64,000 nucleotides of DNA, taken from the NCBI GenBank assembly GCA_965637545.1, contig OZ281495.1, positions 13,826,001 through 13,890,000 on the forward strand. The letters are read 5' to 3'. A program made the translations under genes and the position numbers. The notes under the pieces were generated by a model that saw nothing but the letters and a program-made list of their open reading frames with translations, was not told the DNA's origin and ran no database searches. Shown here piece by piece: positions 1-64,000 of this stretch. Each line of letters opens with the position of its first letter. The stretch's first letter is position 1. The DNA is from Phallusia mammillata. Lineage: Eukaryota.

Positions 1-3000
1 CAGGATGTTTCTGCCCTGAGGGAATGTTCCAAGACGGAATGGAATGTGTTCCGAAATCCGAGTGTCTATGCGTGTATAACGGAACAAGGTAAAACCGACA
101 AAACACATGTCAGTCTATAACTCTAACTGCTCTACATTTACGTGGTAGTTTTTTAATCTTGTAAATGATGTTAAAATCCTGAATGTATTTTGAACACTGA
201 AGACGGAAACTTGAACTAGTCATTGAAATCATTACGTTTTAAAACGAGGCAAAAAAACGTCTTGTAATATGCAACCGATATGTATGTGTGCTCAGCGGTT
301 TGCAGCGTTGTGCGTTGGGTATTTAACATTTGCTTACATATTTAGTAGCAGTATGTTGCACTTTTTAGATACCCCAGTGGTGGTGTTTGGACTATAGAGT
401 CCACATGCAAGTCTTGTAGTTGCGAAGAAGGTTCTGTGGAGTGCACCTCCAACTGCAAACTGACTTGTCTCTCCAATCAAGCTCTTGTTCAACCGAAAGA
501 CGGCTGCTGCTATTGCAGACAAGGTAAAGAAATTTTCATCATGGTAATGGTGGTTAAAAATAACAGATATTTATTCTCTTGGGCTAACGCTGAGTCATGT
601 CCAAAGAAAGTTCAGTGATTCTAAGCATGTTTTGTTGCAGTTGAGACTACAACTGAACCAGTAGAAACAAGCACATCATCTGCCACAACCACCAGCCCAC
701 CATTCATGACCTCCACCACCTCATCAGAAACCAGTAGCACTGGTGTAACTGAAACCAGCACTGAAACACCATGCATCGGTTGTGTAGCCTCGGGAAGGTA
801 TGGAAAAATATTACTGCACCAATTAAGACGTCGCTTGTTCGTTTAGAAATGTTGTAAACCGTTACCATAAAACAGGTGCAACAACAACTTACTACTCTTT
901 GTACCTACAAGAAGGATTTTAAATTTAACTATGTTTAGGGTTCAAACTTTTGTTCAACAATATAGCCATCTTAAATATTTTGTTTACATGGTCTTTTATA
1001 TGTGTATTTTGAATAGCTGTCAAGCAGTCGGTGCTTCATGGCAGACCAACCCATGTGAGACTTGCTCATGCACCAGCGAGCTGGGAAGCGTAGAATGCTT
1101 TGTGCAGATGTGCGCTGTGGAAGAGTGTGAGGATGGTTTCCATCTTATTAGCGTGGAAGGAAAATGCTGCCCTGTTTGTGGTAGGTTTTACTCTTGTTTA
1201 ATATTTGAACTACCACATTTGTCAAACCAATGTTGAACTTCATACTGTCTTCAATAACGAACATTAGGGCTTGCATATTTTGTTTAATATTCATTCTACA
1301 AAGAGGTTTGATACAAGATTTACATCTCTAACTCAAAACAGACTACTATTTTTATTCTTGAACACAATTATTACTTGGTCATTTGGCCAAGGGTTCAGTG
1401 ATGTATAAAATCTCAAACAATTGCCCAACTGGTGGTTTTAAAACAAAATCTTTGTATATTTAGATAAGACTTGCCCTGGCGAGTTCCAGTGCAACGAAAC
1501 GTCATGTATTCCACTGCGATGGGCTTGTGACGGAACAATTGATTGCATCAACGGACGCGACGAGTATGATTGTCCTGAAACTACGACTACCGCCGTCCCA
1601 ACCGTTTCCACCACCACCAGTGCCATGGTAACCACTACGACCACCAGCTCCAGTGGTGTGACCATAACAACAACCCTACCTCCAGTATCAACTCCAGCAC
1701 CAGGTGAAAACAATTGTATTTATTTCGTAGAATTTCTATGTCGATTTGGCCATGATAGATGATCTGGTTTGCCATATAATTCCAATAGTGCTAGACATTT
1801 GTTTAGAATAGATTCCACTTGCACCAGTTAATCCAGGTACTGCATTGCATTGACATGTTTGTCGGGGTTGACAGTAGAAAACACATTTTATGGTACTTCG
1901 ATATGGTTGCTTCAGATGGTGACATTTAGTAGTTAACTTTAGATTCTATTTAAATAAAGAAACTGATGTCATTTTTTTTATTTGTAGTTTGTGCACCACC
2001 CTCCCAGGAGGCAAACTGTTCCAGCTGTCGAACCAGAGTTTGTGCAAGTTTCGGTGAAATGTGTTACGCCAATGAGGTTATTGAAGGCACAAATACCTGC
2101 TGCGAGTGTGATGAGAACACTCTGTTCAATGGCATAAAATGTGTGGAACCTTCTGAATGCTCGTGCTTGGATAGCGACGGTACGTCAGTTTCCAACAGCT
2201 ATTACAGTTATGTGTTTAATGGTTCTTGTCCATAATTGACTGTTTTCTTTTTTTAAATGGTCTTTATTAGGTGGAGTAAGACTCCCAAATCAGAAATGGA
2301 GTGTTGGACAATGTGCTGAATGTATTTGCTTTAACAACAAGGCACGATGTGCAATCAGGGTGGATTGTACGGTGAGAATACTTTTGAACAGTTCGTACGC
2401 GTTTTTGAAACGAATACAAATCGACAAATTTTTATTTACAGGAAACCACAACATCACCCATTCAAACAACAACTATCGGAGGACCAGTTTCCACAACAAG
2501 TACAGCTGGACCAGAAACAACAACAACTGTTGGTGGACCAGTTTCCACAACAAGTGCAGCTGGACCTGAAACCACAACAACTGTTGGTGGACCAGTTTCA
2601 ACAACAAGTGCGGCTGGACCAGAAACCACAACCACTGTTGGTGGACCAGTTTCTACAACAAGTGCAGCTGGACCAGAAACCACAACAACTGTTGGTGGAC
2701 CAGTTTCCACAAGTGCAGCTGGACCTGAAACCACAACAACTGTTGGTGGACCAGTTTCCACAACAAGTGCAGCTGGACCTGAAACCACAACAACTGTTGG
2801 TGGACCAGTTTCCACAACAAGTGCTGGTGGACCTGAAACCACAACAACTGTTGGTGGACCAGTTTCCACAACAAGTGCTGGTGGACCTGAAACCACAACC
2901 ACTGTTGGTGGACCAGTTTCCACAACAAGTGCAGGTGGACCTGAAACCACAACCACTGTTGGTGGACCAGTTTCCACAACAAGTGCAGCTGGACCTGAAG

Positions 3001-6000
3001 CCACAACAACTATTGGAGGACCAATTTCCACAACAAGTGAAGCCGGACCAGAAACTACGACTACGATCGGTGGGCCAATTTCAACTACAAGTGGTCCTAA
3101 GGCAGTTTCCACAACAAGTGCGGCTGGACCAGAAACCACAACCACTGTTGGTGGACCAGTTTCCACAACAAGTGCAGCTGGACCAGAAACCACAACCACT
3201 GTTGGTGGACCAGTTTCCACAACAAGTGCGGCTGGACCTGAAACCACAACAACTGTTGGTGGACCAGTTTCCACAACAAGTGCAGCTGGACCTGACACCA
3301 CAACAACTGTCGGTGGACCAGTTTCCACAACAAGTGCAGCTGGACCTGAAACCACAACCACTGTTGGTGGACCAGTTTCCACAACAAGTGCAGCTGGACC
3401 TGAAACCACAACAACTGTTGGTGGACCAGTTTCCACAACAAGTGCAGCTGGACCAGAAACAACAACAACTGTTGGTGGACCAGTTTCCACAACAAGTGCA
3501 GCTGGACCAGAAACCACAACAACTGTTGGTGGACCAGTTTCCACAACAAGTGCAGCTGGACCTGAAACCACAACAACTGTTGGCGGACCAGTGACTGGTA
3601 AGAAATTGACGCTTGGCATGTATTAAATTAGAGATCACTTGCTTTGACCCCATTGTTTGTACAGAAACTACTGTGTCGTCCATAGTAACGGGCAGTCCAA
3701 GTCCTACATCAACTTCTGGAATTATGACTAGCACCTCAGGTGTAGAAACAACTACCGAACGTAAGTTTCTATATTCATTTTGCGATAGTCTCAAGTCGCT
3801 CAAATTGTCGTTTACCTAACTCATATTGCCTTTTCACAGTTGTCTGCAATGAGCCCTTCCTACCAACCGCATGTGGATGTATGAAAACATGCGAAAATCC
3901 GAACAGTTGTGAGAACGAGTGTCAAATGACATGTGTGTGTCCAGAGGGTCAAGTGATGAACAATGGGACTTGTATTGCCCCAGAAGCATGTCCGTGTTAC
4001 AGAAGCGAAGATGAAAAGATATACAAGGTGATTACGATTTGCCGACAGGAGTTAAGAACATAATTTGCTTGGCATACTTATCTTCCAACATAATAAATGA
4101 CTTTGCACATCGATAAATGGTTATACCTGGTTTCAAAATAGATTGACATATTTCGACGTATGTGTTGTGATTAAATTTATTCTCAAAAAAACTTGGCGCA
4201 TGGCCTTCGGACTAATTTTCGGAACGAAGAATGGTCTAAGCAAGACTTGTATAACGTCTTGTAATTACTTGTTGCAACAGTTTGGTGACATAGTGGAGCA
4301 AGATCAATGTACGAGTTGCATGTGCACAGCAGAAGGATTCGAATGCACAAAATCGTGTAACGTGAAATGTACGTCCAGTCAGCAGCTCGTTGACATACCT
4401 GGACAATGTTGCTACTGCGCTGAACTCCAATGTGAACACAATGGGACTTTTTACGAGGTAAGTAATTAAACTTGGGAAACATACGTACCTACATGGATTT
4501 CATTCTTAATCATCATGCCTTACTAGCACATTTTCTGCGAAGTATTACCTCTGCAACGCTTAATAAGGCCCAAAAGATAGGCGTAAAGTCACAACTTAAT
4601 GATCCGAAATCACCTTTCTTTCAATTAGCCGCAATTGCCTGCCTGCCTGTCTGTTTAATCTATCATCCACGATTTGACTTACCATACATTGGTCGGTATT
4701 TTTTAAGATGGATCAAATCTGGAACAGTGGTGAATGCTCAATGTGCAAGTGTGATGCTAATGGTGTGGCGAGTTGTGGAGAGCATTGCAGCCTTACATGT
4801 GATGAAGGTTTCGAATTAGTGAACCATGACGCTGATGATGACGTATGCTGCAGTTGCAGACCGACTACCAAAGAAGTTTGCGAACAGCCAATCGGCGTTT
4901 TCCGAAAGGTTTGTATATTTTACTTCGGTTTACCACTTGGTTTAATATCCATTTTAAACATCCTAAGCGATTATTATAAAACTAATTAGTGACTGAATCT
5001 GATGCATAACGCGTATGGTCAAAATGTGGTTCTGTTTAACCCTGCAATGGTTGATGTTCGTGTTACTGTAGCTGTACAATTAATGGTTGAAGAAAGTTTA
5101 TCAAACTTTTTACAAATCTGGACACAGACGCGAACATATAAAACAAACATATTCTGTAAATTGGTTGCCGGTTTTATCTTAGGTCGGTGAATCTTGGAAC
5201 GAGGGGCTTTGCTCAAGCTGTACATGCACAAGCGCTGGCAACGTTGCTTGTCTGGTTGTTGCCTGTGCCGCTTGTCCGGCGGGAACAGTCGCATATAGTG
5301 TTGAGGGAAAATGCTGCCCTGAGTGCCTTACCACCGAAACCACAACAACCACACCTTTATCGGCAACAACAACCAGTTCAGGAATGGTTTCCACCACATC
5401 TGGTGTAATAGGCACCACTTCTACTGGACCAGTTACACAGACGACCAGTGGCGAAGGTAACTTTTGTGTGCAAAATATTCGTTTTAACCTAATGATTACT
5501 CATATATTAGTGTGACGAAACCAACCGGGACCACACAAACTTGCTGACTTTTATTGGTATATTTTTAGTTGTGACCACCACGCCAGTTTCATCCACCACC
5601 ATGGTACCATGCGGTAGTGATATGGTCAAATGCGACGGGGAGAGGTGCATTCCCATCGCCTGGACGTAAGTAGACATGTTAATGCGTCAAATTAACGAAC
5701 ATGTGTATGACTAATCATACTAAAATATACATACCTTCACAATGTATACCCATTACTACAGTTGCGACGGAAAACATGACTGCCAGGACGGAAGTGACGA
5801 ATACGATTGTCCTGAGACTACAACCATTATTCCATCGACTCCACCGACTGGGTGTCTTTACGATGGAAAGCTCTATGAACCAGGTAAAAAGAAACTAATA
5901 AACATTCGACATAAATCAATCTTTTACCGATTTTTGGACGATTAGGATAACATGTTGTTAGGTTTAGTTTTTGTGTAAAGGGCGACTTGGCAATCCCAAT

Positions 6001-9000
6001 AAAATGTGAAGTTTAATTGTAAAATGTATATTTGCTCAGGTACTAAGATCGATGAAGGACAATCTGATAACCATTGCTGGGAGGTTTACTGCGACGAAAA
6101 TGGTCAGACACTGTTTGGTGACGACTTCAATTGCGGAACTACAACTCCTGTCTACACCACGGTACCTATCCCACATTTCTTCCAACAAAAATAAATTAAA
6201 CGTTGCAGATGCTTGTGAGTTTAATGTTTATTTTCTAACAGACAACTGAACCCCCAACCACTACTATTCCTCCGCCAGTCTGTGCATTTGAGTGCAGCAA
6301 GGACGAGTGCTTGCCGGATGAGAGCATGGTGTGTGATGGAAAAGTGCAGTGCAGTAATGGTCGGGACGAATCTGGTTGTGTTCCAGGTAGGCACTTACGA
6401 CCATTTTTTAACTTCTGTATTGTTTGGATTATAACACTTGACACCAAAAAATGGTCAAAATTTTCCCGCAGTTTCGGAATGGTGGTTTTGTTTCAATGGG
6501 GCTTCTTGCTTTTCGCCCTTTAAGTTTATTTACCACAGAAACAATGTAATCACATTGTATATTGTATTCAATTGCACCATCAGATTTTCCCAGTAAGAGT
6601 GAATGCTAATGGCGTTTATTTTTCAGTGTGTGGATGCCTGTGCGAATCTGACTGCGACGGACAACCCTTGGCATCGTGCGATGACGTCACCAAGTGCTCC
6701 GAAGACCGCTCTTGTGTTTGTCCACCTGGAACTTACTGGCATACAGGCTTACTGGTCTGCATCAAGGCAACTGCCGATTACTGCCCTTGTGAGATGGATG
6801 GAAAGAAGATGGGCAACTGTAAGATGTTGTTTGTTTGTTTCAATAGTTTTTATCGTGAAAATCTTGGAAAAATCTACCAACATAAGAGCTGTCTAAACGT
6901 TTGCTATACCGACAAGTGACGCAAAGAGCACTGGCAAAAAATTAGAGAAAATGCTGATCGTTGGGTTTGGATAAGGTTACTGATAAATTTGACATAAAAA
7001 TTGACTCAGAAAATTTGTTCCTAACCTTTCCTGTCTAACCGCTAACTATATAATAACTGTGCTCTTTACACCCTCGTTTGTTTTTTAGCGAACTTTGTTT
7101 AATGTAAGTCATATGACCCCATCCTGAATCCATTGTGATTTTACTTTAACCCAGCATTGCTGACGAAGTTTTTCACCAAAACCCCGGTATTGCAATTATT
7201 TTGTTTTGTGTAGCATGGAACATCAAACCATCATGGATGACACAAACCATGTACATGCCCGGTGAGGTTTGGACCAATCAGATGGACGAAAAACTTCCAG
7301 AATCGACCAACGAGGAAGGAGAAGTCTCAAGTATTGACGGTAGTCTGGCTGTGGACGAAAACAGCAACACTTTCTGGGACGTCAACCCGGCAGGTCAGTT
7401 GGTTTACCGAACAATTTCCAGACCTAAAAGTTATAGGTAGCAGTAGTGTTTAATGTAGGAGATGTCCCCGGAAATAAACCCGTAATTTTTAGTCCAGTTA
7501 GCTGCACAAAGTATGGGTTTATCTATTTCCATTGTCCAATATAGTTACAATTGTCGAATTATTTTGTTAGGTGACGTTTTCAACCGGGACATGGAGTTTG
7601 ACCTTGGCTATCTGTATCACGTCATTCGTCTACGTGTCGACTGTCGATTGGCAGACACAATGGACCATGTCGAAAACGGTCTTCAGCTCTTGGTATGAGA
7701 CTTGATCCATTAGCTTAGCTGTAGCATAAACATTGAAATCCTAAGAGTAAGCCCCTTGCAGCACAACATCGTATTGTAACAACCTACTCATACCAGCCCT
7801 TGTTCATTTTAGGCTTTGGAGAAGCAGCCTTACGGTGCATTTAAATGGGTTGAAGTGGCTGTGCTCGGATGCAAAGCCAGTGCAGACTTCGTGCCGGAAA
7901 TTAGCGAACCATTCCAGAGCACAGCTCGAGTCTTCCGCCTTCACATCGACGGAACACAAATACCGAAAGACGACTCACCTGTCGTGAAACGAAAACCCCA
8001 GATCAGCGAAATATCTTTCCTTATTGACGGTAAGCAACACTTTTTTTATTTTTGCTTTCCTAGCAAACTTTTAATAAAGCAACTGCATGTATTTTTTCCC
8101 ATTCACATTGAAATTGTCACACGAAATAAATTTATCTCCAAAATTTTATAAATTTTAATTGGTTACAAACTTCTCTTAATAGCATGTCCGAGTTTTTGGA
8201 GAATATTTTATACAAATCGCATTTTTTTCAGAGCCAACTGTTTGGCCCGAGGGCGACTGTCTTTCCTGCAACTGCAGTTCAGATGGTTCGAACCAGGTCT
8301 GCACGGTGACATGTAACCTTACCCCGGAAATCTGTGCACAAGAAGATAAGATGCTCAAACAGGGAACTTCAGGTATATTTAACATAGAAGTAACACTTCT
8401 GCAGAGGTTTTTGCTTGATCGAAATGGTGTTTTTTTACATGTAAGAAAACTTTCCCAGTTGTTACATACTTTGATTAGTTCGGCATTGTATTATTTACGC
8501 CACTAAACAACTTAGATATTTCTTTAAAAATGTTTTAGAATCAATTTTAAACAATAAAAAAACGTAGTTGACTGCTGCCCAATCTTATCAGTGTACTGGA
8601 GTAATGTCTTAAGGCAATAACAATACATAAGTACATGGAATCACACAGTTGCTTGAAACTGGCAATTAAGTTTCAGTGTATAGAAATGTCTTTTGTGTCC
8701 AGACCAATGCTGTGCTTGCGTGAAAGTCTCGGAAACAACTACAACTCCTGTTGCCACTACAACTACTACAGAAGGTACGTCTACTACAACCAACATAGTG
8801 TTGTACCTCAAATACTACACTTGCAAGTCTTGAATATATATGTAAATAAAATAAATTGTACAAGAATATGCAGCAAAAGTTGTACAGTCAAAGTAATGAT
8901 CAAAGTGTAATGCGATTTGCATAAATTTATTTGGTTTCAATTTACAAGGTGTTGCTCAAACGTCTACCTCGTCTGAATCTGTAACCACCACAATTGGTAA

Positions 9001-12000
9001 CACCGAGTCTACTACGTCGACCGCGGCGTTCACAACCACCACCAGCGGCAGTGTTGAGACCACAACGACGACACCCACAGTTTGTCCTGACTCTTGTCTC
9101 TGTTTGTCGGACTGTGATGGTTCAACCGATGGTTGTTCTGCAATGCCCGAATGCACAATGTCGTAAGTTGCTTCAGATTTTTTTTATTATTGGTCCATAA
9201 GATAATCGCATAGGATTGCAACCAATATGGTTACTTGCAACTAAATTGTGTTGTCTTGCAGATGCGTTTGCCCAAACAGTGCACAGAATTCATACGACCG
9301 TGCCAACTGGAGATGTATTCTGTCGCCGCCCGCTATTTTGTGTCCAGGTGTTACTACCACTACACTGAAGTCCATTGACACCACTACTTCCACACCAGCC
9401 GCCACGACCACCACTCTATCAGAAACAACTACCACCCAGGCACCGATTTCCTCCACTGCCACACGTATGTTTATAGGATCTCGGCCCCTTTGCCTACAAA
9501 TTAAATTTTTTGACCTGTTTGAAATGTGTATAAATACAAGGCCTGCTAGGAAACGAGGTCGCATGGCTTTACATTCGACAAGACATGATGGTTTGGTGGT
9601 AAAAATATTGGCCTCGGCTGTTTGTGGCTTTAAACAACAATGTTGCCGACAAACAGACTGGTCAAGCATTTTATGTCATTTTAAAATGTTTTATTTTTAC
9701 TTCCAGCCTGTGACCAAACCTGTGTCCACAACCTGACTTGTGAGGAAATGCGCGAGTTCAACCCACTTGAGGTACCAGCATTTGCCGCAGAAGCTAATCC
9801 ATTTGTGTGTTCGGAATGTCCGTGTCCATCTGGATCCACCAGAGGTAAACGGAAAATCAGCATGGTTCACTTTCATTGTAGCTAATGTGACATTCAAATT
9901 AACGAACCATTATTTTAGACGAAGCATGGGAAACAGGAATGTGCTTGCATTATCCCGAATTGTGTGAGGGCTGCGTATACCAAGGTGTAACCTACCCAGT
10001 GGACACCAAGTTTGCACAGGGCACTTGTGAAGAGTGTCAATGCGTGATGGTTGAAGGGGAACCAGTCACTCAGTGTTATGAGAACTGCAACCTAAGATCG
10101 TACGACTGCTCAAACGTAAGTTGATTGTGAAAGAAAACGCGTTTGTTTTGACCAGTGTTGTTACGTCTGTGTTTTGATTGCAGTGCAGTTAGTTAATAGA
10201 TTTAGATTTTCCCAACATTTCATTTGTTTCGTTTATTACATTTTAAACTTTTCATCACGCACGGAATATTTGTTTCCTATAAAATTAATGTCGTGTAAAT
10301 ATATCTCTCCTGCTTGCAGAAGGGGATGAGACTGGTTGAGGGCGATGGGGTTTGTTGCCACTGTGAAGCAATTCCTACAACCACAACCATTCCGCAAACG
10401 ACCACCACTGTAGGATCAACCACACCATCTGGTCCACTATGTCCCGAACACTGCATGCGCAATGTAACTTGCGAACAGCAGGTCCGTGTAGTTTTGTACC
10501 TCGAACAATCCATGGCGCTGTAAAAGTACAAGTAGTTTCATTCTTCATTTTTAGAACGAGTACTCTGCGGATGACTCGACGCCGCCATTCGAATTGGATG
10601 AATCGTGCGGTGAATGCGCTTGCCCTGTTGGAAGTGTAGAAGACTCGACCTTCTGGAACACCAGCTTGTGTTTGGTGTTTGAAACACCATGCGATAAACC
10701 ATGCCGTGTTGGTGATATGGTTTACGGGGTAAGTGTTTTGGCGTGGTTTAAACGATATTGGAGAAAACCATTGAAAGCTCTACCATTAAGATGTCTTTTC
10801 AAACTAGCATTATTAGAAAATATGACACTACTATTTCAGTGAATTTATTTTCATCCAGGTGAATGAAACTTACACTCGGGGAGATTGTGAGGCTTGTGTT
10901 TGCTACTACGAGGATGGTCTATTTAAAGAGACATGTGTACCATACTGCGCCATCACCGAACAGGAATGTGCCGCGGAAAACAAAATTCTTCTGAATACAG
11001 ACGATGTTTGCTGCAAGTACGTAGTTTCATAACACGATGTGTTTTAGGTTACTGTAAAGTAACAAAGCTTTTATTTTGTTTAGGTGCATAACAGAGACTA
11101 TAATAACAACAACAACCACCTCATCATCATCTGGTTCTGTTACCACATCTACAGCAATGAGTGAACCAACCACGACACAATCTGGTGCGCTTACAACCAC
11201 GACTGGAATGGCTGGAGAGACAACCACAACACCATCTACGGGGGTTACAACCACAACAGGAAAGGGCGGAGAAACAACCACACTATCTGTGGGAGTTACA
11301 ACCACCACCGAAATGGGCGGAGAAAAAACCACGACTGGAATGGGCGGAGAAACAACCACACTATCAGTAGGAGTTACAACGACAACAGGAATGGCTGGTG
11401 AGACAACCACAACACCATCTATGGGGGTTACAACTACAACGGAAAATGCCGGTGAAGCAACCACTACTGGAATGACTGGAGAAACAACCACCACCGGAAT
11501 GGCTGGTGAGACAACCACAACACCATCAATGGGAGTTACAACCACAATAGGAATGGGCGGAGAAACAACCACAACACCAGCTGCAGGAGTAACAACCACT
11601 ACAGTAATGGGTGAGGAAACAACCACATCAGCTGGTACAATGAGTACGACCAATGTGGTCCAAACCACAACTACCATTGTTGAGTGTCCTGACGAATGCC
11701 TATGTGAACTTGGATGCAATGGAGAACAAGATGCCTGTTCTTCAATGGAGGGTTGTAATGCTTTCTGTCAGTGCTCTGACAGGTGAGTGAATATTTCAAA
11801 GGCACAATTAAATACTTTAAGTATTTTTAGTATTTTTAAAAAATAACATCCTAACGCTCTCCGGCGGTTACTTGTTGGGATTGTTTCTGTAATACTGTAT
11901 GACACTTTTCTTTGCAGTTCGGCTATACATGTCAACGGAAGATGCGCCGTGGCACCTCCAAGTGAGAAATGTGCGGTTGTTACAACAACCACCGGACCAC

Positions 12001-15000
12001 AGCCACCGACAACAACAAGCAACGAGGTTGTCACAACTACAACTTCACTCGGAACCACTACACCATCCGAACCAACAACAACTCCATTCTGCATTGTGCG
12101 TAAATTGATTCGTAGTTTTGATAGGATATACTTAAGTATGTATTTTTTAAGTTTATATTTTACTGTTATAGGATGGAACAGTCGTGGTACAGGAAAGTTC
12201 TTGTCAAATTTGTACATGCGTAAGCAACAAGTTTATTTGCGAAACCGTGTGCACACTTACATGTAACAAGGTAACATATTCTCATCTTCAAATGTATCTT
12301 TTGTTACATTAATCCAACCATATATTCTGGTTTGTTTAGGGAATGGAATTGGTTCGTTTGCCAGAAACTTGTTGCTACTGCCGAGCCCAAATCACCACAA
12401 CCACTAAATCATCTACTGCTGTTACAACTACAACCGGAACAAGTGGCGAAACAACCACCACTGGAATGGGCGGTGTGACAACCACCACTGGAATGGCTGG
12501 CGAAACAACCACAACTGGAATGGGCGGTGTGACAACCACCACTGGCATGGCTGGCGAAACAACCACCACTGGAATGGCTGGCGAAACAACCACAACTGGA
12601 ATGGGCGGTGTGACAACCACCACTGGAATGGCTGGCGAAACAACCACCACTGGAATGGGCGGTGTGACAACCACCACTGGCATGGCTGGCGAAACAACCA
12701 CCACTGGAATGGGCGGTGTGACAACCACCACTGGAATGGCTGGCGAAACAACCACAACTGGAATGGGCGGTGTGACAACCACCACTGGAATGGACGGTGT
12801 GACAACCACCACTGGAATGGCTGGCGAAACAACCACAACTGGAATGGGTGGCGTGACAACCACCACAGGAATGGGCGGTGTGACAACCACCACTGGAATG
12901 GCTGGCGAGACCACCACCACCGGAATGGGTGGCGAAACAACCACTACTGGAATGGGTGGGGTGACAACCACCACTGGAATGGCTGGCGAAACAACCACCA
13001 CCGGAATAGGCGGTGTGACAACCACCACTGGAATGGCTGGTGAGACAACCACCACTGGAAAGTCTGGCGAAACAACCACTACTGGAATGACTGGCGAAAC
13101 AACCACAACTGGAATGGGTGGCGAAACAACCACTACTGGAATGGGTGGGGTGACAACCACCACTGGAATGGGTGGCGAAACAACCACCACCGGAATAGGC
13201 GGTGTGACAACCACTACTGAAATGGGTGGTGAGACAACCACCACTGGAAAGTCTGGCGAAACAACCACCACTGGTAAGTCTGGCGAAACAACCACTACTG
13301 GAATAGCTGGCGAAACAACCACCACTGGAAAGTCTGGCGAAACAACCACCACTGGAATGGCTGGCGAGACAACCACCACTGAAATGGCTGGCCAAACAAC
13401 CACCACTGGAATGGGCGGTGTGACAACCACCACTGGAATGGCTGGCGAGACAACCACCACTGGAACGGCTGGCGAAACGACCACCACTGGAACGGCTGGC
13501 GAAACAACCACTACTGGAATGGGTGGTGAGACAACAACAACACCATCTGTTGCTGTAACGTCAACAGGTCCAAGTGTAAGCACAACAACTGAGGTATGGT
13601 TTGCTGTTGGCCCAAAATGCGCAGTAAGTAATGTTAAACAATTTTCTAGGTTGAAAAAACGACAACCACGACGGTAGTAATGACGACCGCCGAAGTCAAC
13701 GAAACCTGTTCTTGGGATTGCAGGTGTTTTGTGACTTGCGAGAACCAAAAAATTCTTGGCCAAGGTGAATTTGTTTGTAAATTATTTTTGAACACTGGTA
13801 GTTTAACATTGTTATTTTGTAGATGAGCTTCCGTCTCGCTGTGGAAATGAAGCTGTTGCTGAATGCGACCTATGCGCTTGCGAGGCCGGTTACATCAAGG
13901 ATCCGAAAACACGCAAATGCATTCAGTACGAAGGTGACTGCGACAGAACCTGTATTTACAACGGAAGATCCTTTAAGGTCGGCGTCTTTTCTATTCAGTT
14001 ATGGTTTAAAATATACTCGATGATGGTTATGGACATTTGTTTGTGTTTCGCAGGAAGGTGAAAAATACTGGAAGGGTGACTGCATGTACTGTCAATGCCT
14101 TGATGGTCAGGAACATTGCGAGAGCGACAAGTGCAGACTGACACAAGAATCGTGCGACGAACTTGGTCAAAGATTTATCGAAATCCCCGGTAATTATACA
14201 AATTTAACGGAAAAAGGACCTATTTTGACTTAAATTAATGAATATCCTATTCTGTCTTGAGTGTAAGTATGATTTGCAGTGGCAAACTGTGTACAAAAAA
14301 CATCATACAATATTGTATTCTCCTTAGGTACTTGCTGCTTCTGCGCGCCGTACAACGTTACATTCACCACAACAGTGCCATCTACCAGTGGTGTTGTCAC
14401 AACCAAATCGACGTATGTGGCCACATCAAGTACCAGTGCAGCTCAAACTGAAAGCACCACCTCCGCCGGTCAAGAAACCACCGAACCATCTTCTCCTGCA
14501 AGCTCAACCACACCAGAAACAACACCCGCATCCAACTGTATTTATGAAGGCATTGACTACAACCGACCCGCTGTAAGTTACAACCAAACTAAAACCATAC
14601 CTAGTAACTAATGGTGTATTATACCAGGGTTCCTAATCGTTTTTTTGCTCCATTTTGAATACGTACCGCCCATTCCTGTATATATATATTTATTTAAACC
14701 ATGCAGACCATACAAAAATGGATCAGAACACTGACCGGCGATTTTTCATGTACCCACTTATTTATTTTCAGCCCAACAATGTATGGGAATCGGAATGTGA
14801 GGTTTGTCGGTGTGAGAACAACACTGCCGATTGCATGAAGGTCTGTCGACTTACACAGGAAACGTGTGCAGAGGGAGAAGTTCTTCAGGATGCGATCGGC
14901 GAATGCTGCAAATGCGTGCCGCAAGGTAACTTCCTTCGAATATTATAACGTAATGCAAAGTATAATGTGAAATAGTTGCATATCAAACTCTAAGCGTATC

Positions 15001-16518
15001 ACTGTTTATAAACTAATCCCCACTATCAATTGTTTTTCGTTCAATTGCAACAAATGCCTTACCATTTAGGTGTGTCCTAAAAACACCAAGTACATGCGTT
15101 TCCTAATTCATTTTGTTTTCAGTTTGCGAATACGAGGGCGAATTTAAGAAGTACGGCGATTCGTGGTCGGTTGATGCTTGTGTCGAATGTACATGCGTTG
15201 ATGCTGCTACTGGTGTGCGATGCACCAATGTTAGAGACACCTGTAATACGGAATGTAATCTTGAGACGCATGAGCTGCAGTATGCAGAAGGCGAATGCTG
15301 CCCAACATGTGGTGAGTAAAACCTTGATGATAATTTAAGACTATTTTTCCAAAGTTGGGCAATTTGTATGCTTAGAGTATAAAACAGTACTTTTACATAA
15401 GTCTGCTCTATTCCAGGATTTAAAATGACTTGCGTTTTGTGTGAATGTAATTTTAGCAAACTTGGTGGTGTGGCAAACTGGCTGCATTTAAGTGGTTGTG
15501 TTGGCTCGTTCAAAATCACGTTTCCTTTTGTCTTTGCATGAACAAAAAAATCCTTTCTGAATATTTGCCATTACATGTTTTCCGATTTATCACAAAAATC
15601 CATTCATTTGTATACAACATAAATTCAAACCGTAGCCGTTTCTTATGAAAACCGTGGGTAATCGCACAATCCGGTTAATTGCATGAAAGACAGGGCAAAT
15701 TGGTTATGCGATTAACTGGAATTACCTTAACATGCACAAGTATAACCTATATTATGATAATTTTGTAGTTGAGCGACCAAGACCGGAACCCAGCTGCGCT
15801 CCAATGGTGATGAAGAGAACAGTTCGCGTGGGCGATTGCGTCAGTGTAGGTGAAGTGCATCTCACCGCTTGCATGGGTCAGTGCAAGTCGAACGTCACAC
15901 TTATGGCCGAAGCTCCGTTTATCCAGGTTTGTGCAACATCGTTTTTTATTTATCGCATCAAGCCACACTGCTTCATATGGAAATTAGAACGGAATACACT
16001 AAAAAAATGAAAAAACAACAACATAAATTGGTAACTTGATTCTTGGTATTTGGCTGCCGTACACAATTTTTAAGTTACACCATAAAAATGATTTAAAATG
16101 ATAATTTTACCCGTATTTCAGTCCTAAAAATAGAATTACACCTTCCATTAGTTGTTAGATAAAGATTACTCTATGTTTGGCATCAACTTTTGATTTAGAA
16201 AAGCCATTATTGCTATAACGATATCGACAGTTGCTTAATTGAGTAGAATTCATATTTATAAGAAGACTTAAAAAGCTTGTGAACCCTTACATCTGATAAA
16301 CATATTACAGTATTATCTAACTTAAACAATTTCACCAGACTAACTGTCACTGCTGCAAACCGGCTGACGTCGAACACCGCAACGTCACTCTGGCCTGTCC
16401 CGACGGTTCCAGATCTGTTCACGTGATCCCCTACATCGCGTCGTGCGCATGCGCGTACTGCGAATATGACCCTTTGACCTCGTTCCGAAACCAATACGCC
16501 CCGGTGGACGAAATCTGA
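1..16518 (+). CDS. Large secreted vWF/gel-forming-mucin/SCO-spondin-like protein, 3' part (5' end lies outside the window); multi-exon
   Basis: About 35 GT-AG exons that splice in frame where checked. Modules: TIL-like ([23 protein letters not shown], 1-88; 3840-4026), many VWC (e.g. [25 protein letters not shown]...KCCPVC), three LDLRa ([23 protein letters not shown] ~1490-1580; ~5620-5815; ~6280-6380), a discoidin-like domain (7214-8030), Thr-rich segments, and a cystine knot (C..MGQCKS 15770-15926 + TNCHCCKP...LACPDGS...IASCAC 16339-16518). Stop TGA at 16516-16518. Confidence 0.9.
2466..3591 (+). repeat. Coding tandem repeat, ~21 x 54 nt (18 aa, [18 protein letters not shown]), mucin domain 1
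   Basis: Unit accacaacaactgttggtggaccagtttccacaacaagtgcagctggacctgaa. It lies inside exon 2442-3597 (ttacag|GAA...ACTG|gtaaga; 1156 nt, phase 0 to 1). One unit lacks 3 nt near 2710 and a diverged patch sits at ~3040-3110. Confidence 0.95.
11170..11640 (+). repeat. Degenerate coding repeat of ~9-aa units (TTTTGMAGE / TTTTPSMGV), mucin domain 2
   Basis: Read directly in ORF 11076..11786; units end alternately in E or V. Confidence 0.85.
12424..13530 (+). repeat. Coding tandem repeat, 41 x 27 nt (TTTTGMGGV / TTTTGMAGE and variants), mucin domain 3
   Basis: 41 nine-residue units counted in ORF 12343..13677; 12424 + 41x27 - 1 = 13530. Confidence 0.95.
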
Positions 16519-17468
16519 GAGGTCAAGACCGACCGATGACCCCTTGATTGACCAGCGGACTCGATTTTACGACCTTGAATACTGCCCGCGCTGTAGCAGC
16601 CTTTGATTAACTTATATTGTAGAATCAGTGTTCTTATATGCCATAGATTTACATTTAATGCTTATAACAAAACATTACACAGAAAACAGGCACTCGCTTG
16701 TTTTTACTCTAAATCATATCTAGCCGCTACAGCGTGTCAATTTGTTCTACTTTTTGTAGTTTCCGGTAGCCTTCAATATTTATCCTTATTATCTATTATC
16801 CCCTTATTCACCAATGTTCGCGTTGAGTAGCAAAAGACATACATAATTTGCACGTTGTTGTTGTTCCACTGTATAACGTACTGATTTGCTTGCACGACTC
16901 GTGTTTCACTTCGCAATTAGTTCCCAAAGTAGCAGAAGAGTTTAAACGTGCATTACCCGCTGTACTTTCGCAAATGGTGACGAACCCCTTTCCGAATATT
17001 GACCATGATTCATTCCACTGTACATAGCACTTTTTATTATCGTAGCTCTTGCATTCATAAAAACCATCCATAGCGCTAAACGGGGCGGTGCCCATTAAAA
17101 AGAAGGCGTGGTTGGTTCCAAAGACGTTCCATGTTGCAGTATATAGTATTCGTCCCTTTGTATATATTCCCCTGATATATATCCAGGTCTAAAGCTGTCC
17201 CAATGCATTTGTGAACTTTTTCATAACACCTCTAATCTATCAAGTGCAATATTCGGTTGATAATGTGTTTTTTGTTGATGTGTTGGCTAACGGACCGCCA
17301 CTTGTGTTGCGAGGTTTACCATCTCGAAGCGAGCGTGTAATATAAGTTTAGCGCTATGTGTACATGCGGGTTGGTTTTGTTTGTATTTCTAGACAGGAAT
17401 ATTTTGATTAATGCTGCACGGATGTCAGATAGCGGTATGGTAAGGGGCAAATACAAAGCACAAAAAAG

Positions 17469-17801
17469 CAGAGTTGTAAGTCGGGCCGGTTCGAGTTCGG
17501 GCTTAGGTTTCTTCAAAACACGGGCCTGATTCTGGCCGGACTTTACACTCGGTGTCAGTATTTTTTTGAATAAATATATTTAGCTAAGTAGCCAGTTGCT
17601 GGACCGGACCTAATAACAAAAAGCCCTAAAACGCCTTGTTAATGACCAATTGTCTATTGTGTTTGTTGTTTTGATCTTTCCTGAGGATTTAATATACAGA
17701 CAAATATATATAACTTATATCAATCAAACTTTCAGGCCTAAACAGGCTTTTGAAAAACGATTCGGGTTCTGGCAACAGTGTTAGGCCCGTTTAGAACTCT
17801 G
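17469..17801. mobile_element. Decayed hAT-like MITE
   Basis: Imperfect TIRs cagagttgtaagtcgggcc and (reverse complement) cagagttctaaacgggcc, with CGGGCC/CGGGCT subterminal motifs. No intact TSD. Confidence 0.5.
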
Positions 17802-18059
17802 TTGTGGCATGATATTTCACCAACTGAAAAAACAATCACATTTCAAAACTGTACAGTTTATTTCACGATTACTAGTAACATCTAGGACATGTATTTACAA
17901 TGTGAAAAAAATGTTCGTCCATAAAAAATAGATCTACAATCGTCTGGTATCAAAATATTTGTCCGAGAAAGTGACAGACAATCCTGAGCTCCAAGATTAG
18001 TATTTTTTGACACATCTGGACGCGAATTCCACAAAGGCACTTTCTTTAAACTATTGACC

Positions 18060-21000
18060 TTAAAACACTGTTTCTTCAAGCCCATCTCCTTGAATGAAAA
18101 AGGAAATTAATTAAAGCCAAGCAGAACTTAAATTTGGTATTTTTTTCTACAATCCAAATCACATTTAAAAAAACACAAAAAACACAAAAAATCAATACAG
18201 GTCTGCCAAATAACTCTTAGTGATCGGGTAGGCATGGTAATTTAAAACGATCGAATGTACAGGGCGGAATTTCGCCTATGTTTTTTACATGTTACGAAAG
18301 ATTTCCGAGGTTTTTAGTTGAATTTAACCCCAAAAAGCGATTGTCAATATAATCACATTGTCTGCTGGAAGCCCCAGACATTTTCTGATTTCTAGTTTAC
18401 ATGCTATTCGTTCTTACCTGTTGGTGGCCGTTGAAATTGTTCCTCCCCTATCACCTTTTGATTGATAGCCTCCCAAATACAACGATGGATAAGAATATAC
18501 TCAGTCTAAATGTCAAGCAGAAGCGTCGTTAGTATATTTCCACATTTATATAACACTCCATTATGTCTCTTAAGTTACCAGTGTTTGAACCATGTAGGGT
18601 CTGTATCTTCTCAAAGCAGCCACAGTCCCAAAAACATCCACTTGTAAACTGTTTGAAAGATTGTCCAACATTCGATCCAGGCAAACAAATACTCCACATC
18701 GTCCAGAACCACTCCTATATACAAAGCGTATCATGGTTTTACTAGTGTGGTTGGCCTGCAGACAGATGGTATAAAACCACTCTTGACAGCGGAATAAAAC
18801 CAAATTGCTTCAAAATGTATCTAGCCCATGTATGTATGTGCATGTGTATAGCTTTGTATTAACTGTACTCCGATGTACAATGGTAGAACCTTTGGGTTAG
18901 GTTTAACTTTTGCTACTGACAGTTATTATTTTGTTTGCAGCTTGACTTACGTGCACATCACTACAATCGGAGTGCTTTTTGCCTTCCTGTTCGCGCGGAC
19001 AGTTTGTACGAAGCGAAGAACAGTTTGTGCGTTGTCCGATTGCTCATGTACAGGCCACGAGACCAACTGGAACTGAGTAAGATGGCGAACTTTGTCGCGC
19101 TGCAAAAAACAAAAATACTCACTCCACTTATGAAATAGTCGATCCAATACAATTGATTAGGAATTGCAAAGCAAAGTAACTTAATGATGTTTCGATAGAA
19201 ATGAACCTGAATCAACCCACCATGGTGATAGAAAACTGCCGGATAACCCAATCTAATTGAGTGTCTTCATGTGTCAACTGCACCGCAAGATTGCCATAGT
19301 ATTCTGTCTGCTTTTTCGGCCAATAGTCACCGTTCTTCTTCTGTAATTTTACATCGAAATTTACACTCTATCAGTTATACCACATGAAAGAAGTCAAGCT
19401 TTATGTAACAGTAAATGGTGGGCTTGATTCGCAAAAACCATAACGTCTCTTGTTGCCTGGTGTACTATGATTCATATACGTGTCTGAAATAATTTCAACA
19501 TTTTCATAGTGGTCGATAGTAATATAAATAGTAATATATAGTAATTTAAACATATTCATAGTGGTCGATATATGACAGCAGCTCACCTTTCCTTCTTCCT
19601 GATTACTACACAACATTACAATAGTCGTAGCTCCAGTTTCCCATATCAACCTCCAGAAATCTTTTCGTGTATGTTCAAGGGGAGTCTGAGTCACCACAAA
19701 CTGTTCAGCGGATTGAGGTCCCTAAACAATAGACACATTACAAGAATCCTACCATTATTTTGCTTGACAATGTTTAGAAATGTACTAAAACATTCCGGAA
19801 CCTAAAATTTGATTCCGTCTTGTTTTCCCTTGATGACAAACTTACCGGTATAAAGCTTGCGTTGATGTAATCTGAACCTTCAATTGCAGGAATGACTTCC
19901 AGTTTTACACGTGAGTGGTCAACTGAAAAAAAAACATACAAATTTTCAAGACAAACGTTTTTCATCTAAAACAGTAGGCACCAGCGTAGCCCTTAGAAAG
20001 TAAGCGTTAAGGGTCAAATGGCGATTGGAGGTGGTAATAGAAAATCAGACAAAGACAAAAAAATATGTCATAAGCCATGATCTGTGCAAGTGATGTGGAC
20101 AAACGTTTGAACAATATCGGCTTGAAAATAGTGGAGGAAAAAATTAAGACCCACTGACATAGCAGTCCATAAACCTAGAGGTTAAAACTTTTTAGAACCC
20201 AAGCCTAAAACTATTGCTAGTCAAGCTCATGCACAGAATATATGCTGTGTTAGAACACACCAATTGAAGTCACACAAAAAACACCCGACAATATACTCAC
20301 ATGGAACAAGTTTCGCGTGTCTGTTCTTGGCTCTGTTGAACTGTTTCTCTGCTGCAAGTGTAGTTCCAGCTACGGGTAAGCCCCTGATGTCGTCAAACTC
20401 TCCGCTGAATCCCTTGTTCTTTTGCAAACTGAGCCGTGTGACGTGGCCGGCGAAATCGGGCTTGAGGACAGGTCTGCGAAAACAAACTTGTCTGGTGTGT
20501 GCGGGCGATGGATGGTCATTCCCGGAAACGCTTCGTCCCGGTGAATTGGTTCTTGAATTAGCCAAAAGCAATAAAGCAGTTTTAAGAAATAAAACCAGGA
20601 AAACTAGCACCCTCCATTAACAGGCAGCTCTACATCACTATTTAACAGATTTTGCGGAAAAAGTTGTATTGGATTTTACTAATGGCAAAAGGATAGGTGC
20701 AAATGTTAAACTATATATTTATGCATGGGAATTCTTTCAACATGTTAGCAGCATGAAAAAAATTCGCCAATCGGCTTTCTACTTGATTTTATTTTGTTAC
20801 AGTGCGGGCATTATGTCGTTTTTTTTAAAAAAGTGGGTACAAAACCACTTTAGCAGCACTGACCTTGCCACCGCCACTTCTGCTACTTTATCGTCGTGCG
20901 AGGGTTCCAGTACGAACGCCATGTTTGAATGAGCTGAGCTCTCCGTGATCGGACCTTTGCATTCCTCAAACGAACCTTCGAGCGGTACCGCTTTACGAGG

Positions 21001-24000
21001 AGAGTTCCCTGACACTGAAACCACGAAGTCCGGATCATCGCTGTCCGATTTGCCTCTTGATCGACGTCTTGGAACAATTAAACTTTCGTAAGTTTGTCAC
21101 ACGCCAGGCCCACAATATGCGTAATACAGTATCAGGCTGTTTGAGCCTTTTCTCTAAGGCTGTCCCGGCAACGTTAGTGAACGTTTGTATTTTTTAAGGA
21201 CGATTTCATTTTTTCCCCCGAGACACCACGTCGACACACGACGATAAATTAGACCAACATAACTTCGGATGGCACCTTAGGTCAGGCCTACATCGGAACC
21301 AGCACTGGCTATTGTACACTATTTCTAAATCCTTAAGACAAAAAAAATTCACTATCCAAAACAGGGATATAAACTGGTCAGCACAAGGGTGTGTAAAACT
21401 TACCTGAGAATGACAACCGATGTAACAAGTATTATGATGAAGGCTCCTACAGCCGCGGCAACTCCAATTATTAAGGTTTGATGCGCTTCAAGAAAACTCG
21501 GACCCGTTCGGAGTTTTTCGGAATAAGGTGTGTCGGTTATAGCGCCGTTGGTGGTCTCAGCACGGTATTTTACTCTAAACAGAAAATAATCAATTTTCTT
21601 CAAATCATTGAAATGGCGAAGCAAGTGAGTTGCCTAATGAATGTTTCACAATGTAAAGCGAAGCTAATCAGTCGCTGTGCGGTTACAGTTAAAAGTTATC
21701 ACTTGCCTGTATTCTGTGTCCGTTTTCAATGGTCCGTTGCAGAAAGGTTTGTTAACTTCCGAGCAAGTTTCGTCATCACCAACCACAAAACTACCGCTCG
21801 GTAAATCTCCCACTGCTCGACGTCTGCGGGTGTTGCCTACGGTTAGAAATAAAAAAAATCTTACAAATGATATTTTGCCAGCACCAAAAATGTTTTTTTA
21901 TATATCTCAGTATAAAATATCAAATGTTTTTGTTACACATACGTCCCTATCAAAGTACATACGTTCCACAACGAGATTACAGGCGATAGTTTGTCGTTCT
22001 GTTATTAACAGCTTGAAAATTAGATAATAACAATAATAACAACAATGCAAAGAACTTGCCTTGTGGTGGGCTAATAACAAAGCCTGTCGCATCTGCACAG
22101 TCTACCGCTGGATTACTTGAGAAAATTACTTTATATGGGGGAGTCGGGTCAAGCACCGATCCTTCATACCAATCTGTCGGTTCTTTCTCCAGATCGGCTA
22201 AATGCAAATTGTAATGTTTAAGGCAAAAATTAACATATTTTCTTCAATAACACAATATTATGAGCTGGTTTACCAACCAAGTTTCATGCGGTATCCAAAT
22301 CCGGTCCGTAAAAAGATTTTAATATACAAACCAAAGTAATCAGTATCCTGAAATAATCACCTAGGTCTATGCGTTATTACTATTTCAGTTGCATTTTCGT
22401 CTGGCTTTATTTAAAGTTGCTACGCCAGTTTTTAAATGTTTCAAAAAATTAAACTTCTAGATAGTTCCCTGGTGTAGCCGAATTTACAGTCCGAAGTGGA
22501 TTCCAAAATGCGCGCTTGTAACATGTATATGGGCAGATACACTTCACAATTTAGGAAATGGCCTCCATTAAGCACTGCGTCGGCACAAAAGCCTAAAACA
22601 CCCTTCAACTGAACTTGAAGAGCGACGAACACAGACTTACATCCGTCCTGCGCCACAATCACACTAATGCTTGCTAGTGGGCCATTAACATCTGAAAACA
22701 CGCAAGGACTCTTCACAGCAAAGGAGGTGGACGGGCTGGTCACTAATGGTTGTCCAGACGGGCCCGATGTAACAGTAGCTGGTCCTGGCAGTAATTCAGG
22801 TACTGGTGCAGCTATAGAAAATAAAAGATAGTCTTTGGTCAGAGTTTGTGCTTGCTATGATTAATGTAGGTCTATGTTTAGAAACAGTGTGAAAATAGTT
22901 GTATTTATCCATCTAGTGTTTTTTTGCATTTAGCCGACAACATAGCTAACGTGAAAAGAATGTATTTTGCCAGCTAATATATATGCAGTTTAAAAGACAT
23001 GTTCAGTACATCAGGGCAACACTGCAAAGGTAGTAAATAAAAAACGGTTACTTAACGAAATAATTGAGGTTCATCCTAAATAGGCATGTGTTTGTGATTG
23101 ATTGCGTTGCTTGCCCCTTATGTTTTTGAATGATTGCACAATAACATGCTCTGCAATCCTTCCAATTTTGTTTGGATACACATAGATCAACGAGACGGTA
23201 AATTAATAATTCGTAACAATGTGTTGCGGGTGTTAGTTAGATTTAATTAGGCAATGATGTTTTATTAAGCACCACGCGACGGTAAACGGTCGCGTAAATA
23301 ATTAATACGGCTTTTAACAAACATGCCTGACCAAAGCGAAGTTGTTATTCGTAACACATTGGTACAAAAAAATCACAATTTTAATATGGTAAAAGCGTTT
23401 CAACTTAAAGGATTTTTGGTTTAAAGGACATTGCTACCAGAAAGGTCACTCTTAACTACCTGTCAACCTAAAACAATAATAAAAAAAATAAAAACGGCAT
23501 CCTGCAAAAAAGTTTGTCACTGTGGCGTTCCTTGGTGATTTTCAGTTAATAATGTCCAGAATAGCACACCTGATATAGGCAGTACGGTAAGATCGGTTGT
23601 CCACAATGACCATGGCCCAGGCCCCACTGCTGTTGAGGCGCGAATTCGAAACGTGTACGATCGGCCACCGAGCAAACCGACCACTGGCCAAGAGTGAACT
23701 TCTTTTGACGTTAGTAGTTGACTGAGGCTCGAACTTGGCACGATTATTTCAGTGACGTCTTGGCTCTAAGATACAGTATTTACAGATTGAAAAACAATTA
23801 AGGCTTACAATTGAAAGAAACTACTAACATTTTTGTTAAATGTTAAGTGCTGTATCTGACATGTTACATTTGCCAGCAGTAATCTGTTGGCAAACTAACA
23901 ACAGAGCGAATTGTTTTCAAAATTATTGGCGTTATTCGTGAAAAACAGTTCTTTAAAAATAGCACTTACGTCCTTTAGTCTGTATTCTATTGTGTATTGG

Positions 24001-27000
24001 GATATCCGGCCGTTGGGGTCACTAGGAGCGCTGAAGAGGACCTTTACTGCGGTGGAGTTGTTCAAGACAGTGGAAACTTTGAAGTCTTGAGGGAAATCAG
24101 ACGGCACTAAAAAGTAATTGGGTGATAGGCCTGCGATTTTTGTTTAAATTAGTTGTTTACGGAAAACTTTAAAACACAATAAACTTCTTAAAACGTTGGA
24201 CATACTTTGCATAGTTTCCAGTTTTTTAGACAAAGCCATTACAAAGCAATTTCGCAACCTGAAGTAAGACACGTATTAGCAAAGATGTCCAAATAAATAT
24301 TAAAAAACTAAAAAACGGCAATGTACACAATTCTTGTGGTGAGTATTCTGGCCAACAAGTAGGCCTAATTATCGCTGACGCTAGCATAATGCGGAAAATT
24401 TAAAGCAAACCGCGTTTTACAAAGTAAAATTATCATCGAACACGAAAGATTTGCGTGGTAAAAAAGCTGTTTCGCAGGACAAAAAATTTGCTTAATTACG
24501 TTCAATTGTGCGCTCAATTAACCCAACCGTGCAAAAGCACATTTCTCTCAACGGGAGAGTACGATCGATTTGCCAGACTGCTTGATAGCCCTCGGAGGCG
24601 ATAAGAAGCGATTGGTGTCACTGGGTTGCAATTAAAAGATCAAAACCTTTCGCTGCAAACCTAAAAATACGTACCGTCTTCGTGGGTATCGACCATCACT
24701 GCTTCGCTGGATAAATTTCCCTTAGAGGTAATGGCTGACACTGTTACCACATATGAGTTGAATTCGTCCAATCCACCAATCACGTGATCTCGTACGTCCG
24801 GCGCTAAAATTGGACTTTCGGTGGTCTAATAAGAAATAAAGTTGTAACTTATTTTTTTGGCCGCCAATTTCATCATGGCAACAGCAAAAAGCAATGAAAT
24901 GTAAGAAATAGGAGATACTGCAATTAAAGGAAACAAAAAAGGGGTTCCTTTTTAATATTGAGATTTTAAACGCAAAGTTTTTGAGTAGGTTTAACGTATT
25001 GGAGATAAGAGACAAAACTGTACATAAAAAAATAAACAAACTCAACCATTAGCACCTAAAATTCCAAAAACGTAACATTTAGAGGTTTGAATGCGATAAA
25101 AAAAACATGTAGATTTGTCCCACAGCCAACTTGAAATTTCTATGCCAATTTGACACCTATTTCAAATACAGCGAAACAAAAAAGCAACTTTAGCCAACGA
25201 CATGAGACCTACGTTCGCAAGACGCCACGCTCTGATATCCACGACCTGCAAGAAAATCGACAAACTCCAACATAACTTCATGCTGCCTGCTCAAAGTCCC
25301 TCGGTACTGTTTACAACGACGTTACATTACTTAAATGACAAGTTCTCGCTTCTTGCACGATGATGAGCATCGAATTAAGAAGGAAACGCGCTTATTGGAA
25401 CCTCAATCCAACGTTTTTAATCGTATTATGGCGATCGCTTGTATTGTGCAGTTGTGTGGTGGTGACCGGTTGTCAAGCATATCTAAGTGGTGTCACGTGC
25501 ACACTGTTGACAAGGGTGGGGTACATATAGGATATGAACTGCAAATATGTATATGTACACGTTTATGCAGATATGCCCATCAGGACAAGTAAAGCTCGTA
25601 GGCCACACTGCAATGTTTTAAAAAATGTTTTTGTGTTCGTTCACAACCAATATTACATACGCTGAGTGACTTATATCACTCTCCTCAATGAGGATGAGCA
25701 GTCCTCATTCAAAATCAGTGTAAAAAAAACTGATTACCCACAAGCTAAAACATTACAGCGCGTTTTTACCTTTAGTGATTAGCAGGCAATCTACTGGATC
25801 GATATATTTTACTGACAGCCCGGTATGCTGTTGCATGTAGTAATATGAGCGGCGCGTAATAAGCGAGCAACGGGCTCAAATTTCGGGCCGGGATATCGAA
25901 CGGTGCTCTGTTGGAAATGACCGTTGCAAGTGGTCACCCACCGCTGCCAACATATGGTCACAATGCATGAGACTGTTGGTAGCAACTGTGATTTCCAGCT
26001 GGTATGTAGAGTCAGGCTACCAGCGAAAAAATAGACAGGGTTGCCATAGATGCAGTGTGTGAAAAGTGTTTCTGGGAAATCGTGCGGATTTTCTGTCATA
26101 TTTATTGATATATGCTCGAGGGTAGCGTAGGTAGGTGCAACAGTTACTGTCATTGGGATAAGAGCATTATCTAAGTCTTATGTCAGTGTCTTTTTGCTTA
26201 GCTCTCATTTTGATCGTTTGCAGCCAACGCAGTTAGTGCATGAATAGGAGCAGTCCTTTACTTTGGACAGAGAGCTGGAAATAAAATTGAAACACAAATG
26301 ACTAAGGAATAAAACGTTGTGGTTGCTGAACAATATTACGCGAGTTAGTTTACATGGGTCGATTTTAGGTCGTATTTCATTATGACTTCGAACTATTCAA
26401 TTGATACGCAGGTCTAATGGGAAATACCCATAATAGCCAATATGTACGTGAAAAAGCAATGATCATGCCTTCATCAGTATCATGAAGTGCTAAATATTCC
26501 TCACGGATGTTAGCATGATCATTTGACGAAACGTCTAAGAATTCAGCATGTCGCTTCTTTTTTGATTAACATTTTGCTAGTATACTTTTCATTAGAGTTA
26601 TGAACGGAACGTAGTATCTCGAGGTAGGCGAAATAATTAACTGTTGACCAACAAAGACCGTTTGTAAGTTTGAATTGATAATAGTTGTTTGTTTATTTGT
26701 GGGTGTGGTAGGTTGGTTAACTAGGAAAATGGCCAATAAGTGTTGTATTGCTTTGCTTTCTATAATCAACGTCGGTGTGGCACTACAGACAAACGGTAAG
26801 TACACTCAGAATGCAACAAACTTGTAATGTGCCTAAAGGTGTTAACACTGAATCGTAAATTTGGATCTTGCAGAAAGAACACAATCCACAGTTTTTGTAG
26901 CAGTTTTTGTGGCTTGGTAAACAGTAGATTCGCTTTTGTTCGACTTGTATACTCTGTAATTAAACTAACTCCAGATCTAACTGGGGCTTGTTTTTTTTTC

Positions 27001-30000
27001 AAACCATAAAAATAAGTTAAAAAGTGGCCGTGAAACAGTTTTAAACAAACCGTATAGAATGCAACAAAATGTGCAGCTGTTGTGACTGTCCAGTTACTGC
27101 ACTAACACTAAATCATGAAATGTATGTAATTTAATGTCCCCCGTGATTTTACAGTGCTACAATATGCACCTCAAGGAAAGGGTGGGATTTGGATTGACAC
27201 GGAAGAAATAAACCAAAAGAACGGCACCCTTGGTGTAGAAAAAAACTCTTTACTACAAGTCGTTGGAGTCCCTTACTTCACCCAAGAAAGGGAGAGGGGA
27301 CCGAAGTGTTTTGCATGCTCTGGGCTGGAATGCGCCATACCCAGGCAAACCGGACAAAACGCAGAGTTGCAGTGCGATTATGGTGATGTGTGTTGGGTAG
27401 GTTGTATGGTATAAATGCGGTTGTAGCTATGATGGCTATATTTTATTTCTTGCTTTAAGGTAGTATGTGATCCTGTTTGTAAAATGTAAATTCCGTTTGT
27501 ACATGCCGTGATTAGCCTAATGGTTAAACATTTATAAATCGAACTATACAATTTTACATGTAAATCTTCTGCACAAACTGCTAATTAGCGTTTGTTCCGG
27601 TTATACCAGTTCTCAAGTATGAGCCAGCACTTGGGCGTTTGTAATCATAAAAGGGGCGCTAAAGTAGGGGATTTTTTTATTTAAGGAAGTAGGGTGTAAG
27701 AAAAAAATCGGACAGCTAAAACGTTACACGGCGGCAATTTAGTTCAAAGATCTTTAAACGATTAAAACAATATTTCCACATGATGAATATTTTTTCTTGA
27801 AACCTTAACTTCATAAACCATTTTTTTGTGAAACTATTTGTTGCGGTTTCCGTCTTACAATTAAGGGGGCCATTTCAATTCAAATAGTTGCTTATGCGGC
27901 GGTACAAAAAAGCATGTGCATCCACATGGTTGAACAATTTAGCTGGACACGACATATCGATTTCAATTTGAGGTGTCAAATTTCTTTCAGACAATTGAGA
28001 CGATAGAGCGGGAACCGAACGCAGAAGCAATCTACTTCCGGGGCTGTGGACGAGTTGACAAACAGAAGTGTGCTGGGAATGAATATGACAGACCACCATC
28101 CAGAAGCACCGCTGGGCAACGAAAGGAAGCAAACGGCCCCGAATATTGCGATTGGAGTACTTCCATCAGTCAATGCAAGTCTTGCTGCGTAACTGACTAC
28201 TGCAACGGTGCTCGTTTGTTCACTGGTTTGACCGGTGAGGCTATGGACAGTTTAAAAAATGGAGCCGGGCGAACTTTAAGTTGCATCGGGTTTGACGGCG
28301 TTAGTCACGCGGCATATGAAAGCGCGTTTCGCCGCGGCTGTTTTATTGCTGTAATTTGGTGGATAACATTAGTCATCACCTTCCCACCTCCCAATTAGGA
28401 CAACATTAAGGTGTTTTGGCCATTTTGAAGGAAAATGATAGAATTGAGATTCCTGACAATTGAAAAAGCCTATCCAGTGTTCATCGAAGCGTAGACAATC
28501 AAGAACAGATTGCTTGAAACGACGATTAGTATTTATGTCCTAATTTTGTTTTTATGAACTTTAACGCTATGACATTACTGTGAATATGTTGTTTAAACGT
28601 CGCTTTACAGGGCGATACAATTGTAAAGGGTTTAGTAACCTATCGCCTAGTATTGCTTTTTCACGCACCCTTTTTTCACCTTTAACGGGTGACCTTTGTT
28701 CAATGCGGCTTAGGTGCCAAAAGTCTCACTGTCATTGTGCCAAATCTACGTGAAACACTAGCCATGTGCAAATAAATGAGCATTATCACAAAAATGCTGT
28801 ACTTTTTGATAAACCGGGTCTGCCAATCACACGCCTGGCTTAAATCCAACATACCCAAACAGATAGGTTAAGTTTTGTTTTGAATGGTCCAAAACTAGAC
28901 TTGTTAGCACAAAGCAAACAACCGATGTGTTAATAGTTTGAGGATCAAAGTTCGTAAAAATAAAAACTTCTCATTTCAAATTTGCCACAACAAATCACTT
29001 ACTAAATTTGAGTTGGTCACGGTAACTTTGTACCGCGTCATTCCAGCAAGAACGGACGGCTCAGACCACGTGACATTTACAGACGTGGACGTTAGCGCCA
29101 CCGCGTGTACATTTCTGGGTGGTTCATCCGGAACTGAAATTAAAACACGAATTACTTCATCGTTGTAAATATTCACCACGGAAAGATGGTGAATTTGGAA
29201 TGAACCGAAAGCAAAATGGGTATCATCCCTGAAATGAATGGAAGCATTCTACGTGTGGTAAAATATGAATGAAACGACCGCTACTCCCACCTCCCACGTC
29301 AGTTCGTTGCGTCATAGGTGACGTAGCGCGACCAACACCTCTGCCGTTTTGGGCCGCCAGCGTAACCGAGTATTCTGCATACTTCCGGAGTGTTGACAAT
29401 GGGTACGATGTCACGAGGCCCGTATTTACAGAACACTGAAACGCCAAAAGTAATTTACTCTTCTTCAAACATTCAATCAGTTATTATATAGAGCGGATAA
29501 AGATAGAGCAATAGCAAAAAACTTGACCAGGTGTAACCTTACTTACCTGTGGGACTGTCCCTTCAGACGTCAGAGTTCCGTCGTTCATCAAGCAAGCGTC
29601 AGGCGGCCAATAGTTCAAGACGTAGTTGTTTAATATTCCATTGGGTCGAAGCGGTCTTCGCCAAGTGATTTTGATACTTGTGTCGGTGAAATCGGAGACT
29701 CGCACACCAACGGGTAAGCTGGGAACTGAAATGATTAAAAAACGAGTGTCAAAAAGTTGACTGACAAAATAGTGTTCGAACGTAGAAGAAAGATTTTCTT
29801 TGGTCCCAACTGCGCATTGTCATTTGAGACACCCGGGATTTTAGAAAAGATTTGTATTTTCCCTTGAATTTGAAAAATCACTGTATAAAAATAATCATAT
29901 TCTACAATTCTAGTACTGAATGAACACATAGTAATTTCACTGAGAGTATTTGAACTGAACAGTATCTGACCCTCCAACAGGCAGCATGGTCATCGACGAT

Positions 30001-33000
30001 CACCGTTTATTTAATTAAATAACTAAGAATGGAAAGTATTTATTTAGTAATAAGTAATTGCTTCTAAAATAAGATAAGAACTGGCTTGCTGTTTCTTAAA
30101 ATGCGGCCCTTTATTAAAGGTTGTGTGGCCCGCAGAGACGCTTGGATTTCAAATGTACTGGCAAATGAGTCCATGCAACTATTACATATTTTTGAGCAGA
30201 TTAATGCGCCCGATGCTATTTTTCTGCGACCTGGCAATTTGTGGCTAGAATCAAATACGAATTTACTTGTAGTTAAGCATATTTGGAAAGCAACAAAGAA
30301 AAATCACCTTGTTTGATACACAGGTGCGGTCCGCGATCTAATTTTGGCATTTGTATTTGCCCCCACAGTAACAAAGGTTGCACACCCCTGCATTAGGCTA
30401 CAACAAAGTTTTAATTCAAAGTGGCTGTTTTTCTTCAAACAATTAAAAAGTCATATAACAGAAAGGTAGGAAAGTAATATATAAAGAGTACAGGCCCAGT
30501 GTCACTGGTTTTCTATGCAAACTTACATCCTTCGTTGGTTCGACGCGTGCACTGAGCAAAAGGTCCAGGTCCAATCGCAGTACTAGCTGAGACCCCAATA
30601 TCATATTCAGTATATGGTAGAAGTGACGTAATCAAACTTTCTTGTGTTAAAGGATCAATAGGTAACGTTTCAGCTGTTTGTTGACTATCGGGTATCTGGT
30701 ACTTGATGGTGTAACCAGTTAGAACCCCGTTTGGTTGCTCTGGTGTGTTCCATTCAACTTTGATAGAGAATTCGTTGATTACGGTGCAAACGAGACCCAT
30801 TGGCATTGTCGGCACTGAAAACAGAGTTTCAGTTTACAAATATGATGAATGTAGGTCGGCATTTCGCTAACGGTTTTAAGACAAAGGTGTAACAAGAAGA
30901 CAAAGGTGTAACAAGACTATATCTGTTAATTCCTTGATGATCTTCATATTCCATTCATAATTTCTAGTGTTTGGGTATTTTTTGTGTGTTTTTGTTATAA
31001 TTATAGCCGGATTCTAAAACAAAATCGACAAATACTGGATCGTTCTGGTAAGAAATTTATTCTACTTTCATCTCCGCATGTACTGGAATTAAATCGTTGA
31101 TACAGAAAATAAACAGAAACCGATTGACAAAAAGACCTATCCAATAAAGTAAAAATGCAGACACAAACATCAAAAACGTTTTCATTGACAATTATTATTG
31201 GCATCGATAATAATCATTGTTTGAAAAAAATTCACAATAAATTTAAAAAAATATTACATCACTTGCAGAAAAACCTGGGCGATTTACAAAACACAACTTT
31301 AAAGCAAAAAATACTGAACCATCTTACCAGCTTCATCTGTTGTGAATTGAACTTGGTTAGACAGCGGTCCTGTGCCAGCAACAGTAGATGCTCGTATACT
31401 TATGGTGTACAGGGTGAAAGGTCGAAGGTCAATTAACTCAGCTCGCGGTTCCTCTACAAAAACGCTGCTGACCCCAGTGTCATGTTTGCTTGAGTACTGC
31501 ACCTCGTAACCAGTTATGACACCATTCGGCACCAAAGGTTGGTCCCAAGATACATTAGCACTTCTAGATGATTGTTGCATCTGTATATTGCACAATTAGC
31601 TAAGGTTTTTAAGCATGTGTAACAAACCGCTGGTTTAAGGGGTTTTCTTACCATGATATTGAGTGGAGGATCGTCTGGTACATCTTGCGCTGTTTGAAAC
31701 TGAAAGCTGGTGTTAGGACCTGGTCCAACACTGGTAAAGCTGGTCACAGTGGCGCTGTAGTTTTTAAATTTTGAAAGACCTTCCACAACCATTTCAGTCT
31801 GATTTCCTGTAGCAAAAACATTTGCTTAAACTAAGTTGTTGTTTTTGTCTACAAAGAGAGAGTTTCGTTTTCATCAATCATTGGTGAGAAATTCAATCTG
31901 TAGGGCGTCTTTACACTTGCCAAATATTCTATTATTCACAGTAAGATTCTTTTCGCTATAAGCACTCCTGTATTTCCCTACATAACTTACCTATAGACGT
32001 AAGTTGGTCAAGGCCTTCTATATCAATTGTGTATCGCACTATAATTCCATTAGGTTGTAACGGTGGATCCCAGACGAGAGTGACCGATGTCGATGTGAGT
32101 TCGCTGTAGCGAAGATTGTCTACAGGCGTTGCTGGCAAGTCTTGCAGGGTGGTGGTCGACACAAAAGATGGTGGTCCATAACCATCAACACCAGAGACAA
32201 AGGGTAAGACTTGGACGGTGTAGGTGGTGTACGGCTGTCAAAGAAAATAAAACTAAATTGAAATACTGGAATAAAAAACGTTTGTGCCATTAACCCGCTT
32301 TTTTTAGTTTGTACATAGACGATTATCTAAACACGCGTATGTATCGTCGGTACCAACATAATTTGTATTTTTTAAGATCAGAAGAAAAAAGCAGTCTCCA
32401 AAAACTTCAACGTTACCAGCAGTCCTGATATTACGGCCTCTTCGAGTGCAACGCTTTGTTTGGTGTCCACCATTTCTGACACACCATCGGTTGCTAGGGA
32501 CGTTGAGACGTGATATAAAGTTGGGCCTGTTAGTGGATGCTGTGGAGACCAATTCACCATTATAGACGTGGAGTTATGTGGTCGAGCAGTAAGGTTTACC
32601 ACAGGATGGTCGGGAACTGAAACCAAATATTGAAACCATTTATGCAAGAAAACACCAAATTAGACAAACCATTAACTTAAACAAAACTAAAAAAAACAGT
32701 ACAGCACATATTAATCTCACCGCAGAGCAGTTTTTAAGTGTAAAGCGTTAGTACTTTACTTAGTAGCTGAAAACAGACATATAGGCTACCTACCATTGCT
32801 ACGTAATACATAGTCGTTAATAAACCAACGAACATGCGTCATGCAAGAAAACAAAAGCGAAAGAATGGTTGTTAGTTTCATGACAACGTCACTTACCCCC
32901 AGCAATAGTCGAACCTTGAACCACGTCGGACCAAGGACCAGATCCCTTAGATGTGAAAGCAGAAATTTTCACTGAAAAGGCAAAAAATTTTGGCAACCCA

Positions 33001-36000
33001 GACACTGTGGCTCGGATTGAACTATTTGAGATTTTGAACTCTGTTGATTCGACGTTTGCGTATTCCAGACCCGAATTTTGACAAGAAACGTTGTAGCCCA
33101 GGATCACTCCGTTGGGACTAGCAGGTTCAAGCCACGATATTGTAAGCTGGGTTGACTTTGTGTCAGCAATCGTCACGTCCCTTGGTGAACTTGGCACTGG
33201 AAACAAATACACTTGATTTAAATGATTGAATTCTCGAAAATTCGTTCGGATTTTTTTTACTTGCTAATTTGGTGTTACACAGAGTGTCAAACCAAAATGT
33301 GATAGCTCAACATAATAAATTAACTATGTCGTGTCATTAAATAAAAACGTAATTGTTAAACCTATACACAGTTTGGGCCAAATTTGCTTACTTTTATCAT
33401 ACTAATGAAAATTTCTCTAAACGCAAACTTAACCCACCTGATTCTAACGTGCGGACACTGCACTCCGCAGGGACACCAACACCGGCCGAAGTGGTACCCG
33501 ATACCATCACAGTGTATGTGGTGTATGGTTGTAGTTCTTGCAACTGTTGCTGGTTAGTGTGTACATTTTGGACCACCACACTCTCGTCGGATCCTGATGT
33601 ATTAACAACAAATCCAAGCGAAACTCCGTTCCATTTTAATGGGTCTGACCAAATGACCAAAACGCTCTGTTCATCCACAGCTTTGCAAGAAAGGTTCGCG
33701 GGCTCGCTGGGTGCTGTGAAATAAATAAAACGCAAGCGCGCCATAGAGAAGATTGCAGTAAATCTGCTCCTGACGAACAACTAAAGCACAGCTACAATGT
33801 CCATGTTAGACAGCGAATTGAAGGCAAAGTGATAATGAAAAAGGTTTGCTAGGACAGAGTTAGTGTAACTACATAGCAGGATGTCTCTTTGGGTTACAAT
33901 ACCAATGCATAGGCATAAGTTGAACTTACCATCTTCCATAGTGCGGACGCGCACAATACTGCTATTCTGTCCCCCGTCTCCCAGCGCTGTACTCGCAGTC
34001 ACCATGATGTCATATTGGGTATACTTGCGAAGATTTTCTAGCACCGTTTCTTCGGCGTGGAAGACCTAACACATTGTTGTAAATTTACTAATAAGATAGC
34101 GCTTTTCTATACTATACAATGTCCAGGTATTATGTAAATACTATTTATACTGGAAATGCAAAATCTAAGTTATCTACTTTAGTCTATAATACATCTAATA
34201 CGCAATAGACGCAACAAAACGCAATTTTTTGGTAGGTTATATATTTAGATCACGGTTTTCTCGAAAAAAATAAAATTTGTAAATGGCGTATAATAGTTTG
34301 TATCAAGCTTGGTCATTGCATTATTTGCACATTTTATTAGCCTAGATTCCGTAAATTGCATGGTTTATATAATACATTGGTAGATCATAACTAAAAACTT
34401 TTGAAAACGTACATCTGTAGTTTTAGTATCGCCTCCCAGTTGAGTATAATATGCAGTGTAGAACTGAATGCGTCCGTTCGGCGTCAAGGGCGGTTGCCAG
34501 GCGACCCTCACTGATGTCGACGTCAGTGGCTCCACAGAGACCCCACGTGGCGGGTCTTCAGGGTCTAACAAGGAACGGTAGAAAAATGTTTGAAAAGTCG
34601 TTCAGAAAGCACAATAACCACAACAAAAATAAAACAAAACAAAGTATGAAACAGATGCCTACCGTCTTCCAGTGTTTCGAAGGTTTCCATTTGGCTGGAT
34701 TGGCTTCCATTCCCAACTCTTGTGTAGGGAACCACAGTAACTTTGTAGACAGCAGACTTTCTCAGGTTGGTGAGGGTAACTCTTGAAGAACGTGACGTCA
34801 CCAAGCGCATGACCTTATCTTGCACGCCCCTACAATGCACAAATACCTCAACATGCAAACCTATAAAAACTGTCGACATAAAAGCAAGCAACTTTGAAAC
34901 AAAACAGTGACACAAACAGTTACATCTGGGTTTTTTACCCTCAGCGGCAACGGCCATGTTTAGGCGTTTTGTAAAGTTTGGTGGGCATAAAGCATGTAAC
35001 TATTTAAAAAAGACACATTTTCGTACACCAGGCCTACTGAATACGTTATAGGCTACCACAGTGGTTCCCAAACTTTTTTCTTTTAAGGCGCATTTTAGAA
35101 AAAAACAAAAATTATTTGGCGCACTTCGAACATTTGAATAAAAAATATATTTGAATTTTTTTATTTCAGTTTAAAATGGCACAGCAAATTAGCTGACAAA
35201 GGCACTAACTATGAGGTCATAAAGCCGCTATACAGGTCACTCTCATAGTTAAATAGCCTAGTTGAACATCTCAGAGACATGGAGCATGTTGGCCTAGTGG
35301 TCTAAGCACCTGGTGCTACTACTCTACTTGATTGATTTTAATTTCAATATTTTTTGCGGCACACCTAATGACATCTCGCGGCACAGTTTGGGAACCACTG
35401 GGCTACCAAATCAAGCCGGTTTTGTCATTTAGGAATGCTTGGTGCAGCGCAATAACTAGGACTGGTGCACTATTATTAATGTATGAGTGTGCTTAATCGC
35501 TGGTCTGCAAGAACACTTCAAAGCTGATTCCGGTGATCAACATGCGTTTATCTCATACGGATATGCGAAATTTTGCCGCAGGAAAAAATTATAAAAGTTC
35601 GGCCATGCAAACTTCAAATACATAAATACAACAAGTTACTGGTAGCGAATGTCGTAATTGATGACGATTCCGTTCGGTTTCAGGGGTGGTTTCCATTCTA
35701 GTGTTATTGCAGTTGAATTAATTTGGTGGTAAATCACATCGTAAGGTGGGGATGAAGGCTCTATAAAAAAATTATAATTCAATCTAATGATAATCCTTGT
35801 ATGTTTAAAAACCAATAGGCCTCAAAATACATTTTAAGAAATTAACAGAATGGGGTATTCGGACCAAAAAGACTGCATTTGAGATTCATGTATTTGTGGT
35901 GCAATATATGTTTATATACCATCTTCATCAGTGTGCACTTGGATATAGTTCGCTGGTCCCTCTCCCACTATTGTAGCAGCTGTCAGAGTAAAGTTGTACG

Positions 36001-39000
36001 CAGTGTATTTTTCGAGGTCCACAACAATCTCGGAAGTGACATTACCGTTCAGATGCAAAGTCATCACAGTGGTTGGATCATCTGCGCCACAACACTAATT
36101 TAAATTCTTGGTTGCACATGCTAAGGGGGAAAATGCACATGCCAAAGGGAGTACAACATTTGACTACATAGATAATCGCCATATAATTTTTGATCGAATA
36201 TCCTTCAATCCTGCCGGTTTGACTTAATATCAAGATATGTTGCAAAATGTAATTGTACAAGCATTTTGACGAGATTTGTTTTGATTCTTACGTCGAAAGA
36301 TATATTTGTTTCAAATTTTGTTTATCACGTCATGATGTTCAGTGGCTTTTGGAGGAAAATTAAACCTTAAACGTTCCTCACAAAAAAGTGGTAGCACTTT
36401 GGAATTGACACCACGGCTTTTTTGTACTAATATATTTGCAAATGACGCGTGTATAGAAGAAACAAAAAAACGTTTTTAGTCACTGACCCAATGTGTGATA
36501 ACGGAGCATGTAGTAAGTTACTATGCCGTTCGGAATAACGGGTGGTTGCCATTGGATACGAATCGAAGATGAAGTCACATTTTCGTACGAAAAATCAACG
36601 GGGGGTGTTTCCGGGACTATAAAAGCAAAACCAAACCAGGTTTAAAGTTTAATGCGAGAACAACATCCAACACAAACTTACAAAACTTTCACTTTACAAA
36701 TTACAAATTAGTGTATTTTAAAATTAGTAACTTTAGAGAAAATTAGTGTATTTTAAACTTTGCACATTGGTTTAACCATACTCTAACCACTTACCATCTT
36801 GCAAAGTATAAATGGTTAGTAAGTCCGACTCTTTGTCGCCATCTCCGTATTTGGTGTTAGCTCGAACCGATGCACGGTAAGTGTTGTATGGTAGCAATGA
36901 ATCAAGAAGTTTTTCCGGGTTATCATCCTTGGTCACGAAGCTACAATAAATATTTTGCGCACGTCAGTTTTGTAGCAAAGAAAAGTAACCCAAATTCGTT
37001 TTAGATTAACTTTGTTGGCTATTAACGAACGAATGGAAAATGATAAAACGTTATGAAAAGTTTACAATGACAAATAAATACAAACAGTTTATGTAAAATT
37101 CATTTTAAAATGTCATCGCAAAGCGGTATGGCAGACAATGACTTGATTTCGACCAACAATAACAAGATAATTATTCTTATCTTTTTTAAATTACTTACTC
37201 TGTATAACATGAAGATGCATAACCGAAAAGAACAAACCTAGAATTTTCTTCATTTCTTCCATACAACGGTGAAAGCTTCAAGTTATAAAACTGTATAATC
37301 CCGTTTGGAACATCTGGCGGCATCCACGTCATCAACACGCTTCGTGATGTCACATTGACGTAGGAAAGGTTGTAAGGGGGTGTGGCGGGTTGTCCCTCCA
37401 TCGTACGCACGGGTAACGGCTTACTGCGCATTATGCTCTCCCCTTTACTGGTGTTGGACGAAACTCTTATGTTGTATTGACCATATGTTTGTAGTTGCTG
37501 TAGATAACACTCTGTCCGGTTGCTGTAAAAATAATGTTACAAAAGTCATAAACAAAACTCGAATGCTGGATATCTTGAAACCGTACCTTTATGAGATATA
37601 GTTTGTGTTGAAATTGGCATCGGATATTTAACAAGAAAATATCCGTGTGGTTAAAGTGCGCGAAACTTATAAGATTTTTATGTCTTAGATTAAGATAAAA
37701 TAGTTTGAATGGATCAAAACTGTAAGTGTTTGCTTTTTGGTGTTCGGCAATAGCAGTCTCATAAATCCATTTGGCAACAAAAAATTTGTCATCTAATTCT
37801 TTATTCTTGCAATGTAGGTTACAACTTTTACCATTTTACCATTTAGAAACGATACGCCTGTGCCAAGGAACTCTTCACTTTTAGCTTTCTTTTATTCTAA
37901 TCACATTTCATTATTAGCCCAACGTCACTTTAAAATTATACGCCAATTCGCAAAGTGATTTACCTAACTGCGGTGTAAGTCCTTGTTGAATTCGTGTAGT
38001 AAACTGTGTAGGATCGTATTATGCCGTTGGGCACTTTCGGTGGGAGCCACGAAAGGTGGATGGCAGCAGACGATGAAATATTTCTGTAAGTTACATTGGT
38101 GGGAGCATCATCTGGTACATCTTCATCTGTATGAATTGAAAATTGAGGGCTGGAGGGTCCCTCCCCAACTGTAGTATGAGCGCTGACGTAAACCTATGAC
38201 GTAATAGATCGGTGGATTTCAGTCATGGAAACTTACTTAAACAAAATAGAAAAGCAACTACTTTTAAATCTACAAACCACCAAAAAATTAACAAGCATAA
38301 ACTTTTATTTCAGAACTATTTTTTATCTTTATTTTTAATTTGTTTAGAAACATCAAAAGAACGAACTTTTTTTTTAAAAAGGGAAATAAAAAAAAGTTTA
38401 AAAATATCGTACACTATATGGTCTGTATTTCTTCAGGTTTTCAACCACTGCGTACTCTTCCGTAACGTGATGGTTCCTTCTGCCGGATACTTCTGTGATC
38501 AGGACCGAATACCCAGTTACTATACCATTTGGTATCACTGGAGGGCGCCATGTAATATTGACTGCAGTGGAAGTAAGGTTCACATAGGACAAATCAACAG
38601 GCGGCGATTCGGGTCTATCCTGTGCCGTTTGGAACGTTACATGGGCCGTTGGGCCAGGCCCAGCATCAGTTACAGCTTGTACTGTAGCCGTATAGTTGTT
38701 GTAAGGTCGCAAGTGTTGATCGAAGTGGATTATAGGGTCTAGGTAGCGATTGATGATCAGTTTGCCGAGAAGAGTTATGTTAAGCATTGGAGATGTGTTT
38801 ATCAATCTTTCCTCGTATAACCTGGCATCGTCTTCAGTCTTGAAATGTACAGAAAAAGCGTCAACGTTCGTTGCTTTGCTGTTTTTGACTGAAGTTTTTA
38901 AACCCTGGAATGTTTTAGCGACACAAAATCCTGTATAGAACATTTTATACGCCTATGTGCTTTTGTACAACCATTTAAAGCAAGGGGGGGTTTGTGCCAT

Positions 39001-42000
39001 ATTTTAAGCAATAATCGCCAATTTAGTAGAAAATAACTATGCTTAAATTCCAGGTTGTTCTCCGGCTTTTATAAAAAATAATCCATTTGATGCTTAAAAA
39101 CACAAAAAATATTCAAAAACAGAACCGAAAAATACGTTCTGTTTATCAAATCGCTTCCAAAAAATGCCCAAAGAGTCAAACAAAAAAAATCAAACCGCAT
39201 TGATAACTTACCGGGGCATCGATAATAGTTTCAATAATTTCTCCATTGGTGGTGTTTAACAATGTGAAGATATATCGTCGCACAATGCCATGCGGAACAG
39301 AGGGAGGGACCCAGGTAAACGTCATTGACCGGGGGCCGTCAGGTGCCAAAGAAAGATGTTCAACTTCCTCTGGTTCTGCAATGCAAGGATCAAAATTGCC
39401 AATTTTTTGATTGTGCAAACTTTAAGTCAGTGCATGGTTCTCAACATGGAAGGAAATTACTTTTTTACATGTGGTTTATAAATAGACATATAGGCTCCGG
39501 AAACATGACTTGTGAAGTTGAAAAAATACCCAAATTTAAATCATCTTTGTAATTTTAAATCAGATGGTAAACCATCTATTATGCAGCATGTAGGGAGGAA
39601 TGAAAATGTTTCGAAATGTAAAGGCAAGAATTGGTAGAAAAAGGTTGGGAAACATTGCATTAAGTAATACTTGTAGATGCAAAATGTAGGACTAGCCGAA
39701 TAAACGTAAGTTGCGAAAATGCGTAATTTAATTCTTAAAAAAGTGGTTTCTTAAACGGGGTTAGTAGGTTCAGAGGGATGTTTCCATAGGTTTCTGAAAA
39801 GTTCTCCCAATTCTGCACTGCAAATGCCAACGCTTCATCTAACGACTTCAAGAAAAATTTATTTCTTATCTATTAAAATTGAATCAATTAGACTGTTGTA
39901 TTAAACTGGTGCAAGACATTTTTTAAACACTATTTTGCGTCTCACTAACATACCCCCTTGTGCTGTTGCAAAATAATGGAAATCCGATCTAGGTCCGTCT
40001 CCTTCCACGGTGCTTGCGTAGACAGATATTCCATACATTGTAAAGGGTTGCAAGTCATTAATGCTTAAATTCGTTTCGTTGGTTGTAAATGACTCGTTTC
40101 CATCTGCTTACAGTCACATTTCAATAGGTTAAGTTTCATGTACCACTTAAAGGAGGTTTCAATTACTGTGCTGTCAACCGGTTCAAAACAAAATACTGTA
40201 CTAAGGAGTTCTTATTTCTAAATAAAAACTAGTCTGCGATAGGATTGAGAGCAACAGCAGAGATCTATTTGTGGTTAGGTTGTGTATTCTGCTATAAAGC
40301 TTCAAACGCGAATGTTTTCTTGAATAAATGTACATGTTATATTGCCAATGCCTACCTTGGAAGCTAAGCGTCACAGTGTACGTTGGAACGCCATTTGGTT
40401 TATCAGGTGGCATCCAAGAAATAGTAAGAGCTCTGGAAAGCCTAGAAATTATATGGATATTGGTGGGAGGACCCTCCGGTGGCTCCTGTCTGGTGGTAAC
40501 ACTGACAGATGTAGGTTCGCCCTCTCCAACAGCCGTCCATACGCGGACAGTGATGTTATACTCGGTATAAGGTTCAAGATTTTCGATTTTGTACTGAACC
40601 GGGCAAAGAAGTTCGAATGTGCCCTGAATGGTGTAACGTAGTTGGTAAGTACTATATCGTTTGTAGTACAGTATCAAGTTAAAACTATTGTTAGTAGCTG
40701 CTACAAGTTGGCCAAAATGTTCGTTTAACAAAAACAGCAAACTTGCGGATGCTCTCGTCGTTAATAGTAAAAATTACTTTAAAGTCGGATGTTATTAACA
40801 GGCATATGTAACTTATAAGAAGAAAAGTACTGTGTCATTTAAAAACACTATATTTAAACAACTTGCCAGAGATGATTGTTCAAGCACAGAACGACGAAGT
40901 CGATGATCACCGATGTCTACAAATTCATACAAAAGTTAATGTATAACATGTAACTTACTGTACAACAAATCCTAGCATACTTACTTCTACCCTCGCCATC
41001 CGTCGGAGCCTCGCCCTCGACGTCATCCTCACTGACGTCAACAGTCTCCTGAGGAACAATCTCGCCACCGGATTCGGGAGACGTCACTGTGACGTTAACC
41101 GCAGCGGTGGACAAATGTTGAACTTCGGAAAGCTGCTGAAGCTCTTTCGATACGTCACTTTGTGATGCGTCACTTCCACTACCAGATGACGGTGACGTGA
41201 CCACTGCGTCACCGCTGTCGTGACGTGATGGCTGAATGGCGTTGCTTGTGCTTGCATGCATGAACAGCAGAGAGCTGATCGCTTGTGGTGATGCGTTGTC
41301 CAGTATACACTTGAAGGGGTTAACGTTCTGACAACAGTGCATAAAAACAGCATAAACAATAAACTTGTTTTTGAAAAAAAAAAGATTTTTGAATTACCTG
41401 TTTCGGGTAGAAGTTGATTTCGGAAACTACGTCATAGTCTGGGTCAGTAGCGGTGAGCTGATATCTGGTGATTTCCCCGTTAGGAGATCTTGGATATTCC
41501 CACGATACAGAGGTAGTTGATGAGCTGAGTGCAGTTGCTTCCAGATTGTTTACGGGTCCTAGAAATCACATGAAAAGTTGTTATAATTGAATTAATAAAA
41601 AAGGGAATTATGACAACTATGAATGACTTAAAATTTGAGCACAGATAAATGCCAAAAATGGTTTCAAATCAATGATGTAAGATGACGACACAATGACGTG
41701 AAGGTGAATGATGATGTCATAATGAGATGATGACACTTTCCAACCTGAAAGTGACTCTTGAACTTTGACGCGTTCGAGATCGGTAAACGGCCCCTGGCCT
41801 GCAGAGTTTACTGCCGCAATCTTAACATAGTAGGTTGCACCGTGTTCCACGTCACTGATCACGTGATTGGTCAGCGGAGCGCTTACGTTGACTTCGCTGA
41901 ATTGCTCGCTCGGGTGGGGAAAGAACTGGGGCAGTTAAGGTATTTTTTAAACTTGCCATTTGTTTTCCAATAGTAAGATTTTATTAAGACACTATACCAA

Positions 42001-42209
42001 TGCTTTGAGTGTTTGTCGTAGGCTGCTGGGCCTAATACATTATTCTATGGGCATTGCTTGTTGTTCGCGCCAAGACGATAAAAAAGGTTTAAAAAACTAG
42101 TGTTGCGCATTGCGTTGCGTTTGAAACTAGTAAGCAAAGAAAAGATGCTTACCTGTCTAAACTGTAAGATGTAAAACAAGATTTTTCCATTTGGATGTTG
42201 CGGTTTATC
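18060..42209 (-). CDS. PTPRQ: R3-subtype receptor protein tyrosine phosphatase, PTPRQ-like; 5' end lost in the gap
   Basis: At least 19 FN3 repeats (e.g. VPSSPRDVTIADTKSTQLTISW...PNGVILGY), an R3 membrane-proximal domain (CNGPLKTDTEYR|VKYRAETTNGAITDTPYSE), a TM helix (LIIGVAAAVGAFIIILVTSVVIL, ~21405-21477) and one PTP domain (KNRHAKLVPFDHSRVKL...DYINASFI...DFWRLIW...VVMCTSGSGRCG...MVQT). Last exon 18060-18088 ends EETVF*. Orthology to PTPRQ is inferred from architecture, not from a tree. Confidence 0.85.
25830..26060 (+). mobile_element. Possible highly decayed tRNA-derived SINE
   Basis: GC-richer island in an intron with weak A-box-like (tgtagtaatatgagc) and B-box-like (gggctcaaatttc) motifs at tRNA spacing. 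No second copy seen. Confidence 0.25.
26729..28398 (+). CDS. Nested Ly6/uPAR (three-finger) family protein with signal peptide and probable GPI signal, 238 aa
   Basis: Exons 26729-26795, 27155-27396 and 27991-28398 splice in frame. N-terminal MANKCCIALLSIINVGVA; Cys pattern CFACSGLEC...C.YGDVCW...FRGC...CKSCCVTDYCN (terminal CCxxxxCN hallmark); hydrophobic C-terminus CFIAVIWWITLVITF. It lies in the 4177-bp PTP intron 24826-29002 on the opposite strand. Confidence 0.85.
35059..35400. mobile_element. hAT (Charlie-like) MITE, 342 bp
   Basis: Perfect 16-bp TIR cagtggttcccaaact / agtttgggaaccactg and perfect 8-bp TSD ggctacca (35051-35058, 35401-35408). Confidence 0.95.
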
Positions 42210-42409
42210 NNNNNNNNNNNNNNNNNNNNNNNNNNNNNNNNNNNNNNNNNNNNNNNNNNNNNNNNNNNNNNNNNNNNNNNNNNNNNNNNNNNNNNNNNNN
42301 NNNNNNNNNNNNNNNNNNNNNNNNNNNNNNNNNNNNNNNNNNNNNNNNNNNNNNNNNNNNNNNNNNNNNNNNNNNNNNNNNNNNNNNNNNNNNNNNNNNN
42401 NNNNNNNNN
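42210..42409. other. Assembly gap (200 N)
   Basis: Run of 200 n. It interrupts an FN3-coding exon (DKPQHPNGKILFYILQFRQ) of the PTP gene, and the true size is unknown. Confidence 1.
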
Positions 42410-42420
42410 TAAGATAAATG

Positions 42421-42926
42421 AAAACGGTTTTCAAAGGTCAGCTCTAAACTACATCTAGTAAACGCATAAAAAATATCTTTAGAATCTAACCACCACATGA
42501 TAAATGAGAGGCGTACATCATAAGCGAACGAAGGGCATGACCGCTTTAAAATGATTTTTCGCGCTGACGACCTTTGTAGCATATACAGGCTCCAGAACAC
42601 AAACGACATAAAGTATTGAAAACGTTTTTCACAGGTTAACTTTAAACTAGACCTACGTCGAGTGAACGCATGCAAAATATCAATCAATCATTATCATTAC
42701 CCTAAAATCAATAGGCGCTCATCATCACTATACTTTGAGATTGTATTCTACGCGCTACAAGAAATTTACATGCTATAGGCCTACATGAAATCGACAGCAC
42801 TAGCGGTCATGCCCTTCGTTCGCTTATGATGTACGCCTCTCATTTATCATGTGGTGGTTAGATTCTAAAGATATTTTTTATGCGTTTACTAGATGTAGTT
42901 TAGAGCTGACCTGTGAAAACCGTTTT
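42421..42926. mobile_element. Foldback/MITE-like element with 125-bp inverted arms
   Basis: 42421-42545 is the reverse complement of 42802-42926 with one mismatch; 256-bp spacer; no TSD seen. Confidence 0.7.
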
Positions 42927-42999
42927 TGTTTACATCAAGGCCTTTGTGATTTTAAACCAGTTAATACTAGTACTTAAAATGATGAAATAACAAATGCAC

Positions 43000-44500
43000 A
43001 GTTAAGGGCAACATTTTATTAATGAAAAAATGAACCCAATTTCCACACAATAACATACTCATATTGGGTGCCACAGTTATATGAAAGAAGAAATAAATGT
43101 GAAGAGGATAAATAATTAGAAGATTGATTTATCAAGCAAAAACCTGCATTTACAATGAGTACACTAAAAAGGGGTCATCAAGTGAACAGACTGAGAAACA
43201 AAAAAGGTGAAACAACATTCAGCTGAAAATGCAATGTGTTGCGAGTTACTGAAATAAAATTAAACCAGCTACCATGTGAAAGATGAGGTTGTATCAAACA
43301 AGCTATCATAGAGATTACTGGTTGAAAATGAAGGTTTTTCATTCCTGTCTGATGAATCACTTTTACTGAAAGAGTCTACATCAAAGTGAAAATGTATAAA
43401 TATTTACCCAAGAGATGCTTTTTTAACGACGCCATGATTATGTCATGTAGGTAAGACAGCGTTAATACCAACAAATGTTTAAACACATCTAACCAACACA
43501 ACAAGTTTGCCTTAATTTGGGTACGAGATTAAAATAACACCAGCAAATCATTGAACACATCTAACATAACAAGTTTGCTTTAAATTGGGCACAAGAATTG
43601 TTAAATAAACCTGCCTTCGGGTAGTACAGCGGCAAAAAACACACATATTTCGATTCATGTAAAACTGAAGTGTGTGGTGAATATCTTAAAATAAAATGTT
43701 CCCATGCAAGCGAGGCAAGAAGCATTTTGTATGCATCAATGATTTAGCTGACACTTCAGTCAGCTCATTTCACCCACACCATTCTTCCACAATCAATTAC
43801 TTTCTTCCATGTTGTCCAAGGCAATCTTGAATTACCTTTGGAATGATTCTGCTGCTATTTTCTGCTTCTATTCAGTTTTCCAGATGTTGAACTGCAACAA
43901 AAAATAAAAGAAAAAGTGTAGGCAACATTTAATTTGACAAGTAGGAGTTTACACAAAAATGCTTGAGTTAGGCCAGTAGAAATGAAAGCCAATGTTTTAC
44001 AAAACCAGGATCACACTAGAGATGAGCTACCATATTTTTAAACATGCCTAACAAATAACAAATTACCATCTGCTAAAATAATAGAAACAGTTGAGAATGA
44101 CAAGCATATCATGACAATTGATAACCACTTACCATGTATCATTGCTTTTCAAATCCAATGTCCCAAGTCCTTCATTTGATAGTGTGCTAGGCCTTAGTTT
44201 GCTTCATGAAGCACTAGAAATGCTTCCCCCACCCTGAACTGTCACTTTTCATTACTCCATTTGTTATCAAAACATGGATGCCTATTAGATACAACAACCT
44301 TGGCCCATTTTGTATTTTACAGTTTACAATCGAGGAGAATCTGGTACTGCTGCTATTTCACTGCTTAAAATGCGTTTGCTTTTGTCATAACAGTTCACAT
44401 GTAACTGCCAATTTCATGTAAAACTCATTTCACCTGCGATTATTTCCACAGAAAATATAATATTTTTCAATAAAAAATAAATTTAATGCTTCACTACCAT
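43000..44500 (-). ncRNA. Candidate spliced long non-coding RNA, divergent from ZSWIM7 (possible snoRNA host)
   Basis: Canonical introns 44282-44433, 43892-44132 (ATG|gtaagt ... ctttttcttttattttttgttgcag), 43685-43835 and 43249-43610. Exons 2 and 3 have stops in all three frames. AATAAA at 43015-43020; CpG-depleted body. Ends are approximate. Confidence 0.5.
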
Positions 44501-44900
44501 TGCCGATAAAATCGGGCTGTGTTATAACACATGTTCTAAAATTATAACACCGCCCGATAAGAAACGGGGATTTTTTCATAACACAAGCGCTTCTAATCGA
44601 GCACTTGTTGACGAATCGGGTGTCACGATGTACCCTACACAATTCCTAAACATTTTTCGCTATCGAGTTTGCGAGCGCATGCGCAGTGATACTGACCGGC
44701 AGAATAACATCCGGTTGTTTCAAAAGATGGTCTTTTTTCTGAAATAATTTTTTTTTTACGGATTTAAGAGTAAAAATTTGGGTGCGTATTATACATGGGT
44801 ACAGGCTTTTTTCCAGCATCGACATGCCATTTTTAGGGTGCGTATTATACACGGGGGCGCACTATACTTGGAAAATTACGGTATATATTGCAAAGAAAAT
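44480..44900. promoter_or_regulatory. CpG-rich bidirectional promoter (ncRNA candidate / ZSWIM7) with NRF1-type site
   Basis: About 24 CpG in 44481-44880 by hand count, against near-zero in the flanks. GCGCATGCGCA at 44675-44685 matches the NRF1 palindrome. Confidence 0.65.
44780..44883. mobile_element. Right end of a Tc1/mariner Tc2-like (pogo-type) element remnant
   Basis: Twice-repeated gggtgcgtattatac motif followed by ...ggaaaattacggTA, the typical Tc2-family terminus (reverse complement TA-CCGTAATTTTCC). No matching left end found. Confidence 0.6.
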
Positions 44901-44906
44901 GCTGTC

Positions 44907-46246
44907 ATGAGTTCTGTGCTGGAGCAAGTGTCATCAGAATTATTCAAGGAAGTCAAGCATGAATACCTTCTGAATGGGCATTGTAAGTTTACATTTTGTT
45001 ATTGGCACACATGGATTCAGAAACTAGATTGTATCGTGTGTGTGGAAGTGATTTTCCTCATTGAAATTTACTGTCAACTAAAACTGTGTGATCAACTAGA
45101 TTATGTTTGTGGCAAAATGGTGTGTATTCTTTGATTTAATATGAAGTAATTTTTGTTTTGCAGTATCAGACAGCATTTTGTCAGCGTGAGTATTGGTTGC
45201 ATGAAAGTGTAAAAATGTTACTCATATATATACCATGTGTCTTAAATATTTGCAACGAATTTGGGTTCTACTTCAAAGGATGTTATTTGTTTCTCAAAAT
45301 ATGTGCGCATTGCAAATGTTGTGTCACAGTGTTTATGTTTGCATAAAAAATGTTTAGGTTAAACTGTGTGTTTGGACAACCACTTCTCTCTGCGTTAGAC
45401 TTAGTTGACAAAAGAGCAGTGGCAAGATTGTATTCACAAAGTGGAAGAGAAGTTTTTCAGGTACATTTTCTACACAAAGAGTTAATGGGAGTTTTGTATA
45501 TTTCAAGGAAATGTTTTCCGTCACAAAATGCAGAAATATTGGCAATTCTTTAGGTTTGTGGTTCATCTGGAAGAACTTACGTTTGTCCTGACTCCTTGCA
45601 GTTTTGCCCCTGCATGTCTTTTTCCTTTGGTGTGATCAAACGTGGTGAACTGCTTTTGGTAAGAGAGAACATGTACGAAACATGCATTGCAATGTAAATC
45701 TTTTTCTGTTTTACAAGTTCTTTAAATTTACCAATGAAATGGAATAAACTTATATTTGTAAATGAACCAGTTTGGGTCAAAACATAAATTTAAAATGCAG
45801 AAACATGTGACAAGTGCTGGTTTTTACCAAATCTATGCATAGTGTGTTGGTCAGAACTACCCTTGTTATATGTGCGTTGTGTCAATTAAGGGTTTAGGGT
45901 GGCAAAATATAAAAAAATGTGCAAGTTTACATGCAAATCATCTGAACACCAGTCAGCCTGTAAGGGAGTGAACTGAATCATCGGACTATATTGGATTCGG
46001 TGTATAGTGAAACACTTCCTGTAATTTGGACTTTGTCACCGCATGTTACATATTTCATGAATGGATGAGATGTTCCAAAAGCAGTTGACATGCAATGTTC
46101 AATGTACAGTCTGTTATGATTGTTGTTGTTACTTGCAGTGTAAGCATTTGCTAGCTATCCATCTGTGCAAGGCAATGGGAGTTTGCACTGAAGTTGAGAA
46201 AACTGATGTAGAGATTTCAACCATTCTGTACCAGCAAGAGTATTAA
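44907..46246 (+). CDS. ZSWIM7: Zinc finger SWIM domain protein 7 (SWS1, Shu complex), 137 aa
   Basis: Exons 44907-44982, 45164-45185, 45358-45460, 45554-45658 and 46139-46246 splice in frame: MSSVLEQVSSELFKEV...SALDLVDKR...SQSGREVFQVCGSSGRTYVC...FCPCMSF...CKHLLAIHL (SWIM CxC...CKH). Confidence 0.93.
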
Positions 46247-46651
46247 TTTATGAAAGGTGACATTTAATTTTCATGTGGATTGTTTCATACAAATAATCAC
46301 GTTAAACTGTGATTTATAGGTATTTTTTGCAATCATGTCATTTAAAATTTGTAAATTACGCTGTTCAATGTCAGGACAGTTACAATATTTAAATTTAAAT
46401 GCTTACATTACAACATTCTACCTTCTTTACTCTGTGAATTAACTGAAACTTTAAAAAAAACTGATAAAACGGATAGCATTTTAAAATCTGTAGGTCACAC
46501 TTATAGAATAAGTAAGTCATAAACTGTTTGAAGGTTTGTGATCAGTTAAGCATTAAATTACCTTGCATTCATTTTCAAACAGATATCTGTTGCCATGGAA
46601 ACTTCAGCTGTTTTTTTTTTTCTCTGTCTCTCTCTGTTGGTTGCAGTGCAG

Positions 46652-49600
46652 ATGACAACATGGCCATTTCTACTCAATCTCTGCCTGTCTTCCTTTATCA
46701 CTGTATTTATGTTGTATTTTGCCTTGCTGACAGTAACGTTGCTGCCGTTGGAAAGTTTGTTACTGCAACTTTATGAGAAAACTGGTAAGCATTTTTGCAA
46801 ACGATAACCAAAGAAAATCATAAGCCTAATTAGTAACGATGTAGTACATACCTAGTTAGCAAAAATCAAGGCAGGTGAGCATTTAAACAAAAAAAATTTA
46901 AATTATTAGGGATGGGTCAAAATTGCTCTGTTTTGTTCTGTTTGGTTGAACACCGAGCATCTCATGTTAATGCTTGGTGCTCGGCCAAGTACGCTTGGTG
47001 TGCGTCTCAAACATTCTTAATTCCACCCTAGTTTTGTAACTTTTTAAGGTCCCTTACATCACCAATTAGGTGTTAAGCTGTACAGGTCCCAGAAGTGCAC
47101 ATTTTTCTACCATCTGCTCGGCCGAGCACCAAGCATAAAAGGCAGTGGGATGGGTACAGAGTGCTCAGGTTCTGACTCTCTCGGCTCATCCCTAATTTTT
47201 ATTCATGTAAAATACTATTCACAAAGTGCCATTAGTGATGTTACTTTGTCAGTTTATTATGGCTCCAAATATCTGTTTTTAGACACCCAGTTTGTTTGGG
47301 TTTTCCAATGACTTTTATAATAAGCTTTTTATATTTTCAGCCACTAAGAGTAACAAAGCTGATAGCAAAGAACTGGAAAGCAGCAAAGTTGAAACTGGTG
47401 CCGAAAATGCCTTTGATGATGAAATCACAAGGAAACTTCGTGAGATTATTGGACACATAATAAGGGACTTTATACTGGACTGGTGTGTATTTACAAATAT
47501 ATACTTGTTCAGTGCTAATCAAAATCTAAACTGTCATAGTGCTTGCATATTGTAACATCTCAACATTTGATAAAATGATCAGTACACAGTTATGTAACTT
47601 CTCCGCAATTTAATGTACTCAAGTACACCAAAATTACTCCTAGTGACACGCCCATTGAAGGTGTGATACCAGGTTAATCCAGTCTCATAGTATTACCATA
47701 TGGCAAGGCACAGGGTAGAAAAATCTATTTGATTGCTTCGGTATAACGTCTTCAATGGACCTGGCGCAGTATGATTTATGTATGAGTATGCTGTCACCAA
47801 TGGATGCTTCAAGGCTGATCCCATAATGAATGTATTCATCTTAGCTGCACCAAAATGTTGCATATTCTGTTAGTGTAAACTTGTCATTGGGCAACATTTT
47901 TTTTCTGCCATTTAAAGGTAGCACTCACCAGTCTCCAGTTTTGTCCAATACTTAGCCACTAAATGACTAGTATTTTTTAAACCCTTACCATTTTTTGTCA
48001 TCAAACAAGTGACATTCTACTAAAAAAAACATTTCGGTTTTGTGCAGGTACAATACAGTCAGTGATGATGTACATTTTGTACAGCAAGCATTCGAAATAT
48101 TTGAGCACATTTTTATGGATGTTCGAGTGCGAGTGTCTAAAGTAGAATCACAAAGATTGGCCAGAATTCTTCTTTGCCACTTATCCAGACATTACCGCTG
48201 TTATCGAAGAGCCATGTTGATTGCAGAAGCACAAAGTGGAAAAGACAGTGACAGGTTGGAAAATTACTTTTTACTCTATTGTATTGTAAAAGTGTAAACA
48301 CTTGACTGCAAGGTAAAAAGGCCCTATATGGGCCACCTGCTGATTTTAAGATTGTTGGAGTAAATACAATGCTTATACTAGAGCAAAGTCTTATTCTTTT
48401 ACATTACGATTTGGTTAGTCACAACATACATGTGAATGTATCTCACGGAAGCAAAGCAACCTAAATGCTTGACGGGTTGTATGAGCAGCCTTAGGCGCCG
48501 AACACGGGTATGCCGGGTATGCCAGGCATACCCGGACGAAAACCTCGGGTATGCCGCATACTCGAGAATTGGACCAACGTTAGTCATGCGTTCATGGAAA
48601 TTATTGTGATACGATTCAATACGTAACATACACAATTGATTTCAATCGCGGTTATTGTTTCACAACCCAAGAATTGTTTGCTGTGATTACAATTGTAACG
48701 TCTTCGGGAAGCATTGGAATTTAAATATTAAAGGATGGTAAAAAGCACAACAAAGGTATTGGCGCTCGCTTACGGGAGTAGGGGAAACGCCGCTGCCCCG
48801 AGTTATACGTCAACAACCACGTGATAAAAAAGTTTAGCGTTTATGAACTAAATTGTGAGAATGCAGTCCAATCTTTGTTCTAACTGGCTCTACCGCAAGG
48901 ACAGCGACTGTCTAGTTATAACCGAAAAAACAATAACGCTTACTGTTACGTCACAAACGTATAGGTTGGTACTTAAAATTAACGTGTTAGCTCGTCGAAA
49001 GTTTCTGGCAGTTTAGTAATTTGCGACGTAAGGTGACGTCCCAACTAAATCTTTTTATCTGTATTGTCCGCCTCCCCGTTATTTCGGCAAGTGGGTCCAT
49101 TTTTTTGCAATGTGTAACGCGGTGTTGCCACGCACAAACATGCGTTGAATTGCAACAGAAGCAGAAGGGCCTACCGGTGGAATTACGTTGCGTAAACATA
49201 TAAACTGCAAGCTTTAACGTAGTCTCACCATGTTAGCGACAGGGAATGAATTTGGTATTTCATGACGTCATTTTGTGACGTCACATAATATGGCATACCC
49301 GGGAAAAATTTATAGTCGGCGCCTATGTGAGCAGCATATAAATAACAGCCTTGCCACTCCTGGTTGACTTGATATTCACATTCCCATTATTAATCCAGGC
49401 ACCAACAACTCATGGTTGTGACATACGAAAAACTAAACGGCCATCTTGCGATGTCTAACCTCCCAGACACAGAAGCAGACCACCTTCGTTCAATGGTAGC
49501 AGTATTGCTCAAAGCATTATTGCCCAAAGACTACTCACTTTCTGGAACTTCTCTGTACTTGGTGCGAGAGCTTATCTCAAGAAATGTCCTCTTTCCATTC

Positions 49601-52600
49601 ATTGACATGTTAAGCAGACCCACATGGATTTGTGAGGCTGTTGTAAAAATTCTTGAGGATGAGAAGACACAGGCTGAGGAGGACAATAAAAATGATGAAA
49701 GCAGTTCATGTTCATCTTCGAACAGCTCAAACCAGACTGAAATTGAAGCTGAAGATGAAAACACTTCAACTATAGCGAACTCTGCACCTCAAGATCCAAT
49801 TATGATGGATTTTAGAACTGCCGTTTATAAACCAGAGGAAGAGATCACTGAAAAAAGTTTAACAGCACGTTACTCCACATCTGCTGACAATGAGTTAATT
49901 GATCTTGGCCTGTCTTTACTTCCAGACAGTCAGGTCTCAGAAGGCAGTGAAGACTTATTTACCATTACATCAGATACAGACCAAGAAGCTGATCTCAATA
50001 TAAACAATGGGGTTGACTTAACTGTTGGCAGTGCAACTAGCTCAGTAAACTCCCAGTCACTTATTAATGATGCTGAGTTGTCACATTTTGCTGACTCAAT
50101 TGATGTTTCTCTTTCATCATCGCAAAACTCAAATTTGAGTGTCAACTCCAGACATTTAAGGGAGCAAAACACAATTACTAGAGGCGGGTTTGCCAGTCCT
50201 AAAATGATGGAAAAGTCTGCAGGAAGCAGAAACAGGTTGGTAACCAATACTTTAATGATTGGTCTCAACTAACAGTTTAATGTTATGTGCTAGTGAAACT
50301 TAACATAATAAAAATAAGAAAAAATTGAAGGCATTTTGTTGTTAAACAGTGTATATTATGCAAAAAAGAATCGTTGTTTTTTTGCTACAAAAAATCACAG
50401 TTTGTTTTTTCCTTTGGACTTCATATTCCTCAATACATTTAACACACCTATTGCAATTGCAGTGTACAAGAACAAAGGATATTTCAACACCTACGAATAC
50501 CAGAAACACTTACAACTGATGAAGCTTTTGATGGTGGCAGCAAATATACACTGTATAAAATAACCTACACTGCCCCAGAACCACAGGTTCAACCTAAAAA
50601 AAGATTTAAATCGCCGTTTACAAAAACTGTGGAAAACCCTCCAGCAGATTCAAGTTCTATGAAACTAAAAGATTTTCAGGTGATTTGATTGCTATTAAAA
50701 GTGACTTGACATTTGTGGTAGTTACCAAGATGGCCAAGTAATTTGCGCAACCACCTTGTGTTTATGAGGTTGTGGGTTCTAATTCTGTCTTAGCCACTTG
50801 TGTTTCCCTGAAAAAGAACTTGGGTGGTATTGCTCACACCCTATGGAACCTAAAGGGTCAAACTAAATAAAAGTTATCAAATCCCGAAGTCAAAATAATA
50901 AAATAAAAAATAGTTCACTTAACAAACAATAAACAAACATGTTTACATTCAAATTCTATTTGTAGTAATGTAAAATGGTGGAGACATCTTTCCTTGCACT
51001 TGTTTTAATATCCATTAAATGCAAGGGGTTGAGTTGAGTTTATTTCTCTTAGTGAAACACAACACACCGACACTAGGTAGTCCACCTTAAATTTTGTTAT
51101 TTGTGGTAAACTATTTTCGCTCAATGAGAAAATTTTTATTTCGGTTAAAATCATTTTTGTTCAAAAGTCATGAAACTAACCTAGTTACCAATTTTAGACA
51201 AATTAACCAATTTTATTGTGTTTAAAATTTGAGTTTTTGCTGTTTGTTTTTGTTAAGGTTTGTCGTCGATTCAGGGAGTTTTTGACCCTTCAAGACAGGA
51301 TAAATGAGAACAACATGATTCGAAAGTTGATCCAAAGTGTGCGTGGGCCATCAAGGATGTTTCCCATGCCCATTGGGAACATGGACAAAGAATATATTGA
51401 GAAACGACGACTGTTTTTACAAGCTTATCTTCGAGAAGTAAGTTGCTGCTTAGATTTTGTTTTAAATTGCATTCCAGCTTATCTTATGGCTGTGTTAAAT
51501 TCTGACATAGTAATATATTTGCACTTCTGAAGGATGATTTTAATCAAAGTCTGCATGCAACCGGTCTTGTTAACATGATAACTACTTGCCATCACTTCTA
51601 ATAAGAATCTCACAACTTTTTATTTTTTGTGTGTGCAGCTGTGTTCATATAGTTTGGTCAGTCAGTGTGCAGAGATGAAAGAGTTTCTTGCTTATAACTC
51701 TGACCCTCGTCTTGCGTATGTTCGTCGACCCTCGGACATAATACCAAGGTACAGGCTCTGTAATAATTCAATGGTACAACATACTCCAAATACGCTTACG
51801 ATCGACTTTAATTTTTTATAACGTCCCATTAGATAAACATACACATATAACTAGGTTCAGTCCTGAAGCGGTTATCCAAAAAGGCTCTTGGAAAAAAGAG
51901 TCGGAAAGGCTTCAAACGTGGGTTCAAATCCCACCCCAGAGTGGATTTTTCCACTTTATGTCTCGGCATATTGGGATGCTTAGTGACCGGCTGATGCGGT
52001 ATAACGCTTTTAATAGGCGTGGCATACTATGATTTACATATGAGGGTGCCATAATCGCTGGTCTTCACAAACGCTTCAGTTTTTGAGTGTAAGTTTGTCT
52101 TAACTGATCGGTGGTCCAACTGGCGATCATATACTATGAGGCTGACATGTGCAGCATACCAGGCAGGCAACGGTGCATGTGATCGCTTTTGGACAGACTC
52201 ACAACTGTGTCTGTGTAGCGCAGTTGGAAGAGCATGAGTCCCAGAGAGGCCTGTGTCGTTGGTTCAAATCCCACCACAGGCTGGATTTTTCTGGAATATG
52301 CCTTGTCATGCGACTGGCTGATTCGGCATAACACCTTCAATAGTATTGGTAGACTCTGAACATAAATGGAAGCTCTACATACATTACAAAAAACTTCCAT
52401 AAAGACCCGTCATAAATATTTTTTAATTAGGTTCGACAAAATGATCAAGAACGCAGTTCAAGAATTCCTTGGTTCAGCGAGCCTAAAAATCACCGACCAT
52501 TTCGCTTCGGATGATGACGATGATTTCTATGTTCCTACTCCACAAAAGGTGCCGATCAAACCATCACAGTCTCTTCCACAGTTTCCAAACAAGCTAGAGG

Positions 52601-54258
52601 AAGCTCCAGATGGACAAAGTGAACTGCCTCGATCTACAACACAATGTGTGCTTTCACATTCACAACAGAAGTTCGGAGCAGTGACCAAGTTCAAAAACAT
52701 GGTTTTGGGGCGGCCAAATACGCCCGCCATATTCCAGGAGTTTTCCCGGGACTTTAGCGCCTTCTCAGGGCCAAGAAATGCAAACCAAGTCACGTTTGGG
52801 CGCAGTTGGCGGACACCTGAAAATCTGTTGACCAATAGGAACAGGTTTCAGTTTTCCACGTCTAACCGACGCACGCAGGGTGATGGATGTGACGTAATGG
52901 ATACCGAACGTGATGGAGACGCACGGTATCTGGGTGAATACCTAATTTCAGGTGCGATTGACCTAATTTCAGGTGCCACTGTGTTACACTCTTTAATACA
53001 AACAATGTATCAGACCAAGAATAACCTTTCAATACTTTTGAGAAAAAATGCAATCTATTCTTCAGTCTATTTTTTTCAAAATAAATCTGTTGTTGCTGGA
53101 TTAAGAAAGCTTATTTAACAAGCCTGAGTAACTAAAAAAACGGTTTTGAACAACAAAGAATTGCAAACTTTGTTTCTTAGGTCAGATTTTTCGCCTGACG
53201 CGTGCTATATGGAAAATCGGACTTGGTGTCAATTCGCTTTCATTCCTTTCCACTGCCCGATTTGTGACTGAGTTCATTAATAGAGAACTTCACAGTCTGA
53301 CTGTAAAGGACAAGTGGATGCTATATTTAACTGTGAGTAGAATTTTGAATTGCAATGTGCAAAATCCTGATCATGAAATGTTTAATACTATTTAACACAA
53401 ATCATGGTATGCCATGATCCAAGCATTCCCATATAGCAAGGCACAAACTAGAAAAAATTATCATGCGGTGGGATTCGAACCCGTGACTGAAGTCTTCTTG
53501 AGGCTGGCATTCTACCAACTGAGCTACACAGACTTGGTGGTGAACCCACAGAGAGTCGCCAGCTTCGTGGTAGGGGATCACTAGTTCCACCATTGATCAG
53601 CTAAGGTAATTCCCGGAAGACTCCTGTTGTGGGTCAAATCCTACCACAGGCTAGATTTTTCTAGTCTGTACCTTGCCGTGTGCCCGGCTGATTTAGCATG
53701 ACGTCTTTAATAGACTTGGTACTTTGTATTATGGATGAGTATGCCATGATCGCTGGTCTGCATGGACGCTTCAAGGCTGCATCACAGTATAAATGTGTTC
53801 TTCTTAGCTGACTATTTAACAAAACATAATTTGTCATTGTTCTTTCAAGGTAAGTTGAAAAACGGAGTTTTAGAAGCAGAATTAAACCCTGATTCTTCAG
53901 TTTGGTGATGATTAAAAGTTGCTCATTTAACGGACTAACAAACTTGTTTCGCATATAGACTTTGCAAGAAACACTGTGGCCTAAAGGGGAATGGAAGAGC
54001 AATGACACAAAAGATGAGGAAACATACGAGCATGTCTTTGAAGAGGCTGCAAAAAGTTTGGAAGCTACTTTACCTGATGTTATTCCTTTGCTGATAGGTC
54101 AATCCCGGTATAGCAAAGGTGTGAAAGAACTGCTGGAATCCTTTCAGAACCAAACCATCAACAGACACTTAGTTTATCATCTACTTGACACTACTGTCAA
54201 ACTCTTATTTCCTGACTTACAATCCATTTTGGCCTGTCGCAGTAACATATCAATGTAA
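46652..54258 (+). CDS. SNX19: Sorting nexin 19-like (TM, PXA, PX, Nexin_C; no RGS), ~940 aa
   Basis: Exons 46652-46784, 47341-47482, 48048-48254, 49399-50235, 50463-50679, 51258-51437, 51639-51748, 52431-52972, 53181-53332 and 53959-54258 are all phase-compatible. PXA (LREIIGHIIRDFILDWY), PX (VCRRFREFLTLQDRI...SVRGPSRMFP.PIGNMD...EFLAYNSDPRLAYVRRP) and Nexin_C (LQETLWPKG...NRHLVYHLLD). Confidence 0.88.
46907..47194. mobile_element. hAT-like MITE
   Basis: TIRs tagggatgggtc and (reverse complement) tagggatgagcc, plus a perfect internal 17-bp inverted repeat atgcttggtgctcggcc / ggccgagcaccaagcat. TSD degenerate. Confidence 0.7.
47690..47840 (+). mobile_element. 5'-truncated copy of the tRNA-derived SINE family seen at 51.9-53.8 kb
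   Basis: Shares body motifs cggtataacgtcttcaat, tatgatttatgtatgagtatgc and gcttcaaggctg...cttagctg with the other copies. Confidence 0.6.
48490..49327. mobile_element. Non-autonomous hAT element, 838 bp, in an SNX19 intron
   Basis: 12-bp TIRs cttaggcgccga / cataggcgccga (1 mismatch), perfect 8-bp TSD tgagcagc (48482-48489, 49328-49335), and subterminal ccgggtatgcc repeats. Confidence 0.92.
50728..50915 (+). mobile_element. Degenerate SINE-like element (second family)
   Basis: tRNA-like head remnants (gatggccaagtaatt ... gtgggttctaattc), a central gccacttgtgtttccctg motif and an A-rich tail. Confidence 0.4.
51915..52350 (+). mobile_element. Tandem pair of tRNA-derived SINE copies
   Basis: The second copy has a 73-nt tRNA-like head (52209-52281) with a paired acceptor stem GTCTGTG/CACAGGC, A box TAGCGCAGTTGG and B box GGTTCAAATCC, but a defective anticodon arm. 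The first copy keeps the B box (gtgggttcaaatcccac) and the full body. Confidence 0.75.
53400..53600 (-). mobile_element. tRNA-derived SINE copy preceded by a tail fragment of another copy
   Basis: Reverse complement gtctgtgTAGCTCAGTTGGtagaatgc...cacgGGTTCGAATCCcacc (head 53462-53533), then a body similar to the 51.9-kb copy. Confidence 0.75.
53612..53815 (+). mobile_element. tRNA-derived SINE copy, head truncated, back-to-back with the minus copy
   Basis: gtgggtcaaatcctaccacaggctagatttt... followed by a body matching the other copies to cttagctga. Confidence 0.7.
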
Positions 54259-54768
54259 AACTAAAGTTGCAACTGTAAGGTGTGTCAAACTTGCTGTTTT
54301 ATTTTGGTTGTTTGTTATTTATTTTTGTAATGTGGTGTCTGATGTTGATGCTTATTTTTAGAAACAAGCCAAGTGTGGATGATAATTAAAAAATAGTTTT
54401 AAATAAATCAGGTATCGGTAACTCTTACATTCCGAGCTAAGTGATCTGTATCAGGTAACACATGTAAAGAGTTTGATATACATTAAGAAATTTATACCCA
54501 ATATTCAATCGATAGCATGCTGAAAGTGGTGCTGTTCAAGACATGCACCTATTCTGGCTTTGCACTAATTGATAACGCTGGTGCAGTTGCTTTTTATTTA
54601 TTGTCTAATGCTAGTAATACATTGCCACAATGCATGAAAATACTGCGCCAGTGCTTACATTATCAATGTGAGCAGTAAAGGCATTTTGCACAAGTCTCTC
54701 AATCTTGCTTCGTCATCTTGCTTTACAACCAGGTGTAATGTATTTATGGTGTATTTATTTGATGACTG

Positions 54769-57700
54769 TCATTCCTCCACTTTGCAGTCATCCACTGTCT
54801 TGTTGGATGGGTAGTAAACTCCAAAAGAGAAATCTCCACAAGCAAATGATCCCTATAAAATGTGTTTAATATATTTGTTTATTTTATTGCCATTCTTAGG
54901 TGTCAACTTTTGGAATAAATAAGTATGGCTGTGATAAGATCATGAAAATTAGCAAAATTTAGGTTGCCTTTGAAAATGAGTTTGTCACTGTGTTCTTACC
55001 GGATTAATGCACAGGCAGTCAACCTGGTTTGCTTGATATGGCTCAGCCAGTTGATCAGCAAACACAACAAGGTCAGGAACAGGATAAAGTCTTAGAGCAT
55101 GGTCATGAGACCAGTAAACAGGACTAACAGCCAGTGGAAGTGGTGACAAGTTGCCTTGAGCAAGGATGCTTTTTACAAACTAAAAATATTGAGGAGACTT
55201 TGTACACAAAAGAAATGCCAAATGCAACTTATAGCCATCACGGTAATGACATCAGTTCTTTGCAATTTCATGTTAAATGCATTTTACCTGGGTGGGAATG
55301 TCGGAGGTTGGACATTTTAAGGAGTTTCGGCACATTTTCTTGACAATATCTTCCCTGAATATCACTATCTCTTGTGTGCAATATTGGATTCTTTATTGGA
55401 GGAGAAAAATATGTTTGTTAATTTGAAATTGGACAGTATAACTTAAGATTACCTGCAGGGGTTGGATGTAAAAATGGCATTGGGAACTTTTCTAACAAAA
55501 TCTTCAGTGACAATTGAAGGTAGAGCTGGCCTGGGTAAGATTTTACCAAATCCAACATCACTTGAGGATGGAACAAATACAAATTTGGTCCTGAAGCCCA
55601 GACAACATAGTTTTGAAATGTATACACACAAAAATGAATTAAACAAAAGTAGACAGGATAATGTTGCAGCAATTATCTTACTGTCTATGAATATGAGGAA
55701 ATCTAAGAATCATTCTTGCAAGGTTATTAAGTCCTGCTTTAACGTCGCTTGAATGGGACAGTCCATATGGTTTAGAGCAAAATGTGCCACACAGTACAAT
55801 GCAAGTAGGTGGATTTTCCTGGTAGCCAATAAACAATGTCTCTAGCTTATGTAGCACCTTTTCCTACACAAAAACATACATGTTATAATGAGGAATACTT
55901 TGGGGTTTGGGTGTATGATGGAAAGTGTAGAAACCTGGTCCAACCAAACATCTGAGAGAAACATAAACGCTGCATCTTCATTTTTCTGCTCCAACTCCTG
56001 TAACTTGGTTGAAGCTTTAGCACATAAGGCAGAAGGGCCTCCAAAGAAGTTTGTGTTTCCATAGTATGCCCTGTTAAAATTAACCCAAAATAACAAAACC
56101 AAGAAGAACATTTCCATTATGTAAGTTTGTTCCAACGACTATATGTTGTTTGAACCATCACAATTTTCTTTACCAATGTCAATCTAAGTAATGTAGTGTT
56201 TTGTACCGGGTAGTTTTTGCAGCTTCAAGTGGAGGAAACCCAAATGCAGTTACATGAAAAACTTCATCTTCATACCAACCCTCGGCAAGTACAAAGCTAT
56301 TTTCTGTGAACAATCCGGTGTGAAATTTCTAAAAAGTACACACAATAAAATGCTTCTGGCATTACACTAATTTAATCTGTTTAACGAATTCTTACTGCCT
56401 CGGTCAAATCAAGTTCAACTGCTCCAGTCAAATCTTCAAGAAAATACTTTCTCTGTAAAAAAAAGTTTGTTTACAATTTGAGCATTACAGACTAAGACAT
56501 TTAATGCCACTAAACCTCTTTAAGTTGTGTTATCATTCCCAAGACAATAATCTCTTTGAGCTTGGCAGTACACCCGAGGAGATACTCTACATTTCGCAGT
56601 TGAAATTTTTTGGCATTTACTTCATCAAGACCTGTTATAATAAAACAAAAAGAAGAACAAACACTGTTTTAAAACAGTAAACAAAACACAACCTTTATGT
56701 TGCCTGTGGATTTGAAAAATGCAGACAATTTGGGCTCAGTAGGTTACAAATAAAGGTCAAAGGGAGTTTTTGCTTCCAGCTTATGTAACTTGCAAATGTA
56801 TACTAACCAGGTATTGGAGGGGTAAAGAGTTTGTGCCTCGATGTGCGTTGGTACAGAACTTTGTATCTTTCCCGAAACAACTCTGCTTTATCATTTGCTG
56901 AACTAAGTAACGTTGGAGGAGGAAGCCCCAATTCTTCAGCCCTGGCAAGTTAACATGTGATTATTAACATGGTAGACTATTACTGTGATCTGCCCAGAAG
57001 TATTCATGGTGTCCAGTGATTACCATATACTTTTATATAAACCATAGTAAAAAAGGCATATTGATGTCACTGTTCCAAATAATAGTCCCATTGAAACCTA
57101 TTTTTAGTAGGATGCATAAGAGATTGAGTTAATTCGGAATTACACAGGCCTAAGGTAATACGATTTATCTGCATGAACTTTAAAATGACAAATAACAGCA
57201 TACTTAATGAATTTCTTTCTTTCGGAGTTGTAAATAAATCGAGGGACACTGAAGGCATCAATCACAGACAGGACTTGGTCACTTTAAAACATCGTAAAAA
57301 TTAATGCATTATTTTAATAGTGGGTTACAATTTTCATAAATGATTGTTACCTTTCATCATCACCAGTATCACATTCCTTAACTGCTTCTTCTACAATATC
57401 CGCATCAATAATATTGCTAGTTACTGAAAACCAGAAAAAACATTGTTGTTCAGGTAATGATCTAAAGCAGGTCCCTTAAGCAGTGAAATCAAGCAATAAA
57501 ATACAAATACGCATCAGTAATTGGCTGCAATTATATTTTCATGGTTAGGTATATTATATTGCAGCTACCAAAGATGGTGTTTCTCTGTGCAACTGCATTT
57601 CTAAACTTGTATCGCATGTTTATTATTTAATTTAGTTTCTAGGATCATTTTATCTTGACTACTTTTGAAGCTAATGCTTGAGAAAAAAGAACAAGTTGTT

Positions 57701-58131
57701 GCAACTATATTAGAATGCAAATGCTTGTCAAAAGCACCAGTTTACTTTAACAGCAGTTAAATAAATAAATAAATAATAAACTATAGGGCACAATTTGAAT
57801 TGCTCATTTGACGGGCCCGACAGTTTCCTTTTCCTATCTCTGATTGATTTGACAGAATCTTACATGTTTGTTTTTGTATGGCTTCTAAAATTCGATCAAT
57901 CCAATCTTCCCTCTCCACTTCATTTACTGGTCCCAAAATTTCAGTAAGATAACCGCTGGCATCACTGTACAAAACAAACTTGTTATGCTATAATGTCAAC
58001 ACAAAATATGCATGTCATTATAGGAAAATATCCCAACTAAAGCAACATTTCACTCACCTTCTTAACGTAAAACCATGCATTTTAAATGCGGAGATGATAG
58101 TTGATTTAACACGTTGATCTGAAGCTGCCAT
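54769..58131 (-). CDS. POLE2: DNA polymerase epsilon subunit 2 (Dpb2), 14 exons
   Basis: [24 protein letters not shown]...[15 protein letters not shown]...[10 protein letters not shown]...[13 protein letters not shown]...FLSDVWLDQ...ILPRPALP...[20 protein letters not shown]...[11 protein letters not shown]...CLCINPGSF...[15 protein letters not shown], closely following recalled human POLE2. All introns GT-AG. Confidence 0.97.
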
Positions 58132-58529
58132 GTTTCTCGATGTTGTTGATAATAATAGACGTAAAACTACAATTCACAAAACAATCGTTGAGCTTGGGGG
58201 ATTTTCCAAATTTTCCCGCGAGATCTTCACGCTTGAGCAGGTCGATAAAAATACAAACTTTACGAATTTTTAGCCACGTCGTCACTGTTATAATGTTTGC
58301 AAAAGAGATTTTTAAGGTTTTGTTTGTCAGAGTAATTTGGATTATGGCTAATAACCTAATATTTAAAAAAAACTGTTCTTCGTTTGGGTACATCGTATTT
58401 GCGCATACATATACGATTGTCGATTTGCAGATGTTGGTCACGAGCTTGCACTTTGCAACTGCGGTGTTGCGTGCATTTCCAGAGCTTTGAAGTTTATACA
58501 GTGTTGGAAACTGATCTTGATGCTATAGA
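58132..58529. promoter_or_regulatory. 398-bp head-to-head promoter POLE2/GALK2 with an E2F site
   Basis: The two start codons are 398 bp apart. TTTCCCGC at 58212-58219 matches the E2F consensus TTTSSCGC; locally CpG-rich. Confidence 0.7.
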
Positions 58530-61500
58530 ATGGCTGTTGTTGCTTCCAATTTGTCTTCACTCAAAGAGGATAACGCTGAGAAGTATAAAAGGTTTGTTGA
58601 TTGATTTTTTGGCATTTGTTTTAGTTGCAACTTTCAAAGTTTATTGGTTTAAAAATTGGTGAACGAGCAACTGTTTGCAGGTATAAAGAGCTTGCCAATA
58701 GTTTTGAAGCAAAATATGGAAAGGTCCCAAAATTCATCTGTTGCGCTCCTGGACGGGTATGGGTTATGCCTTTTTTAACATGTTACACAATTTTAAGAAT
58801 ATAGTTAAGACTTTAGAAAATAATCTTTAAACTGTGGTATGTTTTGTCATATTTTTTATCTAACATATGTTCCTGCATTGATATTAATAAAATCAAATTA
58901 AGGTTAACTTGATTGGTGAGCACATTGATTATTGTGGATATTCCGTTTTACCAATGGCTGTCAGTCAAGACATCAGTATGGCTGTGGCAACCACAAACGA
59001 TGGGTCATTAAATTTTTCAAACTTGGAGGGAAGCTTCCAGTAAGTCTATTTGCATTGCTGGTAAAAACACAAAGTTTTGAGGATTCTAACCTGCAAAAAC
59101 TGCATTCAATCTATTATTTAAACAAATGTTAAACTATGATTTTCAGAGACTACAACAGCAGCACAAAAACATTTGACATTGACAGCTCCAAATCAGAATG
59201 GTTCCATTACATACTTTGTGGATTTAAAGGAGTTTATGAATTTGCTTCTCTTGATATTGCCGCTGGTTAGTAGTTTTCAACAATAAAGAACCAAACCTAT
59301 TCAAAAACACAACTGCTGTTGTGTGAAGTGTTCCTAAGATTCATTTTTTACATCGAAATCTCAACATTGTTTTGTCTAGGAATGCAAGTGATGGTTCATG
59401 GAACAGTCCCAAAAGCTGCTGGAATGTCAAGCTCAAGTGCATTAGTTTGTGCTGCAGGATTGGCAACAGCATTCTCCAACAACTGTCAAATTTCAAGGGT
59501 GAGTGTTTCACATAGTCTACATAAATACATACTTGTATATACATGTATAATGGTCAATCATTTTTTTTTCAGCATGAAATGGCAGACATCTGTGCCAAAT
59601 GTGAAAGATATATCGGTACACAAGGAGGAGGGATGGATCAGTCAATTTCATTTCTAGCTGAAAAAGGAACTGTACGTTTACGACACCATTTTTGAAGATT
59701 TTTCTTTCAGTCTTACTGTATTTTGACATAACAGCTAGTACTGTACTGTGCAAATTTAAGCTGAAGGGTGTGTAGGATTCGCTTTGTTTAAAATGTGTCT
59801 TTGTGTGTGAGCAGGCGAAATTGATTTCATTCAATCCATTAAGAGCGGAAGATGTCATTCTTCCTGATGGTGCTGTTTTTGTGATTACCAACAGTTGTGT
59901 AAAGATGGAAAAGGCTGCAACTGCTCATTTCAACATTCGAGTTGCAGAATGCAAAATTGCTACCCAAGTATGATAATATTTAAATGCAATATTAAATTCC
60001 ACTTTTTGGCATTGCCTTGTTTAGATAAGATGTGCGAAGACTGTGGCCTGTTTAACTATTTATTGTCGCCTGCATGAAAATTTGTTGTAGTGTACAACAT
60101 AGTTAAAAGCGTTAAATGTTTTTTGTGTGTAAGTATTCCCTGAAGATAACGTTGCCATTACTGCAAACTTACTTAACAATTTAACAGAAAATTTCATGCA
60201 GAAATTTAAAATATTTTTTTAAAGCTTGTATGTAATTTTTTGCAATCATGCAGACACATTGTTTTATAGGTTTTCCAATCCTAGTTTAGATGTGGCATAA
60301 ATTAGTTTCCATTTTCACATTGCAAAAAGATTGTAAAAGTGTGATCAATTAAAATAGCAAAAAAGAGAATGTTGGCCGTGATGAAAGCTAGCACAAAAAA
60401 CATTGAGTTGGATTGAAGACCAAAATTTGGCTTTTTTGAAGACCAAAAGCATCTTATATTTGTTAACGGAACAAAAAAGCATTGTGAGGTGCCCCTGCCT
60501 AATTCAAATATTATTCGAAACATTCTTTTATTTACAGATTTTGGCAAAGCACAAATCAATTGATAGAACTGACAAAAAAAAGTTTATTGATGTGCAAAAT
60601 GCTTTGAAAGCTTCATTCAGTGAAATGCTTTCTCTAGTTGAGGAAGTTTTTCATACTGAACCTTACACTCGAGAGGAGATTTGTAGGCTTCTAGAAATTA
60701 CTGATGATGTTCTGAAAACTTCGCTACTGAGTCAAAACACTCAAGATGGTCAGTACCTAATTGTTTTTGGTCAGTACCTAAATGAATTCAAAACTTGTTT
60801 TGCGGGTTTAATACTTGGCTGGTCTTGCCACTCCACTGTGATATACAGTAATTCAGTGGCTGCATGCTTCTAATAATAGTAAACACATGCATTTACTGCT
60901 CTGGTAACAGTTTCATGTTTTATTACTTTTACATGAATTAAACTCATACAACAATAAACTGCAATTTGGAGAAATCCAAGTTAATTTGATCGTTAAATGG
61001 TCATTGTTGGCTCAGCTACAGCTACTGAGGATAGGTTACTGCAGGTCAACATACACACATTGCACAACACAGTTTAGAATGTTTCATTATACATATCTCC
61101 ACAATTGTGACACTACTGCTTTTTTACAGTTAAACTTTTTATACATGTCATTATATAGTTGTTGTTTTTTTACCTTTTTCTGCAAAATGCAAACAAATCT
61201 GGGTCAAATTTATCTCAAAATTTTGTTAGTAATATGCATATATGTACACAGGTTTGGGGACCCATTAATTTATGCTTGTAGAAACAATTTTGTTGCGAAA
61301 TATTACAAAAAAGTAGAGACATATGAATATCCTATCAGAGTATAGCAAATATTGTATGTCAGTGGTGGAATTCAATTTTTTTGTTAGCCGGTTCTATCAC
61401 AAAAGTCATATTTTTCAGCCGGTTCTGTTACAAAAATTGTATTAACAGTTACCAGTAATGCTAACCGGTTCGCTGATCTCATAAAATTTCCTGAGACGGT

Positions 61501-62512
61501 TCTATAGAACCGGTGCAAACCGACTGAATCCCACCACTGTGTATAATCAACAATGACAATTCTGAATGTGTTGGGTTACTAGATCCTAAACTCAATTTAA
61601 TTTTGTTTCATATACAGTACAAAGCTTCAAGCTGTATCAGCGATCCAAGCATGTATTCGGTGAAGCATATCGTGTTCATCAGTTCAAAGACGTTTGTAAC
61701 AATAAAAGTGATTCGAACAAACTTAGCACTCTTGGTAATTTGATGACTGAAAGTCACATGAGCTGCAGTGAACTTTATGAATGCAGTTGTCCACAGCTTG
61801 ACACCTTAACTCAACTTTGCAGGTGGGATGATAAGTTGTACTTAAAATGCATGTATATGAACTTAATCGCATTTTTGTGTTATCTTTGATTTTTTAAAAC
61901 TCAATATGTGTACATTTAATTTGTTTTTGTTGAAATTAGTCCCACATTTTATACATTTTGTATGTCATGATAGAATCAAAATGTAACATAATGGTACACA
62001 TGCATCATAATCAAATTTACTACATTTTAAATGGAATTGTAGACTCTGAAGGATATGATACATTTTCATTAGATTTATTTTGAAGTCCACCTTTTATATA
62101 AATGTACGACTCACATACCTATGATTCCTATTAATCCACCTTTTTAAGGTGATCATTCTGTTTTGATAGATTGTTCTTTTAGTTTAACACTGTTTTTGTA
62201 TGAAAATATTAAACTCCCTACTCTGCAACCATAATTATAAGTTATAACATAAATACTATTGATATGGATTAAGCATTATAGAAGTTAAAACCTGTTTTGT
62301 TTCCAAACTTTAGAGATGCTGGGGCTTTGGGTTCCCGACTTACTGGGGCTGGCTGGGGTGGCTGTGCTGTCTCATTGGTCCCTGAAAAATCTGTACCTAA
62401 CTTTTTAAATCAAGTCCAAGCTGGGTACTACAACAAAATGTCTGGTATCAACACGGAAAATGTGATGTTTGCAAGTCAGCCTGGTGGTGGTGCACAAGTA
62501 TATATTATGTGA
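58530..62512 (+). CDS. GALK2: N-acetylgalactosamine kinase (GHMP family), 10 exons
   Basis: [118 protein letters not shown] and [12 protein letters not shown]. These are GalNAc-kinase-type rather than GALK1-type motifs. Confidence 0.96.
61360..61539. mobile_element. hAT-type MITE, 180 bp, in a GALK2 intron
   Basis: 15-bp TIRs cagtggtggaattca / cagtggtgggattca (1 mismatch) with multiple ccggttc/gaaccgg subterminal motifs. TSD imperfect. Confidence 0.85.
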
Positions 62513-62849
62513 GAATATTTTCAACTTTTAAAGACACAAAATTTTTTCTATTTGATTTGATGATACACTGCACCAAATTAAGACAAGTTTGTGTAAACAT
62601 ACCAATAAGCTAGATCTGCATAAATCTTATACTGAATTAGTGTGATATCACTTGAAAATCATTCATTTAAAGAGATTGCAAGCAAACATTGTCATCAAAG
62701 AATTCACCATGATCAATCCTATTCATTAAATATTTATGCACACATACTACTTACAAAAATCATTTCAAAACATTTTGTGTCAGTACAAGATAGTCCACAG
62801 TAACCAAGTTTAACACTTTTCCAACAGTTGTATTACCCCATTTTTTAGA

Positions 62850-64000
62850 CAATTTTATTGTTGTTCACTGTTGATCTGATTAAAGGTATTTTGATTACTA
62901 TTTTTGTGCAATAAAAATTTTCAACCCCCATCCCAAAATGGTTGTTGAACTGCATGCTACTTTCATTTCTTTGAAACTTCCTATTTGTAGTGTACACATA
63001 TCATGAAGAGTGTTAATTGTCAAACCACACATTACACAGTATTTTTTTATTATGGCCAAATAGAGAAACAGAACGGTAGAGAGAAGCAGGCAACTCAAAT
63101 GTACAACTGTTTGCCCATCGGTGGTGGGGTGACAGGAAAAACACAAAAACGTCCTGGAACTGGCCATAAAACATATGATACAAAACTGGGCCATGCCAGA
63201 ATCCATGAGTGCAAATATTGTAAATTTACTACTGCCATTAGAAGGCAACAGTACCCAACCAACAAGAGATGATTTAGGCCCAGGATTATGCCAGTGTTTT
63301 AAAAATCCTTTCCTATGCTGAAAAATAAACTTTATCTAAACCAGATTGCAAAAACCAAATTTACTCTATTTTGCTTTGAGTCTCACCACACACACAAGTG
63401 AACTAAGTAAGTCACACATATAAATCATGACTTTGGTTGGGGTAATACTGGAGGAGGTGGTGTTAATAATCTCAGGTACATGCCAACAAAACATTGCAAC
63501 ATAACATGGAGAATTGTGCTGTATTAATGTAAAAGCGACTGTGAAACCCAGGTTGGACAGACAAGCATGCATCTGCAACAAAGACAGATAAAAATTTTCC
63601 AGTAAACTTTTTGTCTATGGTAGTGCTATCTAAGAAAAATTCTATTGAAAGTGTGGCATGTCACATTTTTTCATTTATCCATATTTTTCTAACAAATGCG
63701 CAAGATAGATGGCAGTGTGGACCTAGCTATACCAAAAAGCGCACACACACCTACAGAATTACAGATTCATTAGAAAAAATAAACTTGATGCTGTATTAAG
63801 GGGCTACAAGACTTTTAACTTAACATTTCGTTATGTTTTACAGATGAACAGTCTGAAATTTTGCCTTTTTGGTAGAAACGCACAATACAAAATATTTTCC
63901 ATCCTGATTTGTTGAAGTTTAGGACTACATGATACATAATAACCACAAATGATAATTTACCTTCCCAAATGTTTATATTGTGCGTCCCTACAGCAGGCAA
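62850..64000 (-). other. 3' end of an unidentified minus-strand spliced transcript
   Basis: Donor GAAG|gtaaat near 63960, acceptors ttctgtag (~63750) and tctttgttgcag (~63575), and minus-strand AATAAA near 62855. No recognisable protein could be assembled. Confidence 0.3.

Follow-up and report, generated by a model that had tools for sequence, protein, structure and literature searches.

In a 64,000-nucleotide window of the Phallusia mammillata genome (assembly GCA_965637545.1, contig OZ281495.1, positions 13,826,001 to 13,890,000), we identified a PTPRQ-like receptor phosphatase gene on the reverse strand and, tail-to-tail with it on the forward strand, a giant mucin-type gene whose 3' part is included. 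The stop codon of the mucin gene (TGA, 16516-16518) and that of the receptor gene (TAA, 18062-18060) are 1,542 bp apart. A first-pass annotation of this DNA had described a cystine-knot-terminated VWC/TIL/Thr-rich gene ending at 16518, the end of a PTPRQ-like gene about 1.5 kb away on the opposite strand, and the convergent orientation of the two; the Pfam domains, the stop codons and the facing 3' ends bear out each of these points. It had also suggested that the pair is a retained counterpart of the vertebrate OTOGL-PTPRQ neighborhood. We consider it probable that these are two separate, convergent ascidian genes that became neighbors by happenstance, and that a local order kept in part of the ascidians, not a retained OTOGL-PTPRQ module, is what is seen here. 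On this reading the mucin-like gene, with its LDLRa modules and PTS blocks, would be specific to the lineage rather than a demonstrable otogelin, and the ascidian and vertebrate adjacencies would have no common ancestry. Exon-sized open reading frames (ORFs) were searched singly, against Pfam among others, and spliced models were handled by script.

The receptor gene encodes one PTP domain (Y_phosphatase; 18418-20475, reverse strand) in seven exons (20475-20301, 19922-19846, 19721-19587, 19340-19221, 19099-18951, 18714-18579 and 18505-18418). Upstream, the transmembrane helix LIIGVAAAVGAFIIILVTSVVIL is encoded by a membrane-proximal exon (21403-21633, reverse strand), which is collinear with residues 3213-3312 of the PTPRQ-like protein of Clavelina lepadiformis. 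This exon is preceded by an FN3 array (22639-41934, reverse strand; Pfam fn3 and tblastn) with at least 16 recognizable repeats. The array is interrupted by one long intron (about 24820-29010) and matches residues 1144-3168 of the same protein collinearly. The last exon (17841-18088, reverse strand) contains the final nine codons (...GDGLEETVF), the stop codon and a 3' UTR extending to about 17841. All introns of the gene are GT-AG. Both the expression of the receptor gene and its modelled splicing are borne out: the gene was assembled at a depth of 6-43 in four RNA-like runs, every junction within the PTP domain is present in spliced RNA-like contigs (public runs from three studies), and spliced contigs in four runs back the last exon. 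A 200-N assembly gap (42210-42409) breaks the gene within an FN3 domain, so that position 42209 is merely the edge of this gap and not a gene boundary. About 1,100 codons of the Clavelina orthologue have no counterpart in 42410-64000, and the N-terminal C-type lectin domain and roughly 10 FN3 repeats of the Clavelina and Styela receptors are absent from this window.

The gene shows the hallmarks of R3 receptor phosphatases, with an FN3-only ectodomain, one transmembrane helix and one cytoplasmic PTP domain followed by a stop (Pfam fn3 and Y_phosphatase). When a profile of the ascidian orthologues was compared with the PDB, all R3 chains (Ptp10D, PTPRB, VE-PTP, PTPRJ, PTPRQ, PTPRO and PTPRH) outranked the other single-domain PTPs. 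The B-C loops of the FN3 repeats on the reverse strand include 13 of the W7G4Y type, three W7G3Y and no W4G4Y, and none of these occurs on the forward strand of the same region; the W7G4Y/W7G3Y code is that of PTPRQ (PMC5336234). The best PTP-bearing vertebrate matches to an FN3 exon query were all PTPRQ. The C-terminal tail ...GDGLEETVF, kept in four ascidians, contains neither tyrosine nor a YxN motif and is comparable to the ...EWEETTM end of vertebrate PTPRQ, whereas other R3 tails carry YxN motifs. A tree of PTP domains, built without vertebrate PTPRB, PTPRJ, PTPRO and PTPRH, placed the ascidian sequences as sister to vertebrate PTPRQ with weak support (78/68), and groupings of the ascidians with PTPRV-like proteins (p-AU 0.23) or with protostome R3 proteins (p-AU 0.25) were not rejected. 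A Haliotis R3 PTP-domain query returned mostly two-domain LAR-type proteins; a Ciona query, subject to the same bias, yielded PTPRQ and PTPRV-like sequences.

Judged by its loop code, the lack of YxN, the EET-x-hydrophobic tail and the mutated WPD loop, the receptor is an ascidian 'proto-PTPRQ', and the PTPRQ-like identity assigned to it earlier holds. Its product is a type-I receptor in which a long FN3 stalk is joined through a single transmembrane helix to one R3-type PTP domain. Its PTP domain is 61-63% identical to those of ascidian proto-PTPRQ (PMC5336234; annotated by NCBI as 'PTPRQ-like' in Styela clava and Clavelina lepadiformis), and it has in common with them W7G4Y FN3 loops, a ...PTGDG-x-EET-x-F tail, an altered P-loop (C-[ST]-x-GSGR) and a WPD motif mutated to WSV, WPV or WPS. 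The Clavelina gene is collinear with it across about 2,500 residues. As ascidian proto-PTPRQ has already been published for Ciona (PMC5336234), the solid results here are modest. What is new is the retention of altered catalytic motifs in five ascidian species, in a gene that is expressed in Phallusia, the C-terminal EET-x-hydrophobic tail common to tunicate and vertebrate PTPRQ, and the adjacency of the mucin and PTPRQ-like genes, common to Phallusia mammillata and Clavelina.

The catalytic motifs of the receptor depart from the consensus in all five species (Phallusia mammillata, Ciona intestinalis, C. savignyi, Clavelina lepadiformis and Styela clava). In the window the P-loop is MCTSGSGRCG, with CX5R intact, WPD is replaced by WPV and KNRY by KNRH. 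Vertebrate PTPRQ, an R3 receptor phosphatase that acts as a phosphoinositide phosphatase and is the gene of DFNB84A deafness, has lost the WPD aspartate as well, and the two also share an FN3-only stalk, the same loop code, a single R3-type PTP domain, the absence of YxN and the EET-x-hydrophobic end. The vertebrate motifs are nevertheless different (WPE and HCSAGVGRTG), and the PTP domains are merely 35-39% identical. Given the loss of the WPD aspartate and the retention of Cys-X5-Arg, we predict that the ascidian receptor dephosphorylates phosphotyrosine poorly and that it perhaps acts on lipids or serves as a scaffold. The conserved C-terminus resembles a PDZ ligand.

The mucin-type gene extends over 1-16518 of the forward strand (Pfam and PTS scan) and continues beyond the start of the window. 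Cysteine-rich VWC/TIL and LDLRa modules are interspersed with Thr-rich O-glycosylation (PTS) blocks, and a cystine knot comes last. VWC domains were found by Pfam in eight ORFs, the best at 15107-15316 (E 1.8e-7) and 871-1233 (E 4.7e-7), and a TIL domain at 3746-4060 (forward strand) scored marginally below the curated cut-off (E 4.9e-5). An LDLRa module followed by a Thr-rich linker lies at 1442-1759 (forward strand; Ldl_recept_a E 3.5e-11), with two further pieces at 5742-5945 and 6239-6520 (E 6.5e-6 and 9.2e-4). Of the LDLRa and discoidin modules that the first-pass annotation thought more SCO-spondin-like than otogelin-like, Pfam recovers LDLRa in these three ORFs; no discoidin module was found in the window, and the ORFs at 7150-8151 have no Pfam match. 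A large Thr-rich tandem-repeat ORF at 2409-3623 (forward strand) has 130 Thr in 405 codons, in a frame assumed from its Thr content. The largest PTS block (12340-13674, forward strand; 183 Thr in 445 codons) consists of TTTTGMxGE-type repeats after the end of a VWC module.

Two VWC exons (14637-15316, forward strand; E 1.3e-4 and 1.8e-7) directly precede the C-terminal cystine knot (CTCK) and are 55% and 53% identical to positions 46576-46141 of the Clavelina locus (L002). The CTCK itself is encoded by two exons (15732-16010 and 16321-16515, forward strand; Cys_knot/DAN E 4.4e-6 for the second), which are 42% and 62% identical to their Clavelina counterparts. The closest solved structures to the last exon in the PDB are the cystine knots of Norrin, Mucin-2 and VWF, and a 9127-aa Clavelina gene ends in a stretch collinear with the last four exons of the window gene. 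PTS domains and VWC modules occur here together with a terminal cystine knot, as in the gel-forming mucin/VWF superfamily. That superfamily also has three VWD-C8-TIL units at the N-terminus, which for the window gene lies farther upstream. We suggest that the gene encodes a giant, secreted, heavily O-glycosylated and polymer-forming glycoprotein of this superfamily. From what is known of the family, the cystine knot would form tail-to-tail disulfide dimers, the VWC/TIL modules may be rigid spacers, the LDLRa modules may bind calcium and the PTS blocks would carry the glycans.

An ancient OTOGL-PTPRQ pair requires the mucin to be the counterpart of otogelin. Like OTOG and OTOGL, it appears to be a secreted member of the VWF/mucin superfamily with a terminal cystine knot and, as for OTOGL, a PTPRQ neighbor. 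It differs from them in its LDLRa modules, its large PTS blocks and its opposite orientation to PTPRQ. Otogelins have VWD-C8-TIL units, one of them (D4) toward the C-terminus; the last 16.5 kb of the window gene has no Pfam match to VWD or C8 and no GLCG motif. AbfB had no match among the approximately 40 ORFs scanned in 1-16518, which make up the final third of the gene. When the 3' exons of the gene upstream of PTPRQ in the eel were compared with the window and with the Clavelina and Styela loci (tblastn and tblastx), nothing was found at E < 0.01; by contrast, the window mucin matched that of Clavelina with E values of 1e-16 to 1e-21. The C-terminal half of vertebrate SCO-spondin is rich in TSP1 repeats, and the window mucin differs from SCO-spondin in that TSP1 motifs (WSxW and CSxTCG) are absent from every forward frame of 1-16600. 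Hemolectin has PTS blocks far smaller than those found here. Lang et al. 2016 (PMC4948705) define otogelin by an AbfB domain between its VWD units; they found no apparent orthologue of it in invertebrates, whose mucin-like proteins come closest to SCO-spondin. The combination of LDLRa with VWC/TIL and a CTCK likens the window mucin to this invertebrate mucin-like/hemolectin and SCO-spondin group (PMC4948705).

The pair is not confined to Phallusia. Absence of the adjacency from all related genomes had been named as grounds for giving up the idea of an ancient pair, and Clavelina lepadiformis has the same tail-to-tail arrangement of a mucin and a PTPRQ-like gene, which shows that it is not private to the Phallusia mammillata genome. 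In Styela clava, there is no mucin within 10 kb of the PTPRQ-like gene and a peroxidase gene lies downstream instead. The other flank of the Phallusia locus does not recur beside the Clavelina or Styela loci. Two observations sit uneasily with neighbors brought together by happenstance: chance alone would nominally put a VWD/CTCK-superfamily gene next to the PTPRQ counterpart in about 0.2% of cases, and the pair outlasted the Phallusia-Clavelina split, with different genes on its other side.

The Clavelina arrangement, found in an independent genome, also speaks against the possibility that the two genes were wrongly joined during assembly. The gap that truncates the receptor gene at 42210 would be in keeping with such an error, but the junction itself (16.5-18.1 kb) is gap-free, and two DNA-type runs, possibly the source data of the assembly, contain 99% of the words sampled from 14600-20500. 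We regard a misjoin as extremely unlikely.

A third reading would keep the ascidian pair together through function, without shared ancestry with the vertebrate one, as a co-regulated matrix protein and receptor of one cell type. The closeness of the 3' ends (1.5 kb) and the persistence of the pair in Phallusia and Clavelina despite the changed other flank are consistent with this. However, the four RNA-like runs that assemble the receptor yielded no contig for the mucin exons in 14600-16518 (a lack of contigs being no proof of a lack of expression), the two genes lie 8 kb apart in Clavelina with a retrotransposon between them, Styela lacks the pair and convergent genes share no promoter. A functional module is very unlikely in our view.

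The vertebrate side of the comparison is sound: OTOGL is called 'the adjacent' gene to PTPRQ in human (PMC5993672), and the eel locus agrees with the adjacency that the first-pass annotation took as its starting point. In the eel, a cystine-knot gene, PTPRQ, MYF6 and MYF5 follow one another on the forward strand; the location and size of the first of these, together with its cystine knot, suggest that it is OTOGL. In Amia, PTPRQ is followed by MYF6; the shark and lamprey PTPRQ genes have no neighbor within 10 kb. The vertebrate genes are thus arranged head-to-tail, whereas the ascidian pair is convergent, and neither MYF6 nor MYF5 was found in the three ascidian loci (the window, Clavelina and Styela). 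Human OTOG adjoins MYOD1, as human OTOGL-PTPRQ adjoins MYF6/MYF5, so that the linkage of otogelin to the myogenic genes (MRF) would predate the vertebrate genome duplications.

These comparisons can also be read in favor of an ancient linkage, in which the common ancestor of tunicates and vertebrates had a VWD/cystine-knot gene beside proto-PTPRQ, from which OTOGL and, after genome duplication, OTOG were derived. In ascidians, this gene would have grown into a giant LDLRa/PTS mucin and one of the two genes would have been inverted. Each partner is of the right family, two ascidian lineages retain the pair, OTOGL lies directly upstream of PTPRQ in eel and human (PMC5993672), and the age of the otogelin-MRF linkage would suit it. 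If 17 multi-VWD genes, the number in Ciona (PMC4948705), are set against an assumed total of about 15,000, the chance that one of the two flanks of PTPRQ holds a multi-VWD gene is about 0.2%. Against it are the different orientation, the absence of the pair in Styela and of MYF genes in the ascidian loci, the lack of any match to the 3' exons of the gene upstream of PTPRQ in the eel, a domain content unlike that of otogelin, and a literature that reports no invertebrate otogelin (PMC4948705) and, in a study of R3 evolution, reports tunicate-vertebrate synteny for PTPRB and none for PTPRQ (PMC5336234). We therefore judge an ancient linkage unlikely. Its more specific form, that the mucin is a heavily modified pro-orthologue of otogelin and otogelin-like, beside proto-PTPRQ as the remnant of a pre-vertebrate VWD/cystine-knot-PTPRQ-MRF block that later gave OTOG-MYOD1 and OTOGL-PTPRQ-MYF6/5, is quite unlikely. 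The suggestion of retained OTOGL-PTPRQ microsynteny finds no support in the LDLRa/PTS content, in the part of the mucin within the window (where the VWD/AbfB signature is missing), in the eel comparison, in the orientation or in the missing MYF genes, and two ascidian genes adjacent by happenstance are the reading we prefer.

Were the pair ancestral after all, it would be a rare tunicate-vertebrate microsynteny around two deafness genes and would offer a way to study how matrix and receptor components of the hair bundle arose in the sensory cells of tunicates. Were the mucin a pro-orthologue of otogelin, a matrix protein of the hair-cell bundle and a receptor would both be tied to a tunicate locus.

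The spacer between the two 3' ends (16519-17840) contains a 126-codon ORF without support (16811-17188, reverse strand), which is unrelated to a 101-aa gene in the equivalent place in Clavelina, and one short RNA-like contig (16713-16881).

The locus is best read as a pair of ordinary ascidian genes lying side by side, in an arrangement shared with Clavelina lepadiformis. A plus-strand mucin-type gene ends with the stop codon TGA at 16516-16518, and a minus-strand PTPRQ-like receptor gene ends with the stop codon TAA at 18062-18060 (protein end ...PTGDGLEETVF). The two stops lie 1,542 bp apart, which confirms both the observation in the first-pass annotation of a mucin end beside a PTPRQ-like end and its distance of 1.5 kb.

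The receptor gene lies on the minus strand, where FN3 repeats form a long array from 41934 to about 22640, followed by a transmembrane exon (21633-21403). Seven exons (20475-18418) encode a single PTP domain, and the last exon spans 18088-17841. Every intron is bounded by GT-AG and all of the junctions are present in contigs of four public runs (three studies), indicating that the receptor is transcribed and spliced as modelled. The sole very long intron, at about 24820-29010, splits an FN3 domain. Position 42209, previously taken as the upper limit of the pair, marks where a gap of 200 N (42210-42409) interrupts the receptor inside an FN3 domain. The N-terminal ~1,100 codons in Clavelina and Styela clava comprise a signal peptide, a C-type lectin and about 10 FN3 domains; those of the Clavelina orthologue (C-type lectin and FN3) have no match in 42410-64000, which points either to sequence missing at the gap or to a misjoin there. 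A partial Ciona receptor model, P0004, begins at the same point as the gap-cut receptor.

The receptor belongs to the R3 group and very probably corresponds to PTPRQ. The PTPRQ half of the first-pass reading is supported by FN3-exon matches, the FN3 loop code, a mutated WPD loop, the EET tail and the N-terminal lectin of relatives. When 1.84 billion representative proteins were scanned in full with a single FN3 exon, 150 matches were returned; among those named, the PTP-bearing vertebrate matches are all PTPRQ (caecilian, eel, bowfin, shark, chimaera, lamprey and others), and the ascidian matches carry the annotation 'PTPRQ-like'. The FN3 B-C loops of the receptor follow W7G4Y 13 times, W7G3Y three times and W4G4Y never, the first two being the code of PTPRQ as opposed to that of PTPRB in Chicote et al. 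2017 (PMC5336234). Under the name 'protoPTPRQ', the same paper groups Ciona_2 (P0004, WPD loop 'WSV') and a C. savignyi protein with PTPRQ, based on a mutated WPD loop, common FN3 intron positions and lack of a YxN tail. An ascidian PTPRQ counterpart is thus already published for Ciona, and hence is not new. Each of the four ascidian proteins whose C-terminus is complete (window, Ciona, Clavelina and Styela) ends in ...PTGDG-x-EET-x-F, eight vertebrate PTPRQs terminate in ...EWEETTM, and other R3 proteins terminate in YxN motifs. Judged from these sequences, the EET tail has the appearance of a PDZ-ligand-type C-terminus conserved in the PTPRQ lineage and specific to it; we found no mention of such a tail in the sections of the R3 evolution paper used here (PMC5336234). 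An N-terminal C-type lectin is common to Styela, Clavelina and long vertebrate PTPRQ isoforms. The catalytic domain alone, which is 61-63% identical between the window receptor and the Ciona and Clavelina proteins, is less decisive for the assignment than the other features. An ascidian PTP-domain profile ranked all R3 chains in the PDB above other single-domain PTPs, with human PTPRQ not first. In the maximum-likelihood tree of PTP domains, the ascidians and vertebrate PTPRQ form sister groups at only 78/68 support; alternative ascidian placements were not rejected by AU tests.

The catalytic motifs (18579-19099, minus strand) are altered, and the alterations are kept across ascidians. The P-loop reads MCTSGSGRCG against the consensus HCSAGVGRTG, with Cys and Arg retained; the WPD Asp is replaced by Val, and KNRY by KNRH. 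The ascidian P-loop follows the pattern C-[ST]-x-GSGR, where Met or Ile replaces the His preceding Cys, and the WPD Asp is absent from every protein (WPV in the window, WSV in Ciona, WPS in Clavelina, WPV in Styela). Given these like changes, we interpret the site of this expressed gene as an old conserved state and not as decay.

The closest protein relatives of the window are those of the ascidians Clavelina, Ciona and Styela. Pfam searches with exon-sized plus-strand ORFs from the window start to 16518 identified VWC in eight ORFs (best E 1.8e-7), Ldl_recept_a in three (best E 3.5e-11), TIL in one and Cys_knot/DAN in the last two mucin exons; the solved structures nearest to the last exon are the cystine knots of Norrin, Mucin-2 and VWF. 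Thr-rich blocks, two of them ORFs of 405 and 445 codons, alternate with Cys-rich modules, and the gene extends upstream beyond the window start. Motif scans of 1-16518 detected neither TSP1 nor VWD (GLCG) motifs. The discoidin module reported earlier finds no Pfam support among the exon-sized ORFs of this part. ORFs at 7150-8151 (plus strand), which finish in a '...WVEVAVLGC'-type motif and match no Pfam family, may encode a galactose-binding or discoidin-like module that has diverged strongly.

Unlike otogelin, the mucin has LDLRa modules and very large PTS blocks, and the last 16.5 kb of the gene give no VWD or AbfB hit (scan of 1-16518). Lang et al. 2016 define otogelin by AbfB, with no apparent invertebrate orthologue, find invertebrate mucin-like proteins closest to SCO-spondin, and count 17 multi-VWD genes in Ciona (PMC4948705). 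Together with that study, the predicted architecture of the 3' part points away from an otogelin counterpart, leaving the OTOGL half of the first-pass reading unsupported.

Clavelina carries a 101-aa gene call and a retrotransposon between its PTPRQ-like gene and the mucin end. There, a gene with a 9127-aa product ends ~8 kb downstream of the PTPRQ-like gene on the opposite strand, and its last exons match the VWC, VWC, CTCK and CTCK exons of the window in the same order (42-62% identity, E 1e-16 to 1e-21). These collinear matches indicate that the tail-to-tail pair is common to both. In Styela, an animal haem peroxidase gene lies downstream of the PTPRQ-like gene on the same strand, and no window mucin exon has a match within 10 kb either side of the PTPRQ-like gene. 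The suggested comparison across tunicates thus recovers the pair in Clavelina but not, within that distance, in Styela. On the other flank, the window has a gene for DNA polymerase epsilon subunit 2 (POLE2; about 54988-57987, minus strand; Dpoe2NT and DNA_pol_E_B, four exon ORFs) whereas Clavelina has a VPS4-like AAA gene, and no cross-match between these flanks was found.

The vertebrate adjacency itself is real. PTPRQ of the eel Conger conger is preceded on its own strand, at a distance of 3.4 kb, by the end of a gene whose product has 2653 aa and whose last exon is a cystine knot, with MYF6 and MYF5 downstream of PTPRQ; MYF6 is likewise downstream in Amia, and OTOGL has been called 'the adjacent' gene of human PTPRQ (PMC5993672). 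The vertebrate pair is therefore head-to-tail, inside a block with MRF genes, whereas the ascidian pair is tail-to-tail, a caveat already raised in the first-pass annotation. The window, the Styela locus and the Clavelina locus yielded no MYF-like sequence and no similarity to the eel upstream gene in its 3' exons, and no similarity of the mucin to the C-terminus of the eel gene was found. With an ascidian gene total that we take to be roughly 15,000, a neighbour from the multi-VWD family (17 genes) has a chance of ~0.2%, which keeps alive the idea that the ascidian pair retains an ancient OTOGL-PTPRQ linkage. We nevertheless regard such retention as improbable, given that tunicates retain little microsynteny, that the orientation differs, that the pair is absent within 10 kb in Styela and other block members are lacking, and that the mucin is not built like an otogelin.

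The receptor transcript was assembled in four runs at depths of 6-43, and in these runs no contigs fall on the mucin exons at 14600-16518. As contigs show presence and not absence, the result argues only weakly against a shared expression module. The Clavelina retrotransposon is of LTR type with a full-length ORF (RVT_1, RNase H and integrase; 1271 aa) at 39423-43238 of the locus sequence, and shows that the intergenic spacer tolerates insertions. The window spacer contains a 126-codon Cys-containing ORF (16811-17188, minus strand), unrelated to the 101-aa gene call in the corresponding Clavelina spacer, and one short contig of run X9 at 16713-16881; the interval 16713-17188 could belong to the mucin 3' UTR or to a small transcript that lacks annotation. 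Elsewhere in the window, a tRNA-Ser (AGA) gene is located at 52209-52282 on the plus strand, where ORFs on the opposite strand look tRNA- or SINE-like.
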